Shown: positions 1-64,000 of the stretch, one piece after another
Layout of the letters: the number at the start of each line of letters is the position of its first letter
Position numbering within the stretch: position 1 is the stretch's first letter
Assembly (NCBI GenBank): GCA_963769425.1
Contig: CAVYLP010000003.1
Coordinates: 227,705-291,704, forward strand
Direction: 5' to 3'
Source of the DNA: Candidatus Bathyarchaeota archaeon
GTDB taxonomy: Archaea > Thermoproteota > Bathyarchaeia > TCS64
DNA length: 64,000 bases
Notes under the pieces: generated by a model
Database searches by the model: none
The model's input: only the letters and a program-made list of their open reading frames with translations
Told to the model about the DNA's origin: nothing
Made by a program: the position numbers and the translations under genes

Positions 1-80
1 GGGCCATGCGAGGAAGTACATATTCTCAGACTCTGAGGCTAGGGGATTAACTCGCCGGGGAGACGGAGGACGAGTCATAT

Positions 81-314
81 CCCTACATGCACCCCTATCT
101 CAGGGATGAGAGCTTCATAGCCAACCTCTAGGCGAGGCAAACCGGCAAGGCCTTCAACGAGATGGCAAAGCTCCTGTACTTGGCCTCAAAATACAGGGGG
201 AGCACCTCACTCGTCACGGCCCCCAAGTTCGACCAGGTCAAGAACATCAAGCATCTAACCGACCACCTCCGGCGTATGAAGGCCAGAGACCTGGGCCTCT
301 TCATACATCGATGA
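81..314 (+). pseudogene. Decayed N-terminal fragment of a viral terminase large subunit (ATPase)
   Basis: Manual translation PYMHPYLRDESFIANL*ARQTGKAF...STSLVTAPKFDQVK. ARQTGK resembles the terminase Walker A and LVTAP..DQ the following motif. In-frame TAG at 129-131, early TGA at 312-314. Confidence 0.55.
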
Positions 315-382
315 GCGGAACATGAAGCCACGGGAGAGGCTTTAATAATCTAATCGATTCTAAACCACTCCGGTGGCCCCTA

Positions 383-739
383 ATGAGTGAGAAGGAATCC
401 AAGGTCATCTGGCTCACCTGCCCCGACTGCGGCTCGAAGATAGGGATAATCCTCTCCGTCGGGAAGGCTACAGCTATAGCCCACCACGTCGAATCGGAGA
501 CGGTTGAGGAGACTGAAAACTGGCCCCCCTCCAGCTTCGAGGAGAAACTCAAAGCAGCCGGCGTCGACACGAGTTTATTAAACATCGAGGACGGCGAGGA
601 AATGATTCTGGTCAGCCCAAAGAAGTTTCTGGGTGACCTATGGGGTCCGATAAATGAGACCATGCGCTCCCTTAGTGGGTCATGGATAAGGGAGGGCAGA
701 GATAGTCGATGGGAGATCAAGAAAAACCCAAACCAATAA
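383..739 (+). CDS. Hypothetical protein with N-terminal CPxCG knuckle, possibly mobile-element derived
   Basis: 118-aa ORF with CPDCG, AT-rich TATA-like stretch upstream; no family recognised with certainty. Confidence 0.6.
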   Translation: MSEKESKVIWLTCPDCGSKIGIILSVGKATAIAHHVESETVEETENWPPSSFEEKLKAAGVDTSLLNIEDGEEMILVSPKKFLGDLWGPINETMRSLSGSWIREGRDSRWEIKKNPNQ

Positions 740-869
740 TATCCATTTCTTTTTAACCCCCATTTTTAGATTATTTTCAACCCAGTTTAGGGTAGGGTAA
801 ACACTTCGAAACTTGCTCGAAAAAAGGGGCTTGACAAGACTTTATTCAGCTAAGGAGCACTTTAAAGCC

Positions 870-1422
870 ATGCAACAGGCCAACGCGGTCTACAATAACC
901 TCACCATACAAGTTCCTTCAAGAGGGGAGGCAGACAGCCTCCTGCAGGACGGCTACGGGCACATCAAGCGAGAAGAGGTGTTACATCCTAGAACCATACG
1001 AGGCCCTGTATCTTGTTGAGAAGGAACGCCTCACAGTCATCGACGAGGAAGAAAGGCATATCCTCTCATTCCAGGAGATCCTGAACAGGGAACTAGTTAA
1101 CGATCCCATGTTGTGGACGAGGTACATCATCTATAGGGACATAAGGGGGAGGGGATTCGTTGCCAAGTCGACAGCGAAAAATGACGTATCCTTCAGCGTT
1201 TACGAAAGGGGGGATTACCCGAAGAAGGCCCCCAGCTACGAATTATACGCACTGGTCGAAGGAATGCCCGAAACACTGGGACACATCGAAGAAAGGCTAG
1301 TCGAAGTCAGGGACTCCGGGCGGGCGCTTAAACTGGCCGTGATAGATAGAAGAGGAGAGCTTGTTTACTACGGACTTGATAGGCTTGAGCCTGAGAGACT
1401 AGGCGCCGATACACTCGAGTAG
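870..1422 (+). CDS. endA: tRNA splicing endonuclease subunit, probably the structural (non-catalytic) one; apparent +1 indel near 957
   Basis: Removing one G at tacGGGcac joins MQQAN...GYG to ...ILEPYEALYLVE...YRDIRGRGF...VYERG...LAVIDRRGELVYY. Catalytic His/Lys not evident. Confidence 0.8.
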
Positions 1423-2691
1423 CTTGGAACGCTCAACCTTCACTTGGGCCCCAGTCTTCATATCCCGAATAGTCAGGCATCCTTCCGCGAGCTCACGCTC
1501 ACCGATTATCACGACCTTCCTCACGCCCTTCTTGTCAGCGTACTCCAACTGCTTCGAGAAGCGTCTACCGAGGAGATCGACCACCGTGGAGACTCCGACC
1601 GCCCTCAGGTCTTGAGCGACTTTTATCGCTTCACTTTTCACCGAGTCGGATATCGAGGCGATCAGCACGTCTACTCCGAGCTTGATTTCTTTGAAGCCTC
1701 CCTTTGTCTCTATCAGTGGGACGAGACGATCGATACCGAAGGATATTCCGGTTGCCGGTGTGCTCCCGCCGCCCATGAGATTAATGATCCCGTCATATCT
1801 CCCACCTCCAGCGATGCTTCCGTAGTCCTCGTAACCCTCTGCTAGAACCTCGAAGACTGGTCCAGTATAGTAGTCCAGACCTCTAGCGAGGCTGAGCTCG
1901 ACAACGATGTACTCGGCGTAGCCAAAGGACTTCGCGTAATTAATTAACTCTCTAAGAGCCTTCAGACCGGCAAGTCCTTCAGGAGAATCAGTAAGTTTCC
2001 CCTCAGTCTCATCCAGAACCTTGGCAGGAGTACCGGTTTGGGCTAGTGATTCTAAGAGTAGATTAGCGGATTCCGCTTCCACGGACAGCTTCGCAAGCTC
2101 CTGGACAACTCCGTCTTTCCCTATTTTCAGCAGCTTGTCCACTGCCCGAATGGCTTCCAATGTGCGGTCCTGTGGAACCCCTGCTTTTTTGATGAATGCC
2201 TCGAGTATTCTCCTGTCGTTGAGCTTTATCACGAAGCCCTCGAAGCCCATCTTCTTGAGGCAGTCGACCGCGGCAGATAGGACCTCTGCGTCAGCTATTG
2301 AGCCACTTACACCAACCGTGTCGGCGTCGGCCTGCCAGAACTCTCTGAAACGCTTCTCGCTGGGGTTTTCGTATCTCCAGACGGTCCCCATCGCGTACCT
2401 CTTGAAGGGCATCTGGAGTTCGCGATGCACGGCCACCACGCGTGCAAGGCTCGTCGTTAGGTCGAACCTGAGTCCAAGCTCCCTGTCCGCCTTATCCTTG
2501 AAGTAGTAGATCTGGTTTATCACGTCCTCCCCGCTCTTCAGCTTGAGTAGCTCCCAGCTCTCGAAGGCGGGTGTTCCCAGGGGCTCGAAGCCGTAGGCCT
2601 CGTAGACCCCCCGTATCTGGTCCAGGACCCAGTTCCTCTTGTACATCTCCTCGGGGAGGAAGTCCCGGGTACCGCGTGGTGGCTGGTACAT
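1399..2691 (-). CDS. hisS: Histidine--tRNA ligase
   Basis: PRGTRDF, LRFDLT, RFREFWQAD, LARGLDYYTG, GGGRYD motifs and anticodon-binding domain. Confidence 0.97.
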   Translation of the reverse strand: MYQPPRGTRDFLPEEMYKRNWVLDQIRGVYEAYGFEPLGTPAFESWELLKLKSGEDVINQIYYFKDKADRELGLRFDLTTSLARVVAVHRELQMPFKRYAMGTVWRYENPSEKRFREFWQADADTVGVSGSIADAEVLSAAVDCLKKMGFEGFVIKLNDRRILEAFIKKAGVPQDRTLEAIRAVDKLLKIGKDGVVQELAKLSVEAESANLLLESLAQTGTPAKVLDETEGKLTDSPEGLAGLKALRELINYAKSFGYAEYIVVELSLARGLDYYTGPVFEVLAEGYEDYGSIAGGGRYDGIINLMGGGSTPATGISFGIDRLVPLIETKGGFKEIKLGVDVLIASISDSVKSEAIKVAQDLRAVGVSTVVDLLGRRFSKQLEYADKKGVRKVVIIGERELAEGCLTIRDMKTGAQVKVERSKLLECIGA

Positions 2692-2964
2692 TTTGACCGA
2701 GCCTAGATTGAAGGGATACCAGAAAAAGGTTCCGCGTTCACTTGCCGCCGATGTGGTCCTGAAGAAGAGGTCATCTATTCTTTTCCATTAATGCTCGCTC
2801 TCCTCCGGCCTCGACGTAATAGCCTTGGTGATCTTCTCCATGATGTTCAAAACAAGAGCCGGGCTAGAATAGTTAATGACTATGCTAGGTTTAATGAATC
2901 AAAATACTATGTAAGAAAAACTAGTTTCTAAGAAAAAAACCGGGAGTCTCCTTGATCCTCGGTT

Positions 2965-4384
2965 TTACTCGAAGGCTCCGCGTAGGAAGGGGTATAGGTC
3001 CGCGACCTGTTCCTGCACCATCGTCTGGTAGTACTGGTATAGTATGCTGACTGCCAGCAGGGCACCCATTCCGCTTCCGAAGACTCCGAAGAAGTCAGAG
3101 ATCGCCGCAAGTGCACCGACGATTGCTCCACCGATGATTGTGATCGTCGGGATGTACCTATTCAATAGGGTCACTATGGGCTGCTTGTTCCTCCTGAAAC
3201 CAGGAACCTGCATCCCTGACTCCAGTAGCTGATCTGCCATATCTTCAGCGCCCAGACCACCAATTTCAAGCCAAGTTACACTGAAAATCACACAGAAGAC
3301 TATCACGATTAACGCATAGACTAGGGCTCGGAGAGGGGCAGTCAAAACTCCTTGGAGGTACCGGGTGATGTAATATAGTAGACAAGTCCACCTGTCGCGA
3401 CTGGTTGGCCATTTGATGCAGTAAGTGAATGTTCCGAGCCAGTTGAGCCAGTTGTTGTCGTTTGCGACGTTCCATTTACTCCAGAGGAATTGACCTACCA
3501 TCTGGAAGTTAGCGAAGAGGGCGTAGGCGAGTATTACGGGTATGTTGGAGACGTAGAGGAGCTTTATAGGCATCCTACCGCGGTAGCCCCGGTACTGGCT
3601 GTGACTTATTGGGTAGCTCAACACGCATGCCCTCGACGTATATCACGAAGAGGAAGACTGCGATGGTCGTGAAGAACCCGATCATGTCCGGCGCCCCGTT
3701 TGCCCTGAAGAACCAGCTGTAGATGGGTACCCTCGTCCAGATTCCTTGGAAGAATGCCACGATGGCACCGTATGCCCTACCATCGTAGTTGATGAAGCTG
3801 AAGCTCATCCACCAGATGTTCGCTGTGATGCCTCCTACGATGAAGAGGCTTATCCCGCTGCCGATACCCCAGCCCTTCTGCACCAACTCATCGAGGAGCA
3901 TGATGATGAGTCCCGCGACAAGCAGCTGTGCAAATATCAACAATGCCTTAGTAAGGGTGACTGAGCCGTACTGGCCGCTGACGATGTATAGTGAGGCCTG
4001 GATAATGATCATGACTATGGAGAAGAATTTACTCGCGGTCGTGAATAGCCCGCGGTCCTCTGCGCTGCTCCTATCGAATGATATGATGTCTGAGCCGGCG
4101 AGCAGCTGGATTATCAGTCCAGCTGTCACTATGGGGCCTATTCCGAGCTCCATGAGGGTCCCTCTCGCTGAGGCGAAGATGACCCTGTACGCCGTGAAGG
4201 TGTCTCCTGACGTCGTTACGGGTATCCCGTAGAGCGGGATCTCGGACATGATGAAGTAAATAAGTAGGGCAAGGAGCGTCCAGATGAGCCTGTTTTGGAA
4301 GCTCACCTTTCTCTCCGGTGGCTTTACCTCTGGTATGACCCGGGAGATGGGCTTGAAGAGCTCGAGGAAGCGCAAAGCTATCAC
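2965..4384 (-). CDS. secY: Preprotein translocase SecY/Sec61-alpha, split by apparent sequencing indels
   Basis: GTLMELGIGPIVTAG, GIGSGISLFI, PIKLLYVSNIPVIL, GMQVPGFR. Frame break at about 3612 plus a compensating pair at about 3424/3360. Confidence 0.95.
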
Positions 4385-4806
4385 TCTACTATAGAGCCGC
4401 CGGCTTCCTCTAATTTATTTTTGGCACCAGCGGAAGCGGACTCGACCCGGACCTTGAGCGCTGTGGATATGCTTCCTCTTCCGAGGAGCTTTCCGATGCC
4501 GACTTCGGCTAGGTCAAGTTCCATTCCACTCTTCAAAGCTTCTGCACCCATAAGCTTTACCGCGAGGTCCTCTAGTTCCCCGATGTTGATCGTGGCGGGC
4601 AGCGGCTTGAGCGACGATGGTGGCACGAAGCCGATGCGCCTGTATCTGTTCGGGTTGAACTTCACGGTTTGGATCCAGAAGTGCTTGTGGCCTCCGGCGT
4701 AGCCCTTTCCTCCTCGGCTGCCGGACTTGCGGTGCTGGCCGACCTGGCCCCAGCCGCAGTATCTCGATCCGCGGTATCTGCGTGTTCTTCTCAGATCGTG
4801 AGGCAT
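4381..4806 (-). CDS. rpl15: 50S ribosomal protein L15 (uL15)
   Basis: RGSRYCGWGQVGQHRKSGSRGG, KLLGRG; operon position. Confidence 0.96.
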   Translation of the reverse strand: MPHDLRRTRRYRGSRYCGWGQVGQHRKSGSRGGKGYAGGHKHFWIQTVKFNPNRYRRIGFVPPSSLKPLPATINIGELEDLAVKLMGAEALKSGMELDLAEVGIGKLLGRGSISTALKVRVESASAGAKNKLEEAGGSIVE

Positions 4807-4825
4807 TATTTTTCACCTATACTCC

Positions 4826-5299
4826 TTAGCACATTCTCTTGATGAGCTCGTTTATGGCCTCTCCCCTGTAGCCTAGCTCACCGTGGTCGTTGTATGGACG
4901 CTTGACTGTCCTCTTGAATCCCTTCTTTGGGGGGTGCATTCTGAAGAAGGGTTTAATTCCGTTCAGTTGACTGAACTCGATCTCACCGGAGACGATCGCA
5001 TTTGCGAGTTTGTCTAGGCTCTCGTACCCGAGTTCCTTAAGGGACTCCTCGGTGACTTTCTGGTCGCCTACTCGTTTGCCCCTCTTCTCGAGGAGGGTCT
5101 TGACGGTCTCTACGTCAGGCTCGCCCCATGTGAGGTAATCCTTAGCCTTTCTGAGCATGCCTGTGTATGATGAGCTTTCCCTGAGGATCGTAGCGTAGTT
5201 GTTACGTTCCATGCGCAACATGGTGAGGGTGGCCTCGACGGTTTTTCGGGCATCGACGCCGCCTCTTATGCGAACGACGAAGAAAGTTTTGCCTGCCAT
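4826..5299 (-). CDS. rpl30: 50S ribosomal protein L30 (uL30)
   Basis: VVRIRG, YLTWGE, FRMHPPKKG, GELGYRG. Confidence 0.96.
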   Translation of the reverse strand: MAGKTFFVVRIRGGVDARKTVEATLTMLRMERNNYATILRESSSYTGMLRKAKDYLTWGEPDVETVKTLLEKRGKRVGDQKVTEESLKELGYESLDKLANAIVSGEIEFSQLNGIKPFFRMHPPKKGFKRTVKRPYNDHGELGYRGEAINELIKRMC

Positions 5300-5301
5300 T
5301 G

Positions 5302-5946
5302 TTACATCGTCCACTCCTGTGGGGTCATGATCTTACTGGTCTGCTTCAGCGCCTCGAATGTGGCGAATGCGAATGAGGTAGTTGTGGTTGTTGTACCCGT
5401 TGCCTTGGACCAGCAATCCTTTACCCCTGCTAGCTGGAGGACGACCTTCGCTGTGTCGCCGACGACTAGGCCGAGCCCCTGAGGACCTGGTAGGAGGGTT
5501 AGGACAACGCTCCCAGCTTTTCCGCTTACACGGAAGGGTAGGGAGTGATTCTCACCGCAGCCGCATTCCCAGCTACCGCAGCCCCTCTTTATCGGGTAGA
5601 GGTTTAGCTTCGCCATTCGTATTCCCTTCTCAATGGCGTTGCGGACGCGCTTCGCCTTGCCGGTTCCCAGACCGATAAGTCCGTTGCCGTTGCCTACCGC
5701 GACGACTGCGCGGAACCGTGAGTTCTCTCCGGCGTCCGTCTGCTTCTGGACCATAGCGATGTCGATTACCTCGTCTTTGAGGTCCTGGACTAGGAAGTCG
5801 ATTACCTCGACCTCCCTGACCTTGTAGCCCTCGCGGAATATGTCCCCTATGGAGGTGATCTGGCCTTCTTTGACCATCTTGCCAAGCTGTGTGCGGGGTA
5901 CCCAGTCCTCTAGCGAGGGGCCTTCTCTATCGTATTGTCTACTCAT
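5302..5946 (-). CDS. rps5: 30S ribosomal protein S5 (uS5)
   Basis: WVPRTQLGKMV, VQKQTDAGE, GCGSWECGCG. Confidence 0.97.
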   Translation of the reverse strand: MSRQYDREGPSLEDWVPRTQLGKMVKEGQITSIGDIFREGYKVREVEVIDFLVQDLKDEVIDIAMVQKQTDAGENSRFRAVVAVGNGNGLIGLGTGKAKRVRNAIEKGIRMAKLNLYPIKRGCGSWECGCGENHSLPFRVSGKAGSVVLTLLPGPQGLGLVVGDTAKVVLQLAGVKDCWSKATGTTTTTTSFAFATFEALKQTSKIMTPQEWTM

Positions 5947-6530
5947 TTTGCCCAGTCCTCCTGGATCTTCTTCTTGGTCTCCTCGAAGTGCTCGGGGAGA
6001 GACTCTGGTCTAAGACCCTTCCTGAGGTAGACCGAGAAGTACTTCTCGTATCCCTCTGGGTCGATTACCTTCGCGTAGTTGGCGATATCTCCGCCGTTTA
6101 ACCTCTCCGGCGGGGGTATGACGTCGCTGTCGCAGGGGATGTTGAGCCCCGCGTCGATGGCGCCCTTGACAACCGCGAATATCTTCGAACCCTTCGTTGG
6201 CCTCTTGAGCCCGAGGTCGAGATATGCGGTCTCCACACCCTCTTTGAGTGCTTTGTGGCCTGCGATCAAACCCAGCAGGTATCCCGCGGGGATGCTCTTA
6301 CCGCTTGCCTGCCAGCCGTACTTGCTGATCAGCTCGTTTGAGGCGACCTGGGTCAGCACCTTGTCGCCGATTATCTCGGCTTTCACTACCTGTGCGAGTA
6401 TACCGTGGTTGGAGGCTCGGACTACGAACCTTGGTTGGTCCGATGTGGCGAGTATCCGCCGGGCCTGGTAGTCAGTCTTTTGTTCCCTTCTTCGCCTGTA
6501 TGCGAGTCTGTAGCGTGCGTTTTTAGCCAA
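5943..6530 (-). CDS. rpl18: 50S ribosomal protein L18 (uL18)
   Basis: RRRREQKTDYQAR, KGAIDAGLNIP. Confidence 0.96.
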   Translation of the reverse strand: MAKNARYRLAYRRRREQKTDYQARRILATSDQPRFVVRASNHGILAQVVKAEIIGDKVLTQVASNELISKYGWQASGKSIPAGYLLGLIAGHKALKEGVETAYLDLGLKRPTKGSKIFAVVKGAIDAGLNIPCDSDVIPPPERLNGGDIANYAKVIDPEGYEKYFSVYLRKGLRPESLPEHFEETKKKIQEDWAK

Positions 6531-6981
6531 AGCTACGCCTCCTTAATTTCTGCTCGTTGATGTGCCGATCGAGCTCGGCGAGACTGCGGAATTCTCCGCC
6601 TTTTGCCTTCATGTATAGGCTACGGTATGTACTCACGGTGATTACGCGCTGGTCGCGGAGCTCGGTAAGCTTCCTCCTGAGTGCCCTTATGCGGTTCATC
6701 CAGCGGGTCTTCTCTGAAACCTCAGCGAAGGCTTTACCCTTCTTAGTACCCATACCGATTCTTCGTCCAGAGCGCTTCTTCTGCGCCAAGACTCTTGCGC
6801 GACCGCGACTAGTGCCCCTCTCGGGGAGCGCCTTTATAGCACCTTCCCGTATGAGCTTCCGGATCTCAGTCCGAGTGATGGCGCCCTCGACGTCGCTGAT
6901 CTTCTCCGGGTCGATCCAGACGCGGTTTACTCCTATCTCGAGGAGGGATGCGGCTAGTCGTCTCTGGTTTGTGAGGTTCAT
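6523..6981 (-). CDS. rpl19e: 50S ribosomal protein L19e
   Basis: QRRLAA, RVWIDP, WMNRIRALR, LYMKAKGGEF. Confidence 0.97.
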   Translation of the reverse strand: MNLTNQRRLAASLLEIGVNRVWIDPEKISDVEGAITRTEIRKLIREGAIKALPERGTSRGRARVLAQKKRSGRRIGMGTKKGKAFAEVSEKTRWMNRIRALRRKLTELRDQRVITVSTYRSLYMKAKGGEFRSLAELDRHINEQKLRRRSFG

Positions 6982-7409
6982 TTCTTTTCCTCCTCAAGTT
7001 CTTCGAAGTCTGAGGGCTTCGCCTTTGGTCCTGCGTTGAGGATCTTTACGCCGAGCTTCTCGGCCTCTTCCAGTATCTGTGCCCTCTTTCTTCCACCGAC
7101 TGTCCCTCCTATGCGTGCGACCTGATTCTCCTTGTCGACGGCTGCTAGGTCGTTGGCGTTTTGGATTAATACCTCTTCCTTGCCGGTCGGGTGAAGCCCG
7201 CGTACAGCGGATGGGCCTCCCCATCCGATGTTGGCTACTTTTGGCCAGCCCTTCTCGTTTGTGCGCATCTTGTTATCGATGCCGCGTGGCTTCCTCCAAC
7301 GTGGCTTTATCTTTATAAAGCGCCATGACTCGAAGGCGTTGAACTTGGGACGGCTCTGGCTGAGCTTCTTCCTGACCCTGAGGAGTCTTCTCTTTTCGGT
7401 GTCGCTCAT
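6978..7409 (-). CDS. rpl32e: 50S ribosomal protein L32e
   Basis: WRKPRGIDNKMR, RGLHPTG. Confidence 0.97.
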   Translation of the reverse strand: MSDTEKRRLLRVRKKLSQSRPKFNAFESWRFIKIKPRWRKPRGIDNKMRTNEKGWPKVANIGWGGPSAVRGLHPTGKEEVLIQNANDLAAVDKENQVARIGGTVGGRKRAQILEEAEKLGVKILNAGPKAKPSDFEELEEEKK

Positions 7410-7416
7410 CGTTCAT

Positions 7417-7950
7417 TTACTCCTTGCTGTAGACGTAGACGCCATCTAGGAACTTTCTCAGGTCCTTGTTGCGTATCTTTGCCCGCGTCTGTATATTTGC
7501 GGCGGTCTGGCTGACATCGTCTATGTCGATGCCCTCGAGGATTACATCGTCTTGCTTGATGGTAACCTTCGTGTCGCCTAATATGTTGGCGATTCTGGCC
7601 TTCCTCTCGCCGACGAAGTTTTCTATGTGGACTTCCTTTCCAACTACCTTTACGGATGTCGGGAAGTGGACGAAGACTATCTTCATCTTGTAGACGAAGC
7701 CAGTCGATACGCCCTTGATCATGTTATTTACATGTGCACTGATCGTGCCGACGAGGGCGGCTTCTGTTCGCCTCGGGTTCTCGATGCTGAGTTTGAGGCT
7801 GTTGCCCTCCTTGACTATATTGAGCTTGGTGTGAGTGAAGTCCTTGATTATCTTTCCCTTGGGTCCCTGTACTGTTACCTTTCTACCCTCTAGGGTGAGC
7901 TGGATATTCTCCGGTATCTCGACGGTGTTTTCGACTATCTGTAGAGACAT
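7417..7950 (-). CDS. rpl6: 50S ribosomal protein L6 (uL6)
   Basis: VQGPKG, NMIKGVS, KDLRKFLDGVYV. Confidence 0.97.
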   Translation of the reverse strand: MSLQIVENTVEIPENIQLTLEGRKVTVQGPKGKIIKDFTHTKLNIVKEGNSLKLSIENPRRTEAALVGTISAHVNNMIKGVSTGFVYKMKIVFVHFPTSVKVVGKEVHIENFVGERKARIANILGDTKVTIKQDDVILEGIDIDDVSQTAANIQTRAKIRNKDLRKFLDGVYVYSKE

Positions 7951-7959
7951 CTTTCTCAC

Positions 7960-8343
7960 CTAGTAGACGTAGGCGATCACGACGCCGCCGACGTTGAACT
8001 CCTTCGCCTGGCGGTGGTCGATGACGCCCTTGGGGGTTGATAGGATGACTGCACCGAGGTCTCGGCTGGGGAGGAAGCGCTTCTCCCACTTTTCCATCTC
8101 CTTGACCTTCGTGGAGTATCTGGGGTGAACTGCCCTGCATTCGTTGATGCGGCCGAAGAGCTGTACGCGGAACTTTCCCTGCCTTCCGTCGTCTATGAAC
8201 TCAATCTCGCCTATGTAGCCTTTCTGCTGTATGAGGCGGAGGACCCTGCCAACGAGGCCGGAGGCGGGTGTGATTATGCACTCTTTCTTTCGCCTGCCCT
8301 CGTGATTCATTATCGTATTAAGAGCGTTTACTAGTGGGTCCAT
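7960..8343 (-). CDS. rps8: 30S ribosomal protein S8 (uS8)
   Basis: DPLVNAL, IDDGRQG, ILSTPKG. Confidence 0.97.
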   Translation of the reverse strand: MDPLVNALNTIMNHEGRRKKECIITPASGLVGRVLRLIQQKGYIGEIEFIDDGRQGKFRVQLFGRINECRAVHPRYSTKVKEMEKWEKRFLPSRDLGAVILSTPKGVIDHRQAKEFNVGGVVIAYVY

Positions 8344-8348
8344 TCAAA

Positions 8349-8504
8349 TCACCTGTATTTCCTGAAGCCCATCGCGGGGGCCACTTCCCTGAAGCATTTC
8401 CTGCAGATGTTGAGTCCGTAGCGCCTGATGAGGCCGTTGTGGGTTCCGCATCTGATGCATGCCCTGCTGCCTGGTCCGGTTGTGCGTTTCTTCTGCTCAC
8501 TCAT
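8349..8504 (-). CDS. rps14: 30S ribosomal protein S14 (uS14, Zn-binding)
   Basis: Below track cutoff; manual translation [51 protein letters not shown]. Confidence 0.95.
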
Positions 8505-9036
8505 TGGCTACTCCCACCTCGATGCCGAACTTTGACTTTACGAAATCCATTGACTCCTCGGGTGTAACCTTGTGGCTCTTCCCGATCTTTGCTCTGGCGT
8601 GCTTCTTCTCATCTATGTGGTACCCTGCGCGCTCTACCGTCACCATCACATCCATGCCGGTGATGCCGAGGTTCGGATCGTACCTCGTTCCGGGGATGTC
8701 GATGTGCTCCTTTATCCCGAAGGCGAAGTTGCCCCACTTATCGAAGCTGCGTTGGTTGATCTTCTTGTTAACGGCTGTGAGCGCCTTCACGAGGAAGGTT
8801 TCTGCACTCTCTCCGCGGAGCGTGACCATGCACGCTATGGGTTCCTTCTTGCGAATGTTGAATCCCCTGATGGTCTGCTTCGCGAATCGTTGACAGGGTT
8901 TCTGCCCTGTAAGCTGCTCCATGATGGTTTGTGCGTGGTCTAGGGGGTCGCCCGAGGCGCCCACACCCATGTTGACCACGACCTTACCGATCCTTAGAGC
9001 CCTCATGGGGTTGGTCTCTACGATTTCGGTTGTCAT
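8497..9036 (-). CDS. rpl5: 50S ribosomal protein L5 (uL5)
   Basis: [30 protein letters not shown]. Confidence 0.97.
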
Positions 9037-9037
9037 C

Positions 9038-9769
9038 TCATTGACTCTCCGGTAATGATATCAGCGACTGTGCGACGCCGATGGGGAAGACGTACTTTGT
9101 CAGTGTGCGTATGTCCTCGCCCTTGGCTGTCCTCACGGTCGCCGTCTTCTTCCAGCCCGGCTCGTCGCCGAAGCCAATTATGATTCCTGTTTCACCCTGG
9201 GACCTGCCGCCCGTGATGACGGTCTGTAGCTGGTCCTTGAAGGGGATATGCTCGACTATTTCCTGGGACGGGACCTTGATCTTCAGGACATCGTTGACCT
9301 TGTAGGGAGCCTCAGTCTTCACGTTGAGGGTCCTACCGTCGTGTAGCCTTAACTGTGTCACGTTGTTCCTAAGGGTTGTCTTGCCTATGATCCTGCAGAG
9401 TTTGAATCCGATCTCGTCTCCCTTGATCTGGTGTAGGGCTAGGCGTCCCCCCTTTGCGGGGAGGACGCGGTAGCTCTCACCAGCGTCGGGCAGGGATATG
9501 ACGTCCATGAGGCCCACGGGGAACTTCTCGTCGAGGCGTGCTTTACCGTCGATCTTGATCTTCCCCTGCTTGGCGATCATGGAAGCCTCCCTGCGTGTTG
9601 AGGCGTATCCAAGCATGTCGCGGAGTAGAACCGTGACGGGTATGGATGTGCTGAAGTTGTGTGGCCCTGGACTCGTGTTTATGGACCAGACGTTTGCCTT
9701 CCTATGGATTGTCCAGAACGTCGGTGCCTGCTGCCTCTTCAAATGTCTTGTTGGTCCTTTTCTACCCAT
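9038..9769 (-). CDS. rps4e: 30S ribosomal protein S4e
   Basis: HLKR..AP, PGPH, FPVGLMDVI, LHDGR. Confidence 0.97.
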   Translation of the reverse strand: MGRKGPTRHLKRQQAPTFWTIHRKANVWSINTSPGPHNFSTSIPVTVLLRDMLGYASTRREASMIAKQGKIKIDGKARLDEKFPVGLMDVISLPDAGESYRVLPAKGGRLALHQIKGDEIGFKLCRIIGKTTLRNNVTQLRLHDGRTLNVKTEAPYKVNDVLKIKVPSQEIVEHIPFKDQLQTVITGGRSQGETGIIIGFGDEPGWKKTATVRTAKGEDIRTLTKYVFPIGVAQSLISLPESQ

Positions 9770-9771
9770 CT

Positions 9772-10155
9772 CTACTCCTCCTTAGCCTTGAAGCCCTTCC
9801 TCTCGAGGATCCTCTTCCTCCAGTCATCGTCGAGGTCGAGCTTCGTGATCATTACGTTCTCGGCGCGTATCGGTATCTGCACGGTTGATCCGTCTAGGCG
9901 GGTCCTTGTGACTCCCTCGACGTAGACGCGGGAGCTCTTGGTGTTTACCCTGAGGACCTTTCCCTCGGTGAGCTTCCGGTCACCCTTCGTGATAGCGACG
10001 GTGTCGTTCTCGATGACTGGCATCGTCCTCGCGCCGTACTGGGTCTTGAGATTCGGTGATAGCGGGGCAGAAATGTACCGCCTCCTAACCTGTACAGGGG
10101 CATTTCTCTGCTGCTTCCTGACAGTCGAAGGCTTTGTGTTGCCTACTTTGTTCAT
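9772..10155 (-). CDS. rpl24: 50S ribosomal protein L24 (uL24)
   Basis: SAPLSPNL, KOW region, ITKLDLDD. Confidence 0.95.
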   Translation of the reverse strand: MNKVGNTKPSTVRKQQRNAPVQVRRRYISAPLSPNLKTQYGARTMPVIENDTVAITKGDRKLTEGKVLRVNTKSSRVYVEGVTRTRLDGSTVQIPIRAENVMITKLDLDDDWRKRILERKGFKAKEE

Positions 10156-10578
10156 TTAGACTACCACCCTCGCTGTTGTTCCGAGGCGCGCGAAGCGTTC
10201 AACTGCTTCCTTTGCGACTGGTCCCTTGACGTCCGAGCCCCTAAGGGTTCCCTCGGGTGTGAGTATGACGGCTGCGTTGTCCTCGAATTGGATCCAGGTG
10301 CCATCCTTACGCAGGTATGGCTTTCTCTGGCGGACGATGACCGCGTTGAACATCTGTCGCCTCATCTCGGGCGTACCCTCGCGGCAGCTTACCATACAGA
10401 GATCGCCTACGCTAGCTATCGGTAGCCTGCGGCGTCGACCTTTATAGCCGAAGACCTGAATGAGGCGTAGTACACGTGCACCACTGTTGTCAGCGCAAAT
10501 GAAGACGGAGCCTGATGTGAGGCCTCCGCTTATCTTTCGACGAGGTATAATTTTTCTCTTCCCCGTTCTCTTACTCAT
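10156..10578 (-). CDS. rpl14: 50S ribosomal protein L14 (uL14)
   Basis: ADNSGA, FEDNAAV, KGPVAKE. Confidence 0.97.
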   Translation of the reverse strand: MSKRTGKRKIIPRRKISGGLTSGSVFICADNSGARVLRLIQVFGYKGRRRRLPIASVGDLCMVSCREGTPEMRRQMFNAVIVRQRKPYLRKDGTWIQFEDNAAVILTPEGTLRGSDVKGPVAKEAVERFARLGTTARVVV

Positions 10579-10582
10579 TCAT

Positions 10583-10900
10583 TCACGCCTCCTCGCCTAG
10601 TTTTTCTACGACGCAGAAGGACTTGGTCTTACTGAGTGGTCTGCACTCAGCGACGCGGACCCTTTCGCCCTTCTTTGCGTCGATGCATGGGGGGTTGTGT
10701 GCGGTGATGCGGCTGCTCGCTCGCGCGTAGCGCTCGTATTTCCTGTTGAATCTGGTGTAGTCGATGCGGATAACGACGGACTTTGACATCCTGTCGCTAA
10801 CCACCACACCGTCCAATACCCGCCCCCTCACCGCTAGGGAGCCGTGGAATGGGCAGTCTGGGTCACTACACTCGTTCTCGGGTCTTTTAAGACTCATCAA
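10583..10900 (-). CDS. rps17: 30S ribosomal protein S17 (uS17)
   Basis: CPFHG, AHNPPC, ECRPLSKTK. Confidence 0.97.
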   Translation of the reverse strand: MMSLKRPENECSDPDCPFHGSLAVRGRVLDGVVVSDRMSKSVVIRIDYTRFNRKYERYARASSRITAHNPPCIDAKKGERVRVAECRPLSKTKSFCVVEKLGEEA

Positions 10901-10912
10901 AACCTTTTCGCC

Positions 10913-11197
10913 CTACCAATTTCGTCTCGGCTTCTTCTTTACGCGGTCTTCTGGTCGACCGATGAGGTTCTTTCCCTCTACCTCAACCAAGGTTCCGCCC
11001 AGGTTGAAAATGAATGACGCCTCACCCTTAGCGATTATCTTATCGACTCCTTTCTGATTGAGTGTGAGGGTGTTGCGCGTCTCGTCTGTGATTATTCCCT
11101 TAATTCTCTTCTGACTTTTGTTGGTGCCACCGCTGATCCTCGCGTCGAGCCCGATGAGCTCGTGGCGGGTAATGTTGTCAGCGGTGAGCGGCGTCAC
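10913..11197 (-). CDS. rnp1: Ribonuclease P protein component 1 (Rpp29)
   Basis: HELIGL, DETRNTL, GRPEDR; conserved operon position. Confidence 0.93.
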   Translation of the reverse strand: MTPLTADNITRHELIGLDARISGGTNKSQKRIKGIITDETRNTLTLNQKGVDKIIAKGEASFIFNLGGTLVEVEGKNLIGRPEDRVKKKPRRNW

Positions 11198-11400
11198 TGC
11201 TTAGACGCCTCCTCGTGGATGATGGTCTCCACTCTGGCGACTGCCTTTTTCAGCGCCTTGGCCCTTCCGGGGTTCTCAACTGAGCCACCCGCGTTAATCA
11301 GTGTCCTGATCTTTGATAGCTCGGTCTTAAGCTCCACGAGCTTCTCCTTTCTCTGCTCGGGGGTCATCTCTCTAATCTCTTCGAGCCTTAATACTGGCAT
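11194..11400 (-). CDS. rpl29: 50S ribosomal protein L29 (uL29)
   Basis: EIREMT, ENPGR..KKAVARVET. Confidence 0.95.
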   Translation of the reverse strand: MPVLRLEEIREMTPEQRKEKLVELKTELSKIRTLINAGGSVENPGRAKALKKAVARVETIIHEEASKQ

Positions 11401-12285
11401 TTACTTTTCCTCCTCGTCTTTCTCTGGATCAGACTCGGGCTTCTCCTCTGTCTTTTCCTCGGCGGGGGGAGTCTCCGGCTCGGTCTTTGGCTCCTCTACC
11501 ACTGCTTCCTCAGTGGTGTGGACTTCCGGCTCGGAGGGTGTCTCCTCTGTCTTTACCTCTTCAGGAGTCTCTACAATAGCCTCGGGCTGCTCAGCGGGTT
11601 GGGCCACCTCTTCAGTTACAGGCACCTGCTCCACGTCTGGTTCAACGCCCTCTGGCATGTAGACTTCCTCCTCTGGGTACTCGATCTCTGGGAGGTCCTT
11701 TAGTGAGATCTTGTCTGGGAACTTAGCGTCTGGCGGGATGATGTTGACCGTTACGCCTAGTATGCCCCTCTTTTGTTTGACGTGTATCGTCGCGTGGCGG
11801 AGGTATCTCTTGGATGGTTCGCCAGCCTTCGGGATGTATCCCTCGCTCACCTTCTCGAATCTCGCCCTTGCGCTCCTTATCGGGCCTTTGAGTATGATTT
11901 CGCAGCCTAGTGCGCCGCTGTCCATGATCCTGCGAAGGCTCCAGAAGATGCTCCTGCGGAAGTGGACACCACGCTCGAGGGCGTTGGCGACCCTAGCTGC
12001 CATGATGTGAGGGTTGAGCTCCGGAACCTCGATCTCCACGACGGTGATCTGGGGGTTGACTAGGCCTAGCTTGTGTTCAAGTTTCTCGGAGGCGTCCTTG
12101 ATGGCCCTGCCTCTCTTGCCTATTACTCTTCCAGGCCTCATCGTGTAGAGGTTGATCTGGGCGCCTAGCGGCGTCTTTGTGAGTGTGATTCCGCCGTAAC
12201 CGGCCTCTTCGAACTCCTTAGAGAGGAGTTCATCGACCGCCATGCGCTCCTTGTTGTCCCGGATGATTCTCTTGACTACTGACAA
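11401..12285 (-). CDS. rps3: 30S ribosomal protein S3 (uS3) with long acidic tail
   Basis: RPGRVIGKRG KH domain, LERGVHFRR, GCEI. Confidence 0.97.
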   Translation of the reverse strand: MSVVKRIIRDNKERMAVDELLSKEFEEAGYGGITLTKTPLGAQINLYTMRPGRVIGKRGRAIKDASEKLEHKLGLVNPQITVVEIEVPELNPHIMAARVANALERGVHFRRSIFWSLRRIMDSGALGCEIILKGPIRSARARFEKVSEGYIPKAGEPSKRYLRHATIHVKQKRGILGVTVNIIPPDAKFPDKISLKDLPEIEYPEEEVYMPEGVEPDVEQVPVTEEVAQPAEQPEAIVETPEEVKTEETPSEPEVHTTEEAVVEEPKTEPETPPAEEKTEEKPESDPEKDEEEK

Positions 12286-12287
12286 GC

Positions 12288-12749
12288 TTACACTTCCTCA
12301 ACCGCGACCTCGATGTGGGTCAGGTGCCTGAAATATGGCGATGCCCTTCCGAAGGCCCGCGGTATGAACTTCCTTATTCTGCGACCCCTATGCGCCGCGA
12401 TGTGTGTGATCTTTAAATTCTCGGTGTCTAGCCCCTTGAACTCGGCGTTCGCCTCTACGGCGTCTAGAACTCGGAGGATCTCCCCCGCGGCTTTCTGCGG
12501 GTATCTGCCTGCGTCAAAGCCTTGTGCCTCTGCTCTGTGTGGCACTTTGAGCTTGTACCTATAATATGGTACTGGTTTCTTGAGCTCAACGACATCTTGC
12601 AGCGTCTCCTTTGCTTTATCGAGCTTCATGCCCTTTATGTAATTGCAGATTTCTCTGGCAGCCTTTGGCTTAATTCTAAGATCCCTGCCGCTGGCTATTG
12701 CTGTCTTGTCCGGATCTAGACCTGTGACCGAGTATCTCCAGGATGGCAT
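12288..12749 (-). CDS. rpl22: 50S ribosomal protein L22 (uL22)
   Basis: GRYPQKAA, NAEFKGLD, PRAFGRA. Confidence 0.97.
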   Translation of the reverse strand: MPSWRYSVTGLDPDKTAIASGRDLRIKPKAAREICNYIKGMKLDKAKETLQDVVELKKPVPYYRYKLKVPHRAEAQGFDAGRYPQKAAGEILRVLDAVEANAEFKGLDTENLKITHIAAHRGRRIRKFIPRAFGRASPYFRHLTHIEVAVEEV

Positions 12750-12975
12750 ATGCGCACCGTTCGCCTTACTTGAAATCGGGACTTTATATAAAAACGTTAT
12801 CTAAATTCGTGTGAGAAGCGATCATATAGAGGATTATTATCGGTTCTTTCTATTATGTGTCTGTGAGGGGTTTTCTAATGATTATTTTGAAGTTTTTATC
12901 ATGCAGTTATTTATGAATAATATTAATGTAGATAATTTTGAAAATATTAACTGAATAAAATAAGCTGAAGTGAAA

Positions 12976-13359
12976 TTACTTCAGCGGGATGTACATCGAG
13001 CTTCTGGACGCGCCGATGCCTGGCTTACCGTGGCGGACTAGCTTGTTTGTAATAACGAACTCGCCCAAATAGTGGCCTAGCATCTTCTCGTTGATCCTGA
13101 TCTCGACGAAGGCTTGGCCGCTGTGGACCAGGATTATCTTTCCTATCATCTCGGGTAGGACGACCATGTCCCTTGCGTGAGTCTTTATTGGTTTGCCATT
13201 GTCCTGCCTGAGGCGCTCGAGCACGATTCTCTGCTCATTACTGAGACCCCTGCGTAGGCTCCTCCTCATGCGGCTAGGCAGGAGGTTGATGAACTCGTCC
13301 ATTGACATGGCCTTCAGGTCGTCTACGCTTCGTCCCCGGTACATGAAGTTCTTTGGCAT
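12976..13359 (-). CDS. rps19: 30S ribosomal protein S19 (uS19)
   Basis: KTHARDM, GHYLGEF, GASRSSMYIPLK. Confidence 0.97.
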   Translation of the reverse strand: MPKNFMYRGRSVDDLKAMSMDEFINLLPSRMRRSLRRGLSNEQRIVLERLRQDNGKPIKTHARDMVVLPEMIGKIILVHSGQAFVEIRINEKMLGHYLGEFVITNKLVRHGKPGIGASRSSMYIPLK

Positions 13360-13400
13360 TCGTCTTCACTCCATCATGTCGCTTTATTTAATCGTGCCGG

Positions 13401-14138
13401 TTACTCCCTCTCCCTCTTACGCTTTGAACCGCCCTTGCCCGAGGTTCTCGCGGCGATGAGTCCGACTTTAGCTCCTGGGGGCATTCTGCGTCCTACCGTC
13501 GTTGATTTGCCTGGGCGCCTGTGGCGGCCACCACCGTGCGGGTGGCTCGCGGCGGTCATCTTTACGCCGTGCGCTGTCGGGAAGACCTTGTTGTTGGCCA
13601 TTGCGGCGTGGTATACCTCGCCTGCCTTGAGGCGTGGCTTCTCGAGGCGGCCTCCGCCCGAGATGACTCCGACGGTCGCGCGTGAGTCTGCGGATAGAAG
13701 TATGCTCTTCTTTGATGGGAGCTTTACGACGGTCTTGCCCATGTTGTGGGCGATGACTGTCGCGTATGCTCCTGATGCTCTTACGATCCTTCCTCCGTCG
13801 CCGGGCTTGATCTCTAGGTTGTTGACGAGTGTTCCCTCTGGTATTTTTCCGAGTGGAATTACGTTCCCGACCGAGAGAGGGGCGTCTGCGCCTATAACGA
13901 TCTCCTGGTCGACGTGTGTGCCCTCTGGGGCCGCGGAGTAGAATGTCTCGCCGGTCGTCAATTGGATGACGGCCAGGGGTGCCATGCGCCCGGACTCGTG
14001 TACGATGTCCTTGATGGTTCCTCGCATCGACTCGGTTGAGACGGGGGGGTATCTTGCCTGTGCGATTTTGCCCGTGTGTGCACTTTGGAAGACGGGTGTT
14101 CCGCGTCCTCTACGTTGGACCTTTATTCGTTTTCCCAT
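13401..14138 (-). CDS. rpl2: 50S ribosomal protein L2 (uL2)
   Basis: QRRGRG, PGDGG..RASG, HPHGGG, KVGLIAAR. Confidence 0.97.
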   Translation of the reverse strand: MGKRIKVQRRGRGTPVFQSAHTGKIAQARYPPVSTESMRGTIKDIVHESGRMAPLAVIQLTTGETFYSAAPEGTHVDQEIVIGADAPLSVGNVIPLGKIPEGTLVNNLEIKPGDGGRIVRASGAYATVIAHNMGKTVVKLPSKKSILLSADSRATVGVISGGGRLEKPRLKAGEVYHAAMANNKVFPTAHGVKMTAASHPHGGGRHRRPGKSTTVGRRMPPGAKVGLIAARTSGKGGSKRKRERE

Positions 14139-14147
14139 TCATCACAC

Positions 14148-14408
14148 CTACAGTATACCGAGCTTTATGGCGACCTCTGAGGCGCTGAAGCCTTCCGTGA
14201 GTTTCACGAAAGCCTTCTTCTTACCCTGCCTGTCGATGAGGGTATTAATCTCCTTCGTCTCGACCTGGTAGAGTTCCTTGATTGCTTTGGCGATGTCCTT
14301 CTTCGTTGCCTCGCGGTTAACTATGAAGATGAGCTTGTTCTCGTTCTCGATCATGTATACGCTACGCTCTGTCATCGTCGGGTACATTATGACGTCTTGT
14401 GCCTGCAT
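14148..14408 (-). CDS. rpl23: 50S ribosomal protein L23 (uL23)
   Basis: ENKLIFIV, KKAFVKL. Confidence 0.96.
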   Translation of the reverse strand: MQAQDVIMYPTMTERSVYMIENENKLIFIVNREATKKDIAKAIKELYQVETKEINTLIDRQGKKKAFVKLTEGFSASEVAIKLGIL

Positions 14409-14410
14409 GT

Positions 14411-15175
14411 TTATTCCTCCCAGGTCTCGTCGAGGGCGGTGAAGGCTGACTTGGCCCAGATGACTAGTCTACCGGGGTTTGCCCCGGGGGCTAGGAGCTC
14501 GGCGTTAAGGTTTCTGAGAACGGTTACATCTACGCCTGGTAAGTTCCTCGCGGCCTTTGTAATGCCTTTATCCTCGGATATGATGATGAGTGGGCCCTTG
14601 CCTATCTTTTTACCCCTTCCCCTCATGTTCCCCCTGCCGGCGCGTGTACCCTTCCGGTCGGCGCGCTCGACGTCAGCCCATACGCCGATCTTTGTGAAGA
14701 TGTCCTCGACCTCCTTGGTCTTCTGGACATCTTCGAGGGAGTCGTCAAGGACGAGGGGTAGTTGTGTGACGCCTGCGATGTTGTGTCCGCGTGCTGCGAC
14801 GATCTCCTTGTTGGCTGATGCTGCGATGCCGGAGCGGATCGCTAGGCGGCGTTCCTTCTTGTTGATCCTCTTGACTGTGACCTTCTGGGACATGGGCGGG
14901 GTAGATTGGTGGCCACCGACTGCCTGTACGGCGAAGTCGGCTTTCCCGCTCTGCTTGAGGCGGGGCAGCCTCGCCTGACCGTGGCCGGTCCCCCTGCTGA
15001 GTGCTGTGTTTCTCTTGCCCGCGAGAGGGTCCCTGCCCTGTGGCTGGAAATCGTGGCTCTGCTGGGCAATGACGGCCCGCCTTATTACCTCCGGCTTAAT
15101 TGGGGTGTCGAATATCTTTGGGAGGTCGATCTCATCGATCTTTTCGTTGGCGAGGCTTAGTACTGGGACCTTCAT
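14411..15175 (-). CDS. rpl4: 50S ribosomal protein L4 (uL4)
   Basis: QPQGRD, INKKERR, LLAPGANPGRL. Confidence 0.97.
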   Translation of the reverse strand: MKVPVLSLANEKIDEIDLPKIFDTPIKPEVIRRAVIAQQSHDFQPQGRDPLAGKRNTALSRGTGHGQARLPRLKQSGKADFAVQAVGGHQSTPPMSQKVTVKRINKKERRLAIRSGIAASANKEIVAARGHNIAGVTQLPLVLDDSLEDVQKTKEVEDIFTKIGVWADVERADRKGTRAGRGNMRGRGKKIGKGPLIIISEDKGITKAARNLPGVDVTVLRNLNAELLAPGANPGRLVIWAKSAFTALDETWEE

Positions 15176-16182
15176 TGCGTGTTCTTCTCCTTACCCCACT
15201 CTGTTCCTATGTATGTTACCTGTGGAGCGGTCTTCGGGTAGGTCGTCATCCTTACGGCTTTCCTCATGCGGATGAGCCTCTTGGGAGTTCCCTGGACGCT
15301 TCCCTTTATGACGACGTATTCGCTCTTGATTGGGCCGTATCTGTTGAAGCCGCCTGCGGGGGATACTTTGTTGCTGTCGTTGCCGAGTAGTAGGATGCGT
15401 TTGTTGAAGTCGACGCGCTGGTGGCTTCCCATCTGGCCTGCGCGTGCTACGTGTGGGTGGATTGTCCTAGGGGCGACTGGTGCGATTGAGGCGACGCTCC
15501 TGACGGATTTACGGGACTTGTTCTGTTGGATGCGGACTCCGAATCTTTTGACTGGGCCCTGGAATCCTTTGCCCTTTGTGACTCCGGAGAGGTCGATAGA
15601 TTCACCGGGCTTGAAGACCTGTGAGGCTGACACGGTTTTACCGAGCAGTCCCTTGGCGTACTCAAGTTGCTGGTCGATGCTTCCGCCGCCGACCTTTATC
15701 TCGACGAGGTCGGGCGTGTTCTTCGCCATAGAGGCAAGCTTGGGCTGCGTGGCAGCTAGGATCCTGATCTCCTTAGCCTTGTCGATGGAGGAGGCGAGTT
15801 TCTCAAGCTCCTTTGCGGTGTCGGAGGTCTTCTTGATCTTTGTCGCCCTGATGAGATCCTTTGTGGGATCGGTCATCCAGGCCTCCGTAATGACCTTGTA
15901 GCCGTCGTATGTAGCTCGGTAGGAGCGTATGGCGCATACAAGCATCGGTGGGGCCTCGATAACGGTTGCCGCGACCTTTACTTCTTGTCCGAACTCGGGG
16001 ACCTTTGCCCTGTCCTCTAACTGATATAGGTGGGTCATCCCCGCCTTGTAACCTGCGAAGCCTAGGAGCTGGGGACCTTCTGTGACCTCCGGCCAATGCT
16101 GGATGCGTCCATTAAAATGGCTTGCCCTGCGTCTAGGATAGAATGACTTTGATCCTTTTCTAGGTGAACGTGGCCTAGGCAT
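15172..16182 (-). CDS. rpl3: 50S ribosomal protein L3 (uL3)
   Basis: GYKAGMTH, TKGKGFQGPVKRFG, AGQMG. Confidence 0.97.
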   Translation of the reverse strand: MPRPRSPRKGSKSFYPRRRASHFNGRIQHWPEVTEGPQLLGFAGYKAGMTHLYQLEDRAKVPEFGQEVKVAATVIEAPPMLVCAIRSYRATYDGYKVITEAWMTDPTKDLIRATKIKKTSDTAKELEKLASSIDKAKEIRILAATQPKLASMAKNTPDLVEIKVGGGSIDQQLEYAKGLLGKTVSASQVFKPGESIDLSGVTKGKGFQGPVKRFGVRIQQNKSRKSVRSVASIAPVAPRTIHPHVARAGQMGSHQRVDFNKRILLLGNDSNKVSPAGGFNRYGPIKSEYVVIKGSVQGTPKRLIRMRKAVRMTTYPKTAPQVTYIGTEWGKEKNTQ

Positions 16183-16303
16183 CGTAGCCTCTCCTTACTT
16201 TTATTAGCTGTATGGAATCAGCGAGTCTTGCATTTAAATGATTCGTATATTATGTTACAATCCACTTTATCGCCTCTTTTGGGTGGAGGTGGCTTGTATG
16301 TGT

Positions 16304-16921
16304 TTATTTTGGTTGTTTATGCTCGTTTTCGGCCCTTTTGGGGTATGGGCAAACATCGTTTAGCGGGCATTCGTGGCATTTAGGGTTGAGTGCCCGGCAC
16401 ACGTCTCGCCCGAACTGGATGAGCTTGATGTGGGTATCGAGGAACTTGTTTGGAGTAGTGGCATCCTCTAACGTCAATCGGATAGTGTCGTAGCCGGCGT
16501 TGCTTGGTACAAGCTCCAATCTCTTCGCTATCCTTGCTATGTGGCGATCGACGGGGAGGACGTCCTTCCCGGCGTTGAAGAGCAGGACGACGTCCGCGGT
16601 CTTCTCGCCCACACCCGGGAGGGACATGAGCGCCTCACGAGCCTCGGGGTAAGGCTTAGCGACGACTGCTGAAAGATCACCGTCATAGAGTTCCAGGACC
16701 TTCTCCGATACCTGCTTAATGGTTCTACTCCGCTGGTTGTACATCCCGGCGGGCCTGATGGCGTTGGCTATATCCGATTGGCTTGCCCTCGATAGGTTTC
16801 GCGGAGTGACGCCGACGCTCTCTTCTAGTCGCCTGTAGGCCGTTTCCTCGTTTCTCCAGTTGGTGTTCTGGCTTAGAATCGTCCTGATGAGAGACTTGAA
16901 AACGTCACCACCGCTGGGCAT
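16304..16921 (-). CDS. nth: Endonuclease III (HhH-GPD, 4Fe-4S)
   Basis: ILSQNT, LPGVGEKTAD, VDRH, C-x6-C-x2-C-x5-C; true start may lie slightly upstream. Confidence 0.93.
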   Translation of the reverse strand: MPSGGDVFKSLIRTILSQNTNWRNEETAYRRLEESVGVTPRNLSRASQSDIANAIRPAGMYNQRSRTIKQVSEKVLELYDGDLSAVVAKPYPEAREALMSLPGVGEKTADVVLLFNAGKDVLPVDRHIARIAKRLELVPSNAGYDTIRLTLEDATTPNKFLDTHIKLIQFGRDVCRALNPKCHECPLNDVCPYPKRAENEHKQPK

Positions 16922-16964
16922 CCAGCGCCGAGGGTAGAGCTCCTGGACCCTTAGGAGGGCCTTC

Positions 16965-18209
16965 TCAGCCCTCTTCGTCCTCGTCTTCGTCGTCTGTGTC
17001 AGGGTCTCCCACTACCTCTTCGGGGTCCTCTATCGGCTCGATTATAACGGGTGGCTCGACTGGTTCCAGTGGCCTGTCCTTAAGGTCCTTGATCTTCCAC
17101 GCGATTAAATCCAGTAGTCCGTTGAGGTTTGTTCTCTTGTCTGCTGATACGGTCGTCCATGGTATGTCGTAGTGGTCGAGGCTTAGCTCTTCCTCGATGT
17201 TTTTCACTGTGTCTGCTGGCGCCTTGTCCACCTTGTTGAATACGAGGATGACGCGCTCTGTCGGGACGCCGATGTCGCGTAGCAGGCTGATTCCTTCGCT
17301 GAGTTTGAGCTGTAGGGTGAGCGGTGGGTCGGTTATCTCGAATAGCAGGATGACGACGTCGGCGCTTCTTATGTCCTCGAAGTTGATCTGGAAGCTCTTT
17401 ATTAGGCGGTGGTCGAGGTCGAGTACGAAGCCAATCGTGTCGATGAACATGACGGTTGTTTCGGGGTCGATGTACCGTTTCGAGTATTTGCTGCTGAGTG
17501 TTGTGAATGGGCGGTCGCTTACTGGTTTGTGTTCGCCGGTCAGTGCGTTGAATAGGCTGGTCTTCCCAGCGTTGTAGTAGCCAGCGATGCATATCGTGGG
17601 GTAACCTAGCTTCTTGCGGTTCTCTATCTGTTGTTTCTTCTCGACGACCATAGCTTGTATGTTTTCCTTGATGTCTGACTGGCGTCTCGATATCTCCCTT
17701 AGTTGTCCGCGGAAGCCGTACTCGCCGCCGCTGTGGAAGAAGGGGCGGTCGTGGGTGAAATGTATGTTTGCTGAGAGCTTGTAGAAGGGCGCGAGCTTTT
17801 CGAGCCTAGCGGACTCGATCTGTAGCTTGCTGAGGTTGTCCGATGCCATCTGGTCGAATATCTCGAGCGTCAACTCATATCGATCGATGACATCGCAGGC
17901 CGTTCCCTGTATAAGGTTGAGTTTCTGGCTACTCTTGAGCAGGTTGTAGAAGACTACGAGTTGAACGTCGTGTTTCTCCGCCTGTCTCTTGATCTCGCCG
18001 ACTTTTCCCTTGCCTATGCAGTATTTCTCGAAGGGGCGGTATCGAGTTTGGACTACTTCGCCGACGACCTCTATTCCGAGTGCTTGGACGAGTGCTTTTA
18101 ATTCGTCAAGTCTGACTCGATAGACCTTGTGGTCGTGGACGTTTGTTTTTAGCATGACGATAATGGCTCGTCCCTTGAGGGCGTCCCTTGGTCGGACTTC
18201 TTCAGGCAA
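16965..18209 (-). CDS. hflX: HflX-family GTPase
   Basis: GYYNAGKTS, PFTTL, DTIGF, NKVD and HflX N-terminal domain. Confidence 0.92.
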   Translation of the reverse strand: MPEEVRPRDALKGRAIIVMLKTNVHDHKVYRVRLDELKALVQALGIEVVGEVVQTRYRPFEKYCIGKGKVGEIKRQAEKHDVQLVVFYNLLKSSQKLNLIQGTACDVIDRYELTLEIFDQMASDNLSKLQIESARLEKLAPFYKLSANIHFTHDRPFFHSGGEYGFRGQLREISRRQSDIKENIQAMVVEKKQQIENRKKLGYPTICIAGYYNAGKTSLFNALTGEHKPVSDRPFTTLSSKYSKRYIDPETTVMFIDTIGFVLDLDHRLIKSFQINFEDIRSADVVILLFEITDPPLTLQLKLSEGISLLRDIGVPTERVILVFNKVDKAPADTVKNIEEELSLDHYDIPWTTVSADKRTNLNGLLDLIAWKIKDLKDRPLEPVEPPVIIEPIEDPEEVVGDPDTDDEDEDEEG

Positions 18210-18577
18210 TGTTTGTGTAGTGGTGTTGGTGAACGTTTCTTAAAAAGCATCCATCGCTCAGCGAGTTGGACATTTATTACATCTTTATGTAATAGGTCGT
18301 AAATTTGTTTAGCCAAACTTTTATTTGAGATATTTTAAAACTTCTTTTCCGTGTAAAGAAATTATTGGCGCGTGTATAAGATTACCTCCTTCCCCCTCGT
18401 TATTTTTAGTTGTTTCACAATCCAGTATCTATTGATAAAATATTTCAAGTCTATGAAGGATATATGGAATCATTAGAAAGGATATCTGGTAATCTCATGC
18501 TACCTTTGCATTTTCGCTCATCTGATTATACTCCGTGTCCAGAAGCTAATGGAAACAATCGGGAAATTAGAGGTAGT

Positions 18578-19798
18578 CTAGTATGTAGTGTGAATATGGG
18601 AGTTCCACTTTGGAAATATAATTTCGATGATCTGCCTATACTCGGGCTTAATCATGACATCAGGATACTCTACCTCTAATTCGTCTATGCTTCGGTAGCC
18701 GAGGAGCATCTTAGGGAAAACGCGAGGGTTCACCCTGATATCCTCTCTCTGCTCACTCTGGCTTTGATCGACTTTTACGACGATGCCGTTCTCGAATGTC
18801 AATGTAATGGTGAAAACGTAGAGGTTGAGCGGGATTGAGCCTGTGTATCCATGTAGAGGAGAGCGTTTGATCCTTTCTTTGAACACCTGCTTGATCTTCT
18901 CTAGGAGTTGTATATAGTTGATAACCTTCATCTGCCATGCGTATGGACGTCTCTTCGAGGCGCTGAGATCAAAGAGATACTTGCTGAACGGCTCGCTGTA
19001 TCCCTCACGAGAGACGAGTCCAGTCGCTCCGTTTTCTTCGCCAAGTCTTCGGAGGAACGCTGCGATCATCGCGGATGTGGCCTTGTTTGCTTCCGTAATC
19101 TCGTGTAGGAGAACAGCCTTTCCCTCGATGCCTGCTCTAAAATAGGCGATAATTTCGTCACTAATCCTCACGGCGTAGGTTGTGCTCTTATGCTCCCCGA
19201 CGATTCCAGCTTTCTCCTGTGTTGCCCACTCCCGGGGGCTCCTCATGCTGTGAATCAGATACTTTCTCTGAGACGTTTCGAGGAGGTTCATGGCCACTGG
19301 AATCTCATCAGGCTGTAGGGGGGAGATATTGGATGTCGTTTGAGTCGGTAATTTAGCTAGGGGGATCGTCACCCCCTCGTCTAGCGTCACCGAGTACTCA
19401 TACCCGAACTGTCTATAGAAGTAAGGTATCCCCTCAATCGCCGCGAGGTCGTACCCGTCCTCCCGGGTGCGTTTATCGAACTTCGCGTTGAGCAGTCTCT
19501 GGAGCCCCCTATGCCTATAATCGGGATGTGTGGCGACAAGCCCCATCTCAGCTACACTGAGGGGTACGTCCCCGAGGCTCCAAGTCATCGGTATCAGGTT
19601 CAGCGTCGCCACCATCCTGTCGCCATCCCAGAGTGAGAAGAAGTTGCGAGGGGTCATCCCGGGATGAGTATCGTAGAGGCGCCTGCCTAGGACATCTACC
19701 CCCTCATTGGGGAACGCGAGACGCAGCAATGAGGCGTACTTTTCGAGGGCGTGCTCGCCTTCGATATAGCTGAACTTGTATTGGGTCGTCCCGGGCAC
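18578..19798 (-). CDS. GNAT acetyltransferase (Eis-like, multi-domain)
   Basis: VATHPDYRHRGL acetyl-CoA motif, FYRQFGY, ~400-aa architecture. Confidence 0.85.
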   Translation of the reverse strand: MPGTTQYKFSYIEGEHALEKYASLLRLAFPNEGVDVLGRRLYDTHPGMTPRNFFSLWDGDRMVATLNLIPMTWSLGDVPLSVAEMGLVATHPDYRHRGLQRLLNAKFDKRTREDGYDLAAIEGIPYFYRQFGYEYSVTLDEGVTIPLAKLPTQTTSNISPLQPDEIPVAMNLLETSQRKYLIHSMRSPREWATQEKAGIVGEHKSTTYAVRISDEIIAYFRAGIEGKAVLLHEITEANKATSAMIAAFLRRLGEENGATGLVSREGYSEPFSKYLFDLSASKRRPYAWQMKVINYIQLLEKIKQVFKERIKRSPLHGYTGSIPLNLYVFTITLTFENGIVVKVDQSQSEQREDIRVNPRVFPKMLLGYRSIDELEVEYPDVMIKPEYRQIIEIIFPKWNSHIHTTY

Positions 19799-19823
19799 CG
19801 AATACGCTGAGGTGGGTCCGAGT

Positions 19824-21077
19824 TTAAGCCTTTATCAATTCATTGACCCTGTCGAGGAGCCTTCTCGCTATCTCCTTCTTCGATGTGAGGGCGATATGGA
19901 GGACATCCCGCTTCGGGTCAATTATGTAGACCTCGTTCGTGTCGACGTTGAAGCCACGGTTCTCCTTGGAGACGTCGTTGGCGACTATGAGGTTCATCTT
20001 CATCTCCTTGAGGCGCTTGTAGCTCCTCTCGATCAACTCCTCCTCGGTAATGTCATACTCGGCCTTGAAGCCAACGAGGAAGACCTTCGGATCGGCCTTC
20101 TTGACCTCGGCTATCACCTTGGGGAGGGCTTTGAGTTTGAGGGTCCACTCCCCCTGGTTAGAAGGGGTCTTCTCCATTTTCCTGTCTGCGGGTCCCCAGT
20201 CGGAGGCTGCTGCGGATAGTATGGCGGCGTCGTACTTCTTCGCCTTTAGCTCGCCGACGACCGCGTTGAGCATCTCCTCCGTTGTCTCAATCTTGACGAC
20301 CTTTGCGTTCGGCGGGGGTTGGGCCGTGGCTGGGCCATAAACTAGGGTGACCTCCGCACCGCGTTCTAGGGCGTCTTCGGCGATGGCTACACCCATCTTC
20401 CCGGAGCTCGGGTTGGTGATGTAGCGGAAGGCGTCGATATAGGCACGCGTCGGGCCAGCGGTGATTAGGATTCGCTTCCCCTTGAGGTCCTGTAGCTTCG
20501 TCAGCTTCTTGACCACGGCGGCGACGATCTCCTCCGTTCCGGGTATCTTCGCTTTTCCCTCCTCGAATCGGGGCATCAGCACCTCCACGCCTATGCTTTG
20601 GAGTTTGCGGATATTCTCGTTGACTATAGGGTGCTTGTACATACTCGCGTGCATTGCGGGGGCGATTATCACGGGGATGCCCGCACCGATGGCAGTAGTG
20701 AGCAGCGTCGTCACGGGTGTGTCGTCGATGCCCACTGCGACCTTTCCGATCGTGTTGGCGGTGGACGGCGCGACGAGTATGAGGTCCGCGTGTTCACTGT
20801 GCTCGCCGCCGTATTGAACGTGCTCGATTTCCCCCGTCAACTCGGTTACGACAGGGTTACCCGTTGACCAGTGGAACATATCTGGGTGGACGACGTGCTC
20901 CGCCATCTTCGACATGACCACGTAGACGTCCGCGCCGAGGCGCATCAGCTCCCGAGCGATGTCCGGGCTCCTGATCGCGGCGACGCTACCAGTCACGCAG
21001 AGTACAATCTTCTTCCCGAGAAGAGCGTGGGACTTCGTCCCGATGATCGACTTAGATGTATGCTCTCCGAATGCCAT
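19824..21077 (-). CDS. coaBC: Bifunctional phosphopantothenoylcysteine decarboxylase/synthetase
   Basis: VTGSVAA, APSTANT, PAMH, ITAGPT, TNPSSGKMG, VGFKAE. Confidence 0.96.
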   Translation of the reverse strand: MAFGEHTSKSIIGTKSHALLGKKIVLCVTGSVAAIRSPDIARELMRLGADVYVVMSKMAEHVVHPDMFHWSTGNPVVTELTGEIEHVQYGGEHSEHADLILVAPSTANTIGKVAVGIDDTPVTTLLTTAIGAGIPVIIAPAMHASMYKHPIVNENIRKLQSIGVEVLMPRFEEGKAKIPGTEEIVAAVVKKLTKLQDLKGKRILITAGPTRAYIDAFRYITNPSSGKMGVAIAEDALERGAEVTLVYGPATAQPPPNAKVVKIETTEEMLNAVVGELKAKKYDAAILSAAASDWGPADRKMEKTPSNQGEWTLKLKALPKVIAEVKKADPKVFLVGFKAEYDITEEELIERSYKRLKEMKMNLIVANDVSKENRGFNVDTNEVYIIDPKRDVLHIALTSKKEIARRLLDRVNELIKA

Positions 21078-21158
21078 CCCAGTCTCATGGCTTACGGCAA
21101 CGGGTCTGTCTTTTAACTTTTTACAACAAATCTCCCTTTGGCTCAATTGGGGTGAGGT

Positions 21159-21296
21159 TTAGAGGTTCTCCAGCTTCTCTTCGATCTCGCTAAGGCGCTC
21201 CATGATCTCCTCGAGCTTTTCCTCGATGGTGTCGATCTTGTCGATTAGACCGGCTACCTCGACCTCGAGGTCGTTGACCTTTTTTTCCTGACTCAT
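21159..21296 (-). CDS. 45-aa acidic coiled-coil microprotein
   Basis: Manual translation MSQEKKVNDLEVEVAGLIDKIDTIEEKLEEIMERLSEIEEKLENL; genome-like codon usage, TTTATAAA box about 40 nt upstream. Confidence 0.7.
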   Translation of the reverse strand: MSQEKKVNDLEVEVAGLIDKIDTIEEKLEEIMERLSEIEEKLENL

Positions 21297-21366
21297 GCAC
21301 ACTAGTCTCCGGTTCTGCGTTGATTGGCTCTCTTTATAAATTTAACTGGGTTAGGGTCGGCTGCGG

Positions 21367-21864
21367 CTAAGTGGTCCTCTTTGCGTTTTTGAGGGCGTCG
21401 GTGTACCACTTGGTGTCTTCCTCCGCGTAGCTGGACACGTTGGATCGAAGGGACTTTCCCTCGTTGCTGAGGATCACGACCTCCTTGATCTGGCTGTTCA
21501 TTATCTTGCGGCGGCAGCGCTGGCAGGGGACAGCCATCGTTAGTTTGCCGTCCCTGTCCTTGCCTGCTATATAGAGTGTGGCTCCGATGCGGTCCGAGCG
21601 GTTGCTGTTGATTATGGCGTTCTCCTCCGCGTGGACGGCGGGGCAGTAGTCATACGCGGCGCCCTGCGGTGACTCCATCTCGTCCTTTATGCAACCGACC
21701 TCGTAGCAGTTTACGACGCCCCTTGCGGTGCCGTTGTAGCCGGTCCCCACGATGGTGCTGTCCTTCACGATGACCGCCCCAAACTTACGCCTCGTGCACG
21801 TTGAGCGCTCCGCAACGCTGAGCGCGATGTCTAGGAAATACCTATCCTTATCCGGCCGATCCAT
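21367..21864 (-). CDS. dCMP/cytidine deaminase family (ComEB-like) protein
   Basis: STC.RR..GAV, GYNG, HAEENA, PCQRC. Confidence 0.9.
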   Translation of the reverse strand: MDRPDKDRYFLDIALSVAERSTCTRRKFGAVIVKDSTIVGTGYNGTARGVVNCYEVGCIKDEMESPQGAAYDYCPAVHAEENAIINSNRSDRIGATLYIAGKDRDGKLTMAVPCQRCRRKIMNSQIKEVVILSNEGKSLRSNVSSYAEEDTKWYTDALKNAKRTT

Positions 21865-21949
21865 GGCTGAAGAATCGGAGGTTCGGATAAAAAGCCTTCC
21901 AGCCACCGGCGGAAAACGTTTATCGCTTAACCCCTCCCCCGAGTACTCA

Positions 21950-22012
21950 GGCGGGCGATGATGACTTTGCCCTTCTGAATCCGTGATGAGGATCTTGAGT
22001 TTGGAGCCCGCC
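21950..22012 (+). ncRNA. Box C/D guide sRNA
   Basis: 7-bp terminal stem GGCGGGC/GCCCGCC, C box ATGATGA (21958), 10-nt guide, D' CTGA (21975), C' GTGATGA (21983), 12-nt guide, degenerate D (TGGA). Confidence 0.75.
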
Positions 22013-22065
22013 GCTCACAACCTTCATAACATGAGTCGGGGAGACTGTATCCACGGTGAAAGAAT

Positions 22066-22248
22066 ATGCCGTGGATAGAGGTCAAATGGTACGCCGGTAG
22101 GGACAAGGCCACGAAGGCCAAGACTATGGAGCTGCTAACGAAGGCGATGTGCGAGGCCGTTGGGTGCAAGCCCGAGGCAGTCAGCGTCGTCTTCTACGAC
22201 GTCGAGAAGTACAACTGGGGCAGCGCCGGGAAGCCCTACGGCAATTAG
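22066..22248 (+). CDS. 4-oxalocrotonate tautomerase family protein
   Basis: Pro-1 after Met, GR at position ~11, 60 aa, ...NWGSAG. Confidence 0.9.
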   Translation: MPWIEVKWYAGRDKATKAKTMELLTKAMCEAVGCKPEAVSVVFYDVEKYNWGSAGKPYGN

Positions 22249-23850
22249 TCCGGCTAACTCCCTCTTTTTAACCGCGTTCTCCAGCTCGGAGATCACGCTC
22301 TCTTTTCCGATAAGCGAGATGTATGGTCCGAGCCTGGGTCCCTGGCTTTTTCCGAGCAGAACCCTGTAGACAATGGGGAAGACGTCCCGCGGCTTCAGGC
22401 CGTTCTCCTTCGCCGCGTTGAAGGCCACGCTCTGTATCTCCTCCGGCGTGTTCGCCTTCCTCAACTCAGCTATGACTGCCTTCACAATCATGGCTTCGGG
22501 TTCGGTTAGTGTAATCTCTGGGAGCTCTTCGGCGAAGTCCTCCACCCAGTTCATGGCGTAGCCTATCCGCTTCGAGAGCCCGTTCTCGGTCTTGTCTAGG
22601 TATCCGTACTCCCTGAGCTTCGACGTGATGAACTCGACCTCCGAGCCCCTCGGGGCGAGGCGCGCGAGCTTCAGCACGAGGTTGTAAGGGACATGTACCT
22701 CAGGTTCCTTCGGGGGCTTTAGCATCCAGCAGTACTCGAATAAGCCGGATGACTGCGCCTTCTCCATCTCGTTCAAGGTCTTTGCCTTCCCAAAGAAGGC
22801 GTCCTCAGTGTCGTCGAGCTCGTCCATGTGGGTGGGTATGTCCTCGACGCTCCCGTTCTTCGTGCCGACGAAGCGCTTGAAGATGAGGAGATTGAGGGAC
22901 TGGGGCGAACCATAGTGGTACCATACCTGCGGGGTGAATACGTTGCCAGCGGACTTGCTGATCTTCTTTCCGCCGCGGTCGGTGAACATCTCGTACTGGA
23001 CATGCATGGGCGGCTCCCAGCCGAGTATCTCGCGACATATCCTGTCGTTGACGCGTACACTGTCGGCGATGTCCTTGCCGTATGCCTCGAAGCGTATGTC
23101 GAGGGCCCTCCAACGGGCGGCGAATTCTACCTTCCAGCTGAGCTTCCCATTGCCTGTGAGTATGTCTACCTCGCCCTTGTGGCCACAACCCTCCAGCCAG
23201 TTGCCGCGTACCTCCATCCCGTTGCACTCGTACTCGATAGTGTGGGACTCGGGGTGGTACTTCGTGGCGTGTGTGGTGTAGATTCGCCCGCACTTCTCGC
23301 AGACGACGAAGTAGGGGAGCTCCTCCGTGTACTTCTCTTGACCGATCTCGTCCTCGATGATCTTCCCAACCTTCTCGTGGTTGTTCATGATGGCGAGGAT
23401 CTCATCGTCGAAGACGCCCTGCTTGTAGCACTCGAAGCCGCTCATGAAGTGGTAGTCGGCGCCCGCGGTGTCTAGGGCGGCGAGTAGCTGACTCGTCATG
23501 TGTGCTCCGAAGCTCTTGTGGCACTCGCCAGCTGGGTCAGGGATGGTGCTTACCGAGTAGCCGAGCCACTTCTCTAGTTCTTTAGGGAGCCCCGCGGGGA
23601 CCTTCCTGAGACCATCTTTGTCGTCGCTGAATGCGATTAGCTCCGCGTCATATCCCTGGACCCTACAGCCGAGGGCGACAGCGTAGTTACGAAGTGCGTC
23701 GCCGAGGCTCCCGATGTGCGGGAACCCTGAGGCGCCGAGGCCGCTCTCCGTCCTGATAAGCTTTAGGCTTCTGCCGAGCTTCTTCTCCCTTTCTATGAGT
23801 TCCGAGGCGGCCTTGTCGTACCACGTGCCTTTACCGATGATCTCAGGCAT
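22135..23850 (-). CDS. lysS: Lysine--tRNA ligase, class I
   Basis: GASGFPHIGS, WKVEFAARW, KISKSAGN, GPRLG; last ~35 aa overlapping the tautomerase are doubtful. Confidence 0.96.
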   Translation of the reverse strand: MPEIIGKGTWYDKAASELIEREKKLGRSLKLIRTESGLGASGFPHIGSLGDALRNYAVALGCRVQGYDAELIAFSDDKDGLRKVPAGLPKELEKWLGYSVSTIPDPAGECHKSFGAHMTSQLLAALDTAGADYHFMSGFECYKQGVFDDEILAIMNNHEKVGKIIEDEIGQEKYTEELPYFVVCEKCGRIYTTHATKYHPESHTIEYECNGMEVRGNWLEGCGHKGEVDILTGNGKLSWKVEFAARWRALDIRFEAYGKDIADSVRVNDRICREILGWEPPMHVQYEMFTDRGGKKISKSAGNVFTPQVWYHYGSPQSLNLLIFKRFVGTKNGSVEDIPTHMDELDDTEDAFFGKAKTLNEMEKAQSSGLFEYCWMLKPPKEPEVHVPYNLVLKLARLAPRGSEVEFITSKLREYGYLDKTENGLSKRIGYAMNWVEDFAEELPEITLTEPEAMIVKAVIAELRKANTPEEIQSVAFNAAKENGLKPRDVFPIVYRVLLGKSQGPRLGPYISLIGKESVISELENAVKKRELAGLIAVGLPGAAPVVLLDVVEDDADCLGLAPNGLAHRLR

Positions 23851-23924
23851 CCATCTCTACCTTCGAATACCTACCATGGATTGTTTTAAAAAGGGTTCGC
23901 CGCCCCGAATCGCTTAAAGGGATA

Positions 23925-24608
23925 GTGGGTGGATCGTTCTCCGTGAAGTCGAAAGAGGGCAGGCCGATCCTGACCTACGTCATCATCGCGGCGTCCGCGC
24001 TCGTGATGCTCCACGAGACGATCCTCCCCGCATCGGCGGCGAGCCTACTCTATGACGAGTACGCCCTCAACCCAAGTTACGTCACCCACGGGATGCGGAT
24101 CGTAAGCATCGTCTCATACATGTTCCTCCACGCGGACTGGGTCCACCTGATACTCGACAGTTTCGCGCTCTGGGGGGTCGGGACCATAATGGAGAGGGAG
24201 ATCGGCTCAGCGAGGTTCGGGATCGTCTTCCTCGCCTCGGGCGTGGTCGCGGGCCTCTCACACGTCGTTTTAAACTCCGGCTCGACAATCGCCCTCGTGG
24301 GTGCCTCCGGTGCCGTGTTCGGTACCCTCGCGACTCTCTTCCTCCTCAGCCCATTTAAGAAGACCACCATCTTCGTCGTCCCGCTCCCTGCAATCATGGT
24401 CGGCGTACTCATGGTCTCAGTCGAGCTAGCGAGCTTCGTCTGGGCAAGCGGGACACTCGCAGCCAACGACGTTCAGGTGATCGGCTTCGTGACCGGCGCT
24501 GTACTGTCTTTCTGGATCGACGCGAAGCGGGCGCTGAAGTGGCTTGTCATAGGGGTGGGGGTCGCGATAATTATTTACATGCTCGGGATGTACCTCGGCG
24601 TCATCTGA
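23925..24608 (+). CDS. Rhomboid-family intramembrane protease (possibly inactive)
   Basis: MFLHADW.H, GASGA; expected catalytic His in TM6 is not evident (ANDVQVIG). Confidence 0.85.
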   Translation: MGGSFSVKSKEGRPILTYVIIAASALVMLHETILPASAASLLYDEYALNPSYVTHGMRIVSIVSYMFLHADWVHLILDSFALWGVGTIMEREIGSARFGIVFLASGVVAGLSHVVLNSGSTIALVGASGAVFGTLATLFLLSPFKKTTIFVVPLPAIMVGVLMVSVELASFVWASGTLAANDVQVIGFVTGAVLSFWIDAKRALKWLVIGVGVAIIIYMLGMYLGVI

Positions 24609-25293
24609 GGCTGAGCAGCGCTTCGGGTAGATCTTGCATCGACTTGATCGTAGCGTCGGGCTTCGCTGCTTCCATCGCCACCTTGTTCGTGAAGTAGACT
24701 GGAATCGCGATAGTCCTAGCCCCCGCTGCCTTACCCGCCAGCACGTCGTTGTGGCTGTCACCCACCATCACGCCGTCTAGTGGGTCTACACCCATCTCCT
24801 TGAAGCAGGCCAGAACCTGGTCGGGGTGGGGCTTCATGAGCAGGCCAGGGGTTCTACCGACAACGGATTGGAAGAACTGGGAAACCTCTAGTCTATCGAG
24901 AATCTCCTTCGCAACGCCACCCGAGTTCGAGGTGCAGACCGCCATTTTAACCCCCTGATCCCTGAGCCATCCCAGCGTCTCACGGGTCCCCGGCATGAAA
25001 CCGCACATCTCGATCCCCTCGGCCTCGTAGCCGTCCAGCACCCCCCATATTCTACCGCGCAGCTCCTCGATCTCCTCCCGAGACTGCGTAGTTGCGAGCC
25101 GGGTCTCCATCTCGTGGATCAGGTTGAAGAGACCCTTAGAGGTGCAGCTCGAGATCATTTCCTCGCTGCAACCGCACGCCCGGTAAGCCCCGACAACTTC
25201 CTCCTGTGCCTCCCTCCACCTGACATGCTCACCAAGGTCGATGAGTGTGGCGTCCAGATCGAATACTATACCTTTGATCTTTAAGGGAGTCAA
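24601..25293 (-). CDS. HAD-superfamily hydrolase (phosphoglycolate phosphatase-like)
   Basis: FDLDATL, CTS, KPHP, VGDSHND. Confidence 0.9.
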   Translation of the reverse strand: MTPLKIKGIVFDLDATLIDLGEHVRWREAQEEVVGAYRACGCSEEMISSCTSKGLFNLIHEMETRLATTQSREEIEELRGRIWGVLDGYEAEGIEMCGFMPGTRETLGWLRDQGVKMAVCTSNSGGVAKEILDRLEVSQFFQSVVGRTPGLLMKPHPDQVLACFKEMGVDPLDGVMVGDSHNDVLAGKAAGARTIAIPVYFTNKVAMEAAKPDATIKSMQDLPEALLSLR

Positions 25294-25333
25294 GACGAAT
25301 GCGGAGAGTGGGTTCAGGTTATTTATAGTTGTG

Positions 25334-25411
25334 TGGAGCCCCGGGCGGGATTTGGACCCGCGATCTTTTGCTTACCAAGCAAACGCTTTAGCCTGGCTAA
25401 GCCACCGGGGC
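25334..25411 (-). tRNA. tRNA-Thr(GGT), CCA encoded
   Basis: Cloverleaf GCCCCGG/CCGGGGC, anticodon arm TTTGC-TTGGTAA-GCAAA, T-loop TCCAAAT. Confidence 0.95.
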
Positions 25412-25700
25412 GAACAATCATAAGCACAGGGAGGATTGATTTTAAGCTTATCCCGCTTAGAATAGGGGTCTAAATGAAAAAGGAAATAGACGCCAGCCTT
25501 TCGTCAATGAGTGTGTTTTTCTAGTTACTAAATAACTGATATTATAGACTATTTTCCCTAACGCGGCGATTATCAACGTCCGTAAAAATCGTGTAATAAA
25601 CCCGAGTGAAACTGAGTGAAAATGATGCGAAAGTAATTTCTGATTAATGCCATTATATTTATATACTCAGAAATTATCCTATTTGTGGGGCTGATTAGTA

Positions 25701-25937
25701 GTGGCTCAGGTTGGTTCTAAGCGAGCGATGGTCGAGCGCATCGTGCAGACGACCCGCGAGGAGGCGGCATCCAAACGCAGGAGCGTGGAGACCATCGACC
25801 CGATCATCAAGGTCGGGCGAAGGATGTACCCGTACCTCTCTGATCGTGATCTCCTCGACTGCGCATCTACCGCCCTTCGTGTCATCCTCAGCAAAAAGGG
25901 GTCAGATCCCCTCCAAATGACCCTTGTCACCTACTGA
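25701..25937 (+). CDS. Small hypothetical protein
   Basis: 78-aa ORF preceded by strong TTTATATA box at about 25658. Confidence 0.6.
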   Translation: MAQVGSKRAMVERIVQTTREEAASKRRSVETIDPIIKVGRRMYPYLSDRDLLDCASTALRVILSKKGSDPLQMTLVTY

Positions 25938-26763
25938 GTCCGGCTAGTTCCCGCACCTTGTCCATGTTCTGGTAATCGCTGCGTCTGCTATCTATCGGCG
26001 TCTCCATTATCAGGGGTCTCTTGGCTAGTTGGCTCACGAGTATGCGGCGGAACCCTTCCACTCCGATCTTGCCGAGTCCAATATGATCGTGGTGGTCAAC
26101 CCCTGAGCCGAGTTCACCAAAGGAGTCGTTTAGATGGACGAGTTTGAGCTTGCTGAAGCCGATTGTCTTCCTTAGTACCCGAAGCGTCTGGGCGAGGCCA
26201 TCCTCTGTTGCTATATTGTAGCCTGCCGCGAACGTGTGGCACGTGTCAAGGCAGAACCCGAGCTTCTTGCTCCCAAGTTCGTTGATGAGGTCGGCTATAT
26301 AGCCGAAGTTTGACCCCATATGACCTCCCGAGCCTGAATCGTTCTCAAGGAGTATCATGGAGCTGTCCTCGTCGACTGCTTGTCCAAGGGCCTGTATAAG
26401 ACGCAGCCTCCCACCCTCGGCGCCCGAGCCCACGTGGCTCCCGATGTGGGTCACGATGTACAATATACCTAACTCCTTGCACCTCTCAGTCTCCTCGATG
26501 AGTGCGTCTACGGATTTCTTGTAGATGGTGTCGCTTGGGCTGGCGAGATTTGGGAGGTAGGGCATGTGGGAGAAGACAGGGCCTATCCCCGACTCCCTAT
26601 GCTTTCGGCGGAACACCCTGACCTCATCTGGGTTGAGGGGCTTGGACTTCCAAGTCCTCGGGTTCCGGGTGAATATCTGGAAGGCTGTGCACCCGAGAAG
26701 TTGAGCCCTGTCGAAAGACTGGTCTATGGAACCGGATATTGAGACGTGAAAGCCCAGCTTCAC
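25927..26763 (-). CDS. nfo: Endonuclease IV
   Basis: GFHVSISG, HMPYLPNLAS, LLEN, CLDTCH, HLNDS, IMETP. Confidence 0.95.
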   Translation of the reverse strand: MKLGFHVSISGSIDQSFDRAQLLGCTAFQIFTRNPRTWKSKPLNPDEVRVFRRKHRESGIGPVFSHMPYLPNLASPSDTIYKKSVDALIEETERCKELGILYIVTHIGSHVGSGAEGGRLRLIQALGQAVDEDSSMILLENDSGSGGHMGSNFGYIADLINELGSKKLGFCLDTCHTFAAGYNIATEDGLAQTLRVLRKTIGFSKLKLVHLNDSFGELGSGVDHHDHIGLGKIGVEGFRRILVSQLAKRPLIMETPIDSRRSDYQNMDKVRELAGLSR

Positions 26764-26809
26764 GATTGAGATAAAGGTCTCCGGGGTATTAAAAGTGGGA
26801 GAAGAAGGG

Positions 26810-28153
26810 CTACGATGCCTTCTTGACCGCCTTCTCGAGGATCTCCATCCCAGAGTCTAAGATGTCGTCCTCGATGGTGAGCGGCGGGTGGAGGCGTACG
26901 CAGTTGTTGTAGAGCCCAGCCTTTAGGATCATTAGGCCGCTGCTGAGGCAGGTCTTGATGACCTTGCTGCTCGCGTCGGGGTTGGGAGTCTTGGACTTCT
27001 TGTCCGTGACGAACTCCATCGCGAGCATTGGGCCTAGTCCCCTGACGTCGCCGATGATCTCGTACTTCTCCTTCATCTCCTCAAGCATCGGGCGTAGGTG
27101 CTTGCCCATCTTGGCGGAGTGCTCCACAATCTTCTCGCGCTTTATTAACTCAAGCACTTTAAGACCCGTTGCACAGGCGATCGGGTTGCCACCGTAGGTG
27201 CCGCCCATGCTGCCTGGGTAGGTGTCCTTCATCAACTCATCCTTAGCGACCACGCAGCTGAGGGGGAGGCCAGAGGCGATTGCCTTGGCCATGGTCATGA
27301 TGTCGGGCTCGATGCCGTAGTGCTCGATTGCCCACATCTTGCCGGTGCGGCCGAAGCCCGTCTGGACCTCGTCGATGATCATCTTAATGCCGTGCTCGTC
27401 GGCGAGCTTCTTCAGTTCCTTGAACCAGTCGAGTGGCGGTGTGATGAAGCCTCCCTCGCCCTGAACTGGTTCGGCGATTATCGCGCCGACGGTGGAGGGG
27501 TCGACCTGTGTTTTGAAGATGCTGTGTTCTATGTGTTCGATGCATGCGTGTCCGCAGTCTGGGTACTCGACGTGGAATGGGCATCTGTAGCAGTAGGCGT
27601 AGGGCGTGAAGTAAACGCCGGGTACAAATGGTCCGAAGCCTACCTTGTATGGGTCCCACTTGCCCGTGAGGGTCATAGCCATCCACGTCCTGCCGTGGAA
27701 GCTGTTCTCGAAGCTCAGTATGTTCGGCCTCTTAGTCCCCTGGCGGACGAGCTTTACCGCGTTCTCGACGGCCTCGCTCCCACTATTCAGGAACATGGCC
27801 CTCTTCTTGTAAGTGCCAGGTGTGACCTTCACCATCGCCTCAGCGAGCTTCACGTATGGCTCGTAGTTGACGACGTGTATGCAGCCGTGGATGAGCTTGC
27901 CCGCCTGGTCGCAGATCGTGTCGACGATCTCCTGTTTGCAGTGGCCTAGGCTGACGACGCCTATTCCGCTCGTGAAGTCGATCAGGGTGTTCCCGTCGAC
28001 GTCCGTTACTAATGCGCCCTTTGACTCGGCTACACCGATGGGCTGTGTGAGGTAGACACCCGGCGGCACGAACTCGTTTCTCTCCGCGAGCAGCGCCTTG
28101 CTCTTTGGGCCGGGTATCTCTGTGATGAGGTTAGGAACCTTCGCCTTCGGCAT
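26810..28153 (-). CDS. Class-III PLP aminotransferase (4-aminobutyrate/5-aminovalerate type)
   Basis: NSGSEAVEN, SFHGRT, EPVQGEGG, DEVQTGFGRTG, AKAIASG, GTYGGNP. Confidence 0.9.
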   Translation of the reverse strand: MPKAKVPNLITEIPGPKSKALLAERNEFVPPGVYLTQPIGVAESKGALVTDVDGNTLIDFTSGIGVVSLGHCKQEIVDTICDQAGKLIHGCIHVVNYEPYVKLAEAMVKVTPGTYKKRAMFLNSGSEAVENAVKLVRQGTKRPNILSFENSFHGRTWMAMTLTGKWDPYKVGFGPFVPGVYFTPYAYCYRCPFHVEYPDCGHACIEHIEHSIFKTQVDPSTVGAIIAEPVQGEGGFITPPLDWFKELKKLADEHGIKMIIDEVQTGFGRTGKMWAIEHYGIEPDIMTMAKAIASGLPLSCVVAKDELMKDTYPGSMGGTYGGNPIACATGLKVLELIKREKIVEHSAKMGKHLRPMLEEMKEKYEIIGDVRGLGPMLAMEFVTDKKSKTPNPDASSKVIKTCLSSGLMILKAGLYNNCVRLHPPLTIEDDILDSGMEILEKAVKKAS

Positions 28154-28226
28154 GTTCCATCGACTATGGTTCCTTGATTCAGCTAATAACGGTAATGGTG
28201 AGTAAAAGTGGCGAGAGGGAGGGGGT

Positions 28227-29166
28227 TTATGCGACGGTGAGGGCTAGGACCGCCTTCTCAGTGTGCATCCTGTTCTCGCCCTCATCGAAGACTACGCTGT
28301 GAGGTCCCTCGATGACCGAGTCGGTCATCTCCTCGCCGCGGTAGCCGGGGAGGCAATGCATGAAGACGCTATCGGGCTTCGCGAACTTGATAGTCTCGTC
28401 ATTGATCTGGTACTTGGCGAAGGCGACCTTGCGCTGCTCGATGTCCTTGTGCCCCATGCTGTGGAAGGTATTGGCGTAGACCACGTCGGCGCCCTTCAGC
28501 GCCTCCTCTAGGTCGTCGGTGACGACCATCTGGGTCTTGCCGATGCTGGCATGCTCCTCCGCGAACTTTGTTATCTTGGGGTTCGGTGCCCAGCCCTTGG
28601 GTAGTGCGATGTAGCAGTCCATACCTAGGAGGCTGCTACAGGTCATGAGGCTGTGGCAGACGTTCCACGGGTCGCCGACGTAGGCGAGCTTGTAGGCCCT
28701 TGATGTGGCCCTTGTGCTCTCGGATTGTGAGCATGTCGGCGAGGCCCTGGCAGGGGTGCACGAGGTCAGTTAGCGCGTTGATGACGGGGTTCTTCATGTA
28801 CTTGGCGTATTCGTCGACGATTTCCTGACCGTAGGTGCGTATAACGAGTGCGTCGCAGTACCTGTCGAGAATGCGCGCCGTGTCCTTGATGGGCTCGCCG
28901 CGCGCCAGCTGCATCGTGTCGGGTGTCGCGTAGAAGCTCTGCGCCCCAAGGTGGGCGATGCCCGCTTGGAAGCTGAAGCGGGTACGCGTGCTATTCTTCT
29001 CGAAGACCATGGCGATGGTACGCCCCGCAAGGTAGTCGTGAGGTTCCTTCATCATCCGCTTATACTTCAGCTGCTGGGCGACGTCCAGCATGTAGGTGAT
29101 CTCGAGGGGTGAATAGTCCATAAGGGTGAGGAAGTCCTTTCCGAGGAAGCGATCCTTCATACTCAT
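28227..29166 (-). CDS. Ornithine carbamoyltransferase-like transcarbamylase (apparent +1 indel near 28696; atypical substrate loop)
   Basis: STRT, HPCQ, HCLP, ENR motifs; joined reading GHIKGYKLAYVGDPWNVCHSLMTC; YANTFHSMG instead of YTDxWxSMG. Confidence 0.88.
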
Positions 29167-29266
29167 TACAGGTCGTGGTATGATCCATCTAGAACGTCTT
29201 TAACATTAACGGTCGCGGATGTGGCACGGGTTGCTGCAACGATAGATAACGGAAAAAAAGTGCTGG

Positions 29267-29365
29267 GTGAACCTACAGACGCAGCCTCAGGCCTGTCCGA
29301 AGTGCGGGAATGCCCTCAAGCCCGGTCAGAAATTCTGCAACATTTGTGGCGCTCAGTTACAGTAG
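29267..29365 (+). CDS. 32-aa zinc-ribbon microprotein
   Basis: Manual translation (GTG start) MNLQTQPQACPKCGNALKPGQKFCNICGAQLQ; CPxCG and FCxxCG. Confidence 0.6.
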   Translation: MNLQTQPQACPKCGNALKPGQKFCNICGAQLQ

Positions 29366-29367
29366 GG

Positions 29368-29832
29368 CTACTTCCAGTCCCCGAGCGCCTTCCTTATGTC
29401 TAGTATCTTGCCGTAATGGTAGGCGTTATGCTCGACGATTATCATGAGCTCGCGCAGGTAGGTGTTCTCGGTCTGCGGGACCATCGAGAGAAGGTCGATC
29501 TCCGTGTTCTTCGCTAGTTTTATTGCCCTCCTCTGATCTTTGAAGAAGCCATCAAGCGACTTTTTCCACTCCTCATCTGTCGGTTTATGCCCTGTTTCGG
29601 GCCAGAATCCTATCGGCCACTCCGTAGGCTTCCAGTCTGGATCGAGTGCGAAGTCAAGGAGGTCCTTCTGCGCTCTGCGAATGTGCTCCAGCTCCTCGTA
29701 GACGGAGTGCAGGGCCTTGTTCGGTCTCACCCCTCTGAGTTCGGGTTTCATGCCGTCGAGCCCGGCCTTGTAGTCGACAAATGCCTGACCGCCCTTAAGC
29801 GATAACACGAGATGTTCTCTAAAAGCGTCCAT
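29368..29832 (-). CDS. DinB family protein
   Basis: HS.YEELEHI..AQ, EHNAYH.G..RKALG.W. Confidence 0.85.
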   Translation of the reverse strand: MDAFREHLVLSLKGGQAFVDYKAGLDGMKPELRGVRPNKALHSVYEELEHIRRAQKDLLDFALDPDWKPTEWPIGFWPETGHKPTDEEWKKSLDGFFKDQRRAIKLAKNTEIDLLSMVPQTENTYLRELMIIVEHNAYHYGKILDIRKALGDWK

Positions 29833-29895
29833 TCAATGCACCTGCCTAGGTGGTGGGTGCAGGATGGATATTAAAGTGAATATTGAGGTGGGAGT

Positions 29896-31098
29896 TTAGG
29901 CGCGCCACTCGCGACCGAGGACCTCGCGGCTGATGATGACTTTCTGTACGTTCGCCGCGCCCTCCGCGCCGATACAGTAGCTCATCAAGCCACGGAGACC
30001 CATCTCGAGGGGGCACTCCTTGGTGTAGCCGTAGGCGCCCATCCAGAGGAGGACCCTGCGGAACACGTCTAGCGCGTGGTGTGGTGCGAGGTACTTGCAC
30101 ATGCCGAGGTATTTGCTCACCTCGAGGGCATCGAAGGTGCCGTGCTTATACTTCTGGTCGAGCATCCATGCCGTCTTGTAGACGAGGCTCTTGATGGCCT
30201 CGTGGTGGGCCGCCATGTCAGCTAGGTCGAACTGCACTCCCTGGAACTTGGCGATCGGCTGGCCGAAGACCTGACGCTGCTTTATGTAATCCATGCCTAG
30301 CTCCATCGCACGTGAAGCCGCGCCTATGCAGCTGGCGGAGACCATGACGCGGGCCGCGTCGAAGCCCTCCATCGTGTAGTAGAAGCCCTTGCCCTCCTCG
30401 CCGAGGAGGTACTCCTTGGGGAGCTGGACGTCGGTCATCTTGAATCCGCCGGTGCTGATGGCCATCCTGCCCATGTTATCGAAGCGCTTCGTTATCTCGA
30501 CGCCTGGGGCGTTGATTGGCATGAATAGGGCGCTCATGCCCTTGTGGCCCTTCGCGCGGTCGGTGTAGCCGGAGACGAAGTAGCCGCCGTTGATCTCGGT
30601 GGCCTCGGCGGTGCCGCTGATGTAGCACTTCTCGCCGTTGAGGAGGTAGCCCTTGTCGTTTTTCTTGATCATCGTCTTGAAGCCGGCGACGTCACTGCCG
30701 CCCCCGGGCTCCGTGGCGCCGATCCCTATGAACGACTCACCTCTCGCCGCCTTGCGGAGGCACGCCTCTCTGACGGGCTCCTGCGCATACTTGTCGACGA
30801 CGAAGCCCCAGCTCGCCTGAACGAGGTAGAAGACGGGGGACGCTACGGAGATGTCGGCGTAGCCGAGCTCCTCGGCCCCGATGGTGGCCGTGATCCAGTC
30901 TGCGCCTGCGCCGCCGTGCTCCTCGGGCAGCGTGAGACAGAGAAGACCCAGGTCGCCGAGCCCCTTCATGAAGCTCTTAGGGATCTGGTGCTTCGTGTCG
31001 TTCTCCCTGACCTGCTCTAGTGTCAGGTTCTTCGAGAGCCAGTCCTTTACTGACTCGCGGAACAGCTGCTGCTCTTCGGTGAATGAGAAGTCTATCAA
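29896..31098 (-). CDS. Acyl-CoA dehydrogenase
   Basis: FSFTEEQ, TEPGGGSD, NGEK, RQVFG.PI..FQ, GAYGY; TTG start inferred. Confidence 0.94.
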   Translation of the reverse strand: MIDFSFTEEQQLFRESVKDWLSKNLTLEQVRENDTKHQIPKSFMKGLGDLGLLCLTLPEEHGGAGADWITATIGAEELGYADISVASPVFYLVQASWGFVVDKYAQEPVREACLRKAARGESFIGIGATEPGGGSDVAGFKTMIKKNDKGYLLNGEKCYISGTAEATEINGGYFVSGYTDRAKGHKGMSALFMPINAPGVEITKRFDNMGRMAISTGGFKMTDVQLPKEYLLGEEGKGFYYTMEGFDAARVMVSASCIGAASRAMELGMDYIKQRQVFGQPIAKFQGVQFDLADMAAHHEAIKSLVYKTAWMLDQKYKHGTFDALEVSKYLGMCKYLAPHHALDVFRRVLLWMGAYGYTKECPLEMGLRGLMSYCIGAEGAANVQKVIISREVLGREWRA

Positions 31099-31247
31099 CG
31101 TTACAACCCTCTGTTTTTGCTGTCTGAGCGCCCCGACGATATTTAAGCACTTCGTCATGAGACGAATACGGGTTCGACGTGAGACGATTCCATTCTTCGG
31201 CAACGATTAATACCCAATCGGACCAAGCTTGAGGCGTGGGTTTCCTG

Positions 31248-32417
31248 ATGAAGATACTTGTACTCGGGATGGGCCTAATGGGGCCGACCGTCGCCAAGGA
31301 TTGTGCCGGCGACAAGCGTGTGGAGAAGGTAACGGGCTGCGACATCGACGAGTCGAAGCTGCAGGCGGCTAAGAAGTACGTTGACAGCAAGAAGTTCGAC
31401 ACGAAGAAGGCGGACTTGACAAGCCACGAGTCGCTCGTCGCCGCTATGAAGGGCTACGACGTCGTGGTGAACGCTTCCTCTGCGAAGTTCAGCATGGGCG
31501 TCCTAAAGGCCGCCATGGAAGCGAAATGTAACGTGGAGGATCTCGCCGGCGGAGGATATCCGCTCGACGGCCCCATCTACAAGGAGGTGGAGAAGGCCGG
31601 GATCACAGCCATCCCCGGGAGCGGCGTCGACCCGGGCCTCATTGACCTTCTTTGCGGGCAGGCGATGGAGTACATGGACGATGTGGAGGACGTTAACTTC
31701 GCCTGCGGCGGCCTACCAAAGGACCCTAAGCCACCGCTCGACTACAAGATAGTCTTCGGCGGCACCCGGATGCCCATACGCCCCGGCAAGGTCCCAATGA
31801 TCGTAGACGGCAAGGTCCAAGAGATGGATAGATACAGCGAGGTCGAAGGCATCTTCGTCAACCAATACCCGGAGATGGAAGCATTCATCGACGGCTTCCC
31901 CTCCAGCCTCCTCAACCTCTGCCAGGAGAAGAAGGTCAAAAACTTCCGCGGCAAAACGATCAGGTACAGCGGCTTCGTTGACAAGCTCATGTTTCTCCTC
32001 GACCTCGGCGTTATCAGTAGCAAGCCAATCACCTACCAAGGGCGGGAGATCGTGCCCATTGACCTCTTCCACGAGCTCGTCTACCCCATCATAAAGTTCG
32101 ACGAGGCAGCGGGGGACAGGGACATCACCGTCCTACAGGTAAGCGTATCTGGGAAGAAGGGCGGGATCGATATCGACGTCAACTACGAGATGCTTGATGA
32201 GTACGACGAGAAGGCCGGTGTGACCTCGATGGCGAAGACCACGGGCTTCACCGCCGCCATAATCGCCCGTATCCTCGGAAGCGGCGCAGTAAAGAAGAAG
32301 GGCATACAGTGGCCCGTAAGAGTCATCAGGGGCGAACTATTTGAGGAACTCCTAAGCAGCCTCAGGGAGAGAGGCGTCGAGATAACAGAGACTATTACGA
32401 AGACCCGTGGCGTCTAA
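31248..32417 (+). CDS. Saccharopine dehydrogenase / lysine 6-dehydrogenase family
   Basis: GMGLMG Rossmann, GVDPGL, CGGLP, KTIRY, TSMAKTTG. Confidence 0.88.
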   Translation: MKILVLGMGLMGPTVAKDCAGDKRVEKVTGCDIDESKLQAAKKYVDSKKFDTKKADLTSHESLVAAMKGYDVVVNASSAKFSMGVLKAAMEAKCNVEDLAGGGYPLDGPIYKEVEKAGITAIPGSGVDPGLIDLLCGQAMEYMDDVEDVNFACGGLPKDPKPPLDYKIVFGGTRMPIRPGKVPMIVDGKVQEMDRYSEVEGIFVNQYPEMEAFIDGFPSSLLNLCQEKKVKNFRGKTIRYSGFVDKLMFLLDLGVISSKPITYQGREIVPIDLFHELVYPIIKFDEAAGDRDITVLQVSVSGKKGGIDIDVNYEMLDEYDEKAGVTSMAKTTGFTAAIIARILGSGAVKKKGIQWPVRVIRGELFEELLSSLRERGVEITETITKTRGV

Positions 32418-32629
32418 GCTACTACAGACGCTGGGGCCGGCGTCGGCTCCTTCCTTCTATAATACAGGTAGATGCCCACCGCGAGGATGGCGGGCACATG
32501 GAATATGCATACCTCGAATATCGGGTCCATGAACATGTACGCCGAGCGCTGAACAACGAACAGTACCACTGATATTAGGCCGAGTATGATGGCAGTCGTC
32601 CTCCAGGAGTTAAGGTCCGTAGGGTTCAA
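32414..32629 (-). CDS. Small two-TM membrane protein
   Basis: 71 aa, two hydrophobic segments, basic cluster after TM2. Confidence 0.6.
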   Translation of the reverse strand: MNPTDLNSWRTTAIILGLISVVLFVVQRSAYMFMDPIFEVCIFHVPAILAVGIYLYYRRKEPTPAPASVVA

Positions 32630-32672
32630 CGGCTATGAGTGACAGCTTCCGGGGTAAAAAGGCTTCACCGGG

Positions 32673-32915
32673 TCAGCGCAGGTCGACGAGTGGGATGTCC
32701 TGGTGTGAGCCGTCGGGCAGCGTCCTCCTGATGGTCATGGGGAGGACCCCCTCGTTTAGCTCCGCTAACGCGATGTCGATCGGGTCGCTGACCCTTTGTG
32801 GTAGTTCGACCAAGATTGGTGCCCCCAGCGATACCTGTAGCGCGCGTGCGCCTACGATCCTCGCCCTCTCGAAGCGCGTGAGCTTCGGCGGGCCAATCAT
32901 GACGTTTCCACTCAT
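32673..32915 (-). CDS. rpoK: RNA polymerase subunit K (Rpo6)
   Basis: [29 protein letters not shown]. Confidence 0.96.
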
Positions 32916-33105
32916 CGTATTTACCTTCACAAAGCATAGATCTTAGGCAGCGCGTTAAGTGTGCAGGATGCGGTTCGACCGGAGTCATGTTCACACAAAG
33001 TTGCCACCACGAAACTAACCTAGCAAACCAGATACTCTCAATATAAACATGCCTATTAACCTTTCAGAATTAACACTAATCTGAAAATTGGGTGGGACGC
33101 CAAGT

Positions 33106-34020
33106 CTACTTCTCAGCTACAACCTTGTTCTTGATGGAGCCGATCTTCTCGACGCCCACCTCGACTATGTCTCCGGGTTTGAGGAGGCCGAGCGGGTGAG
33201 CCATGCCAACGCCCGATGGGGTGCCTGTGGCGAAAATGTCACCGACCTCGAGGGTTATCCCCGCGGACAGGGTGGCGACAATCTTCTTGAGGTTGAAGAT
33301 CATGTCACTAGTATTCGTGTGCTGCCTCTCCTCACCGTTGACCTTGCACCAGAGATCAAGGTCCTGCGGGTCGCCGACTTCGTCCCTCGTCACGATCCAG
33401 GGGCCCATTGGGGCGAACGTGTCGAGGCTCTTTCCCCTGTACCACTGCTGGTGCTTCGACTGCAGGTCCCTGGCGGAGACGTCGTCGAAAGCCATATAGC
33501 CGGCGATATAGTCGTAGACCTTCTCCTCGGGGATATTCTTCCCCTTCTTCCCGATGACGAAGGCGAGCTCAGCCTCGTAGTCGAGCTTTTCGGTGACCTT
33601 CGGGTAGATTATGTTATCGTAGGGTCCCGTTACAGCGGTTGGAGGCTTTGTGAAGTAAATTGGTACTGGCGGCAGGTTTGGTGCTGCTCCACCCTTGCTC
33701 CCCTCCTTCACGTGCTCAGCGTAGTTCAGCCCAAGACAGACGATGTTTTTTCTCGGCCTCGGTATCGGGGCCATCAGTTTCGCTTTCTTGAGGGGGGTGA
33801 GATATTTGGAGCCTTCTGCGGCTTTCATCGCCTTCTTCGCCTCGACCAGACCCCTGGAGCCAAGGTCGAGGAAACCGAGCATGTCGAGAGGAGCGACCTT
33901 TACGCTCTTGAACGAGTCTCCGAGATGCGCCTTGAAGGCTGCATTTAGGTCGAGCACATCGTCGCCTACGACTGCGCCGATACTGATGTTTTTCCCGAAT
34001 CGATAGGTTACGAGTTTCAT
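33106..34020 (-). CDS. Fumarylacetoacetate hydrolase family protein
   Basis: GLNYAEH, FTKP, DYEAEL, DVSARD, TGTPSGVG. Confidence 0.94.
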   Translation of the reverse strand: MKLVTYRFGKNISIGAVVGDDVLDLNAAFKAHLGDSFKSVKVAPLDMLGFLDLGSRGLVEAKKAMKAAEGSKYLTPLKKAKLMAPIPRPRKNIVCLGLNYAEHVKEGSKGGAAPNLPPVPIYFTKPPTAVTGPYDNIIYPKVTEKLDYEAELAFVIGKKGKNIPEEKVYDYIAGYMAFDDVSARDLQSKHQQWYRGKSLDTFAPMGPWIVTRDEVGDPQDLDLWCKVNGEERQHTNTSDMIFNLKKIVATLSAGITLEVGDIFATGTPSGVGMAHPLGLLKPGDIVEVGVEKIGSIKNKVVAEK

Positions 34021-34082
34021 GCCAATCCCTTAATGCAACATGCTCGGGTTTTTAACACCATACGGTAAACGGTAGGATCGAG

Positions 34083-34472
34083 ATGGAAATCAAGACACAC
34101 GAGGAGATTTCGCAGACGCTTGTTGGTATCCCACTAGAGGTCGTGGACGGGGTTAGGGCTGTTGCGGAGCTAACCGCGACTGGTGAGATGGCTGCGGACT
34201 CGACTGGACTCATCCATGGGGGATTCACCTTCGGCCTCGCAGACTACGCCGCGATGCTCGCAGTCAATCACCCGAACGTGGTGCTCGGCCAGGCTCAAGC
34301 GAAGTTCACCGCACCAATCCGTGTCGGTGAGACGATGAAGGCCGAGGCCATTGTCACGAAGAGAGAGGGGAGAAAAAGTGAGGTGAACGTCGAGGTTAAG
34401 GTGGGGGACAGGAAGGTATTCACTGGGTCGTTTACCTGCTATACTCTCGACAAACACGTTCTTGATATATGA
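34083..34472 (+). CDS. PaaI-family thioesterase
   Basis: GLIHGGF.FGLADYAAM hot-dog motif. Confidence 0.9.
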   Translation: MEIKTHEEISQTLVGIPLEVVDGVRAVAELTATGEMAADSTGLIHGGFTFGLADYAAMLAVNHPNVVLGQAQAKFTAPIRVGETMKAEAIVTKREGRKSEVNVEVKVGDRKVFTGSFTCYTLDKHVLDI

Positions 34473-34539
34473 CTGGAAATCGATGCAAAAAAATAGGCTA
34501 ATTCTTTTATATTGCCCGTCGTTAATAGACGGCATTCAG

Positions 34540-34932
34540 GTGCGATCAAAATTGACAATCGTTATCGACCCCTCAAAGGAAGGTCTCGAAAAAGTCCTCA
34601 GGGACTACCAGATCGAGGCACTGCAGATCATCTGGAACAGCGACAATAAGGGCATGACCTCACGCGAGGTCTACCAGGCGGTCAACAAGTCGCTCGGGAG
34701 TAAGACAATCTCAAGGGCCTCCATAATCAACTTCCTCAACGATATGTGCGACGAGGGAGTCCTGAAGTACGAGGAGGAGACCTGCAAGGGCGGGACCCGT
34801 AGGAAGTACTTCACCGGACTTGACGAGCTTGGTTTCAAGAAACATGTGGCCAAGGTTGTATTCAAGAGTCTCATGAAGGACTTCCCTGTGCAGACAAGGG
34901 AAGCCGTCGAGGAAGTCATCAACGACAACTAG
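34540..34932 (+). CDS. Winged-HTH regulator (BlaI/MecI/CopY-like)
   Basis: LQIIW...TSREVY...SRASIINFLNDM; CCGTC-N7-GACGG palindrome just after the TATA box. Confidence 0.78.
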   Translation: MRSKLTIVIDPSKEGLEKVLRDYQIEALQIIWNSDNKGMTSREVYQAVNKSLGSKTISRASIINFLNDMCDEGVLKYEEETCKGGTRRKYFTGLDELGFKKHVAKVVFKSLMKDFPVQTREAVEEVINDN

Positions 34933-34983
34933 GCGAGAAAGCCTAAGCTTCTTTTAATCTGTAACATCACTCTTCTCCCAGAT

Positions 34984-35196
34984 ATGCGTATTATCGTCGA
35001 CGTCAAGGCCGAGTCCCGGGAGGAGAGCGTGGAGGAGATAGGCGAAGGCCACTACCTTGTGAGGGTTAAGGAGCCCCGCAAGAAGGGGAAGGCGAACGTA
35101 GCTGTCCTCAAACTGCTGAAGAAGCATCTGGGTAAACAGGTCGCTCTCGTCTCTGGGGCGACTTCGACCACAAAGATCATTGAGGTCGAGGAGTAA
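34984..35196 (+). CDS. DUF167 (YggU-like) protein
   Basis: VRVKEP..GKAN, SGATS..K. Confidence 0.88.
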   Translation: MRIIVDVKAESREESVEEIGEGHYLVRVKEPRKKGKANVAVLKLLKKHLGKQVALVSGATSTTKIIEVEE

Positions 35197-35229
35197 GGAA
35201 CTTAAACACAAGAGGGGAAACGTGGAGGC

Positions 35230-35865
35230 ATGACAAAGATAACCGAGCGCATCAGGGGCGTAGCAGTCTCCCTCGCAGACGGCCTCAGCACCATGGTCTA
35301 TATACTCAAATGCGAGGGGGGGCTCATTCTTATAGACGTCGGCTTCACCCCCCTCTGCATCGAGAATATCGATGCAGAGCTGCGCGATATGGGGGAGAAG
35401 TGGGACAGCATTAAGCTCATACTCATCACACACGCCCACGGCGACCACATAGAGAACCTCCAAAAGGTCCTCGAACTCACAGGCCACCCAGAGGTGATGC
35501 TTGGAGCAGGAGACATGGACGCGCTGAAAGAACAGACAGGCGTTGAGGCTGACATGGGTTTAGAGCAAGGCGACATCATCGACGCCTGCGGTGGCATAGA
35601 AATTATAAACGTACCAGGCCACTCCGAGGGCAACCTTACCTATTATATCCGCGAGGAGAAGGCTATGATAGTCGGGGACACAATCTTCGGCGACGATGAC
35701 GGAAATCTCTACACCCCACCCGCTAAGTACAGTGACGATGCCGAAATGGCGAAACGGGAGATCAAGAAGCTACTCGACTACGATTTCGACAAACTCCTCC
35801 TTGCACATGGTAAGAATATACTTAGAAACGCGAAAGAGGAAGTCGAGAAACTGGCGAACTCCTAA
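35230..35865 (+). CDS. Metallo-beta-lactamase-fold hydrolase
   Basis: THAHGDH, PGHSEG, VGD, AHG. Confidence 0.92.
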   Translation: MTKITERIRGVAVSLADGLSTMVYILKCEGGLILIDVGFTPLCIENIDAELRDMGEKWDSIKLILITHAHGDHIENLQKVLELTGHPEVMLGAGDMDALKEQTGVEADMGLEQGDIIDACGGIEIINVPGHSEGNLTYYIREEKAMIVGDTIFGDDDGNLYTPPAKYSDDAEMAKREIKKLLDYDFDKLLLAHGKNILRNAKEEVEKLANS

Positions 35866-36158
35866 CCGAGCGCAGCTATTACATCTTTGACAACTTTGCC
35901 CGGTTCGAGGCCGAGTTGCTTCGCCTTTGTTGTTGCAGCCTTTATCGGGGCGTTGAGGACATCGTCAAAGGTCTTCACTCCGCTCACGATGGCTGCAGCG
36001 GAGCCGAACTTCTCGGCGGCTTCTATATTGAGGTAACCGCACATGACGTAGCCCTTGGCTCCCTTGATTAGGAGGAGTGGTGGCGCGTTCTCGGGTAGCG
36101 TCGACTTCATCGCCTGGAAAGTTTTACCTCCGATCTCAATCTTCTCGATCTCAAACAT
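35862..36158 (-). CDS. YunC/DUF1805 family protein
   Basis: KGYVMCGYLNI, AAIVSGV..FDD.L. Confidence 0.88.
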   Translation of the reverse strand: MFEIEKIEIGGKTFQAMKSTLPENAPPLLLIKGAKGYVMCGYLNIEAAEKFGSAAAIVSGVKTFDDVLNAPIKAATTKAKQLGLEPGKVVKDVIAALG

Positions 36159-36313
36159 ATCTAGTCGATAGATGAGGCTTGGATCTGGAGATTTAACCTC
36201 TTCGGGGTTAGCCACAGGTGTAAAAACCCATTTTTTTTTATTTATGAACAGTGGCAAAAATTATAGGAACAGGTCCACTGGAGTTGTAGAACTCTTGAAC
36301 GACTACATGTTCA

Positions 36314-36550
36314 TCGATTCCTAGTGGCAGGTGCAAAAAGTGATGAATTTCCGGGATACCACCCTACTAGGAATCCACACCCAACCAGCCAGTGAGCCAT
36401 ACCACCCTACTAGGAATCAGATTCCTAGTGGCAGGTATCAGAGGGTCGAGGTGAGCACTCCGCGATTCCACCCTACTAGGTATGGGATTCCTACCCACAG
36501 GTGCGAGTCATACCATGCTACTAGGAATCCGGTTCCTAGTGGCAGGAATC
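36314..36550. repeat. Array I: eight 19-21-bp quasi-palindromic units, three arranged as head-to-head pairs
   Basis: Units start at 36316, 36355, 36398, 36420, 36464, 36486, 36509 and 36531; e.g. CATACCACCCTACTAGGAATC-A-GATTCCTAGTGGCAGGTATC. Confidence 0.9.
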
Positions 36551-36783
36551 CACGCGGGGTTAGTTGCCATGAGGAAATTCCACTATTTAATCGCCCTAAA
36601 GGGACACAGGAAGATCCATTCGGGGCTTTCGCACTATCTATTCACTATAGATACACGAGTTCGCCCTGTAATTTTGATTTTTTTCGCAGCTTTTTAACCC
36701 CCACTCGTCGAGGTCCAGAACAAATAATAATCGGTTAACTGTTGTTAATTAAAATAGAGCTAAAAAGGCTAGCTTTAAGGAAC

Positions 36784-37020
36784 TCAGCCGGATTTCGATT
36801 TGAACATGGTGAAACCGCAGTTTCCGCATGTGTAGCGGTCACCGTGGTCGGCCATGAAGTATCCGCGCCCACACCTGTTGCAGAAGGGCCTCTTCCTCTC
36901 CAACTTACCGTCCTTGATCTCGTACTTCTTGTAGATCGAGTCGGCGCCCTTCTTCGGCTTCTTCTCAGCCGGTTTCTTATCCGCGGGCTTCTTGCCCTGT
37001 GGTGGTGGTGTTTGAGCCAT
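36784..37020 (-). CDS. rps27ae: 30S ribosomal protein S27ae (eS31)
   Basis: [21 protein letters not shown]. Confidence 0.96.
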
Positions 37021-37364
37021 TACTTCTTCTCCTCCTCAGGCGCAGCGGGGGCGGCGGCGGTGGCGGGCTTCTCCTCGGCCTTCACGGCCTCCTTCCCCTT
37101 GTTGCGGATGATGATATACTTGGGCTCCACTGCCTCCGCCGTCGCCGCGTCGTTATAGACGTGGGCGAGGCCAGTCGTCACCCTTGTACCAGACTTCGCC
37201 TCCAAGACGCGGACGTAGACGTTATCGAGCTCGGTCCTCATTAGGACCGAGATCTCACGCCTGACATCGGCTCTGCTCGGAGTGGAGGCCTCAGTAACCT
37301 TGAAGGCTAACTCCTTTCTACCAACCACCTTGTTGATCTTGGTGGATGTTAACTCCAGCTTCAC
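37020..37364 (-). CDS. rps24e: 30S ribosomal protein S24e
   Basis: [23 protein letters not shown]. Confidence 0.94.
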
Positions 37365-37367
37365 TGT

Positions 37368-37853
37368 CTATTTCATCTCCATTCGGTTGAGGAATCCCCT
37401 CGCCCAGTCCCGCCTCTCGTCGGAAACGGTCACTACAACAAGCCCCTCGTGGGGCTGGCCGTAGGCTATCACCGATCCGATAGGCATCTCAGCCAACAGC
37501 GGGAGGACCAGGAGGTCCTCTTCACCTTCCACGACTACCGCCACCCGCCTTTTAAGCGTTACCGCGGCCCGGAGGACGAGCCAAGCCTCCGCGTTGATCG
37601 TCGCCGCCTCGTTGGGGACGTGTATCTCCTTCAAACCATGCTCGACCGGCTCGACTACGGCCCTGAGCGTCTTGCCATCAACCACAACGATATCGGGGAA
37701 CAGCCCGGCGCAGATGAGGTTGGCCGCGACGAAGTCCCCGACAACTGCGAGGAGCGGTGGCTTTACCTTGAGCTTCTCCTTGAGACGGACGGCTGTATCC
37801 TTCGGCTCACCTCGGTAAAGTTCGCCGAGGGGCGTCTTCAACTCGATACGCAT
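37368..37853 (-). CDS. GTP-dependent dephospho-CoA kinase (DUF359)
   Basis: LK.PLG, VGD, DGKT.R, GEEDLL, YGQP.EG; position between spt4 and rps24e. Confidence 0.92.
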   Translation of the reverse strand: MRIELKTPLGELYRGEPKDTAVRLKEKLKVKPPLLAVVGDFVAANLICAGLFPDIVVVDGKTLRAVVEPVEHGLKEIHVPNEAATINAEAWLVLRAAVTLKRRVAVVVEGEEDLLVLPLLAEMPIGSVIAYGQPHEGLVVVTVSDERRDWARGFLNRMEMK

Positions 37854-37905
37854 AGATTCGGGTAGAAGCAGAGTCTTGATCTGGGGGAGGCTTGGATCCT
37901 TGTTC

Positions 37906-38091
37906 TTAGCGTATCTTGAGGGCGTAACGCCCCGCCTCTTTGATCTTCATCTTCTCAGCCAACTGGCTCTTGGATGGGTCGAGTATGATGACAAATCCGA
38001 GGAAGTCCTCGCTTAGCTCCGAGCCCTTGCAGACAGGGCAGACGTTCTCGTCGGTAATTATCTTACAAGTTCTGCAGGCTTTGAGTGGCAT
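37906..38091 (-). CDS. spt4: Transcription elongation factor Spt4 (RpoE2)
   Basis: ACRTC...CPVC...SQLA...GRYALK. Confidence 0.95.
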   Translation of the reverse strand: MPLKACRTCKIITDENVCPVCKGSELSEDFLGFVIILDPSKSQLAEKMKIKEAGRYALKIR

Positions 38092-38666
38092 TACTTCTTC
38101 TTCTCCTCCTTGGGGGCATCCATCGCTTTGACCTCTGCGTCGATCCAATCGATCTTGCCGAGCATCGGCTGGCGAGCCGTGACACCGATCTTGCCTGAGC
38201 TCCTGCCCTTGGGGAAACTGACGGCGACCATCCTCACCCTGAAGAGGTCACCCCTCTGAATGGTTCGCCCGCTCTCCTTGCCGAGGAGGATGCCCTGCCT
38301 CTCATCGTAGCTGATGAAGTCATCCATCAACTGGCTGACGTGTAGCAGCGCGTCCACCGGCCCGATCCTGAGGAAGGTACCGAAGTCAGCGACCTCGACC
38401 ACCTCGCCCTCAACAATCTCTTGTAGCTGTGGGAAGAAGGTCATGATGCTGAAGGTAACCTGATGGTGTGTCCCACCGTCACCTGGAACGATGCGACCTA
38501 TGGGGTTGACCTCGACCTTGATGACCGAGATGACGTAACCGAGGTCCTCGTCGACGAGCCCCTCGTATTTACCGCGTAGCTCCTCGTAAGCTGCGGCGTC
38601 GAGTGGCTGGCCGAACTTGTTTGGACTTATCCTGATGGTGTCCTTAAGGGTGACTAGGTTGAACAT
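38091..38666 (-). CDS. rpoE1: RNA polymerase subunit E' (Rpo7)
   Basis: PGDGG, GPVDALLHVSQ, RQP.LGKIDW. Confidence 0.96.
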   Translation of the reverse strand: MFNLVTLKDTIRISPNKFGQPLDAAAYEELRGKYEGLVDEDLGYVISVIKVEVNPIGRIVPGDGGTHHQVTFSIMTFFPQLQEIVEGEVVEVADFGTFLRIGPVDALLHVSQLMDDFISYDERQGILLGKESGRTIQRGDLFRVRMVAVSFPKGRSSGKIGVTARQPMLGKIDWIDAEVKAMDAPKEEKKK

Positions 38667-38716
38667 CGCATCGCCTCAATTTAGCCGGGGTTGATTCATA
38701 AAAACGTTCCTGAAGC

Positions 38717-39442
38717 TCACAGTTCTATGAGCACCTCGAAGGACTCCTTGCTGATGATCTCTCCGAGGTCCTTCTTCCACTCGTCGCCGACGGCAACTAG
38801 GATGTATATCCCCGCGATGTCGGCGCGCTGGTTCCTTACGAGGTCGACGAGCGCCTTCACGGTCTCTCCGCTGCGGACGACGTCGTCGATGATGAGTATG
38901 CTGTCTTTCTTCTTGAGGGAGGCCTTGGGGACGTACATCGTCTTTCTCATCGCCGAGCCCTTGGGGATGAAGGACTCCTCTAGGAAGTCGTTTATCCCGA
39001 CCTCTCTGGTCTCTTTCGCGACTAGGAGGTCCACATCAAGGAGATTGGCGACGAGGGTGGAGACGGGTATGCCGTCCACAGCCGCCGTGAGAACCTTCGT
39101 CACGCGGCGCCCCGCGAACTTCTCCATCGCGTAGTTCGCCATGATCTTTAACCAGGTAATCTCCGCGACGAGGGGCGTGTTGTCGAAGTAACCCTCCTCG
39201 TCGAAGTTGATCCTCTTCTTTAGTTCGGCCTTTATGTCCGTTATTTCCATTAGCTTCTCGTATAGGCCCTGGGCCCTGTCGTAGCTCGGGAGGACGTGCC
39301 CCCTCATGTACCTGCTGAGTATTGGCGGGCTGAGGCCGAGGTAGTCGGATAGTTCTTGATATGTGTGACTCTCGCTCGCGACCTTCAGGAGGTCGGTGAT
39401 CATCATTCTATATTTTAGTTCCCGTACCCTCGTCTCTGCCAT
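38717..39442 (-). CDS. HTH + phosphoribosyltransferase protein (PurR-like)
   Basis: N-terminal HTH (TYQELS...LSRY), PRPP motif LIIDDVVRSGET. Confidence 0.88.
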   Translation of the reverse strand: MAETRVRELKYRMMITDLLKVASESHTYQELSDYLGLSPPILSRYMRGHVLPSYDRAQGLYEKLMEITDIKAELKKRINFDEEGYFDNTPLVAEITWLKIMANYAMEKFAGRRVTKVLTAAVDGIPVSTLVANLLDVDLLVAKETREVGINDFLEESFIPKGSAMRKTMYVPKASLKKKDSILIIDDVVRSGETVKALVDLVRNQRADIAGIYILVAVGDEWKKDLGEIISKESFEVLIEL

Positions 39443-39466
39443 TCACATCATCCCCAGCTGGCGGAG

Positions 39467-39559
39467 CGGGCCTGAGGGGATTTGAACCCCTGACCAACGG
39501 CTCTCTTCGACCCTAAGGTCCTAAAAGGCCGACGCTCTTCCTTGCTGAGCTACAGGCCC
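39467..39559 (-). tRNA. tRNA-Lys(TTT) with 19-nt intron (39503-39521) at 37/38
   Basis: GGGCCTG/CAGGCCC acceptor; BHB formed by CTTT/GAAG with a GACC-TTAG-GGTC hairpin. Confidence 0.93.
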
Positions 39560-39739
39560 ATGGCCCTAAGCGTTAACCCATTAGGACAAACATGGTATTT
39601 AACTGTTTTTGGTTTTGCTTTAATTGTTTAATATAAATGCACTAATCGGTTAAATTTACACACGGGTGCAAGGAGGGCATAGAAGGGGTACCTCGACATA
39701 CTTATTAGACCGCTCTTGTTTATCCCTCTGTTAATCAGC

Positions 39740-39833
39740 GCGGTCGTAGTCCAGCCTGGTAGGACGCCAGCCCCCCACGAGTGTTTCTCGGGGAAAGTTG
39801 GTGACCCGGGTCCAATTCCCGGCGACCGCACCA
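39740..39833 (+). tRNA. tRNA-Gly(CCC) with 18-nt intron (39778-39795), CCA encoded
   Basis: GCGGTCG/CGACCGC acceptor; BHB formed by CCCC/GGGG; C33 and C55 atypical. Confidence 0.9.
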
Positions 39834-39834
39834 C

Positions 39835-41025
39835 TTACTCGGACCTGAGAGCCTCAACAGGGTTGAGATTCGCGGCCCTCCAGGCGGGGTAGATCCCGGA
39901 TAGGGTGGAGGTCAGGACGGCGAATCCTACCACCATCACCCCGATCATGGCAGATGGGACGGCGGTGATCCCGACAATCGAACCTATGGCTCCACTTAGC
40001 CCGAATCCTACGAGCACACCCAGTAGACCGCCTATGAGGCCTGTGAATACTGCCTCGGAGATGAACATCAATAAGACGTGCTTGCTCTTCGCTCCGATAG
40101 CCTTCATGATACCTATCTCGCGTGTGCGCTCCATGACGCTGATGGTCATGGTGTTAATTATCCCGATGCCCGCGACCACGAGGCTTATGGCGGCTATCCC
40201 GCCGAGGACTGCTTGAATCGAACCTACGACCTGATCCATCACAGCCTTAGCTGACTCGTAAGTCACCGCGCTGTAGCCCTTGCCCATCTTTGTCTTGATT
40301 GCTGCAGCGGTGGATGCGACGTTTTCAATTGAGTCGGCCTGCGCCATGACGTAAGTGAACTGGTTCCCCGTCTCGTAGAACTGTTGGGCGTCTCTTAGCG
40401 ACATGGCAATGGAGTCGTCGAGGTTCACACCGAAACTGGCGCCCGTCTTGGCGAGGATACCCACAACGCGCACCGTCAGGGTCTTGTCCACGTCGTTCAC
40501 TCTCGTGTTTAGAGTTATCCTATCACCAATGCCTAGGACGGGTTTTGTCTGGTCCTGCGGTAGAGCGACGTTCGCCCCGATTATCACTACGCCGTTATCA
40601 CTCCTGACGAGCCCTCTCCCATCAGATATTTCGGTATTCTGATTGATCTTCTGGTAATCCTCGGTTATGCCGAAAGTCGAGACGCGGTAAATCTTCCCTT
40701 GAAGCGTGTATGTTGCCATCTTGTTCGCAATAATCGGAGTTGCCGCAATGACGTGTTGTACCTTCTCAATGGTTGTAAGGTCCCTTAACGTTAATGTGCC
40801 GATCGACATAGTCCCCCCGGTGAATCCACCGGGGACTACCATGATGTTTTGAGGGCCAAAGATCTGGAGCTGGCCACTGATGTTATCGCTGAGTCCTTGG
40901 GTTATGGAAACGAGGCCGGTCACAGCCGCGCAGCCGATAAGTATGCCGATCAGGTTCAGAGCGAACCTGAATTTCCTCGACCTGACGCTCTCCCAGGCCG
41001 CGCCGAAGATGTCTCCAATGTTCAA
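39835..41025 (-). CDS. MacB/FtsX-type ABC transporter permease
   Basis: GIGIINTM.ISV.ERTREIGIMKAIGA, PAWRAA.LNPVEALR. Confidence 0.95.
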   Translation of the reverse strand: MNIGDIFGAAWESVRSRKFRFALNLIGILIGCAAVTGLVSITQGLSDNISGQLQIFGPQNIMVVPGGFTGGTMSIGTLTLRDLTTIEKVQHVIAATPIIANKMATYTLQGKIYRVSTFGITEDYQKINQNTEISDGRGLVRSDNGVVIIGANVALPQDQTKPVLGIGDRITLNTRVNDVDKTLTVRVVGILAKTGASFGVNLDDSIAMSLRDAQQFYETGNQFTYVMAQADSIENVASTAAAIKTKMGKGYSAVTYESAKAVMDQVVGSIQAVLGGIAAISLVVAGIGIINTMTISVMERTREIGIMKAIGAKSKHVLLMFISEAVFTGLIGGLLGVLVGFGLSGAIGSIVGITAVPSAMIGVMVVGFAVLTSTLSGIYPAWRAANLNPVEALRSE

Positions 41026-41037
41026 GGTTTATTCATC

Positions 41038-42564
41038 TTATTGGAGTCCGAATAGCCTTCTCAGCCAGCCCCATATTCCGCCGTTGTTTGAGGTGGTCGG
41101 GATTACCGTTGATGGGCTAGTGACGGTGAGAGGTAAGCTGATCGTGGCGTTCTGCTGGTTGTTCCTGCTGTCGAGGTACGTGATCCTCAGCTTCAGGCTA
41201 TAGTCGCCCGTCGTTGAGCTGTTGCTTATGGCGTACTTCAGCGTGAACGGGACGGGGCTATCCGGGTCTATCGCGCCGATGTACTCGGTGCCGCCGGCGA
41301 TCTGCTTAACAGGGCCCTCCGGCAGAACCTGAATCCTCGTGAACTCAACCCTGCCCGTGCCAACCAGCAGCAGGTCCGCCTCAAGCGTTTGAGTGCTCCC
41401 CCTCTCCGCCGTGAGCACAAGGTCCTCCATCAGGGAGAACTGGACGAGGTTCTCGACGGGGACAGTTATCGTCTCCGTTGCTGTGCCCTGAAGGCCCTTT
41501 GCGTCTATGTACTTCACGCTGACCGTTAGCGGGAAGTCACCCGCTGTGGCGGCGCCGCTGAGCAGCAGGATGTACGTGAACTTCGCATTCCCTCCAATGG
41601 ATAGGTCGCCGAGTGATACGGTTGTGGGGTTCAGAGGCGAGATCAGACCCTTGACATCCGGGCTCAGCACGGCCTTCACGTTGTAGACCGCGGCGTCAGC
41701 ACAGGATGCCTGCAGGTCAATGCTGAATTGTTCGCCGGGGATGACCTTACTCGGGTTCATGTTCGTTATAGTGATGACTGGGCTCTTCGTCTGGACCGCG
41801 GTGGTGACTTCCAGTGGGACGCTGAGGGTCTGTTTTGCCTCGATTCCCGAGTCGTTTGTGAACCATGCCTGCGCCGTCAGAGAGTAGGCGCCTATCGGGG
41901 TGTTCTCAAGCGCCTTGATCTTCAACTCATAAGATGTTGATCCACTCGCCTTCAGCTCGGTGAGGTGGTTGTTGATGCCGTCGGTTAAGGTGAGGAGAGG
42001 GCTAGCCGAGGCGAGGGTTATGTCGACATCCTTTACACTAGTGTTTCCCATGTTCTCCACAGTGAGGGTGATCGTGTTCTCCACTCCGGGTGTAATCTTG
42101 CTCCCAGAGGTTGTTATCCTCAAGGCGGGGAGCGAAGGTTGGTTAACCACGACGGTTAGTGGGACCGTCACGGTCACGATGCCTCTGCCAGCCCGTAGGT
42201 AGCTAAGAGTCATCGTGAGTGGATAGGCCCCAACAGCTACGCTCTGATCGACCATCACGGTAGCTGAGTAACTGGCCGAGGCTCCGATCGCGATCTTGTT
42301 GATGACGTACTGGGATCCATCAAGGATGGATACGCCGGGCGTCGTTGAGCTTATCAGTGCCTCGATCTCGGTGACGTCGAAGTTGCCGCCGTTATAGAAG
42401 GTTATTCCGATGCTTCCCTTGGACCCTGCTGCCAACGAGGTGTTGGTTGTGGTTACCTGGAGGTGGGGGATGTAGTCCTCCGCGTATGTGGTCGCTATCT
42501 GGCCCGCTAGTAGGCAGGCGAATAGGATCGTTATTAGATACTTTTTTCCGTTCATTTCTATCAC
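41038..42564 (-). CDS. S-layer-domain (COG1361-like) secreted beta-sandwich protein
   Basis: Signal peptide, repeated N.G...G.Y.L Ig-like modules, between ABC ATPase and permease. Confidence 0.82.
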   Translation of the reverse strand: MIEMNGKKYLITILFACLLAGQIATTYAEDYIPHLQVTTTNTSLAAGSKGSIGITFYNGGNFDVTEIEALISSTTPGVSILDGSQYVINKIAIGASASYSATVMVDQSVAVGAYPLTMTLSYLRAGRGIVTVTVPLTVVVNQPSLPALRITTSGSKITPGVENTITLTVENMGNTSVKDVDITLASASPLLTLTDGINNHLTELKASGSTSYELKIKALENTPIGAYSLTAQAWFTNDSGIEAKQTLSVPLEVTTAVQTKSPVITITNMNPSKVIPGEQFSIDLQASCADAAVYNVKAVLSPDVKGLISPLNPTTVSLGDLSIGGNAKFTYILLLSGAATAGDFPLTVSVKYIDAKGLQGTATETITVPVENLVQFSLMEDLVLTAERGSTQTLEADLLLVGTGRVEFTRIQVLPEGPVKQIAGGTEYIGAIDPDSPVPFTLKYAISNSSTTGDYSLKLRITYLDSRNNQQNATISLPLTVTSPSTVIPTTSNNGGIWGWLRRLFGLQ

Positions 42565-43250
42565 TTGAACCTCTTCTCTCCCGCGATCTCCCCGTCCCGG
42601 ATCTCTACGAGCCGGTCGGTGGCCTGGGCCACGTTGGGATCGTGGGTGATGAGTACGAAAGTCTTGCCCTGCTCCTGGTTTAGGTGGCGGAGCAGACCCA
42701 TGATCTCCTGACCGGTTTTGGAGTCTAGGTTACCGGTCAGCTCGTCGCATAGGAAGAGTGGTGGGTCATTCGCGAGGGCTCTCGCTATCGCAACTCTTTG
42801 CTGCTCTCCTCCGCTGAGCTGGTTGGGCCTGTGGTCGATCCTGTCGCCGAGCCCAACTGATTCGAGGAGTTTCTTCGCCCTCTCCTCCCTCTGCTTGTGC
42901 GGGGCACCGCTTATAGAAAGTGGGAGCTCCACGTTGTGGAGGGCGTCCATTCTCTGGATGAGGTTGAACTGCTGGAAGATGAAGCCGATCTCCTTGTTTC
43001 TGAGGTCGGCGAGCCCGTTGTCGTTCAACGTCGATATATCTATCCCGTTTATGAACACCTGGCCGGAGGTTGGGCGGTCGAGGGCTCCGAGCATGTTGAG
43101 TAGAGTGGACTTCCCGCTACCGGAGGGGCCCATGATGGCCATGAACTCCCCCTTCTCGATCTTGATGTTGATGTTCTTTAGCACTATAAGTGGGTGACCA
43201 CCCTGAAGATACTCCTTCACTAAGTCACGTGTCTCTATGACGAGTGTCAA
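42561..43250 (-). CDS. ABC transporter ATP-binding protein (LolD/MacB-like)
   Basis: [35 protein letters not shown]. Confidence 0.96.
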
Positions 43251-43252
43251 GA

Positions 43253-43792
43253 CTATGCCTCCAGCTCTGATATGGATTTGTCAAGGTCCTCGAGGCGCTG
43301 TGACATCTTCTTGCGCATCCCCTTCAGGAATAGGAGTCGTGTATCCTTGTCCACGCTCTCGTCGAAGAATCCGATGATGTTTCCGAACATATTAGTGTCG
43401 TCGCCTGCCATCCATGAGAATGATGAAATAATTTTCTTTTTTAACTCAGGAGAAATCCACTTGATGAGCACAGTGATGAATCTGGCGCTGAACCGTGCGC
43501 TGCTCTCCTGGTGTGAGCCTATCTGCTCGAGGAATTTTCGGCCATTCTCGGTTATCTGGTAGAAGTCCACGCCGTCGCGCACAAGTAGCTCAATGAGGCC
43601 TCTTCTCTCGAGACTCTTGAGCGCTGGGTATAGAGTCCCTGTCTTGGGCTCCCAGACTCCTTCGAACGCTTCCTTTATGGACTTGAGCATCTCATAGCCG
43701 TACTTCGGTGAGGCCTCCAGCTGTATGAGTAGCAGGAATTGTAGTGGGCTGATCCTTGGGGGCGTCGGCATAGCGTTTCGGAGGGGGGACAA
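43253..43792 (-). CDS. PadR-family transcriptional regulator
   Basis: YGYEM, GTLYPALK.LE..GLI, YQITE.G. Confidence 0.92.
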   Translation of the reverse strand: MSPLRNAMPTPPRISPLQFLLLIQLEASPKYGYEMLKSIKEAFEGVWEPKTGTLYPALKSLERRGLIELLVRDGVDFYQITENGRKFLEQIGSHQESSARFSARFITVLIKWISPELKKKIISSFSWMAGDDTNMFGNIIGFFDESVDKDTRLLFLKGMRKKMSQRLEDLDKSISELEA

Positions 43793-43999
43793 TAGGTTGA
43801 CCTCTACCTAGTTGATTTTCTACTAGGGGGCTGGGGCATCTTAAAAACATTATGGACATACGTTTTGACCCCTCTAAACCAAATTAACTAAGCGAATTCA
43901 ACGGATTAATTTGGCATCGTCTTCAAACGAGCGAGTATGTGAGTGCTTGCTGAGCGTGTGTGCTTATCTACGGGTGCCCTACTCAGTAATGCGGACATT

Positions 44000-44881
44000 A
44001 TGAAGATTCTCGTCCTCTACGGCTCGGTAGCGAGCAGGAACAGCGAGGAATTGGTCGAGGCCGCGAAGAATAAGGGATATGAGGTCGTCGGGGGGAAGAC
44101 ATCGGAAGTCTCAAGCGAGGTCTCCCCATCTGGCTCACGGTTCTGGCTTAAGGATATCGAGATAACCGACTTCGATGTGTGCCTTCTCCGTAGCTTCGGC
44201 CCCGGTTCCTGCGAGCAGCTTACCCGGCGTATAAGTCTCATCGAGCACATGGAGGTGGCGGGTATCAGGGTCGTCAATCCCTGCTACGCATTCAGGAGAG
44301 CGAGAGACAAGTACGCGACCCAGTACACCCTCAAGGCCGAAGGACTACCCATCCCCACAACATACACGACGGAAGGCATGTCAGACGCGTACCGAGTCTC
44401 CGAGGCTTACGGGGATTTCATCTACAAGCCGATACTCAGCAGCATGGGGAAGGGTAGCATGAGGTTCACCGACCCCGACCTCGCCTACAACGCCTACAAG
44501 ATGCTGGACAGGTACAGCCAGCCCCTAATCCTCCAGAAGTATGTGCAGAATCCCGGCAGGGACATCAGGGTCTTCGTGATAGGGGACTCAGTAGTCGGCT
44601 CCGCCTACAAGTACAGGGCGGAGGGGAAGTGGAAGACGAACGTTGCTCAGGGGGGGCATATGGTGGAGGAGAAGGTACCAGAGGACATACTTGAACTCGG
44701 GCTTAGGGCTACACACACGATGGGGCTCGATTACTCGGGTGTAGACATTATTGAGTCGCCGGACGGCCCGATTATTCTCGAGGTGAATGGCTCCCCCGGA
44801 TGGCAGGCGCTCAACCTTGCCACAAACATCAAGGTCGCTGACGAGATAGTTAGGTACGCGGTGAGTCTAGTATATGGGTGA
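44000..44881 (+). CDS. RimK/LysX-family ATP-grasp ligase
   Basis: RDK, KP..SSMGKG, QKYV...DIRV, WKTNVAQGG, LEVN.SPG. Confidence 0.92.
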   Translation: MKILVLYGSVASRNSEELVEAAKNKGYEVVGGKTSEVSSEVSPSGSRFWLKDIEITDFDVCLLRSFGPGSCEQLTRRISLIEHMEVAGIRVVNPCYAFRRARDKYATQYTLKAEGLPIPTTYTTEGMSDAYRVSEAYGDFIYKPILSSMGKGSMRFTDPDLAYNAYKMLDRYSQPLILQKYVQNPGRDIRVFVIGDSVVGSAYKYRAEGKWKTNVAQGGHMVEEKVPEDILELGLRATHTMGLDYSGVDIIESPDGPIILEVNGSPGWQALNLATNIKVADEIVRYAVSLVYG

Positions 44882-45248
44882 GAGTCAAGCTAGGATCCCG
44901 ATAGTCGTTAAGATTGCGGGTGTCGGTGAGTCGCTGGGCGAATTGAACCGGTTAACTGCCCCCCTCACTGTCGGTGATATCTTGAAGATGTTGCCGATAA
45001 ATGGGAGGACGGTGCCAGCGCAGGGCTGCGTCTCGATACTCCTCGGGTTGAAGAGGGGTACCGAAAAGGCGGTGACTCAGGTTGAGGAGGGCACCATCGT
45101 TTACTGGCCTAGGGCGGGGAGCCTCTGCATCTACCCAGAGGCCGCGAAGACGTATGGCCCCGTCAACAAGATAGGAAAAGTAACTGGTAGTCTTGAGATA
45201 TTCCGGAACCTGAAGAGCGGTTCCCGAATAATAATAGCTGCCGTCTAG
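44874..45248 (+). CDS. Cyclophilin-like fold protein
   Basis: APLTV...LP, G.IVYWP...LCI, PVN.IG. Confidence 0.8.
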   Translation: MGESQARIPIVVKIAGVGESLGELNRLTAPLTVGDILKMLPINGRTVPAQGCVSILLGLKRGTEKAVTQVEEGTIVYWPRAGSLCIYPEAAKTYGPVNKIGKVTGSLEIFRNLKSGSRIIIAAV

Positions 45249-45547
45249 TTGGTCTTGGGGGGGAGGGCGTAGACCCTCAGGTTGTTCGTGTGCGCAACGA
45301 GTTTAATTGTCCCCTTCTGGTCGAGCTCCTCCAGCATCTTTTTAGCGACGCTGACCTTAAGGTTGAACTGACTCGCAATGGCTGGGGGCGTGATGACCTT
45401 CATCTTCTTCATCGCGTCCATAAGTTCAGGGCTGTTAGAGTGGATGGCGTCGACGGAGCCAATGAGCTTCTCCTTCTTCTTCTCCTCCTTCGGAGCCTCG
45501 GTGTCCTGCGTCTTCTCCATCTTCTTCAGGCTTTTCTTTCCGGGCAT
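45245..45547 (-). CDS. rps25e: 30S ribosomal protein S25e
   Basis: MPGKK...KVITP..IASQFNLKVSVAKKML.EL..KG.I. Confidence 0.9.
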   Translation of the reverse strand: MPGKKSLKKMEKTQDTEAPKEEKKKEKLIGSVDAIHSNSPELMDAMKKMKVITPPAIASQFNLKVSVAKKMLEELDQKGTIKLVAHTNNLRVYALPPKTN

Positions 45548-45599
45548 GTTGAATCGTGGATTAAGCGAGGAGGGGAGTTGATAAAGGTGACGCCGAGGG

Positions 45600-48500
45600 C
45601 TAAGCTCTGCGTAGGCCGAGAATGAGTTGGAGGCCACCCATCTCGTAGGCACCCGTCTTGGCGTCCTCGGGGGATACGCCCTCCTGAAGCAGGTCGGAGA
45701 GGGTCTCCGTCTTGATGTAGTCGGCCTCCTCCTGAAATACCTCGACCACATCCGGGTCACCGCGGTAGTAGGTCTCTATGTGGTCGTTGATGTCGAAGTT
45801 AGCCTCCTTGCGGAGTGACTGGATGCGGCGGACTATGTCTCTCGCTAGTCCTTCGCTGCTGAGCGATTCGTCGATGGTGGTGTTGACACCGACAAGTAAG
45901 CCGCCCTCCTCCATGATGGAGTAGCCCTCGATTGGCTTTGATTCCAGCTCAACCTCCTCGGGAAGGACTTCGACGAGGCTGCCATTGACATTGAGCGTGA
46001 CTGCTTTCCTCCTAGCCAGTGTCTCGGTCTGCTCAGTCGTCATCGCCCTGATGGCATCCGCTACCGCGATGAAGTTTTTACCGTGTTTCTTCCCAAGGAG
46101 TCGGGGCAATGGCTTGGCGATGTAGCTCTGTAGGATGTCCCGCTCGCCGGTTACCTTGACTTCCTTGACGTTTAGTTCCTCACGGATGAATGGTGCGACC
46201 TTGTTAACGATTGGAAGCTGCTCCTTCGAGGCGACTATTATTGCCTCGCTGAGTGGCTGGCGGAGTTTTATCTGGCTCTTTGCCCTCGCCGCGCGTCCGA
46301 GGCTACTCGCAATCATGGCGAGTTCCATCTCCGCCATCAACCCCTCATCTATCTCGGATTCCTGTGCAGTAGGCCAGTCGTTGTGGTGGACGCTCTCGTG
46401 GGCATTCGGCTCGACAGGTCGGACTAGGCGTTGGTACATAGCCTCGGAGACGTGGGGGGTGAGGGGCGCCATGAGCAGGGTGACGGTCTTGAGGCACCTG
46501 TAGAGTGTCGCGTATGCCGCCCTCTTCTCGTCGTCCGCCTCAGTCTTCCAAAACCGGCGCCTGCTCCTCCTGACGTACCACTTGGATAGAGCGTCGACGA
46601 AGCGCTCCAGTTCCTGTGTGGGGGTTGAAGCGTCGTAGTTCTCGAGCGAGGCGGTCACGCTCTCGATGAGAGTGTTAAGTCTTGATAGGATCCAGCGGTC
46701 CAACTGCTGTAGGTTCTTCGGCTGCTGTTCTGTGGTCCATTTATCGAGGTTGGCGTAGATGGTGAAGAAGTTGTAGACGTTGAGGAGGGTCATGAAGTAC
46801 ATCCGCTTCACCTCATTGGCTTTGGTGTAGCCAAAGAGTACGTCGTTCTCGGGCTTAGCGGCGCAGTATATCCAGCGCATTATGTCGGCGCCCATGGTCT
46901 CGGCTGCATCGTCGAACCAGATAGCGTTGCCTCGACTCTTGTGCATCTCCTGCCCATCCTCGGCGAGGACCGAGCCGTGGCCGAGGCAGACCTTGTAGGG
47001 TGTCCTGCGTTCTAGGATGGTGCTCTCGGCGAGCATGGCGTAGAACCAGTTGCGGAACTGGCCGGGGAAGGACTCGGTGATGAAGTCGGCTGGAAACCAC
47101 TTCTCCCAGTAGGCGCGGTCGCTGCGGTAGCGGAGGGTGCTGTAGCCGACTATCCCTGCGTCGAGCCACGGGTTGCCCACCTCGGGGACCCTGCTCGCGA
47201 CACCACCGCACTTTTCGCACCTGATCTTTACGGCGTCTATGTATGGGCGGTGTGGGCTGTGTCCCTCGAACTCGTCCCATCCGCTGATCGCCCTGCTCTT
47301 TAGCTCCTCCTTGTCGCCTATGACTATGAACCATCCGCAGCTGCACTGCCATATGGGTAGGGCGAGGCCCCAGTACCGCTTCTTACTTATCATCCAGTCG
47401 TCCATGTTCTGAAGCCAGTCGAGTTCGCGTTTGAGGCCGAACTCGGGTATCCAGCGGACGTTGCTGGCGGAGTCCATTATCTGGTAGCGGAGGCTCTTGT
47501 CTTTCTCTTCGGTGGTCACCGTCTCGTAGGGCTTGTCGAGCTTCTCGCCCATGTTGATGAACCACTCGTTTACGAGGCGGAAGACGAGTTCCGAGCCGCA
47601 GCGCCAGCAGACTGGGTAGCGGTGGGTGATCTTCTGGGTGCGTAGGAGGAAGCCGCGTGCCTTTAGGTCCTCGAAGATGGGCTCGGCGGAGTTGTAGACG
47701 TGTGTGCCTGTGAGCCATCCGAAGCCGGGTGTTATGACTCCGTACTCGTCGAGGGGTGCGGGGGCGGGGAGCTTGTTCTGCTTCCCGAGTTCGAAGTCCT
47801 CTTTTCCCGCTCCGGGGGCGATATGGACGAGTCCGGTTCCCTCAGTCTCGCCTACTGCGTCCCACATGATGACGCGATGCGCCTCGGGTACGCCGAGCTT
47901 CTTGGGTATCTCGAGGTCGTCGTATGGACCAGTGTAGGTCCAGCCGAGCATGTCCCTACCCTTGAGTTCCTCGAGGATGGTGTAGCTGCCCTTCTGGGTG
48001 AAGACGGTGGCGAGGGTACCCTTACTTAGGTAGAGTATCTCTTCTCCGTGTTTGACCTTAACATAGGTTAGGTCTGGGTGGGCTGCGACGGCGACGTTGC
48101 TCGTGAGGGTCCAGGGTGTGGTCGTCCAGATGAGGAGTGAGCCTTCACGGTCCTTGAGGGGAAACTTGACGAATACGGTTGTGTGTGTGATCTCCTTGTA
48201 GCCCTCGGTGACTATCTCGTGTTGGCTTATGCCTGTGCTGCAGCGGGGGCACCAGGGCATGGAGTCCTGTCCCCTGTATATCCAGCCGCGGGTGTGGCAG
48301 CTCTTGAGGGCGGTCCAGATCATGTAGTTGTTCTCGTCGCTTAGGGTGTAGTAGCTGCCCCCGACCTGTGGCATGCCGAGTTGGCCGACGATGTACTCGG
48401 CGGTGCCGTAGACGGGGCCGTGTGAGCCGACGTATGTGGTCTGCTGCAGGGGGTTGTTCATGGCCTCGGCGAGCTTGCGTAGTTCGTCGGGGTTATTCCA

Positions 48501-48932
48501 GTCGCACCAGTATCCTAGGCGTATGCTCTGCTCAGTCTGGCGGGCGGAGTAGTTGAGGACTCTTTGCTTGCACTTGACGACAAACTCGGCTATGCCGTAG
48601 GCCTCTATGTCGCGTTTGGTCTGGAAGCCTAGCTCCTTCTCTACCTCTACCTCTACCCATAGTCCCTGGCAGTCGAATCCGTTCTGGTATCGGACGTCTC
48701 TTCCGCGCATGGCCCAGTAGCGTTGCCAGAGGTCCTTGTATGTGCGACCCCATGCGTGGTGGACGCCCATCGGGTTATTGGCTGTGATTGGGCCGTCGAT
48801 AAAGCTCCACTTGGGTTTGCCCTCATTGAGGCTACGCCTTTTCTCGAAGGCGTTTGTCTCCCTCCAGAGCTTCTGTACGTCGCGCTCAAGAGCGGCTATG
48901 TCGACTTTACTGTCTATGGGTTGGAAGGTCAT
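45600..48932 (-). CDS. ileS: Isoleucine--tRNA ligase (type 2-like, variant signature motifs)
   Basis: DGP, GFDCQGL, WTTTPWTL, GTGLVH, DWMISKKRYWG, EMHKS, YVRRSRRRFW. Confidence 0.96.
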   Translation of the reverse strand: MTFQPIDSKVDIAALERDVQKLWRETNAFEKRRSLNEGKPKWSFIDGPITANNPMGVHHAWGRTYKDLWQRYWAMRGRDVRYQNGFDCQGLWVEVEVEKELGFQTKRDIEAYGIAEFVVKCKQRVLNYSARQTEQSIRLGYWCDWNNPDELRKLAEAMNNPLQQTTYVGSHGPVYGTAEYIVGQLGMPQVGGSYYTLSDENNYMIWTALKSCHTRGWIYRGQDSMPWCPRCSTGISQHEIVTEGYKEITHTTVFVKFPLKDREGSLLIWTTTPWTLTSNVAVAAHPDLTYVKVKHGEEILYLSKGTLATVFTQKGSYTILEELKGRDMLGWTYTGPYDDLEIPKKLGVPEAHRVIMWDAVGETEGTGLVHIAPGAGKEDFELGKQNKLPAPAPLDEYGVITPGFGWLTGTHVYNSAEPIFEDLKARGFLLRTQKITHRYPVCWRCGSELVFRLVNEWFINMGEKLDKPYETVTTEEKDKSLRYQIMDSASNVRWIPEFGLKRELDWLQNMDDWMISKKRYWGLALPIWQCSCGWFIVIGDKEELKSRAISGWDEFEGHSPHRPYIDAVKIRCEKCGGVASRVPEVGNPWLDAGIVGYSTLRYRSDRAYWEKWFPADFITESFPGQFRNWFYAMLAESTILERRTPYKVCLGHGSVLAEDGQEMHKSRGNAIWFDDAAETMGADIMRWIYCAAKPENDVLFGYTKANEVKRMYFMTLLNVYNFFTIYANLDKWTTEQQPKNLQQLDRWILSRLNTLIESVTASLENYDASTPTQELERFVDALSKWYVRRSRRRFWKTEADDEKRAAYATLYRCLKTVTLLMAPLTPHVSEAMYQRLVRPVEPNAHESVHHNDWPTAQESEIDEGLMAEMELAMIASSLGRAARAKSQIKLRQPLSEAIIVASKEQLPIVNKVAPFIREELNVKEVKVTGERDILQSYIAKPLPRLLGKKHGKNFIAVADAIRAMTTEQTETLARRKAVTLNVNGSLVEVLPEEVELESKPIEGYSIMEEGGLLVGVNTTIDESLSSEGLARDIVRRIQSLRKEANFDINDHIETYYRGDPDVVEVFQEEADYIKTETLSDLLQEGVSPEDAKTGAYEMGGLQLILGLRRA

Positions 48933-49285
48933 CTCTGGTCCTCGGTTGGGTCTAGAATCTTGGTGTCGGGTGGGGTTTGAGTGTTTCGGCTAGATTTGGT
49001 AGTCACCGGACATCATAGGCACCGATAGGGTTGGTTGTTTGTTTCCATAAAAATGTTGTTCATGGGTGTGTGAGGGGGTTTTCCCCATGATCGCCATCAT
49101 CATCATACGTGTTCTTGTCCGGTTGAGTGGGTGACGCGGATGAGGGGGGCTTTTTTTCGCGTCGGTGTGAATTTTCGGGGAGTTTTCTTTGAGTTTTCGG
49201 TATTTGAAGGATGTTGATGGTTTGTATCATCATTCGTCGTATCTGAGCTTATTTATCGGGGTATGTTTACTGATTTTTCTATGGC

Positions 49286-49648
49286 TTAGACCTGTTTCTC
49301 GTAGTAGATGTCCTTGGGTAGCATCCACTCGAACCAGAGCTTGTAGCCCTCGGGTGTCTCCTCGGTACCGGAGGTCATCGCACCGAATAGTCCGGCGGCT
49401 GGGATGAGGCCCATGATCTCCTTGGGGGTGCCCTTTATGTCGCCAACCCAGACGGAGAGGCGGCTGCCCTTGAAGTCGACGAAGTTGATTGTGGCGATCG
49501 TGTCGAGTTGGGTGAGGAAGTCGGCGACCGCGAAGCCGTCGAAGGTGAACTGTATCCCCATGGCCTTGAACTCCTCTATCTTGGCCGCTAGTTTCTCGTG
49601 CATGGCTACTGGTGTGGCGGGCGGGAACTTATTGCTTGCCGTGGCCAA
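49286..49648 (-). CDS. Hypothetical protein
   Basis: 120-aa ORF coupled to the MFS gene, genome-like codon bias. Confidence 0.65.
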   Translation of the reverse strand: MATASNKFPPATPVAMHEKLAAKIEEFKAMGIQFTFDGFAVADFLTQLDTIATINFVDFKGSRLSVWVGDIKGTPKEIMGLIPAAGLFGAMTSGTEETPEGYKLWFEWMLPKDIYYEKQV

Positions 49649-50852
49649 GGCTCATGGCGAGCAGGGCGGCACACCCCGTGGCGGCCGCGGTGATGACGAA
49701 GACGGACGGCGGGCCGAAGGCACCCCATGAGAAGCCGAAGATGAGCGAGCCCATCATGAGACCGAAGTCCTCGAAGGTGCCGTAGAGGCCGAGGCTCATC
49801 CCCGAGAATTCCTTCGGGGTAGCGGAGCTGTGTATGGCTATGCTTAGGACGCCGAAGCTGAAGGTCGCCGAGACGCCGATGGTGAGGAGAGTGAGCTGTA
49901 TGGCGTCGGTGGCGAATGGGAACAGGGCGAAGAGGGCGCACCCGAGGGCGAGTACGCCGAATAGGAGCTTTCTCTTGTCGATCCTGTCGGATATCCTACC
50001 GAGTAGGGGCGTCGCCACGAGACGCGCAGTGGCTGCTATGGTCGCCATGCTGCCGACGGCGATGGTCGTCATCCCCACCCTCTCCGTTGCGTAGATGGGG
50101 AGGAAAGAGGCGACGACGCTGCAGCCGAGGAAACCGAGCAGGGTCAGTGTGCAGGTCTTCTGGAGGGTTGGTATCCGGAGTAGCTGTCCGAAGCCCGAGA
50201 ATAGAGGGCGACGTGCAATTAATGCAGGCGCCCTGTGATCCTTGTTTCTTAGATACGTCACGAGGAAGAAGAGTATGGCAGTCCACACTATGCCCATCGA
50301 GGTGTAGAAGGCGTACTCGTACCCGTAGCTGGCGGCGATGAATGTACCGACTATAGGGCCGGCTATGTTACCGAGGGTGGCGAAGAAGAACCAGAGGCTC
50401 ATGTTGAAGCCCGCCGACTTGCCTGAAGAGGTCTCTGCGATGACAGCGCGCGTCGTAAGCCCCACGATCACCTGTATGGCGCCGAAGATGAACTGTAAAA
50501 CAATGAAGAGGGGCAGGAAGGCCTTCATCGTGTAGAGTGGGTATATGAGGCTCGTCAGTACGAGGGCCATGAGGATGAAGTAACCCTTGTTCACCCTGTC
50601 GGAGACTACTCCCCAGACGAACTCCATGAAGAGGCCGGCCGACATAGCCATGGCGAGCAGGCCCCAGTTGGCCACGTCGAGTCCGAGGGCGCGTGCGTAG
50701 AGGGGCATCACGGGGCCATTCAGGGTGAGCGACCACGCCATGTTCCTGAGGAAGAGCACCGCGTAGACCGGCGACAGCTTCTTCAGAGTCTCGTCCAACC
50801 CAGTGGCACCGCTTACTCCCCACAGGGGGTGCACCGACAATTTATCCTTCAC
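49629..50852 (-). CDS. MFS transporter
   Basis: About 12 TM segments; G.VSDR and GRISDRIDKR motif-A repeats. Confidence 0.92.
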   Translation of the reverse strand: MKDKLSVHPLWGVSGATGLDETLKKLSPVYAVLFLRNMAWSLTLNGPVMPLYARALGLDVANWGLLAMAMSAGLFMEFVWGVVSDRVNKGYFILMALVLTSLIYPLYTMKAFLPLFIVLQFIFGAIQVIVGLTTRAVIAETSSGKSAGFNMSLWFFFATLGNIAGPIVGTFIAASYGYEYAFYTSMGIVWTAILFFLVTYLRNKDHRAPALIARRPLFSGFGQLLRIPTLQKTCTLTLLGFLGCSVVASFLPIYATERVGMTTIAVGSMATIAATARLVATPLLGRISDRIDKRKLLFGVLALGCALFALFPFATDAIQLTLLTIGVSATFSFGVLSIAIHSSATPKEFSGMSLGLYGTFEDFGLMMGSLIFGFSWGAFGPPSVFVITAAATGCAALLAMSLGHGKQ

Positions 50853-50886
50853 GCTCCCCGAGGTGATTTATACTCGTGCAGATGAA

Positions 50887-52503
50887 ATGCTCCGTGATTC
50901 TGAGATGTATGCCGATCTGGTACTCCGCGGCGGGAAGATCATAACAATCGATGCGAAGGAGTCGACGGCCGAGGCTGTCGCAGTAAAGTATGGTAGAATA
51001 ATCGCCGTAGGCAAGGACGGCGACGTGAAGCCGCTCGTCGGACCTAAAACTAAGGTAATTGAGCTAAAAGGGCGGTCCGTCATCCCCGGCCTCATGGACA
51101 GCCACAGCCACATGGCGGATGAGGGCGCGGGTAGGCTCCGCTTCGTCGACCTCAGCCAGGAGGCCGGCGTCAAGACGATAAAGGATATACAGGATAGGCT
51201 CGCCGAGCGCGCAAAGAAGACCCCGAAGGGCGCGTGGATATTCGGTTATCAGGAGGATGACTCCAAGCTCGACGAAAAGAGGCACCCAACGCGTTGGGAG
51301 CTGGACGTCGCCAGCAAGAACCATCCTATCAGCATCTCCACGGTCGGCGGCCACTTCTCGGTCCTCAACAGCAAGGCGTATGAGATGGCGGGCATCACCA
51401 AGGAGACGCCTGACCCAGTGGGCGGTAAGTTCGACAGGGACGCAAAGGGCGAGATCACAGGCGGAGCACATGAGAAGGCGATAGACATGCTCATCCCCGC
51501 CGAGGCTCAGCTGCCCACCGCTGAGCAGAGTTACGAGGGGGCCAAGTCGATACTCATGGACTGCGCCAGCGTCGGCCTGACCTGCGTTTATGACCTCGTC
51601 GACAAGAGCCAAATCAAGGCGCTCATCGATCTCAACACGAAGGGCGAGCTTCCCATTAGGATGAGGATGGATGCAATCATCGACCTCTTCCCCCAGCTGA
51701 ACGCCACAGGGGTCCACCAGATGTTCGGCGACGACATGCTCAGGCTATGCGGTGTCAAGTTCTTCTTCGACGGCGCCATCTCGGCGAGGACCGCGGCGGT
51801 GACGGAGCCCTACTGCGACAAGCCAGGGTTCTACGGCGTCATGTCGACGACGCGGGAGATAGCGGAGGATATGCTGGGGAAGGCGTACGCCGCCGGCTAC
51901 AGGGTGAGCTGCCACGCGAACGGGGACAAGGCGATAGCCATGTACCTTGACATCATGGAGAAGCTCCAGGCCAAGTACCCCCGCGAGGACCCGAGGAACA
52001 GGGACATCCACTGCACCGTCATCACGAAGGAGCTTGTGGTGAGGATCAAGAAGCTGGGAATCCTGCCAACCATCTTTGGTCCCTACCCATACTACCACGG
52101 GGACAAGCTCCTCGTGCCCTTTGGGGCTGAGAGGCTGGAACGCATGTTCGCCGCCCGAACCTTCCTCGACGAGGGTATAATCGTGGCGGCGCACAGCGAC
52201 CACCCCTGCGCTCCCTTCCCGCCGCTCATGGCGATACACGCCATGGTGAACAGGACAACGAAGGCGGGGAAGCCCATAGGCCAGAGCCAGCGCATCTCCG
52301 TCATGGAGGCACTGAGGCTCTACACGATCAACTCCGCCTACCACAGTTTCGACGAGGACCGCCTCGGCAGCATCGAAGAGGGCAAACTCGCCGACTTCGT
52401 CATACTCGGCAGAGATATCCTCACCGTCCCCAAGGAGAAGATCAAGGACATCCCTATCGACGCCACAATAGTCGACGGAAAAGTAGTTTACGAGAGAAAG
52501 TAG
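50887..52503 (+). CDS. Amidohydrolase 3 (YtcJ/NfdA-like)
   Basis: PGLMDSHSH, KFFFDG, HANGD, HC, SD.P, GSIEEGKLADF. Confidence 0.92.
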   Translation: MLRDSEMYADLVLRGGKIITIDAKESTAEAVAVKYGRIIAVGKDGDVKPLVGPKTKVIELKGRSVIPGLMDSHSHMADEGAGRLRFVDLSQEAGVKTIKDIQDRLAERAKKTPKGAWIFGYQEDDSKLDEKRHPTRWELDVASKNHPISISTVGGHFSVLNSKAYEMAGITKETPDPVGGKFDRDAKGEITGGAHEKAIDMLIPAEAQLPTAEQSYEGAKSILMDCASVGLTCVYDLVDKSQIKALIDLNTKGELPIRMRMDAIIDLFPQLNATGVHQMFGDDMLRLCGVKFFFDGAISARTAAVTEPYCDKPGFYGVMSTTREIAEDMLGKAYAAGYRVSCHANGDKAIAMYLDIMEKLQAKYPREDPRNRDIHCTVITKELVVRIKKLGILPTIFGPYPYYHGDKLLVPFGAERLERMFAARTFLDEGIIVAAHSDHPCAPFPPLMAIHAMVNRTTKAGKPIGQSQRISVMEALRLYTINSAYHSFDEDRLGSIEEGKLADFVILGRDILTVPKEKIKDIPIDATIVDGKVVYERK

Positions 52504-52529
52504 CCCCGCTTTTCAGGGATTTTTTATAA

Positions 52530-53321
52530 TCAGTACGGACTGACGGGTATCCCATATCTGCCGGTGCTTATGCCGCCGTCGACGCTAAGCACAGTGCCGG
52601 TTATGAAGTCGGCCTGGGGGCTGCAAAGCATCAGGATGGCGTTGGCGATGTCTTCGGGCACCCCTATCCTGTCCCAGGGCGTCATGTTCACCATCGACCT
52701 GTCGTATGCCGCCTTGCTCGGCGTCTGCTCCTCACCTACCTCGATGAGGCCCGGGGCGACGCAGTTGACGTTGACCTTATGTTTGCCGAGCTCAAGGGCG
52801 AGGCAGTTGGCGAACATGACCATGCCGCCGTTCGAGGCGCAGTAGGCGCCCGCCGCCTCGCGCGCCACCTTCCAACTCCCCGAGGCGACGAAGACCATCT
52901 TCCCGCCGCGTCCCTGCTTTATCATCTGGCGCGCCGCTAGCTGGGAGCAGATGTAGGCGCCACGCAGCTTCGTGTTCATGTTCCTGTCCCAGATGTCGTC
53001 GGTCATGTCGACGATCTTCATCACGGGGCGGTCGGCGGCGTTGTTTACGAGGATATCTATGCCACCCCATTTTTCGATGAGGGCCTTGAACATCCCCTCG
53101 ATCTCGGCCCTGCTCTTCAGGTCCGCCCTGTGGGCGACGACGTTGCCCTTGTACTTGGCGAGGCTCTTCAGGGCGGCATCGAGCCGCTCCTTGTTAGAGC
53201 CATTGATCATCACCTTCGCCCCCGCGTCGAGGAGCATCTTCGCCGTCGCGTAGCCTATCCCCCTGCTCGAACCCGTAACGAGGGCCACCTTGCCCTTGTA
53301 GTCAAACGTGATCATAACCAT
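52530..53321 (-). CDS. SDR-family oxidoreductase
   Basis: TGSSRGIG, VNNA, YCASN (catalytic Lys replaced by Asn), PG, VDGG. Confidence 0.9.
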   Translation of the reverse strand: MVMITFDYKGKVALVTGSSRGIGYATAKMLLDAGAKVMINGSNKERLDAALKSLAKYKGNVVAHRADLKSRAEIEGMFKALIEKWGGIDILVNNAADRPVMKIVDMTDDIWDRNMNTKLRGAYICSQLAARQMIKQGRGGKMVFVASGSWKVAREAAGAYCASNGGMVMFANCLALELGKHKVNVNCVAPGLIEVGEEQTPSKAAYDRSMVNMTPWDRIGVPEDIANAILMLCSPQADFITGTVLSVDGGISTGRYGIPVSPY

Positions 53322-53383
53322 CAGTCACCAATCGACCGACTTTTCTAATAATACGTTTGGTCGAGAGGGGAAGGTTGGGTGGG

Positions 53384-54892
53384 CTACTTGTTCCCGGGGA
53401 AGACGAGGCTGAGTGGCCCCTGCTTACCCGGTTTGGGCCAGCGGACGGTGACCTCCTTCTGCTTCGTGAAGAAGCGTATGGAGTCCTCGCCGCGTATCTG
53501 GACATCCGCGAAGGCGGAATTACGGGTGCCGCCGAAGCTGAGGTAGCCCGCAGGCACCGGAATTGGAACATTTATGCCTATCATGGGTACGTCGACCTCC
53601 AGCTCGAAGCGCCTCGCGGCTCCGCCGTCAGTCGTGAAGATGGCTGTGCCGTTGCCGTACTGGTGCCCGTTGATGAGCGCGAGCGCCTCGTCGAACGTCT
53701 TGACCCTGACCATGCCAAGGACTGGGCCGAATATCTCCTCTGTGTATATGCTCATCTTCGGCGTGACGTTGTCGAAGAGCGTGACGCCGAGGAAGAAGCC
53801 CTTGGGGCTCGTCGGGTGCTTGAACTTGCGCCCGTCTGCCACAAGCTTCGCGCCTTCCTCAACGCCCTTGTCGATCCATTTAATAATCGCCTCCCTGTGC
53901 TCGGCTGAGTAGATGGGGCCCATGTCTATGCTCGGCTCGATCCCTGGGCCGATTTTGAGTTTCGCAATCCTCTCCTTCATGAGGGGCAAGAGCCTGTCGC
54001 CAGAGTCGCCGACAGCGATGACAAGCGACTGCGCCATGCAGCGCTCGCCTGCGGAGCCGTAGCCCGCCGCGATGGCGGAGTCAGCGGCCAGCTCCATGTC
54101 GGCGTCGGGGAGCACCACCATGGCGTTCTTCGCTCCCATGTAGCAGCCGACGCGCTTCCCCGCCTTCGTCCCCTTCTCGTGGACCATCTTGCCAACAGCC
54201 GTTGAACCGACGAACTGCACTGCCTGTATCCCGGGGCTGTCCAGTATGGCGTTCACCGCCTCCCGGCCGCCGTATACAATGTTGAAGACGCCGTCGGGGA
54301 GCCCCGCCTGCTTCCAGAGCTCGGCTTGGAGCTGCGTCGCACCAGGCGTGTGGCTGCTGGGCTTCCAGATGAACGTGTTTCCCGTCATGAGGGCGATGGG
54401 GTATATCCACATCGGGACCATCGCGGGGAAATTGAAGGGAGTGATGCCCGCTGTGACGCCGAGCGGCTGCCGCAGCGTGCGGACGTCAATAGACGTTGAG
54501 ACGTTGGGGGTGTTCATCCCCGCCATGTGCACGGGTAATCCACAGGCGTACTCAACCGTCTCGAGCCCGCGTACGACCTCCCCCAGCGCGTCGGGGTACG
54601 TCTTCCCGTGGTCTCGGGTGATAAGCTTCGCCATTTCTTCGCGATTCTTCCAGCAGAGCTCGCGGAAGGCGAAGAATATTGCGCTCCTCGCGATGAGCGG
54701 CGTGTCACGCCAAGCGGGGTAGGCTTTACTCGCCGCTGCTACGGCTGCCTCGATTTCCGGGGCACCCCCACGTGGCACGCGGGCGATCTCCTCACCCGTC
54801 GCCGGGTTGTAGACGGGCCCCGTCTTCTCGAGCGGGACCTCAACGGCACGCCCGTTTATCCAGTGACTTATGATCGGAATGGCCCTGGACAA
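53384..54892 (-). CDS. mmsA: CoA-acylating (methyl)malonate-semialdehyde dehydrogenase
   Basis: ITPFNFPAMVP.W, FVGST, MGAKN, GSAGERCMA, YGNGTAIFT.DG, GINVPIPVP. Confidence 0.92.
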   Translation of the reverse strand: MSRAIPIISHWINGRAVEVPLEKTGPVYNPATGEEIARVPRGGAPEIEAAVAAASKAYPAWRDTPLIARSAIFFAFRELCWKNREEMAKLITRDHGKTYPDALGEVVRGLETVEYACGLPVHMAGMNTPNVSTSIDVRTLRQPLGVTAGITPFNFPAMVPMWIYPIALMTGNTFIWKPSSHTPGATQLQAELWKQAGLPDGVFNIVYGGREAVNAILDSPGIQAVQFVGSTAVGKMVHEKGTKAGKRVGCYMGAKNAMVVLPDADMELAADSAIAAGYGSAGERCMAQSLVIAVGDSGDRLLPLMKERIAKLKIGPGIEPSIDMGPIYSAEHREAIIKWIDKGVEEGAKLVADGRKFKHPTSPKGFFLGVTLFDNVTPKMSIYTEEIFGPVLGMVRVKTFDEALALINGHQYGNGTAIFTTDGGAARRFELEVDVPMIGINVPIPVPAGYLSFGGTRNSAFADVQIRGEDSIRFFTKQKEVTVRWPKPGKQGPLSLVFPGNK

Positions 54893-54914
54893 TTAGGCCG
54901 CCCCCTTTTCTATC

Positions 54915-56192
54915 TTACCCAAGCTCCTCGCCCATGACCTCGACGGCGTGGTCGAGCTCCTTCGTCGTGATGACGAGCGGCGGCTGGAACCTCATCACGT
55001 TCGCCTTGACTCCTCCGGTGCCGACGAGGACGCCCTTCTTGCGCATCCCCTCCTTGAGTTTGTTCGTCTCCTCGGCTGCTGGGGCCTTCGTCTTCCTGTC
55101 CTTGACGAGCTCGACGCCAACCATGAGCCCCTTGCCCCTGACGTCGCCGATGAGCGAGTGCTTCTCCATCAGCTCCCTGAACCTCTTCGTGAGGTACTCG
55201 CCCTTCTTGGCGCTGCCCTCGACGAGTTTCTCCTCCTTGAATATCTCGAGGTTCGCTATCGCAGCGGCACAGCAGACAGGGTTCCCGCCGAATGTGGAGA
55301 GGTGGTCACCGGGCTGAAGGGAATCACCCACATCACTCCTCGCGATGCAGGCGCTCAGCGGGAAACCCGCTGCTATGCCCTTCCCCATAGTCAGAATATC
55401 GGGCTTCACATCATAGTGCTCGATGCCGAACATCTTCCCCGTGCGCCCGTAGCCGCTCTGAACCTCGTCGACGATGAGCAGGCTCCCGTGTGTGTCGAGT
55501 ATCTTCTTCAGAATCGGGAAATACTCCTTCGGCGGTACGATGATACCGCCCTCACCCATTATGGGCTCCGCGATCAGCGCCGCCACGTTGTCGCTGCTGT
55601 GGTAGTTGATTATGTCCTCGAGCCTCCGTGCGCAGAGCACGCCACAGCTCGGGTACTCCTTCTCGAATGGGCACCGGTAGCAGTAGGCCGCCGTGTTGAA
55701 GCTCACCCCGCTGAGGTACGGGCCCATGTCGTAGCGCCTCCGCTTCGACTGACCCGTGATGCTCAGCGTCCCAACTGTACGCCCGTGGAAGCTGCACTCC
55801 AGCGCGACCATCTCCTGCTTCTTCGTGAACTTCTTCGCCAGCTTCACCGCCGTCTCGTTCGCCTCAGCGCCACTGTTGCCGAAGAAGGTCTTCACCAGCC
55901 CCTTCGGGCTGATCTCCGCAAGCCTCTCCGCCAGCTCCGTCACCACGGGGCTGTGGTAGACGTACGGGCCATAGTGGATCAGCTTCCCCGCTTGGTCCTG
56001 CACCGCCTTCACAACCTTCGGCGGGCAGTGGCCGGCGTTGACGACGCTTATTCCCGCGAAGCAGTCGAGGTACTCCTTACCCTCCATGTCCACGAGGGTG
56101 GCGCCGTGCCCCCCCACAACAGCAATAGGCTCAAGCTTCGTGAAGCTGAGAATTCTGTACTTCTCGTCCTTTGAGAATACGTCGCTCGACAT
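54915..56192 (-). CDS. Class-III PLP aminotransferase (beta-alanine/omega-amino-acid type)
   Basis: NSGAEANE, SFHGRT, EPIMGEGG, DEVQSGYGRTG, STFGGNP. Confidence 0.9.
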   Translation of the reverse strand: MSSDVFSKDEKYRILSFTKLEPIAVVGGHGATLVDMEGKEYLDCFAGISVVNAGHCPPKVVKAVQDQAGKLIHYGPYVYHSPVVTELAERLAEISPKGLVKTFFGNSGAEANETAVKLAKKFTKKQEMVALECSFHGRTVGTLSITGQSKRRRYDMGPYLSGVSFNTAAYCYRCPFEKEYPSCGVLCARRLEDIINYHSSDNVAALIAEPIMGEGGIIVPPKEYFPILKKILDTHGSLLIVDEVQSGYGRTGKMFGIEHYDVKPDILTMGKGIAAGFPLSACIARSDVGDSLQPGDHLSTFGGNPVCCAAAIANLEIFKEEKLVEGSAKKGEYLTKRFRELMEKHSLIGDVRGKGLMVGVELVKDRKTKAPAAEETNKLKEGMRKKGVLVGTGGVKANVMRFQPPLVITTKELDHAVEVMGEELG

Positions 56193-56294
56193 GACGAATC
56201 AAGAATAGTATAGCACTGGCGATAAAAAGGCTGAGACTGGCTACTGCCCGGTGAGGCGGCGGATAATGATGACTAGTCAAGATACGGCCCGCAT

Positions 56295-56570
56295 TTAGAC
56301 CCCTTGCTCGATTAACTGCCTAAGCGCGGCAACCTCGCCCTTCAACTCGCTAAGTTCCGCGTCCCTCAATAATGGGGTAGCTACGCCGACAGCCGACACG
56401 ATAACACGGCCCAAACCCATTTTCTCAGTATTCGCGCTATTCTTCAGATACAACTTTGTGAATGCTATATGGCAAACCTCATCAAGATAAAGCAATAATG
56501 ACGCCCTATCAAGACTCGGCTTATCACGCAACTTCTCAAGGAATACCTTGGGCTTTTCAACCGCAACCAA
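56295..56570 (-). CDS. Hypothetical helical protein with C-terminal coiled coil
   Basis: LLRDAELSELKGEVAALRQ; start uncertain. Confidence 0.55.
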   Translation of the reverse strand: MVAVEKPKVFLEKLRDKPSLDRASLLLYLDEVCHIAFTKLYLKNSANTEKMGLGRVIVSAVGVATPLLRDAELSELKGEVAALRQLIEQGV

Positions 56571-56669
56571 CTCAGTAAAATTTACAGGCGGAAATACCTT
56601 ACATATTTAGATGTGTCGATGCATGGCGGCCAGGCGTTGCCTCCCCGCGTTAGGATGTAAGTGATAGAA

Positions 56670-57035
56670 CTATGGGATATGCAATGTTTGAATCCTATTA
56701 TGTTTCTTTATCTCATCCTGTGTTTTGTTTTCTTTATCTGCTTTTTTTTGGCAATCATCTTCGTAGAGATATGCTCCTAAAATATTCACTGATTTGTATT
56801 TCACCCCATTCTTGTTAAGCTCATCTTGTTTCTTATTTCTGAATTCTCTTATTGCTCTATCAGTGTATTTCGCGTCTTCCGGTTTAGTGCGGAATAGAAC
56901 CAATTTTATTTCAATATACTCGCATTCTGTGATAGATTCCTCAATTGGTTTATCTTGGTAAATGATTTTATAGGGTATCCAATATTTGAATAGTTCACCC
57001 TCTAAAATGTTATCCGATGTTCTCTTTCCACTCAT
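56670..57035 (-). CDS. Hypothetical protein
   Basis: 121-aa ORF open in AT-rich DNA. Confidence 0.6.
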   Translation of the reverse strand: MSGKRTSDNILEGELFKYWIPYKIIYQDKPIEESITECEYIEIKLVLFRTKPEDAKYTDRAIREFRNKKQDELNKNGVKYKSVNILGAYLYEDDCQKKADKENKTQDEIKKHNRIQTLHIP

Positions 57036-57124
57036 CTCAGGTCGATTAAGGTTTATCAGTCAATGGAGATTAAATTTTCTGTTAGGCGTGTTTAATCTCA
57101 AATTTTCCATCCGTGGGCGTAAAT

Positions 57125-57349
57125 TCAAGAAAAGGGATTCCAACTTTTCTTCTCTTTACATCTATGATTTTCAGGTATATGGTGCGAAGAACACAACACT
57201 TTACCGCATTTATGACACTTGTAGGCATTCTCAGATTTAGTTTGCATAAACCGTTTACCACAAAAACTACATCTAAGATAATGGTCACCCTTGATGGTAT
57301 TCGACGTATTTGATTTACTAGTTTTTTTAAACCAATTTAGCGGATTCAT
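57125..57349 (-). CDS. AN1-type zinc finger protein
   Basis: CSFC...CHKC-x4-C-x2-H-x5-H-x-C. Confidence 0.8.
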   Translation of the reverse strand: MNPLNWFKKTSKSNTSNTIKGDHYLRCSFCGKRFMQTKSENAYKCHKCGKVLCSSHHIPENHRCKEKKSWNPFS

Positions 57350-57364
57350 ATCCCCGCCACAAAA

Positions 57365-57922
57365 CGAGAACTGTCAATTTAATATTTGAAACCTTGGCGA
57401 GCGAGCGCACCCGATCCTCATCATGATAGTCTATTAATAAATTTTTAATATAAATGGAGTTCTAAATAAAAAAAGAGGATAGTATTGAATCTTAATTCTA
57501 TTATTTTTCCGACTGTTATCGTAGTTATATGTGTTGCCCTCCACGAATTAGGTCATTTTACAATGGCTAAATACTTTAAAAGATCAGCATGGTTTAGAGT
57601 AGGAAAAGTAAAAGGTATCCCTGCCATCATCACGTCTCATAAAAGAGAATTTGAGATTCATACTTATGTAGATTTGAAAAGGGCATTTAAAGAAGAGATT
57701 AAAATAACTCAAGCAGGTCTTCTAAGTGTAGTTTTACCACTATTCTTAATTTGTCTTTATCCCGCATTCTGGCAATTCTTTTTTATTGTCATCTTACTTT
57801 TTATGATTTATACTATTTGGGAAATAGAATTTATAATTAATATCGAAGTCGAAAAAATTGAGAAATATAGTCTTTTCTGAATATTTGCATTAAGGCGAGA
57901 ACTGTAAATTTAATATTTGAAA
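57365..57922 (+). repeat. 27-bp direct repeat pair (57365-57391 and 57896-57922)
   Basis: CGAGAACTGT[C/A]AATTTAATATTTGAAA, 26/27 identical. Confidence 0.85.
57485..57880 (+). CDS. Membrane HExxH protein (M50/site-2 protease-like, short)
   Basis: ICVALHELGH in a TM segment, later I..AG motif and two more TMs. Confidence 0.7.
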   Translation: MNLNSIIFPTVIVVICVALHELGHFTMAKYFKRSAWFRVGKVKGIPAIITSHKREFEIHTYVDLKRAFKEEIKITQAGLLSVVLPLFLICLYPAFWQFFFIVILLFMIYTIWEIEFIINIEVEKIEKYSLF

Positions 57923-57936
57923 TTTAGTACATATTG

Positions 57937-58473
57937 TTAAGCGAATAGTAAGGAAGGGTAGAAATAATAACTCCAATAGTTTATGCCAATTAAAATAATG
58001 CTTAATATAATTAACATATAGAATGGTTTATGATCATTAAATATTCTAGCCATATAGTTTCTCCATCGCATTTTGAGTTCTGGTTTATTCTTATATTTCC
58101 CAGTTCTTTGAGAAAACTCAGAGGCCGCTCTTTTTAAAAGATATAGTTGACTAAAATCGTAATTATCTGAATATTTTCCTTTTTTGCTCTCCTCTTTATT
58201 CGCTTCTATAAATCCTTCCCCAGTATATGTTTTAACATACATAACTGCCTCAATAAGGATTGAATAGTATCCTGCTCTGAGTAAAAAATAAGTCATACTT
58301 AAAAGAGACATCAATATAAACACAAAGAAGTTAAAATGAAAAGTGCTTATTATATCCCGCGCACCTAAAAGGGCTATTACTGTAGCTACCAAATAGCCAA
58401 TATGAGCATGACTTTTTTGAGTAAACAAATTAATTAAAGTTGATCGAGTATTTTCTAATTCGTCCGCTACCAT
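57937..58473 (-). CDS. Hypothetical membrane protein
   Basis: 178 aa, three hydrophobic segments, AT-rich. Confidence 0.65.
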   Translation of the reverse strand: MVADELENTRSTLINLFTQKSHAHIGYLVATVIALLGARDIISTFHFNFFVFILMSLLSMTYFLLRAGYYSILIEAVMYVKTYTGEGFIEANKEESKKGKYSDNYDFSQLYLLKRAASEFSQRTGKYKNKPELKMRWRNYMARIFNDHKPFYMLIILSIILIGINYWSYYFYPSLLFA

Positions 58474-58661
58474 AATGTTTCAAATACAAGTTAATTATTA
58501 AAAATTATCGGGCATCGGGGTCGAGATATAACATCTCCCAAAGAGTGGCCCCGGCGTCCTCCATTTACTAAAAATGATGCGCGCGCGCCGAGGTGGCAGC
58601 GGCTCTCTGATACAACTCGATCGAGGAGAGTTCCGGGTGGGTGCTCATGAAACTAGGGGGC

Positions 58662-59456
58662 TCACGGCAGCGGTTGGAGCTCGCTCGGGAGTGGCTCGTG
58701 CTCCACCCAGGCCCTGATCATGGCGGCGAAGAGGTCGGGCTTCTCCATCCCCCAGTTGTGCCCGACGCCGGGGGCGACGACGCAGGGCACACCGGGGTGC
58801 TCCCCCCGAATCATGCGCGCCGACTTACTGATCAGCCCCGACTCCATCTCCCCGCAGACGACCAGCAAGCCGGACGCATCGGCTATGCTCGGCAGGGGGT
58901 AGGTCATGCTCTCCACGATCACCTGGGTGTAGAAGTCTGGGGTCATGAGCCTAGTGTCCGCCCTGAACTCGGCCTCGTACTCATCCGGGACGCTGAGCTG
59001 CCTCATGTTGGCGTGCACCATGAAGCCGGTGTTCTGGATGGGGGAGTACAGGAGGATTACCAGCTTCAGTAGGGGAGCCATGAGCCTTACGCTGCCGCTC
59101 GGCGACGTGTTCGTTCCGCTGACGATAACCCTGTCCATTAGCTCAGGGCACGTGCTCAGCAGCTGCAATGCGACCTGGCCGCCCAGGGATAGACCAACGA
59201 CGTGGACACGACCTATGGGGACGATTCCCCTGATTAGATTCGCGACCTCATCGGACGCCTTACTTATACTGATTGGGCCGTCAGCCGGGCTCAGCCCGTG
59301 CCCGGGCAGGTCCGGGACTATGCAGCGGTACCCGGGGAGCCTCTGGACCTGGGGGAGCCACGACCAGCCACTCATGCCACCCCCTGGGATGAGAACGATC
59401 ACCGGCGCATCCGAGGGGCCAGAATCCAAGTAATGTAGCAAGGAAACGCCCATCAC
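58662..59456 (-). CDS. Alpha/beta hydrolase
   Basis: PGGG, DLPGHG, GLSLG nucleophile elbow, GH. Confidence 0.92.
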   Translation of the reverse strand: MMGVSLLHYLDSGPSDAPVIVLIPGGGMSGWSWLPQVQRLPGYRCIVPDLPGHGLSPADGPISISKASDEVANLIRGIVPIGRVHVVGLSLGGQVALQLLSTCPELMDRVIVSGTNTSPSGSVRLMAPLLKLVILLYSPIQNTGFMVHANMRQLSVPDEYEAEFRADTRLMTPDFYTQVIVESMTYPLPSIADASGLLVVCGEMESGLISKSARMIRGEHPGVPCVVAPGVGHNWGMEKPDLFAAMIRAWVEHEPLPSELQPLP

Positions 59457-59460
59457 CCCT

Positions 59461-60381
59461 TTATTTTGGGCCAGATGACTTCGCAGCCTCCTCTTTGAGC
59501 TTCCACTTCGTGTACTCCATGAGGCCGATTATATTTGGGATGGCGGTCCTGCGCCTGCTGTCGTCTTCATCGATGCTGAGGCGGAGGATGGGGTCCTGCT
59601 CCTTTAGTAAGTCCCAGACCCCGTTCAGGTCCATCCCCTCTTTCACGCCACGCTCAACGATCTCGGCCCAAGTCTGCAACTCCCCCCTGTAGAACCTGAG
59701 CTTCTTCACCGCATCGTAGGCGTAGCCGAAGTGGCTGTAGCAGACTATCTCGGGACGGAGGTCGATGAGCTTGTCGAGGGTCTCGATGGCTTTGTCGGTG
59801 TTGAAGGGGGGTGGCGTTATTGGGAAGTTGTTCCCACTCCTCTTGTTGAAGCTCCCCCCGCAGTCCCCAAGGATTATTATCTTGTAGTCGGGCTCCCAGA
59901 AGCTCTGCCCGTGGCTCGCGTGCCCCGGCGTCCAGAGAACCTTGAGTGTCGCCCCCTGTAGATCGAGGACCTCCCCGTCCTTCGACTCCTGGATCTTCAT
60001 CGGGTTCAGCCCCTTAACTTCCCCGTACTTCTCGTAGGCGGGGCCGAAGAACTGCTTCGCGGAGGCAGCGAGTCGACTAGGGTCGACTAGGTGCTCCACC
60101 GCCTTCGGGTGGGCGTAGACGTCGGCCTCGGGGTGTGCCTCTATGAGCTTCCACGCGCCACCGCCGTGGTCGAGGTGGATGTGGGTGAGCCCAACATAGC
60201 GTAGTTGCCTTATCCCCAGCTCGCGAAGCCCCTCGATGGCGCCGGGTATCTGGGTCGTCGGTCCAGGGTCGATGAGCATAGGCTCCTCCCCCTTCACCAC
60301 GTATGTCCCCAGCACCCCCTGGGCACCGTGGTATGGTGAGTCGATGAGGTAGACGGGGCCTAGAATCTGCTGGGTGAGCAT
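59461..60381 (-). CDS. Metallo-beta-lactamase-fold hydrolase
   Basis: IDPGP, THIHLDHGGG, TPGHASH, SHFG. Confidence 0.92.
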   Translation of the reverse strand: MLTQQILGPVYLIDSPYHGAQGVLGTYVVKGEEPMLIDPGPTTQIPGAIEGLRELGIRQLRYVGLTHIHLDHGGGAWKLIEAHPEADVYAHPKAVEHLVDPSRLAASAKQFFGPAYEKYGEVKGLNPMKIQESKDGEVLDLQGATLKVLWTPGHASHGQSFWEPDYKIIILGDCGGSFNKRSGNNFPITPPPFNTDKAIETLDKLIDLRPEIVCYSHFGYAYDAVKKLRFYRGELQTWAEIVERGVKEGMDLNGVWDLLKEQDPILRLSIDEDDSRRRTAIPNIIGLMEYTKWKLKEEAAKSSGPK

Positions 60382-60406
60382 ACTTCACCCATGCCTCGTC
60401 GCGTTT

Positions 60407-60991
60407 TTAATCCCTTCGAGTGTTGGACCAGGCGAAGGAGTTGACTATGGCGTTTAGGACGATGCTTGCGCCGATTATAATTATGAAGCCAGGGAGCAGG
60501 GCGGAGCCACTTATGGACCCCTGCCCGTATAGCATGATCAAGTATGCTATGGCGAAGTTACCGAGGGCGCTGACCATGTTGCCGATTCCCCTCATCACCC
60601 GCCCGGAGGCCATCCTTAGCCCACCCTCGAGTATCCCCCAGGCGCCCATGATCACGAAGAAGAGGAAGATGGGCTGCGCCAGGATCAGTGGGAGCATGGT
60701 AGGGCCCGCGGTCCAGGTGCGGAACCAGGCAACGATCTCGTCCCAGACCCACGGGTACTGGAGGTACACCCACGCGATGGCAATGAGGAAGACGCCGAAC
60801 CCGACCCCGTTGAGGTAGTCGGGGCCGCGGTCGAGCCTCTCTACGCGATCCATGCGTCTCTCCCACCTGCGCTCCCACCGGCCCTCGAATGGCGGGGTGG
60901 GGGGAACAGGCTCACCCATCTTGTGCCCGCACCTATCACAGAAAGCGGCGTCGTCGGGAAGCTCCTTACCACACTTCGGGCAGTAGATCAT
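60407..60991 (-). CDS. Zinc-ribbon membrane protein
   Basis: YCPKCG...FCDRCG followed by four TM segments. Confidence 0.82.
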   Translation of the reverse strand: MIYCPKCGKELPDDAAFCDRCGHKMGEPVPPTPPFEGRWERRWERRMDRVERLDRGPDYLNGVGFGVFLIAIAWVYLQYPWVWDEIVAWFRTWTAGPTMLPLILAQPIFLFFVIMGAWGILEGGLRMASGRVMRGIGNMVSALGNFAIAYLIMLYGQGSISGSALLPGFIIIIGASIVLNAIVNSFAWSNTRRD

Positions 60992-61092
60992 GCCAACCAC
61001 TGAGATGCGAGGGTTTAGGGAGAGATATAAGGATAGGGAAAACCGTGCCAACCCATTTTAACCCGGCAAACCCACTAACCCCCTGAACAAAG

Positions 61093-62037
61093 ATGCGCGT
61101 AGCCGTCACAGGGGGAGCGGGATACATAGGCTCCACGCTGATAAGGAATCTACTCGCCGAGAGGCACAGTGTCGCCTCCTTAGACAATCAAGCGAAGGGG
61201 GACTACTGCCACCTACGCGACCTTAACGCAAAGAGCCTCACCTTAATCGAGGGGGATATAAGGAACGCCGGTGACCTCGACACGATCCTCAAAGGGGCCG
61301 ACGCGGTGGTCCACATGGCGGCACTCTCCGACCTCGACGTCTGCAACGAAGACCCCGAGGAAGCGGTCTCTGTCAACATCTATGGCACCCACAAGGTGCT
61401 AGAAGCCGCCGAGCGAAACGGGGTTCGGAGGCTCATCTTCTGTAGCAGCGCGGCCATCTACGGCGTCCCCTCGAGCCTGCCCGTCACCGAGAGGCACGCC
61501 CTCCACCCCCTCAACCTCTACGGCGTCACAAAGCTCGCGGGGGAGAAGCTCATCGACGCCCACCACGTGAACCATGGCCTTGAGACCGTCAACCTGAGGT
61601 TCGGAAACGTCTACGGCGTCGGACTCTACACGAGCTGGGTCGGCGTCATCCCCAAGTTCGTCGCCCTCGGCCTGGAGGGAAAGCCGCTCACAGTATACGG
61701 GGACGGCGAGAGCACCCGCGACTTCGTCCACGTCGAGGACATATCCAGGGCTATAACGTTGGGCCTGACGAAAGAGGGCATACGCAACGAGACCTTCAAT
61801 ATCGGCAGCGAGACCACTACGGTGAACAAGATAGCGAGCCTCGTCGCCTCGGAGATCGAGAAGGCCACTGGGAAGCGCCCAGAGGTCACCCACCTCCCCC
61901 CGCGACCCGGGGAGACCAAGGAGTTCAGCTACAACACATCCAAGATAGAGAGAGCCTTAGGATTCAAGCCCAAATGGAGACTCAGGGACGGTGTCAGGCA
62001 GATAATCGAGTACCGGTTGAAGAACCAGAAGCAGTGA
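61093..62037 (+). CDS. NAD-dependent epimerase/dehydratase (GalE-like)
   Basis: TGGAGYIG, SSAAIYG, YGVTK, RDFVHVED. Confidence 0.94.
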   Translation: MRVAVTGGAGYIGSTLIRNLLAERHSVASLDNQAKGDYCHLRDLNAKSLTLIEGDIRNAGDLDTILKGADAVVHMAALSDLDVCNEDPEEAVSVNIYGTHKVLEAAERNGVRRLIFCSSAAIYGVPSSLPVTERHALHPLNLYGVTKLAGEKLIDAHHVNHGLETVNLRFGNVYGVGLYTSWVGVIPKFVALGLEGKPLTVYGDGESTRDFVHVEDISRAITLGLTKEGIRNETFNIGSETTTVNKIASLVASEIEKATGKRPEVTHLPPRPGETKEFSYNTSKIERALGFKPKWRLRDGVRQIIEYRLKNQKQ

Positions 62038-62046
62038 CGGCGGGGA

Positions 62047-62277
62047 CTACTCGAGGACCACCATCGTCAGAGTTGACCTGACGTGGTTGAGGCGCCTAAC
62101 CTTGCTCGTTATGACGTCCTTGATCTCCTGCATCGTGGGGGCTTCCAGACGGACGACGAAGTCGTAGACCCCATAGACGCCATATACCTCCTTGACCTCG
62201 GGTATCTCCTTCAGAGCCTTGCTGACATCGGTCCCCTCACCGAGATCAGTGTTGATCAAGACAAATGCAACGCTCAT
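62047..62277 (-). CDS. Lrp/AsnC ligand-binding (RAM) domain protein
   Basis: AFVLI...VYGVYD...VRSTLTM, 76 aa. Confidence 0.9.
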   Translation of the reverse strand: MSVAFVLINTDLGEGTDVSKALKEIPEVKEVYGVYGVYDFVVRLEAPTMQEIKDVITSKVRRLNHVRSTLTMVVLE

Positions 62278-62713
62278 GGATGAACCTCAAATGATCCCTC
62301 AACGGGAACTGATTTAACATTTTCTAGGGTTGAGACGTGCGGGAACATATTGTAAATACAGTCAGGCTATGATATTGCCATGTTCATGTTTCTAACGATA
62401 TAAAAGTAAGTCAAGACCATCAATCATCCAAAGCACCCTGAACCTAGACCCAATCCGACTGAATTTCCATCAGCCTTCTCCGGTAAGGTTGGTAAGTATG
62501 AATCGGCGCGTTTTTCAAGTCTCCCCCATGATGGTAGCATAGTATAAGCGTTTTACAGAATAGCTTAATGACTCCTCACCGGTCCTTTGCGATGATTCAT
62601 CTGAGATTGAGTTCACCCGTATGGGTATCGACTGGAGAAGTGGAGGTTCGTTGGGTGGAGTAACATGTTTGCTGGTTGGTCGCGTATGCCTCGCTGGTAG
62701 GAATAAGGAAAAA

Positions 62714-63038
62714 CATCACTTTTTGCACCTGCCACTAGGAATCGAGACTCGTTACGCTAACCAACAGTTGGTCTGTGGTACACAGTAAGGGGGTACAACG
62801 GTACCCGGTAGGAGGGTACTTGGTACCATGTAGGAGGGCACCGACGGTACCCAGTAGGGTGGTACCATGGTACCCTGTAGCGTGGAACCGGCGCACGGGA
62901 TCTGTGTAACATGGTACCATGTAGCAGGGAACTCGATACCACGTAGTATGGTATATGGTACCCTGTAGGGTGGTACGGGGGACCCATTAGGGGGGTATAA
63001 GGTTTTTTCCACGTCTCGGTACCATGTAGCAGGGTACA
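62714..63038 (+). repeat. Array II: ten co-oriented 21-bp units plus a 32-bp inverted copy of the start of array I
   Basis: GGTACC-NNGTAGNNN-GGTACN units at 62777, 62800, 62822, 62846, 62869, 62913, 62935, 62957, 62979 and 63018. Confidence 0.92.
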
Positions 63039-63493
63039 GCGTGTTTTACGCCTCCTTTTGCTCTTCCTAGTGAAGATAAATCTTCGTTTGGAGGAGGACT
63101 GCTGAGACATTCAGGCTATGTGCGAGGCGGTCTGGGCCTCCTCTACTGGTGTCGTTCAAGATGGTTCTTTTCGCTCCCATGGCTAGTTGATGCCTTGCCT
63201 TGGGGCATGTAGAAAACTCATGGGATTTGCTCCTGCAGCAGGGAATATTGTGTGTAAGGATGGTGGTGAGCCGCTATGCTGGTATCCTTCTTTCTTCAGG
63301 GTAGGGGGTAGATGGATGGGGTATTCAACATGATTTCAAAGAGGAAACAGAAGCGTATACCGGCGACTTCTAATTTAACCTTGGAAAGTTGACTTTTACA
63401 GGTAAAAATCGGGGATTGTTCGTTTAGTGTCGAGAAACAATTCGACACAATTCTTAACCCAAACGCCGACGGAGGTCAACCTAGGCGTAGGGC

Positions 63494-64000
63494 TTGGGTC
63501 TGCATAGGGGAGTATCTATAGTCGGCGCGGGGATGACTAGATTTCACAACAGGCTCCACGTCGATAAGACGGGGAGGGAACTGTTCGTTGAGGCTGCACT
63601 CGACGCGGCTGGATCCGTTGACAATGGCTTCAGATTCAGAGACGCTGGAGCTCTCTTTGTCGGCAATTTCACGAGCGACGTCTTCGAGGGGCAGGCGCAC
63701 ACGGCCGCGGTGATGGCGGATTGGTTGGGCATTAACCCTACACCAGCTTATCGCATTGAGGACGCATGCGCGAGCTCGGGTGCTGCACTCAACCTCGGAG
63801 CCATTACAATCGCATCGGGGATGGCTGACGTCGTCATAGTCGGCGGCGTCGAGAAGATGAGTGGGCTCACCACAGATCAGGTCACGGACGCGCTCGCCCT
63901 CGCGGCTGACTCATCCTTCGAGACCTCCGTCGGCTTCACCTTCCCATCTATATACGCGGCGATAGCCTCGTCATACTTCAAGAAGTACAACGCCACCTGG
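63494..64000 (+). CDS. Thiolase (archaeal acetyl-CoA C-acetyltransferase family), truncated by window end
   Basis: Manual translation VSIVGAGMTRF...RIEDACASSG...VGGVEKMS. Confidence 0.92.
   Translation, partial: MGLHRGVSIVGAGMTRFHNRLHVDKTGRELFVEAALDAAGSVDNGFRFRDAGALFVGNFTSDVFEGQAHTAAVMADWLGINPTPAYRIEDACASSGAALNLGAITIASGMADVVIVGGVEKMSGLTTDQVTDALALAADSSFETSVGFTFPSIYAAIASSYFKKYNATW

Follow-up and report, generated by a model that had tools for sequence, protein, structure and literature searches.

A probable family of REP/BIME-like hairpin repeats in the intergenic spacers of a Bathyarchaeota archaeon

Introduction

Two non-coding loci in a 64,000-nucleotide stretch of a Candidatus Bathyarchaeota genome (the window) carry the same 32-bp sequence in opposite orientations, 26.4 kb apart. 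What do these loci represent? The earlier note on this DNA proposed a dispersed chromosomal element, possibly the site of a dedicated DNA-binding, segregation or recombination system. Our analysis suggests that the two loci, hereafter locus A and locus B, are probably members of a lineage-specific, non-coding, non-autonomous and modular family of hairpin repeats resembling bacterial REP/BIME elements. We see the 32-mer family as a curiosity of modest weight rather than as a new system for organising chromosomes.

Results and Discussion

The 32-mer core and the two window loci

The sequence TCGATTCCTAGTGGCAGGTGCAAAAAGTGATG occurs on the plus strand at locus A and as its exact reverse complement at locus B (Table 1). 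Even with up to 3 mismatches allowed, these are the only two matches in the window, compared with an average of 0.00 over 100 dinucleotide-preserving shuffles. The perfect inverted pair described in the earlier note is therefore real, and so is the weaker similarity reported beyond it. The sequence CCAACCAGC recurs at 36381-36389 (plus strand) and 62671-62679 (minus strand), 36 and 35 nt past the 32-mer, and blastn lengthens the core similarity to 39 nt with 95% identity. The genome-wide count that the earlier note proposed returned 10 copies at ≤5 mismatches in this 2.55-Mb archaeal MAG, three of them exact, so the window pair accounts for only two of ten. No other module of the family is as sharp or as well conserved as the 32-mer, whose mean pairwise identity among the 10 copies is 0.89 compared with 0.29 for the 20 nt upstream. 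It is the conserved 5′ boundary module of the element, and this boundary is sharp.

At locus A, the core is followed by four forward units (36355-36375, 36398-36418, 36464-36484 and 36509-36529) alternating with three further R-type units to form inverted doublets, and then by the 3′ module; the R units, including that in the core, lie at 36316, 36420, 36486 and 36531. The arms of the array, which is 3′ of the core, are GATTCC/GGAATC and GATACC/GGTATC. Genome-wide blastn coverage around locus A is above zero solely from ~36300 to 36579, and a near-copy of the element lies on contig C3 (C3:378738-378999; 94% identity over 264 bp). A decayed second core-like box, TAGCCACAGGTGTAAAAACC, was found at 36209-36228 within the lineage-specific DNA. 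In related strains, locus A is present as a variant that lacks 117 bp and so differs in its number of modules.

Locus B is built differently. Its GGTACC-arm array lies 5′ of the core, and the truncated part after the core aligns with subtype-2 copies at C1:110216, C4:10103, C4:108114, C4:177935 and C4:409707. The outer parts of the insertion are single-copy, with decayed units inside. The claim that the two arrays flank the 32-mer on different sides and differ in their arms thus holds, and the note was right to doubt a simple recent duplication. The inverted orientation of the window copies reflects two independent insertions in opposite directions.

Table 1. Coordinates of the repeat features at locus A and locus B, in window positions
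Feature	Position	Strand	Description
32-mer core, locus A	36314..36345	+	One inverted (R-type) unit GATTCCTAGTGGCAGG, then TGCAAAAAGTGATG; 5′ boundary module of the element
Dispersed element, locus A (subtype 1, ~262 bp)	36314..36575	+	Core, interleaved units, 3′ module ...CCACGCGGGGTTAGTTGCCATGAGGAAA
Lineage-specific DNA in the DUF1805-to-S27ae spacer, locus A	approx. 36205..36700	.	From comparison of congener spacers
Whole 1030-bp insertion at locus B, by comparison with congeners	62375..63404	.	Flanked by ...CTATGATA and AAAATCGG...
Further repeat module, locus B	62495..62654	-	Common to C3:176588-176827 (94% over 242 bp) and C4:318916-319078
Truncated subtype-2 5′ part after the core, locus B	62655..62713	-	TTTTTCCTTATTCCTACCAGCGAGG...CCAACCAGC; from alignment with subtype-2 copies
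32-mer core, locus B	62714..62745	-	Exact inverted copy
Head-to-tail GGTACC-arm array, locus B	62774..63038	-	Spacing 22-24 bp; 8 strict units; 9 copies by repeat finder
Promoter-like box GAAAAAACCTTATACC within the array	62994..63009	-	Points into the CTAC strand; PWM score 10.6 bits

A perfect 32-bp inverted pair separated by 26.4 kb could also bound a mobile or invertible segment, such as a composite transposon, an integrated element or a recombination switch. The interior, however, encodes ribosomal proteins, tRNAs, Ile-tRNA synthetase and metabolic enzymes, and eight more copies of the 32-mer lie elsewhere in the genome. Gene order, orientation and spacing across both ends are identical in congeners without these repeats. 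The junction between DUF1805 and S27ae is retained in 13 of 14 congener loci, and in all four congeners with DUF1805 and the epimerase gene on one contig, their order, orientation and 20-25 kb spacing are constant. Among the five joints listed from contigs of four runs, none changes strand at 36314-36345. The suggestion that the inverted cores might flip the intervening 26 kb is not borne out by these data; a mobile or invertible segment is already largely refuted and we regard it as highly improbable.

The repeat unit and its complementary arms

The family is built of 21-23-bp units with the pattern KRTWCC-N3-CTAC-N2-GG-WAYC, in which an asymmetric CTAC centre (GTAG on the other strand) lies between two mutually complementary arms. 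Because of this arrangement, one unit, or two inverted units, can fold into a hairpin as single-stranded DNA or RNA. A genome search with CC-N3-CTAC-N2-GG gave 218 matches, of which 91 fall in 25 clusters and 127 are singletons with random-looking flanks. The CTAC/GTAG motif was preset in this census; unprompted evidence for it comes from the repeat-finder family at locus B, where GTAG is present in 7 of the 9 array copies although the motif was not asked for. Units have multiplied in place, giving head-to-tail arrays and inverted doublets, and many are decayed.

The arms differ among arrays yet remain complementary (GGTACC, GATTCC/GGAATC, TGTTCC/GGAACA and GATCCC/GGGATC). Among 66 distinct units, 75.3% of cells in the 6-bp arms are paired versus 70.2% after shuffling; none of 500 shuffles reached the observed value, although the statistic is inflated by the relatedness of units within one array. 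Sliding the partner lowers pairing in the same units to 9-43%. In four of the six arm pairs both sides vary, for example from GC to AU or from AU to UA.

Genomic context and empty sites in relatives

The 32-mer copies belong to a family of ~36 intergenic loci in the MAG, 14 of which lie between convergent genes. The description of a dispersed chromosomal element is therefore apt. Genes next to the loci are unrelated housekeeping genes. The 47 ORFs flanking family loci match 83 Pfam families, and among the best 25 of these listed, none occurs at more than two members. No gene for a binding protein adjoining the loci was found among these 47 ORFs, and the absence of a recurring partner agrees with the earlier proposal that no protein is encoded beside the element. 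A simple scan for CRISPR-like arrays gave none. The few loci on contig C4, which has positive GC skew, are oriented minus in seven cases and plus in one, and orientations on other contigs are mixed.

The family was detected in 2 of the 18 genomes of the genus (this genome and G002) and in none of 150 other genomes of the class. Orthologous spacers of congeners are empty at all four informative loci, comprising both window loci and two others; C3:378708 was left out of this count because its right flank is absent from the congener loci. At locus A, the DUF1805-S27ae spacer is ~530 bp here versus 25-160 bp in 10 congeners, and in three further congeners it measures 334-457 bp and consists of unrelated sequence. 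At locus B, the spacer is ~1219 bp here versus 173-216 bp in 11 congeners. The insertion was defined by alignment with 280-bp orthologous spacers from five congeners, and it offers the sole base-level empty site among the loci, with TA as a possible 2-bp target-site duplication. At C4:177833 and C6:437442, flank identity is ~80%, too diverged for base-exact junctions. Collectively, many intergenic spacers have received blocks of units together with the 32-mer boundary module. The insertions exceed the recognisable repeat at both window loci (1030 versus 565 bp at locus B, ~500 versus 262 bp at locus A), so these data do not show a defined unit being cut and pasted cleanly.

Searches were extended to environmental and wider genome sequences. 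Exact 23-mer and degenerate core patterns had no matches in IMG/VR and JGI metagenome contigs. Pattern scanning of IMG/VR gave four single matches, which look like chance or coding repeats. A three-unit pattern gave at least 117 stretches in the wider genome contigs, mostly single chance matches or unrelated 21-22-bp bacterial tandem repeats. Since this pattern itself favours chance and tandem matches, nothing was drawn from the stretches listed. One Candidatus Bathyarchaeota stretch among the matches listed is the same sequence as a stretch of G002, so that it contributes a taxon label but no further occurrence.

Search for a mobilising enzyme

No Y1/RAYT transposase (PF01797) was matched in this genome, which is 91% complete, at E ≤ 0.001 or at E ≤ 10, and no TnpB was found in it. 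The search also returned one sub-threshold rve match and one tyrosine recombinase located away from every family locus. The congener G002 encodes one Y1_Tnp, and no units were seen on reading its 2.9-kb locus.

In the surroundings of 29 loci, the pieces common to different loci are non-coding and do not exceed 712 bp, and no parent insertion sequence with matching ends was found among these pieces or by comparison with IS5-like ends. The resident IS5-like element was rejected as a parent, its ends being unrelated to the family. IS110-type genes are also present in the genome; the comparison of ends covered the IS5-like element. Terminal inverted repeats are absent at the ends of two pairs with 95% identity. 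The element instead starts and finishes with one and the same unit in direct orientation. According to the earlier note, a transposase-bearing parent together with target-site duplications would have spoken against its view; no parent was found and no duplication was established.

The proposed spread of the family would involve a structure-specific trans-acting factor that recognises the hairpin and its CTAC/GTAG centre and copies or moves blocks of units. The family may now be decaying, its factor gone.

Alternative explanations: RNA genes, protein-binding arrays and replication origins

Some arrays carry a promoter-like box and may be transcribed. This raises an alternative in which the arrays are small structured RNA genes, with a BRE/TATA-like box driving the CTAC strand to give a string of hairpins that have a conserved loop. 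This RNA might act, for example, on an RNA-binding protein as its sponge or scaffold, with the 32-mer region and a T5 run as the 3′ module. The box GTG-GAAAAAAC(C/G)TTATACC has 49 genome matches at ≤3 substitutions, and behind 25 of them come one or more units, with the box in every case reading into the CTAC strand. It is akin to the tRNA promoters of this genome: against a PWM built from 42 tRNA gene promoters, for which 1376 of 5.1 million positions score ≥10, the locus B box approaches the tRNA median of 11.8 bits. Most boxes, however, score just 4-7 bits, and no upstream promoter is common to core elements like that of locus A, as the low upstream identity indicates. Arm covariation and a conserved loop are what an RNA hairpin motif would show, but the GTAG strand folds better than the promoter-driven CTAC strand in each of the six arrays compared. 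One pair of 95%-identical copies terminates in two T5 runs; in a terminator test, however, a T5 run lies within 150 nt past the array in 3 of 20 arrays versus an A5 run in 5 of 20, giving no T5 enrichment. Rfam searches of six loci at E ≤ 1 matched no family beyond one tRNA, and at the gathering threshold only two tRNAs were found in the window. The elements are also missing at the same sites of close relatives, which would be unusual for a needed RNA. Taken together, RNA genes appear an unlikely explanation.

The unit spacing of 22-24 bp, about two helical turns, the dyad arms and the strong conservation of the 32-mer relative to its surroundings would also suit double-stranded binding sites, iteron-like or centromere-like, for a DNA-binding, segregation or nucleoid protein encoded elsewhere. 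Since the arms differ from array to array but keep their complementarity, a single sequence-specific protein is unlikely; recognition of the hairpin fits this pattern better. Moreover, the 36 loci have no linked partner gene, the family is confined to two of the 18 congeners with orthologous sites empty, and many units are decayed. We consider this explanation improbable. The dedicated DNA-binding, segregation or recombination system that was originally envisaged is unsupported by a family of ~36 loci among housekeeping genes with variable arms, present in 2 of 18 congeners and with four of four informative sites empty.

Repeated dyad elements in long spacers likewise recall origin-recognition boxes, and TTCCTAGTGG bears what we take to be a loose resemblance to the ORB core. 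In archaea, ORB arrays are found next to orc1/cdc6, at no more than a few loci of each chromosome, and are conserved in relatives. The present family, however, has 36 loci, and its arrays are missing from the syntenic sites of congeners. The neighbours of the window loci are DUF1805, S27ae/S24e, epimerase and thiolase genes rather than orc1/cdc6, and no clear skew switch is seen at locus A or locus B. A role as replication origin is thus exceedingly improbable.

Implications

Should the hairpin-repeat reading be correct, REP/BIME-like repeats with a conserved GTAG centre and no recognisable RAYT exist in an uncultured archaeon of sediment or peat. This would raise the questions of how such repeats spread in archaea, whether they converged with bacterial GTAG repeats, and whether scattered promoter-like boxes change the expression of neighbouring genes. 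In practice, short-read assemblies of this lineage will break at the repeats, which could also be misread as sites of regulation or segregation. A bolder version, which we regard as quite doubtful, is an archaeal counterpart of REP/REPIN without Y1/RAYT, in which promoter-bearing CTAC-loop hairpin arrays would be transcribed and then copied or bound by a structure-specific protein restricted to the lineage. If true, Bathyarchaeia-like archaea would possess a new pairing of element and enzyme, or of RNA and protein.

Comparison with known repeat systems

Like plasmid parC and Rep iterons, the arrays contain direct repeats with a phase of ~22 bp. Unlike iteron and centromere arrays, they have no adjoining partner gene, occupy dozens of loci and vary in their arms. 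BOX elements of Streptococcus pneumoniae are modular, with a boundary module, variable tandem internal units and an end module; to our knowledge, neither a transposase nor a mode of spread is known for them. The present family shares this modular build, but sequence, unit size and host are unrelated.

A GTAG REP is a short (20-40 bp) imperfect palindrome able to form a stem-loop, with GTAG at one end outside the stem, and the genome encodes a cognate RAYT (a Y1 HUH transposase) that is typically REP-flanked. The present family shares with GTAG REP, BIME and REPIN elements short hairpin-capable units and a conserved GTAG tetranucleotide (PMC3733652, PMC3116915, PMC2817692). Further similarities to these elements are stems of 5-6 bp with alternative complementary residues, inverted doublets and clusters, intergenic positions often downstream of genes, and a species-specific family of tens to hundreds of units. 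Here, 21-bp units with 6-bp pairing arms make up a palindrome that could form a stem-loop, and the many intergenic copies amount to 36 loci and 91 strict units in 25 clusters, with doublets in the 262-bp element.

Several differences are also evident. GTAG lies here between the two arms of the unit; for it to be an outside tag, the stem would have to join one unit to the next. The genome yielded no RAYT/Y1 transposase, unlike in REP/RAYT systems. Unlike REPs, the family includes the 32-mer as a conserved boundary module that is not palindromic, as well as a promoter-like box. Most arrays here are head-to-tail, an arrangement whose dimers are rare in the bacterial GTAG REP families covered by the excerpts of PMC3733652, which list GTAG REPs for bacterial phyla only; the present host is archaeal.

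Prokaryotic MITEs (reviewed in PMC10969869) are likewise small, non-coding, multi-copy intergenic insertions missing at the corresponding sites of relatives. The ends of the present element, however, are direct rather than inverted repeats, the resident IS5-like ends are unrelated, and the interior is an array with a variable number of units. We judge the family closer to bacterial REP/BIME/REPIN elements than to an IS-derived MITE.

Anatomy of the repeat family

The 32-mer shared by loci A and B, the two sites 26.4 kb apart in the window, belongs to a repeat family dispersed through the host assembly G000 (2.55 Mb, six contigs, 91% complete). Within this assembly the window spans C3:227705–291704. 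Archaeal features of this host include ribosomal proteins S24e and S27ae, DUF359 and an unusually long tRNA gene (93–94 nt). The earlier note correctly described the inverted 32-mer pair, the recurrence of CCAACCAGC after it (36381–36389 on the plus strand and 62671–62679 on the minus strand), and arrays lying on opposite sides with different arms. Two copies at ≤3 mismatches occur in the whole window, and none in 100 shuffles. The locus A core is followed on its 3' side by units whose arms are GATTCC/GGAATC or GATACC/GGTATC, and the locus B core is preceded on its 5' side by units with GGTACC arms, arranged head to tail.

Genome-wide, the 32-mer is present in 10 copies with 0–5 mismatches, three of them exact, and each copy sits at the 5' boundary of a non-coding element roughly 125–260 bp long. 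Iterative blastn together with a census of the repeat units gave 36 family loci, a count that takes in two chance-like ones (C6:373644 and C6:614965). These numbers bear out the dispersed character proposed for the element and do not support a two-site chromosomal system. Mean pairwise identity among the 10 copies rises from 0.29 over the 20 nt upstream to 0.89 within the 32-mer, so the 32-mer both delimits the element sharply and is its best conserved module. Identity in the three 40-nt blocks 3' of it is 0.56, 0.73 and 0.60. Two element subtypes split directly after the 32-mer and rejoin further on.

Contigs from three metagenome runs (X1, X3 and X5) carry a form of locus A that is 117 bp shorter and lacks two unit pairs, window positions 36439–36557 being swapped for CATGC. 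The two forms differ in module number, and C4:177844–177967 is a comparable short copy. The contigs with locus A come from related strains at about 95% identity, and one of them (X2) covers the DUF1805 gene through to the 32-mer. According to their labels, the runs contributing parts of this region are peat and sediment metagenomes.

Coordinates of features in the window and, where a contig (C2–C4) is named, elsewhere in G000
Feature	Position	Strand	Evidence or remark
32-mer core, locus A	36314–36345	+	exact match
32-mer core, locus B	62714–62745	-	exact reverse complement of locus A core
Locus A repeat part	36314–36575		blastn
Locus B repeat part, mosaic	62495–63060		blastn
Locus B insertion, 1030 bp	62375–63404		between ...CTATGATA and AAAATCGG...; alignment with 5 congeners
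tRNA, 94 nt	39466–39559	-	Rfam 58 bits; ARAGORN unnamed, anticodon 'tt'
tRNA-Val, 94 nt	39740–39833		back to back with tRNA at 39466–39559
Low-GC island ORF	56670–57035		Pfam: no match
Low-GC island ORF	57485–57880		Pfam: no match
Low-GC island ORF	57937–58473		Pfam: no match
IS110-type gene (DEDD_Tnp_IS110)	C3:328944–329387		
IS110-type gene (DEDD_Tnp_IS110)	C4:252841–253284		
IS110-type gene (DEDD_Tnp_IS110)	C2:122023–122340		

Insertions relative to congeners

Orthologous sites are empty in congeners at all four informative loci out of five compared, indicating that the family elements are insertions. Of 14 congener loci, 13 preserve the S24e-S27ae-DUF1805 synteny of locus A. The spacer between S27ae and DUF1805 measures about 530 bp in G000 versus 25–160 bp in 10 congener loci, and the spacers of 334–457 bp in three others hold unrelated sequence. 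A small Cys/His-rich ORF sits where G000 has the repeat in the retrieved stretches L014 (from G008) and L015 (from G002). Since G000 keeps just the first bases of this stretch, the repeat may have replaced the gene. At locus B, the gene order epimerase, small ORF, thiolase is preserved, and the spacer between the last two is about 1219 bp in G000 versus 173–216 bp in 11 of 13 congener loci, one marker being missing from the remaining two. Outer parts of this insertion are single-copy and contain decayed units. A 2-bp TA target-site duplication is possible at its ends, where chance could also explain the TA. The C4:177833 site is empty in G008, and the C6:437442 site is empty in G012 and G002.

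An inversion of the segment between the cores had also been envisaged. DUF1805 and the epimerase show the same order, orientation and 20–25 kb spacing in G016, G015, G004 and G014, that is, in 4/4 congeners with both genes on a single contig, which argues against such an inversion. Nor is the segment an island: genes between the 32-mers comprise S27ae/S24e, tRNAs, Ile-tRNA synthetase, an ABC permease and metabolic enzymes. The tRNA at 39466–39559 is probably an intron-bearing archaeal tRNA. A low-GC island at 56000–59000 (GC 0.385–0.392 vs about 0.55–0.6 around it) may be foreign DNA.

Distribution

Of 41 related genomes, two (G000 and G002) match the locus A element. Hits to the two-unit pattern number 26 in G000 and three in G002; neither the remaining 16 genus genomes nor 150 further members of the class have any (reversed-pattern control also 0). 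Many of the searched genomes are fragmented and repeats may be missing from their assemblies, and the empty orthologous sites are independent of this. G002 has a diverged but still recognisable boundary module (...CAGCCACGGGAGCTAAAATGGTGGTTTTTCGATATACC...) and GATACC/GGTATC arms.

Among the matches listed, several bacterial MAGs carry long 21–22-bp tandem arrays with a CTAC/GTAG centre (L068, L074, L125 and L133, four contigs of one Acidobacteriota MAG; L070; L132). They may be clustered REPs, and no kinship to the G000 family is claimed because the search pattern itself selects such arrays.

Genomic context and candidate mobilising enzymes

Convergent-gene spacers house 14 of the 36 loci. The 47 nearest ORFs match 83 Pfam families with at most two members each, all housekeeping or metabolic in look. 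Among 29 loci compared, no piece longer than 712 bp is shared between different places (a 1730-bp match was discounted as two overlapping query windows), and thus there is no coding parent copy; the transposase-bearing parent considered in the earlier note was not found around these loci. Neither Y1_Tnp, even at E≤10, nor TnpB was detected in G000, which has one sub-threshold rve match and one tyrosine recombinase. An IS5-like parent was rejected, as the ends of the three DDE genes in G000 are unlike the repeat element. Two of the three IS110-type genes lie inside a 1.68-kb duplication (93% identity) adjoining IS5-like DDE genes. In bacteria, members of the IS110 family target REPs.

Between 9.5 and 410 kb of C4, the CTAC strand is on the minus strand in 7 of 8 loci and GC skew is mostly positive; loci on the other contigs have mixed orientation. 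This bias could hint at a link to replication, eight loci being too few to say.

The repeat unit and its possible transcription

The regex CC-N3-CTAC-N2-GG matches 218 times on both strands of G000. Of these matches, 91 fall in 25 clusters, within which units nearly always share one orientation, and the 127 singletons have random-looking flanks. The unit consensus is KRTWCC-MYS-CTAC-WR-GG-WAYC, and the arms vary by array (GGTACC; GATTCC/GGAATC; TGTTCC/GGAACA; GATCCC/GGGATC). Across 87 units (66 distinct; four units of the two probable chance clusters, lacking a locus, were excluded), 75.3% of arm cells pair, versus 70.2% when shuffled (0/500 shuffles reach the observed value) and 9–43% with slid partners; the shuffle figure overstates the signal because units inside one array are kin. 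Double-sided change is seen in four of the six arm pairs, two of the six (CC/GG) being imposed by the regex. Despite this inflation, such variable yet complementary arms are easier to reconcile with a hairpin than with an invariant recognition site on double-stranded DNA, and we consider it quite improbable that the clustered units are DNA-binding arrays. Within the 262-bp locus A element, pairing of a forward unit with an inverted one would give a hairpin of 18 bp on the CTAC strand, one of its pairs being G-T. The GTAG strand is the better folder in 6/6 tandem arrays.

The box GTG-GAAAAAAC(C/G)TTATACC has 49 genome matches at ≤3 substitutions, 25 of which precede units read on the CTAC strand. 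A PWM trained on the 42 tRNA genes picks out a BRE/TATA-like motif 41–43 nt upstream of most of them (median 11.8 bits); with it the locus B box scores 10.6 bits and most boxes 4–7. T5 runs are not enriched 3' of arrays (3/20 vs 5/20 for A5). Transcription of the arrays from these promoter-like boxes is possible, and that the arrays are RNA genes seems rather unlikely.

Comparison with known repeats

We favour, with some reservation, a lineage-specific, REP/BIME-like, non-autonomous family of hairpin repeats, whose spread, via a putative factor, would combine insertion with local tandem amplification. Literature searches on repeats, palindromes and MITEs of Bathyarchaeota/Bathyarchaeia and on REPIN/RAYT in archaea retrieved no description of this family. 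In the sections of PMC3733652 that treat them, GTAG-tagged REPs have 5–13-bp stems with alternative complementary stem residues and G-T pairs, occur in clusters and downstream of genes, form families of tens to thousands, and are assigned to hosts from bacterial phyla only. Archaeal intergenic palindromes are also termed REPs, in a much looser sense, in part of PMC12306157. Unlike a MITE, the G000 family has no inverted ends, and no parent IS was found around 29 loci or among the IS5-like genes. It resembles REPs/BIMEs in behaviour, but no RAYT was detected in the 91% complete G000 assembly, and it has its own boundary module and its own promoter-like box. Its GTAG sits between the arms of a unit and would read as an outer tag only with the stem drawn between neighbouring units.

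Follow-up and report, generated by a model that had tools for sequence, protein, structure and literature searches.

What a cluster of short palindromic sites is doing beside a ribosomal protein gene was the question raised by a window of 64,000 nucleotides (the whole stretch of DNA analysed) from a Candidatus Bathyarchaeota archaeon. A preliminary description of this cluster, termed here Array I, had proposed a cooperative platform for a dimeric protein, in the form of a centromere, a replication origin or a chromosome-organising site. The palindromic array is real, and it is one of about twenty species-specific copies scattered over the genome. It is probably an orphan, expanded copy of the region that the product of a small gene (gene 2) of a terminase cassette would recognise, comparable to a pac or cos site or to an operator, with binding by that protein inferred.

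Units of Array I and their surroundings

Array I consists of four A units and four inverted B units, one of the latter (at 36486) degenerate, and these form three dyads of ~42 bp plus the single sites B1 and A1, all as first described (Table 1). The gap between A and B is 1 nt in A2/B2 and A4/B4 and 2 nt in A3/B3. One detail required amendment. The B unit does lie in inverted orientation but is not an exact inverted A, being 1 nt shorter than the reverse complement of A, with GTGG in place of GTAG. Between the single units B1 and A1 runs an A/T-rich linker of 21 nt, and a repeat finder reported A2/B2 as an inverted pair with 10-nt arms of 100% complementarity. The sequence CTAGGAAWC was present six times in the window against an expectation of 1.15, and as a count of six or more was reached in 0 of 100 shuffles, chance was excluded as the origin of the units. 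A 14-mer, TTCCTAGTGGCAGG, had four exact copies in the window, three of them within Array I; with three mismatches allowed, its seven matches in the window against 5.5 expected were not significant. Successive B units are spaced by 104, 66 and 45 nt, and the material between units is itself repeated. This irregular spacing rules out a CRISPR array, a reading that the preliminary description had likewise rejected.

Table 1. Positions in the window of Array I, its units and related features
Feature	Position	Strand	Remarks
Array I, whole element	36316-36578	+	Order B1, linker, A1, spacer, A2/B2, spacer, A3/B3, A4/B4, tail
B1 unit	36316-36334	-	Sharp left end of the element; core CCAC-TA-GG
A/T-rich linker	36332-36352	+	A5, N, T-rich order; 'leader' in tandem arrays
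A1 unit	36356-36375	+	Core CTAC-TA-GG; single
A2 unit	36399-36418	+	Core CTAC-TA-GG; dyad 36399-36439 with B2
B2 unit	36420-36439	-	Core CCAC-TA-GG; 1 nt from A2
A3 unit	36464-36483	+	Core CTAC-TA-GG; dyad 36464-36504 with B3
B3 unit, degenerate	36486-36504	inverted	2 nt from A3
A4 unit	36510-36529	+	Core CTAC-TA-GG; dyad 36510-36550 with B4 (repeat-finder pair)
B4 unit	36531-36550	-	Core CCAC-TA-GG; 1 nt from A4
Tail module	36551-36578	+	Ends in ATGAGGAAAT, ATG at 36569; decayed gene 2 start
End of long tandem array	1-25	+	Array C3:227194-227729, 13 units; with tail and gene 2 remnant
TerL fragment	72-302	+	Directly downstream of array C3:227194-227729; tblastn 80 aa, 70% identity, E 4e-24
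Second, composite array	62502-63045	-	Related units, B, linker, shared segment
B and linker of second array	62707-62743	-	Followed by 242-bp shared segment
Tandem GGTACC-type units of second array	~62780-63045	-	GGTACC...GTAG...GGTACC
Gene 1 C-terminus remnant	63070-63183	-	Upstream of second array; tblastn 38 aa, 36% identity, E 2.9e-6

The array lies in a gap of 526 bp between an open reading frame of the DUF1805 family (35862-36257) and rpS27ae (36784-37020), both assigned by Pfam. The gap extends to ~620 bp if the DUF1805 gene starts at the conserved Met34, and its flanks are AT-rich, with a GC of 0.38 to 0.41. Further neighbours, read by eye, are S24e, Spt4 and RpoE'. An open reading frame (36331-36738) overlaps the array and was considered as a conserved protein that would displace the reading of the units as DNA sites. 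It has no Pfam family, one A unit is translated in two different frames within it, and it is broken by a 43-nt indel in sister copies that are otherwise 95 to 98% identical; a protein-coding reading was rejected on these grounds. A C/D-box reading of GTGATGA in the linker was also rejected, since this heptamer is not conserved between copies.

Variability of the locus and dispersal of the units

DNA of the Array I element was found in only 1 of 60 other genomes of the family, that is, in 1 of 17 in the genus (G052, in diverged form) and in 0 of 43 in other genera. A search with the exact tandem-unit pattern of ~185,000 species representatives, a set from which the source genome itself may be absent, returned 29 single, chance-like matches in unrelated bacteria. 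Twelve relatives of the same genus retain the order DUF1805 - S27ae - S24e; their orthologous spacer measures 54 to 464 nt as against 636 nt here by the same measure, and inspection by eye detected a unit array in none of these 12 spacers. The two closest relatives have a small minus-strand open reading frame in the spacer instead, again as read by eye.

Variation among strains was apparent in contigs from four metagenome runs of sediment and peat. Contigs from other contexts break at 36313-36316, and depth over Array I is several-fold higher than over its flanks. In one contig, 390 other letters replace 36207-36800. Three runs contain a contig, fixed to the locus by the unique right flank, that passes from 36439 straight to 36557, demonstrating a strain without dyads 3 and 4 (A3/B3 and A4/B4) at the Array I locus. 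Array I is a lineage-specific and variable insertion.

The units were then counted across the genome (2.55 Mb in six contigs, 91% complete), bearing in mind that such counts depend on the regular expressions used. A strict pattern gave 329 matches against 183 in shuffles and 22 clusters of at least three units, comprising 134 units and merging into 18 loci, while a looser scan gave 222 units in 25 repeat regions. The common core is W-Y-C-C-N-S-CTAC-W-A-GG-(A/T)-A, with a short form CC-N2-3-CTAC-N-A-GGAA. Units are phased, with 99 of 133 same-strand neighbour spacings falling between 20 and 24 nt and a mode of 21. Within the window, the exact B core recurs at 62728, in a composite array where 62714-62743 is the exact reverse complement of 36316-36345, and the left edge of the window holds the end of a third, long tandem array (Table 1).

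The copies have defined ends. A left end, GATTCCTAGTGGCAGG, plus linker is common to ten copies, and a right end consisting of a B unit, a GC-rich palindrome and ...CCATGAGGAAAT is common to eight. Between copies, median identity is 48% over the last 60 nt before the element and 79% over its first 60 nt. Two subfamilies were distinguished, with internal identities of 92 to 98% and flanks at background identity. The subfamily of Array I comprises four copies (C3:264020, C3:378998, C4:396208 and C6:437466), the alignment of which has a clean left end at 36316 and loses homology after 36578; the 43-nt indel reflects an additional A unit with its spacer, present in two of these copies. Solo forms were also seen, the tail coming immediately after a single B unit, and longer loci are strings of several modules of linker plus tandem units. 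Flanking genes are unrelated housekeeping genes, and no shared cargo or paralogous long genes were found beside the arrays. Array I is hence an orphan of a dispersed repeat module that has recently been homogenised or has recently spread.

This dispersal bears directly on the proposed origin, parS-like centromere or chromosome-organising site. The AT-rich flanks and repeated dyad sites are in keeping with such a function, and a broad minimum of cumulative GC skew lies on contig C3 at ~235 to 255 kb, 10 to 30 kb from Array I, with no sharp switch at the array itself. Set against these features are the 18 to 22 similar arrays in the genome, the orthologous spacers of the 12 relatives, in which no array was seen, the presence of the element in 1 of 60 other genomes of the family and the polymorphic number of dyads. 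Nor does the array lie beside orc1/cdc6: its neighbours encode the DUF1805 protein and ribosomal protein S27ae, whereas the sole gene containing Cdc6_C is on another contig (C1:24.4-25.5 kb, with the only Cdc6_C match at C1:24396-24674). Beside the C1 cdc6 gene lie a separate AT-rich stretch and two repeated boxes, which may be akin to origin recognition boxes, and no units. These proposals are largely refuted and now appear very improbable. The outcome for the earlier claim is deflationary, as Array I is very probably neither origin nor centromere and the window copy is an orphan. What survives of that claim is the platform for a dimeric protein, which is plausible in view of the 21-bp phasing and of a predicted dimer encoded downstream in the ancestral context (see below).

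Sharp ends and multiple dispersed copies also raised the question of a transposable element, a relationship to a known MITE or IS end having been named at the outset as fatal to the binding-site reading. Array I did prove to be a dispersed, sharply bounded, multicopy element but not a previously described one. Neither target-site duplication nor terminal inverted repeat was seen at the four aligned copies, and the ends of the element are direct and not inverted, with a B unit on the left and a B unit plus tail on the right. No matches to Y1/RAYT (PF01797), IS200/IS605 or TnpB (PF07282) were obtained in the 91%-complete genome. One duplicated region of 6.8 kb (C6:1008588-1009252 versus C3:47191/2) has ~665 bp of composite repeats extra in one copy; clean insertion boundaries or a duplication could not be read from this pair because flank identity changes (97% versus 88%) at the junction itself.

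The same observations allow a second explanation, that the family is a selfish palindromic repeat of the REP/BIME or BOX kind, its hairpins copied by an enzyme or by recombination without any dedicated binding protein, and its link to a terminase cassette merely historical or a target preference. We regard this explanation as a possible but clearly less likely one. It accounts well for the modular mosaic loci with head-to-head dyads and tandem clusters, for the variability among strains and species, for near-identical copies with sharp ends beside diverged flanks, for the coexistence of solo forms with expanded forms bounded by direct B units and for the position of 6 of 12 scored copies between convergent genes (ORF table read by eye). 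The conserved GTAG/CTAC tetranucleotide recalls the REPs that are tagged with GTAG, and some REP families have no transposase of their own (PMC3733652). Unit flanks pair slightly more often than with shuffled partners (3.78 versus 3.46 ± 0.05 of 6 positions), a comparison in which the units are related and their kinship is ignored. Other features fit this explanation poorly. PF01797 and PF07282 are absent, the CTAC lies inside the unit and not as an unpaired end tag, and in PMC3733652 tagged REPs are reported from bacterial phyla only. Stems of single units are weak, with A.A the commonest state at one position and G.T (69) not exceeding A.C (81). Furthermore, the 21-bp phasing and the asymmetric, conserved 16-nt core are better suited to a binding site on duplex DNA.

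Gene remnants and the source cassette

The tails of the arrays continue as the start of a gene, gene 2, with the product MRKY(L/V)FTE.ERRRL.... At C4:352123 its reading frame stays open over 92 aa, while the other copies in the genome are interrupted, each at a different point. A second piece of gene 2, ATCTATTCAC at 36636-36645, may be present to the right of Array I. Another gene, gene 1, is represented by its 3' end, ...GQSKAYLYW, upstream of several arrays. A remnant of gene 1 and/or gene 2 (E<1e-3) or the tail motif was found in the expected order and strand at 7 of the 18 array loci, and further remnants were found at weaker arrays. In the window, a gene 1 remnant precedes the second array, and the long tandem array is followed by a fragment of a large terminase gene, identified by comparison with the genome's own intact TerL (Table 1).

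Gene 1 encodes an ABC_tran ATPase with a GNAT domain and belongs to a family of ~480 aa with 174 relatives, several of them named from Bathyarchaeota. Of 301 sampled Bathyarchaeia genomes, 75 contain it, as do 4 of 17 relatives in the genus; the genome examined here has only fragments. PADLOC returned only weak P-loop matches for gene 1 and NCBIfam only a generic ABC ATPase. A nearly intact locus is present in G052, where gene 1 (read across three frames) is followed by a spacer of ~110 nt, made up of one B-like unit, the linker and two A units, and then by gene 2. The units of the module are thus native to the spacer before the small gene of this cassette. Gene 1 was followed by gene 2 at 3 of 3 loci in the genus and at 15 of 30 in the class. 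In other genera, the spacer between the two genes is at most ~60 nt in 14 of 15 loci (some genes overlapping) and 248 nt in the remaining one, and it contains at most one unit-like palindrome, with a T-run in some loci, and none in several. No arrays were detected around the seven intact cassettes examined. The short spacers and array-free cassettes indicated that arrays are not needed for the cassette.

The third member of the cassette is the large terminase. Of eight loci sent to Pfam, seven had a large terminase (Terminase_6N/6C) beside gene 1, and tblastn placed TerL next to gene 1, in the same orientation, in 21 of 30 loci; when only the 21 loci with 1.2 kb or more of flank downstream were counted, the figure was 19. 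The complete order gene 1, gene 2, TerL was observed at ten loci. The sole full TerL of the present genome (C2:93277-94770; phrog_2, E 4e-34) lies directly downstream of an intact paralogue of gene 2 (C2:95193), its neighbours are cellular genes, and no unit array is found upstream of this gene 2-TerL pair. Portal or capsid genes were not recognised beside the cassette in two genomes. On a 19-kb stretch from another genus, the cassette is located a few kilobases from an AbiE toxin-antitoxin pair. A description of the cassette or the repeats was not found in the main texts searched, which included PMC10541130.

Gene 2 is a small gene of 73 to 97 aa, short for a small terminase. Nine relatives were obtained at E<=0.001 in a database of 5.8 billion proteins, by a word-prefiltered search that can miss relatives, and further orthologues were found beside gene 1 in other genomes; viral contigs contained none. 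Pfam, PHROGs and NCBIfam contain no family for it, the ESM Atlas has it in unnamed clusters only, the PDB sequence search gave nothing below E 0.1, and Foldseek gave no match at E<=0.001. In these searches there was no detectable similarity to known small terminases or DNA-binding families. A first model of the monomer had a pLDDT of 62; a model from 24 sequences (pLDDT 78) has an extended N-terminus followed by helices at residues 8-20, 25-57 and 69-83. A homodimer was predicted with a score of 0.80, as against 0.00 for the best of three controls, a mark that was reached by 20 of 30 proteins solved as one-chain pairs and by 1 of 23 solved as single chains. Dimer runs agreed in at least 96% of contacts with a partner pLDDT of at least 89, and the interface includes residues 1-7 of both copies. 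The prediction supports self-association of the gene 2 protein. The order of its elements suggests a ribbon-helix-helix fold, which we put forward as a suggestion because no solved structure matches gene 2.

The position of the units before gene 2 also invites an explanation at the level of RNA, namely that they form a transcribed 5' leader of gene 2 or a small RNA, the four hairpins of which terminate or attenuate transcription, direct processing or sequester a protein. The folding z-score of Array I is -4.6 on the plus strand and -3.1 on the minus strand, and 0 of 200 shuffles were as stable, but any inverted repeat yields such scores, and neither strand is clearly favoured. In the A/B dyads the CTAC arm opposes GTGG, giving a G.U pair on the plus strand only, and in two other genera the spacer palindrome is followed by a T-run and resembles a terminator. 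The long tandem arrays, on the other hand, keep the core motif without convincing stems; the motif is conserved in both orientations, which is not required of an RNA motif; and the Rfam matches in the window were two tRNAs only, with none at Array I. An RNA element is accordingly an unlikely explanation.

Candidate roles and comparison with known systems

Our preferred reading, an orphan copy of a recognition region of the gene 2 protein, can be set out as a series of steps. The ancestral arrangement would have been gene 1, repeat units, gene 2 encoding a small, basic, dimeric protein, and TerL, in a virus-derived cassette carried by many Bathyarchaeia. The spacer module would have been copied to about twenty intergenic sites of this genome, where units multiplied by recombination or slippage and flanking cassette genes decayed. 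The window copy would then be an orphan that retains just the opening codons of gene 2, at a position where relatives have a short spacer and no array. From the observed repeat family, insertion, polymorphism, gene remnants and cassette architecture, we infer binding of the units by the gene 2 protein and a role as a terminase site. Each core of ~16 nt would serve as one recognition site, and sites that follow one another at two helical turns, some direct and some inverted, could load several gene 2 dimers cooperatively, much as in the recognition region of pac or cos or at the operator of a small-terminase gene. Judged by gene order, gene 2 appears to occupy the position at which tailed viruses encode the small terminase. 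As for the orphan Array I, it is most likely a relic or a selfish passenger and at most a decoy site.

Several observations weigh against this reading: gene 2 is small and shows no similarity to known small terminases in the searches made, the gene 2-TerL pair of this genome has no array upstream, and cassettes of other genera do without arrays. It would also be odd for twenty whole cassettes to have decayed independently and each to have left just its spacer, a hint that the repeat module moves or homogenises autonomously. One speculative extension, which we consider improbable, is that the scattered arrays are working pac-like entry sites, with the sharp left end marking the position at which the terminase cuts and packaging or transfer starts. 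If so, the cassette would be a new kind of element, one that spreads itself by means of a terminase and not of a transposase; alternatively, chromosomal DNA would be packaged from many points, as by a gene-transfer agent or in lateral transduction. Either would occur in an archaeal class without a known system of this type.

Much work has been devoted to dispersed palindromic families of the REP/BIME kind in bacteria, but in archaea such families are little documented. Few such repeats can be traced, as the present family can, to a defined source, here the spacer before the small gene of its terminase cassette. In that cassette, a bona fide large terminase is accompanied by a fused ABC-ATPase/GNAT protein and by a small protein that is predicted to dimerise. 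Should the units be the recognition sites of the gene 2 protein, the system would provide a testable protein-DNA pair for archaeal packaging or mobile-element biology.

In its behaviour, the repeat family is most like the bacterial REP/BIME clusters and REPINs (PMC3733652), with which it shares palindromic units arranged head-to-head, tail-to-tail and in tandem with linkers, an extragenic and strain-variable distribution and GTAG/CTAC. It differs in its archaeal host, an internal tetranucleotide, weak stems and units traceable to the spacer of a specific gene, and it misses two defining features of REP/BIME, the end tag and a RAYT. With MITEs the family has in common multiple non-coding copies, discrete ends and presence/absence polymorphism, but it has no terminal inverted repeats or target-site duplication and is not a MITE in the strict sense. 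The BOX elements of Streptococcus pneumoniae have a head module and a tail module on either side of tandem middle modules, which vary in number, and are dispersed in intergenic regions. The modular build and dispersal of the present copies are the same, while sequence, host, origin and units are all unrelated.

Ribbon-helix-helix repressors such as plasmid omega and ParG bind helically phased operator sites, direct or inverted, before the gene for the small dimer. The cassette resembles these operators in having many short, phased sites in both orientations before the gene for a small, predicted dimer. It differs in that a ribbon-helix-helix fold of gene 2 is suggested only by the order of segments, extended and then helical, with no structural match.

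The pac and cos sites of tailed viruses differ from the present repeats in that gene 2 is not demonstrably a small terminase and capsid or portal genes were not recognised with the cassette. Here, moreover, the repeats are amplified and scattered over the host chromosome as orphans, which to our knowledge is not a described property of pac or cos sites. [quoted passage not shown] According to the same source, the pac site of SPP1 consists of three sets of direct repeats (boxA, boxB and boxC) that span the promoters and the start of the small-terminase gene. The likeness lies in position: in SPP1, short repeats lie at the small-terminase gene and just upstream of it, with the large-terminase gene next to them, and here units lie before gene 2 with TerL next, a correspondence that fits the ancestral cassette and not the orphan copy in the window. 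By this analogy, the SPP1 pac site is the closest cited parallel to the units upstream of gene 2.

Array sequences and tRNA genes in the window

Two further array loci were detected within the window in addition to Array I. The composite second array locus contained several distinct components, one of which, a 242-bp segment, exhibited 94% identity to positions 176588-176827 of contig C3, the contig that carries the window. The first nucleotides of the window were found to lie inside the end of a tandem array of 13 units. In the two closest relatives, both of the same genus (G050 and G052), the orthologous DUF1805-S27ae spacer (loci L014 and L015, respectively) contained, instead of Array I, an apparent small cysteine-rich ORF, which was recognized by eye on the minus strand and had a length of about 90 aa. 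Two tRNA calls were also obtained for the window and, because both were 94 nt long, their length suggests that these are intron-containing tRNA genes.

Locations of array loci, tRNA calls, terminase cassettes and the candidate origin
Feature	Location	Strand	Composition or remarks
Second array locus, composite	window 62502-63183	minus	gene-1 remnant, tandem GGTACC-type units, B unit with linker, 242-bp segment
Tandem array end	window 1-302		13-unit array (C3:227194-227729), then gene-2 remnant and 80-aa TerL fragment
tRNA call, 94 nt	window 39466-39559		no anticodon assigned; Rfam match too
tRNA call, 94 nt, tRNA-Val	window 39740-39833		ARAGORN only
Terminase cassette	C2:93277-95193 (same genome); L075-L102 and L105 (relatives)		fused ABC-ATPase/GNAT protein (gene 1), small predicted-dimeric protein (gene 2), large terminase (TerL)
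AT-rich stretch with two boxes	C1:23690-24060		adjoins the genome's only orc1/cdc6 gene

Terminase cassettes and other repeats

The terminase cassettes were compact and encoded a bona fide large terminase, and no portal or capsid genes were recognized near them in the two genomes inspected. Gene 1 was found in 75 of the 301 Bathyarchaeia genomes sampled, at one to four copies per carrying genome and often on short contigs. The cassette may represent a novel module of the mobile or defence type. An AbiEi/AbiEii toxin-antitoxin pair was observed at positions 5186-6755 of L105, a locus from another genus (G017:C50), within a few kilobases of the cassette, a position that would fit an accessory region or a defence island.

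A separate repeat family, unrelated to the arrays, was represented in the window's genome by about 13 copies of 400 to 580 bp, which were 80 to 93% identical and distributed over all six contigs (one at C1:182405-182984 and 12 or more elsewhere); these could be MITEs, small RNAs or gene fragments. In this genome, a 6.8-kb segment was also duplicated, with the two copies inverted relative to each other (C3:45281-52075 versus C6:1003708-1011169). The C6 copy held composite repeat modules of about 665 bp, located exactly where the identity of the flanks switched from 97% to 88%.

GC skew and a candidate conventional origin

Cumulative GC skew on C3 exhibited a broad minimum at about 235 to 255 kb (about 7 to 27 kb in the window), and no orc1/cdc6 gene was present near this minimum. 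The likelier conventional origin is the AT-rich stretch on C1, beside the orc1/cdc6 gene, which had a GC content of 0.32 and contained two CAGTGGA...GGGGG boxes that may resemble origin recognition boxes.

Follow-up and report, generated by a model that had tools for sequence, protein, structure and literature searches.

REP and BIME elements are the classic dispersed mosaic repeats of Proteobacteria, and the MITEs of archaea and bacteria are non-coding, multi-copy and insertion-polymorphic. Among archaea, the Borgs of Methanoperedens carry tandem repeats whose copies are near-perfect, and parC of R1 contains phased direct repeats in two blocks across a longer gap, which are thought to seed a protein filament. 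Two papers describe REPs as true palindromes in which GTAG stands unpaired at one end and whose orientation alternates within BIMEs (PMC3733652, PMC2817692); in the former, the word archaea occurs only in the reference list. Our literature searches found no account of arrays such as those described below in Bathyarchaeota or other archaea. Here, we analysed a row of ten co-oriented units, Array II, in a Bathyarchaeota genome, and we find that it belongs to a mosaic family of intergenic repeats that is dispersed in the genome and specific to the lineage; for this family we also document copy number, lineage restriction, insertion, inversion and constraint at motif positions. Since Array II is one of about 28 similar arrays and lies on a 1-kb insertion absent in sister species, it looks like a lineage-specific repeat element made up of protein-recognition sites, and not like a replication origin or a centromere. 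By analogy, the family is best read as REP/BIME-like in distribution and iteron-like in geometry.

Array II (62777-63038, + strand) lies near the end of the window (the whole stretch of DNA that was analysed, 64,000 bp), in a gap of 1,216 bp (62278-63493). On one side of the gap is the gene of a 76-aa protein with an Lrp/AsnC ligand-binding domain (62047-62277, - strand; PF01037, E 2e-17) and on the other a thiolase gene that extends past the window end (63494-64000, + strand; PF00108, E 1.1e-16); by Pfam, the genes flanking the array are an epimerase, the Lrp-domain protein and the thiolase. A previous sequence-only reading had described a gene-free gap of ~1.2 kb, in agreement with this measurement, and the ORFs inside the gap have no Pfam family. 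Searching the window for GGTACCNNGTAGNNNGGTAC with up to three mismatches gave 16 matches, versus 1.15 expected (mean of 100 dinucleotide-preserving shuffles; sd 1.05, largest 4). Ten are the + strand units of Array II, two lie on the - strand inside it and are echoes, because the arms are self-complementary, three fall in a second array, Array I (within 36356-36529, - strand), and one is at 4221.

The ten units have the form GGTACC-NN-GTAG-NNN-GGTAC. Five precede the first irregular step: units 1 (62777-62797, two mismatches), 2 (62800-62820, none), 3 (62822-62842, one), 4 (62846-62866, none) and 5 (62869-62889, one). The 44-bp step that follows is occupied by a filler (62888-62912, + strand), probably a decayed unit, found at the same place in all four paralogous arrays (see below). 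Units 6 (62913-62933, one mismatch), 7 (62935-62955, two mismatches, with both arms altered to GATACC...GGTAT), 8 (62957-62977, none) and 9 (62979-62999, three) are then followed by a conserved end motif, GGTAT and then six T (62994-63017, + strand), which fills a 39-bp step and is present at the end of most arrays, and finally by unit 10 (63018-63038, no mismatch). This pattern search exactly reproduced the start-to-start spacings given previously (23, 22, 24, 23, 44, 22, 22, 22 and 39 bp). Within the array, the arm and GTAG positions are identical in 7 to 10 of the ten units (13 of these 15 positions in 9 or 10), and the five free positions, NN and NNN, in 5 to 6 units. Tandem Repeats Finder reported no more than the initial 4.6 copies (62776-62880; period 23, 71% matches, score 96).

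The surroundings of the array are themselves composed of repeated modules. Upstream modules occupy 62463-62745 (+ strand), with 62502-62743 being 94% identical to C3:176588-176827, and include a box made of an A-run and a T-run (62705-62744, + strand) that ends in an inverted variant unit and has many copies in the genome, all ending at this point. A genome-trained matrix detected two variant units in opposite orientation directly upstream of Array II (62683-62705, - strand, 14.6 bits; 62721-62743, - strand, with a GTGG core, 17.4 bits). The co-orientation noted earlier thus holds for the ten units of Array II but not for these two neighbours. On the right, a flanking module (63042-63135, + strand) is common to C4:396680-396775, and a second, unit-like box (63181-63246, + strand) is related to both the 62705-62744 box and a congener sequence (L014:868-958); its last base is the right breakpoint of an inversion (see below). 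Other assignments were rejected: a CRISPR array, as the units abut with 1-4 bp between them and there are no spacers, and, from the sequence, C/D-box (no boxes) and type III toxin-antitoxin (no toxin gene) readings. Elsewhere in the window, GC content drops sharply between 58000 and 58500 (0.29-0.34, versus 0.55-0.69 around), over an ORF at 57937-58473 (- strand); this stretch is possibly foreign DNA.

The genome-wide scan that the sequence-only reading had proposed was run on the window's own genome (2.55 Mb, six contigs, 91% complete). A strict pattern with up to two mismatches gave 43 matches versus 3 for a backwards control, a general pattern 70 versus 0, and an iteratively built matrix, at 12 bits or more, 375 versus 95 for the reversed matrix. 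Of the matrix matches, 271 fall in 28 arrays of at least three units each, located on five of the six contigs, and none of these 271 units overlaps a gene in rough gene calls. The core of the family is asymmetric, TWCC-NN-GTAG-NNN-GGWA, with outer arms that vary from array to array; the matrix consensus is TWCC-YW-GTAG-SNK-GG(W)A(Y), its 5' half being better conserved. Arm types across clusters include GTACC/GGTAC, GTTCC/GGAAC, ATTCC/GGAAT or GGTAT, GATCC/GGATC and ATACC/GGTAT, and palindromic GGTACC arms characterise the Array II sub-family, not the motif as such. The genome shows no avoidance of GGTACC (573 observed versus 551 expected). Of 227 steps between co-oriented neighbouring units, 135 are 20-25 bp long, 24 are 42-48 bp and 21 are 63-70 bp; another 20, of 38-40 bp, span the conserved end motif. 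As the unit step can be anything between 21 and 24 bp, helical phasing is not strict.

The arrays lie between convergent genes in 11 cases, divergent genes in 5 and tandem genes in 12. Convergent gaps are enriched (11/28, versus 19% of all gaps; binomial p 0.010). Between tandem genes, the arrays do not follow the transcription of their flanks (3 co-directional, 6 opposite, 3 mixed). Their neighbours are ordinary metabolic or housekeeping genes by Pfam (six flanking genes in the window and ten neighbours of other arrays), and the only neighbour genes that recur around 24 repeat loci are small groups of metabolic paralogues. Array I (36316-36553) belongs to the same family: it contains seven units with ATTCC arms in both orientations and is 94% identical to C3:378738-378999. 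Just outside the window, an 18-unit array of the family (C3:227206-227690) ends 15 bp before window base 1 and is 95.5% identical to C6:762648-763179. General-pattern matches are strongly strand-biased in contig coordinates (56 forward, 14 reverse), and the arrays of contig C4 are all forward, contig orientation being arbitrary. A second non-coding repeat family (~430-590 bp, 81-92% identity, no long ORF) is found at C1:182405-182981 and in at least nine other places; it looks unrelated to the arrays.

The family is narrowly distributed. With up to one mismatch allowed, the GGTACC version matches the window's own genome 28 times and each of 40 relatives 0-2 times; the general pattern has 70 matches (control 0) in the former, 13 (control 0) in congener G002 and 3 in G017, and the remaining 38 relatives have 0-2 each. 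Repeats may be under-assembled, and thus under-counted, in most congeners, whose assemblies are fragmented; the empty orthologous sites described below are direct evidence for absence despite this fragmentation. A two-unit pattern gave five single matches in the genome_contigs collection (185,579 species), the one true relative being again G002. This congener has shorter elements with the same boxes, two of them adjoining tRNA genes. It also contains a ~700-bp palindromic element (L058, G002:C40, ~6973) with two opposite arrays around its centre and near-perfect ~55-bp inverted repeats as its bounds. No similar DNA was found in 72,556 plasmid records, and viral contigs gave no match. In metagenomes, the two-unit pattern matched 11 loci, five of which are one low-GC marine locus (L065, L067, L068, L071 and L073). 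The other six were taken as chance pattern matches: they are coding 21-nt repeats (L064, L072) or unrelated arrays by a UvrD helicase, an oxidoreductase or unassigned ORFs.

Comparison with congeners shows that Array II lies on an insertion. The orthologues of the Lrp-domain gene are 84-99% identical, and of the 14 orthologous loci fetched, 13 align with the window on either side, whereas L032 yielded no alignment rows. In all 13, a block at about 62375-63402 is missing from the Lrp-thiolase intergenic site, and in one (L021) the flanks are contiguous to the base (62374 joins 1404 and 63403 joins 1405), which defines a block of 1,028 bp (62375-63402) with TA on both sides. Inside this block, 62463-63135 is a mosaic of modules that have genomic copies up to 94% identical; its outermost parts have no other copy in the genome. 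A second insertion was found between paralogous segments: a 669-bp array-bearing block (C6:1008588-1009256) is absent from a 97%-identical paralogous junction (C3:47191/47192). The two segments belong to a 4.9-kb segmental duplication (C3:47191-52075 and C6:1003708-1008587, 97% identity), the C6 copy being followed by the 669-bp insertion. This block also has TA at both sides, and its ends are unrelated to those of the 1,028-bp block. TA at two of two junction pairs is a candidate target duplication, though a weak one, as two bases could be chance. Other sites are less clear-cut: at the Array I site, congeners G008 and G002 have a small - strand ORF of ~100 aa in place of the repeat, the intergenic DNA at the paralogue site at C4:177.8 kb is too diverged for its ends to be placed, and the C6:520 kb site is occupied in G002 by an unrelated gene and AT-rich DNA.

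The block has also been rearranged. An 824-bp segment that contains all the repeat modules (62423-63246) is inverted in another population: joins of 62422 to 63246 and of 62423 to 63395, both between opposite strands, are seen in records 20 and 21 of the run X3 contigs, whose flanking genes are ~97% identical. In run X2, a loose end after 62424 resembles the reverse complement of 63246 downwards, in agreement with the X3 inversion. These data come from contigs of four DNA runs, none of which covers 62820-62940. There are no inverted repeats at the inversion breakpoints or at the block ends, and 2 bp are shared at one joint.

How the motif evolves can be followed in the three paralogues of Array II (C4:177998-178240, C4:396463-396675 and C6:520434-520643; 77-79% identity). 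The four GGTACC arrays match one another unit for unit, and their irregular 44- and 39-bp steps correspond as well; whole arrays were therefore duplicated. Pairwise differences among them amount to 48/724 (6.6%) at motif positions and 183/573 (32%) elsewhere (Fisher p 7e-33, in an alignment of four paralogues only that is partly anchored by the motif itself), so that the motif is constrained; in the same alignment, 15 of 134 motif columns are variable versus 58 of 103 others. Units had been proposed to evolve as recognition sites and not as slippage copies. In support of this, the arms and GTAG are kept while the other positions drift, both within the array and among the four paralogues, a pattern that has the look of selection on a recognition site and is unlike recent slippage.

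We therefore considered a model that we rate as having about an even chance of being right: the units would be recognition sites of a putative DNA-binding protein, and the arrays multi-protein platforms that are spread and flipped by recombination. The building block is a ~20-bp asymmetric site in which 2 bp separate TWCC from GTAG and 3 bp separate GTAG from GGWA; such sites follow one another head-to-tail every 21-24 bp, and the conserved A-run/T-run box closes the row. Each unit would be recognised by a putative protein encoded elsewhere in the genome, and a run of units would load a row of such proteins, so that the array would act as a nucleoprotein platform. Whole arrays with their boxes would then be copied, moved and inverted between intergenic sites via recombination. 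Here, protein binding, cooperativity and the means of spread are what we infer. Site-like evolution and iteron-like geometry are consistent with the nucleoprotein platform of the sequence-only reading, in which protein binding is likewise deduced; a reading of the array as one special locus is not supported by the genome-wide data.

An unlikely alternative is that the arrays are transcribed and function as RNA or as single-stranded hairpin repeats, either as REP-like 3' stabilisers or terminators or as a sponge with GUAG loops. The arms of Array II are perfect palindromes that could pair around a 9-nt loop with GTAG inside, a two-sided arm change via a G-T intermediate is seen in one unit, the array is followed by the six-T run, and the A-run/T-run box provides a T-run on both strands. 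The convergent-gene enrichment and the folding z-scores (-2.6 on the + strand, -3.1 on the - strand) would also fit. Nevertheless, although the stem-loop palindrome is true of the GGTACC sub-family, the arms often fail to pair across the family: of the 140 units spaced by 9 bp, 67 are complementary and 48 T-T at the central arm position. At the outer variable position, 90 of these 140 are complementary and 27 G-T, and the commonest arm type of all, ATTCC...GGTAT, is non-complementary. Moreover, the predicted folds pair different units and contain no unit hairpins, array orientation does not track the flanking genes, and Rfam gave no match at E of 1 or less over 58000-64000 and six related loci, apart from two tRNAs and three chance-level matches below threshold (E 0.08-0.24). 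The non-pairing arms, the folds between units and the Rfam result lead us to favour recognition of double-stranded DNA by a putative protein over a structured RNA. As for a REP-type mobilising enzyme, Y1/RAYT (PF01797) had no match in the 91%-complete genome, in a search to which control genomes responded.

It is rather improbable that the family is a selfish, non-autonomous MITE-like transposon, whose units would be stacked transposase-binding sites and whose constraint would reflect copies still able to move. The insertions are polymorphic both between species and between paralogous segments, the TA dinucleotides flank both of the junction pairs, the segment is inverted between strains with 2 bp shared at a joint, the family is confined to one lineage, and the genome has IS110-family genes, which insert without inverted ends. 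However, the two inserted blocks have ends that are similar neither to one another nor to other copies, there are no terminal inverted repeats, and the element found at the Array I site has taken the place of a small gene instead of being cleanly inserted. A master-copy model also fails to account for ten units of one resident array keeping their motif with the other positions randomised. We searched the genome for mobility and HUH families (PF01797, PF13358, PF00589, PF00239, PF07282, PF01548 and PF01609). IS630-type DDE, resolvase and TnpB gave no matches; one tyrosine recombinase/integrase, three IS110-family and six DDE_Tnp_1 matches were found, which together with Orc1/Cdc6 lie 4.9-118 kb from the nearest array, so that every transposase match is at least 4.9 kb away from one. 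Two IS110-family copies, C3:327700-329800 and C4:252000-253700, are 94% identical and lie beside a DDE_Tnp_1 gene, the C4 copy looking truncated.

The possibility that Array II represents the iterons of a replication origin, or a centromere-like partition site, of the chromosome or of an integrated replicon is very unlikely. Ten ~21-bp direct repeats in blocks, at 22-24 bp steps, do recall such sites, and the same pattern finds true iterons by a Rep_3 initiator in 5 of the 11 metagenome loci. In this marine locus, the Rep_3 gene (Rep3_N E 3.5e-10, Rep3_C E 1.6e-16) is immediately preceded by six or seven 22-bp units of the pattern; in L065:11900-13465, and alike in L067, L068, L071 and L073, the 22-bp iterons are followed by four 9-bp direct repeats and then by the gene, an orderly iteron origin on a replicon unrelated by descent to the window. 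As the same pattern and period occur in real Rep_3 iterons, an array of sites so sized and spaced is capable of binding proteins. The geometry that had suggested iterons is thus partly borne out: the array has tandem direct repeats in the ~17-22 bp range at roughly two helical turns, with a period and unit size that match Rep_3 iterons, but strict phasing is not kept and the other features of an iteron origin, a cognate initiator gene nearby and one or few loci per replicon, are missing. The assumption of a single special locus (an origin, a plasmid iteron set or a centromere) is not supported, given the 28 arrays on five of six contigs, the absence of the 1,028-bp block in congeners and the housekeeping neighbours, here the epimerase, Lrp-domain and thiolase genes. 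In addition, Rep3_N and Rep3_C have no match in the 91%-complete genome even at E 0.1, the single Orc1/Cdc6 match (Cdc6_C, C1:24396-24674) is 86 kb from the nearest array, and neither the plasmid records nor the viral contigs contain similar DNA. Within 1.5 kb of the Orc1/Cdc6 gene, we found nothing convincing as an ORB-like repeat, and among the six window flanking genes and ten neighbours of other arrays Pfam identified no partition genes (ParA with a ParB, ParR or AspA-like partner).

A functionless minisatellite, produced by slippage and unequal crossing-over, is a still poorer candidate, which we regard as highly improbable. Spacings that fall in multiples of ~22 bp, as in the step classes above, and the variation of arm type and array length between loci would be expected of it. 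Recent slippage should however leave near-identical whole units; within Array II, motif positions are mostly 90-100% kept while their neighbours drift to 50-60%, and the paralogues differ less often at motif than at other positions (6.6% versus 32%). Finally, a conserved repeat protein, the finding that the sequence-only reading had named as fatal to its proposal, can be dismissed with near certainty: a 117-aa ORF does run across Array II (62757-63110, - strand), but in every array all three - strand frames are open, because the unit has no stop triplets on that strand, the 22-24 bp period is not a multiple of three, the paralogues carry 1-bp and other indels out of frame, and the ORF has no relative among 5.8 billion protein clusters searched and no Pfam family.

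Returning to recognition sites for a putative DNA-binding protein, a bolder extension, which we hold to be doubtful, is that the family represents a new class in archaea, namely phased arrays of binding sites that are dispersed and kept by selection, in which the shared core and the array-specific outer arms would recruit one or more related winged-helix-type proteins into filaments, independently of any known transposase, RAYT or initiator. Were this true, the arrays could possibly help to organise the chromosome, or they could be chromosomal 'decoy iterons' by which initiators of incoming plasmids or viruses are titrated. With about 270 natural variants of a single 20-bp site, whose constrained and free positions are clearly distinct, the genome amounts to a specificity map for finding the putative binding protein. 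The recent insertion and inversion recorded in this genome could show how transposase-poor genomes reshuffle intergenic DNA. The locus also carries a caution for annotation, in that an array may look like textbook iterons without marking an origin or a centromere.

Among known systems, the resemblance to REP/BIME elements concerns distribution: a short, high-copy unit that is strictly intergenic and species-specific, mosaic arrays, an excess between convergent genes and a GTAG in the unit (PMC3733652, PMC2817692). Unlike in REPs, GTAG is here placed between the arms, the arms are often non-pairing, units run head-to-tail and there is no RAYT. With Borg repeats of Methanoperedens the arrays share the property of being short intergenic tandem repeats in archaeal DNA, but units here have just a motif in common. 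Like MITEs, they are non-coding and multi-copy, with insertions polymorphic among relatives and a possible TA flank; unlike MITEs, they lack terminal inverted repeats and common ends, and no related autonomous element turned up among the six transposase/recombinase families searched. The two direct-repeat blocks and the longer gap of Array II recall parC of R1, from which it differs in having no partition genes among the checked neighbours and many fellow arrays in the genome. The closest geometry is that of the iterons of Rep_3 (winged-helix) initiators. These are placed upstream of the initiator gene, once per replicon, whereas here there are 28 arrays, no Rep_3 gene and housekeeping flanks. 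Nevertheless, both consist of ~20-bp direct repeats stepped by 22 bp, in rows of six or seven to ten, with asymmetric sites in which free positions separate conserved blocks, and the marine Rep_3 iteron unit fits the same degenerate pattern as the arrays described here.
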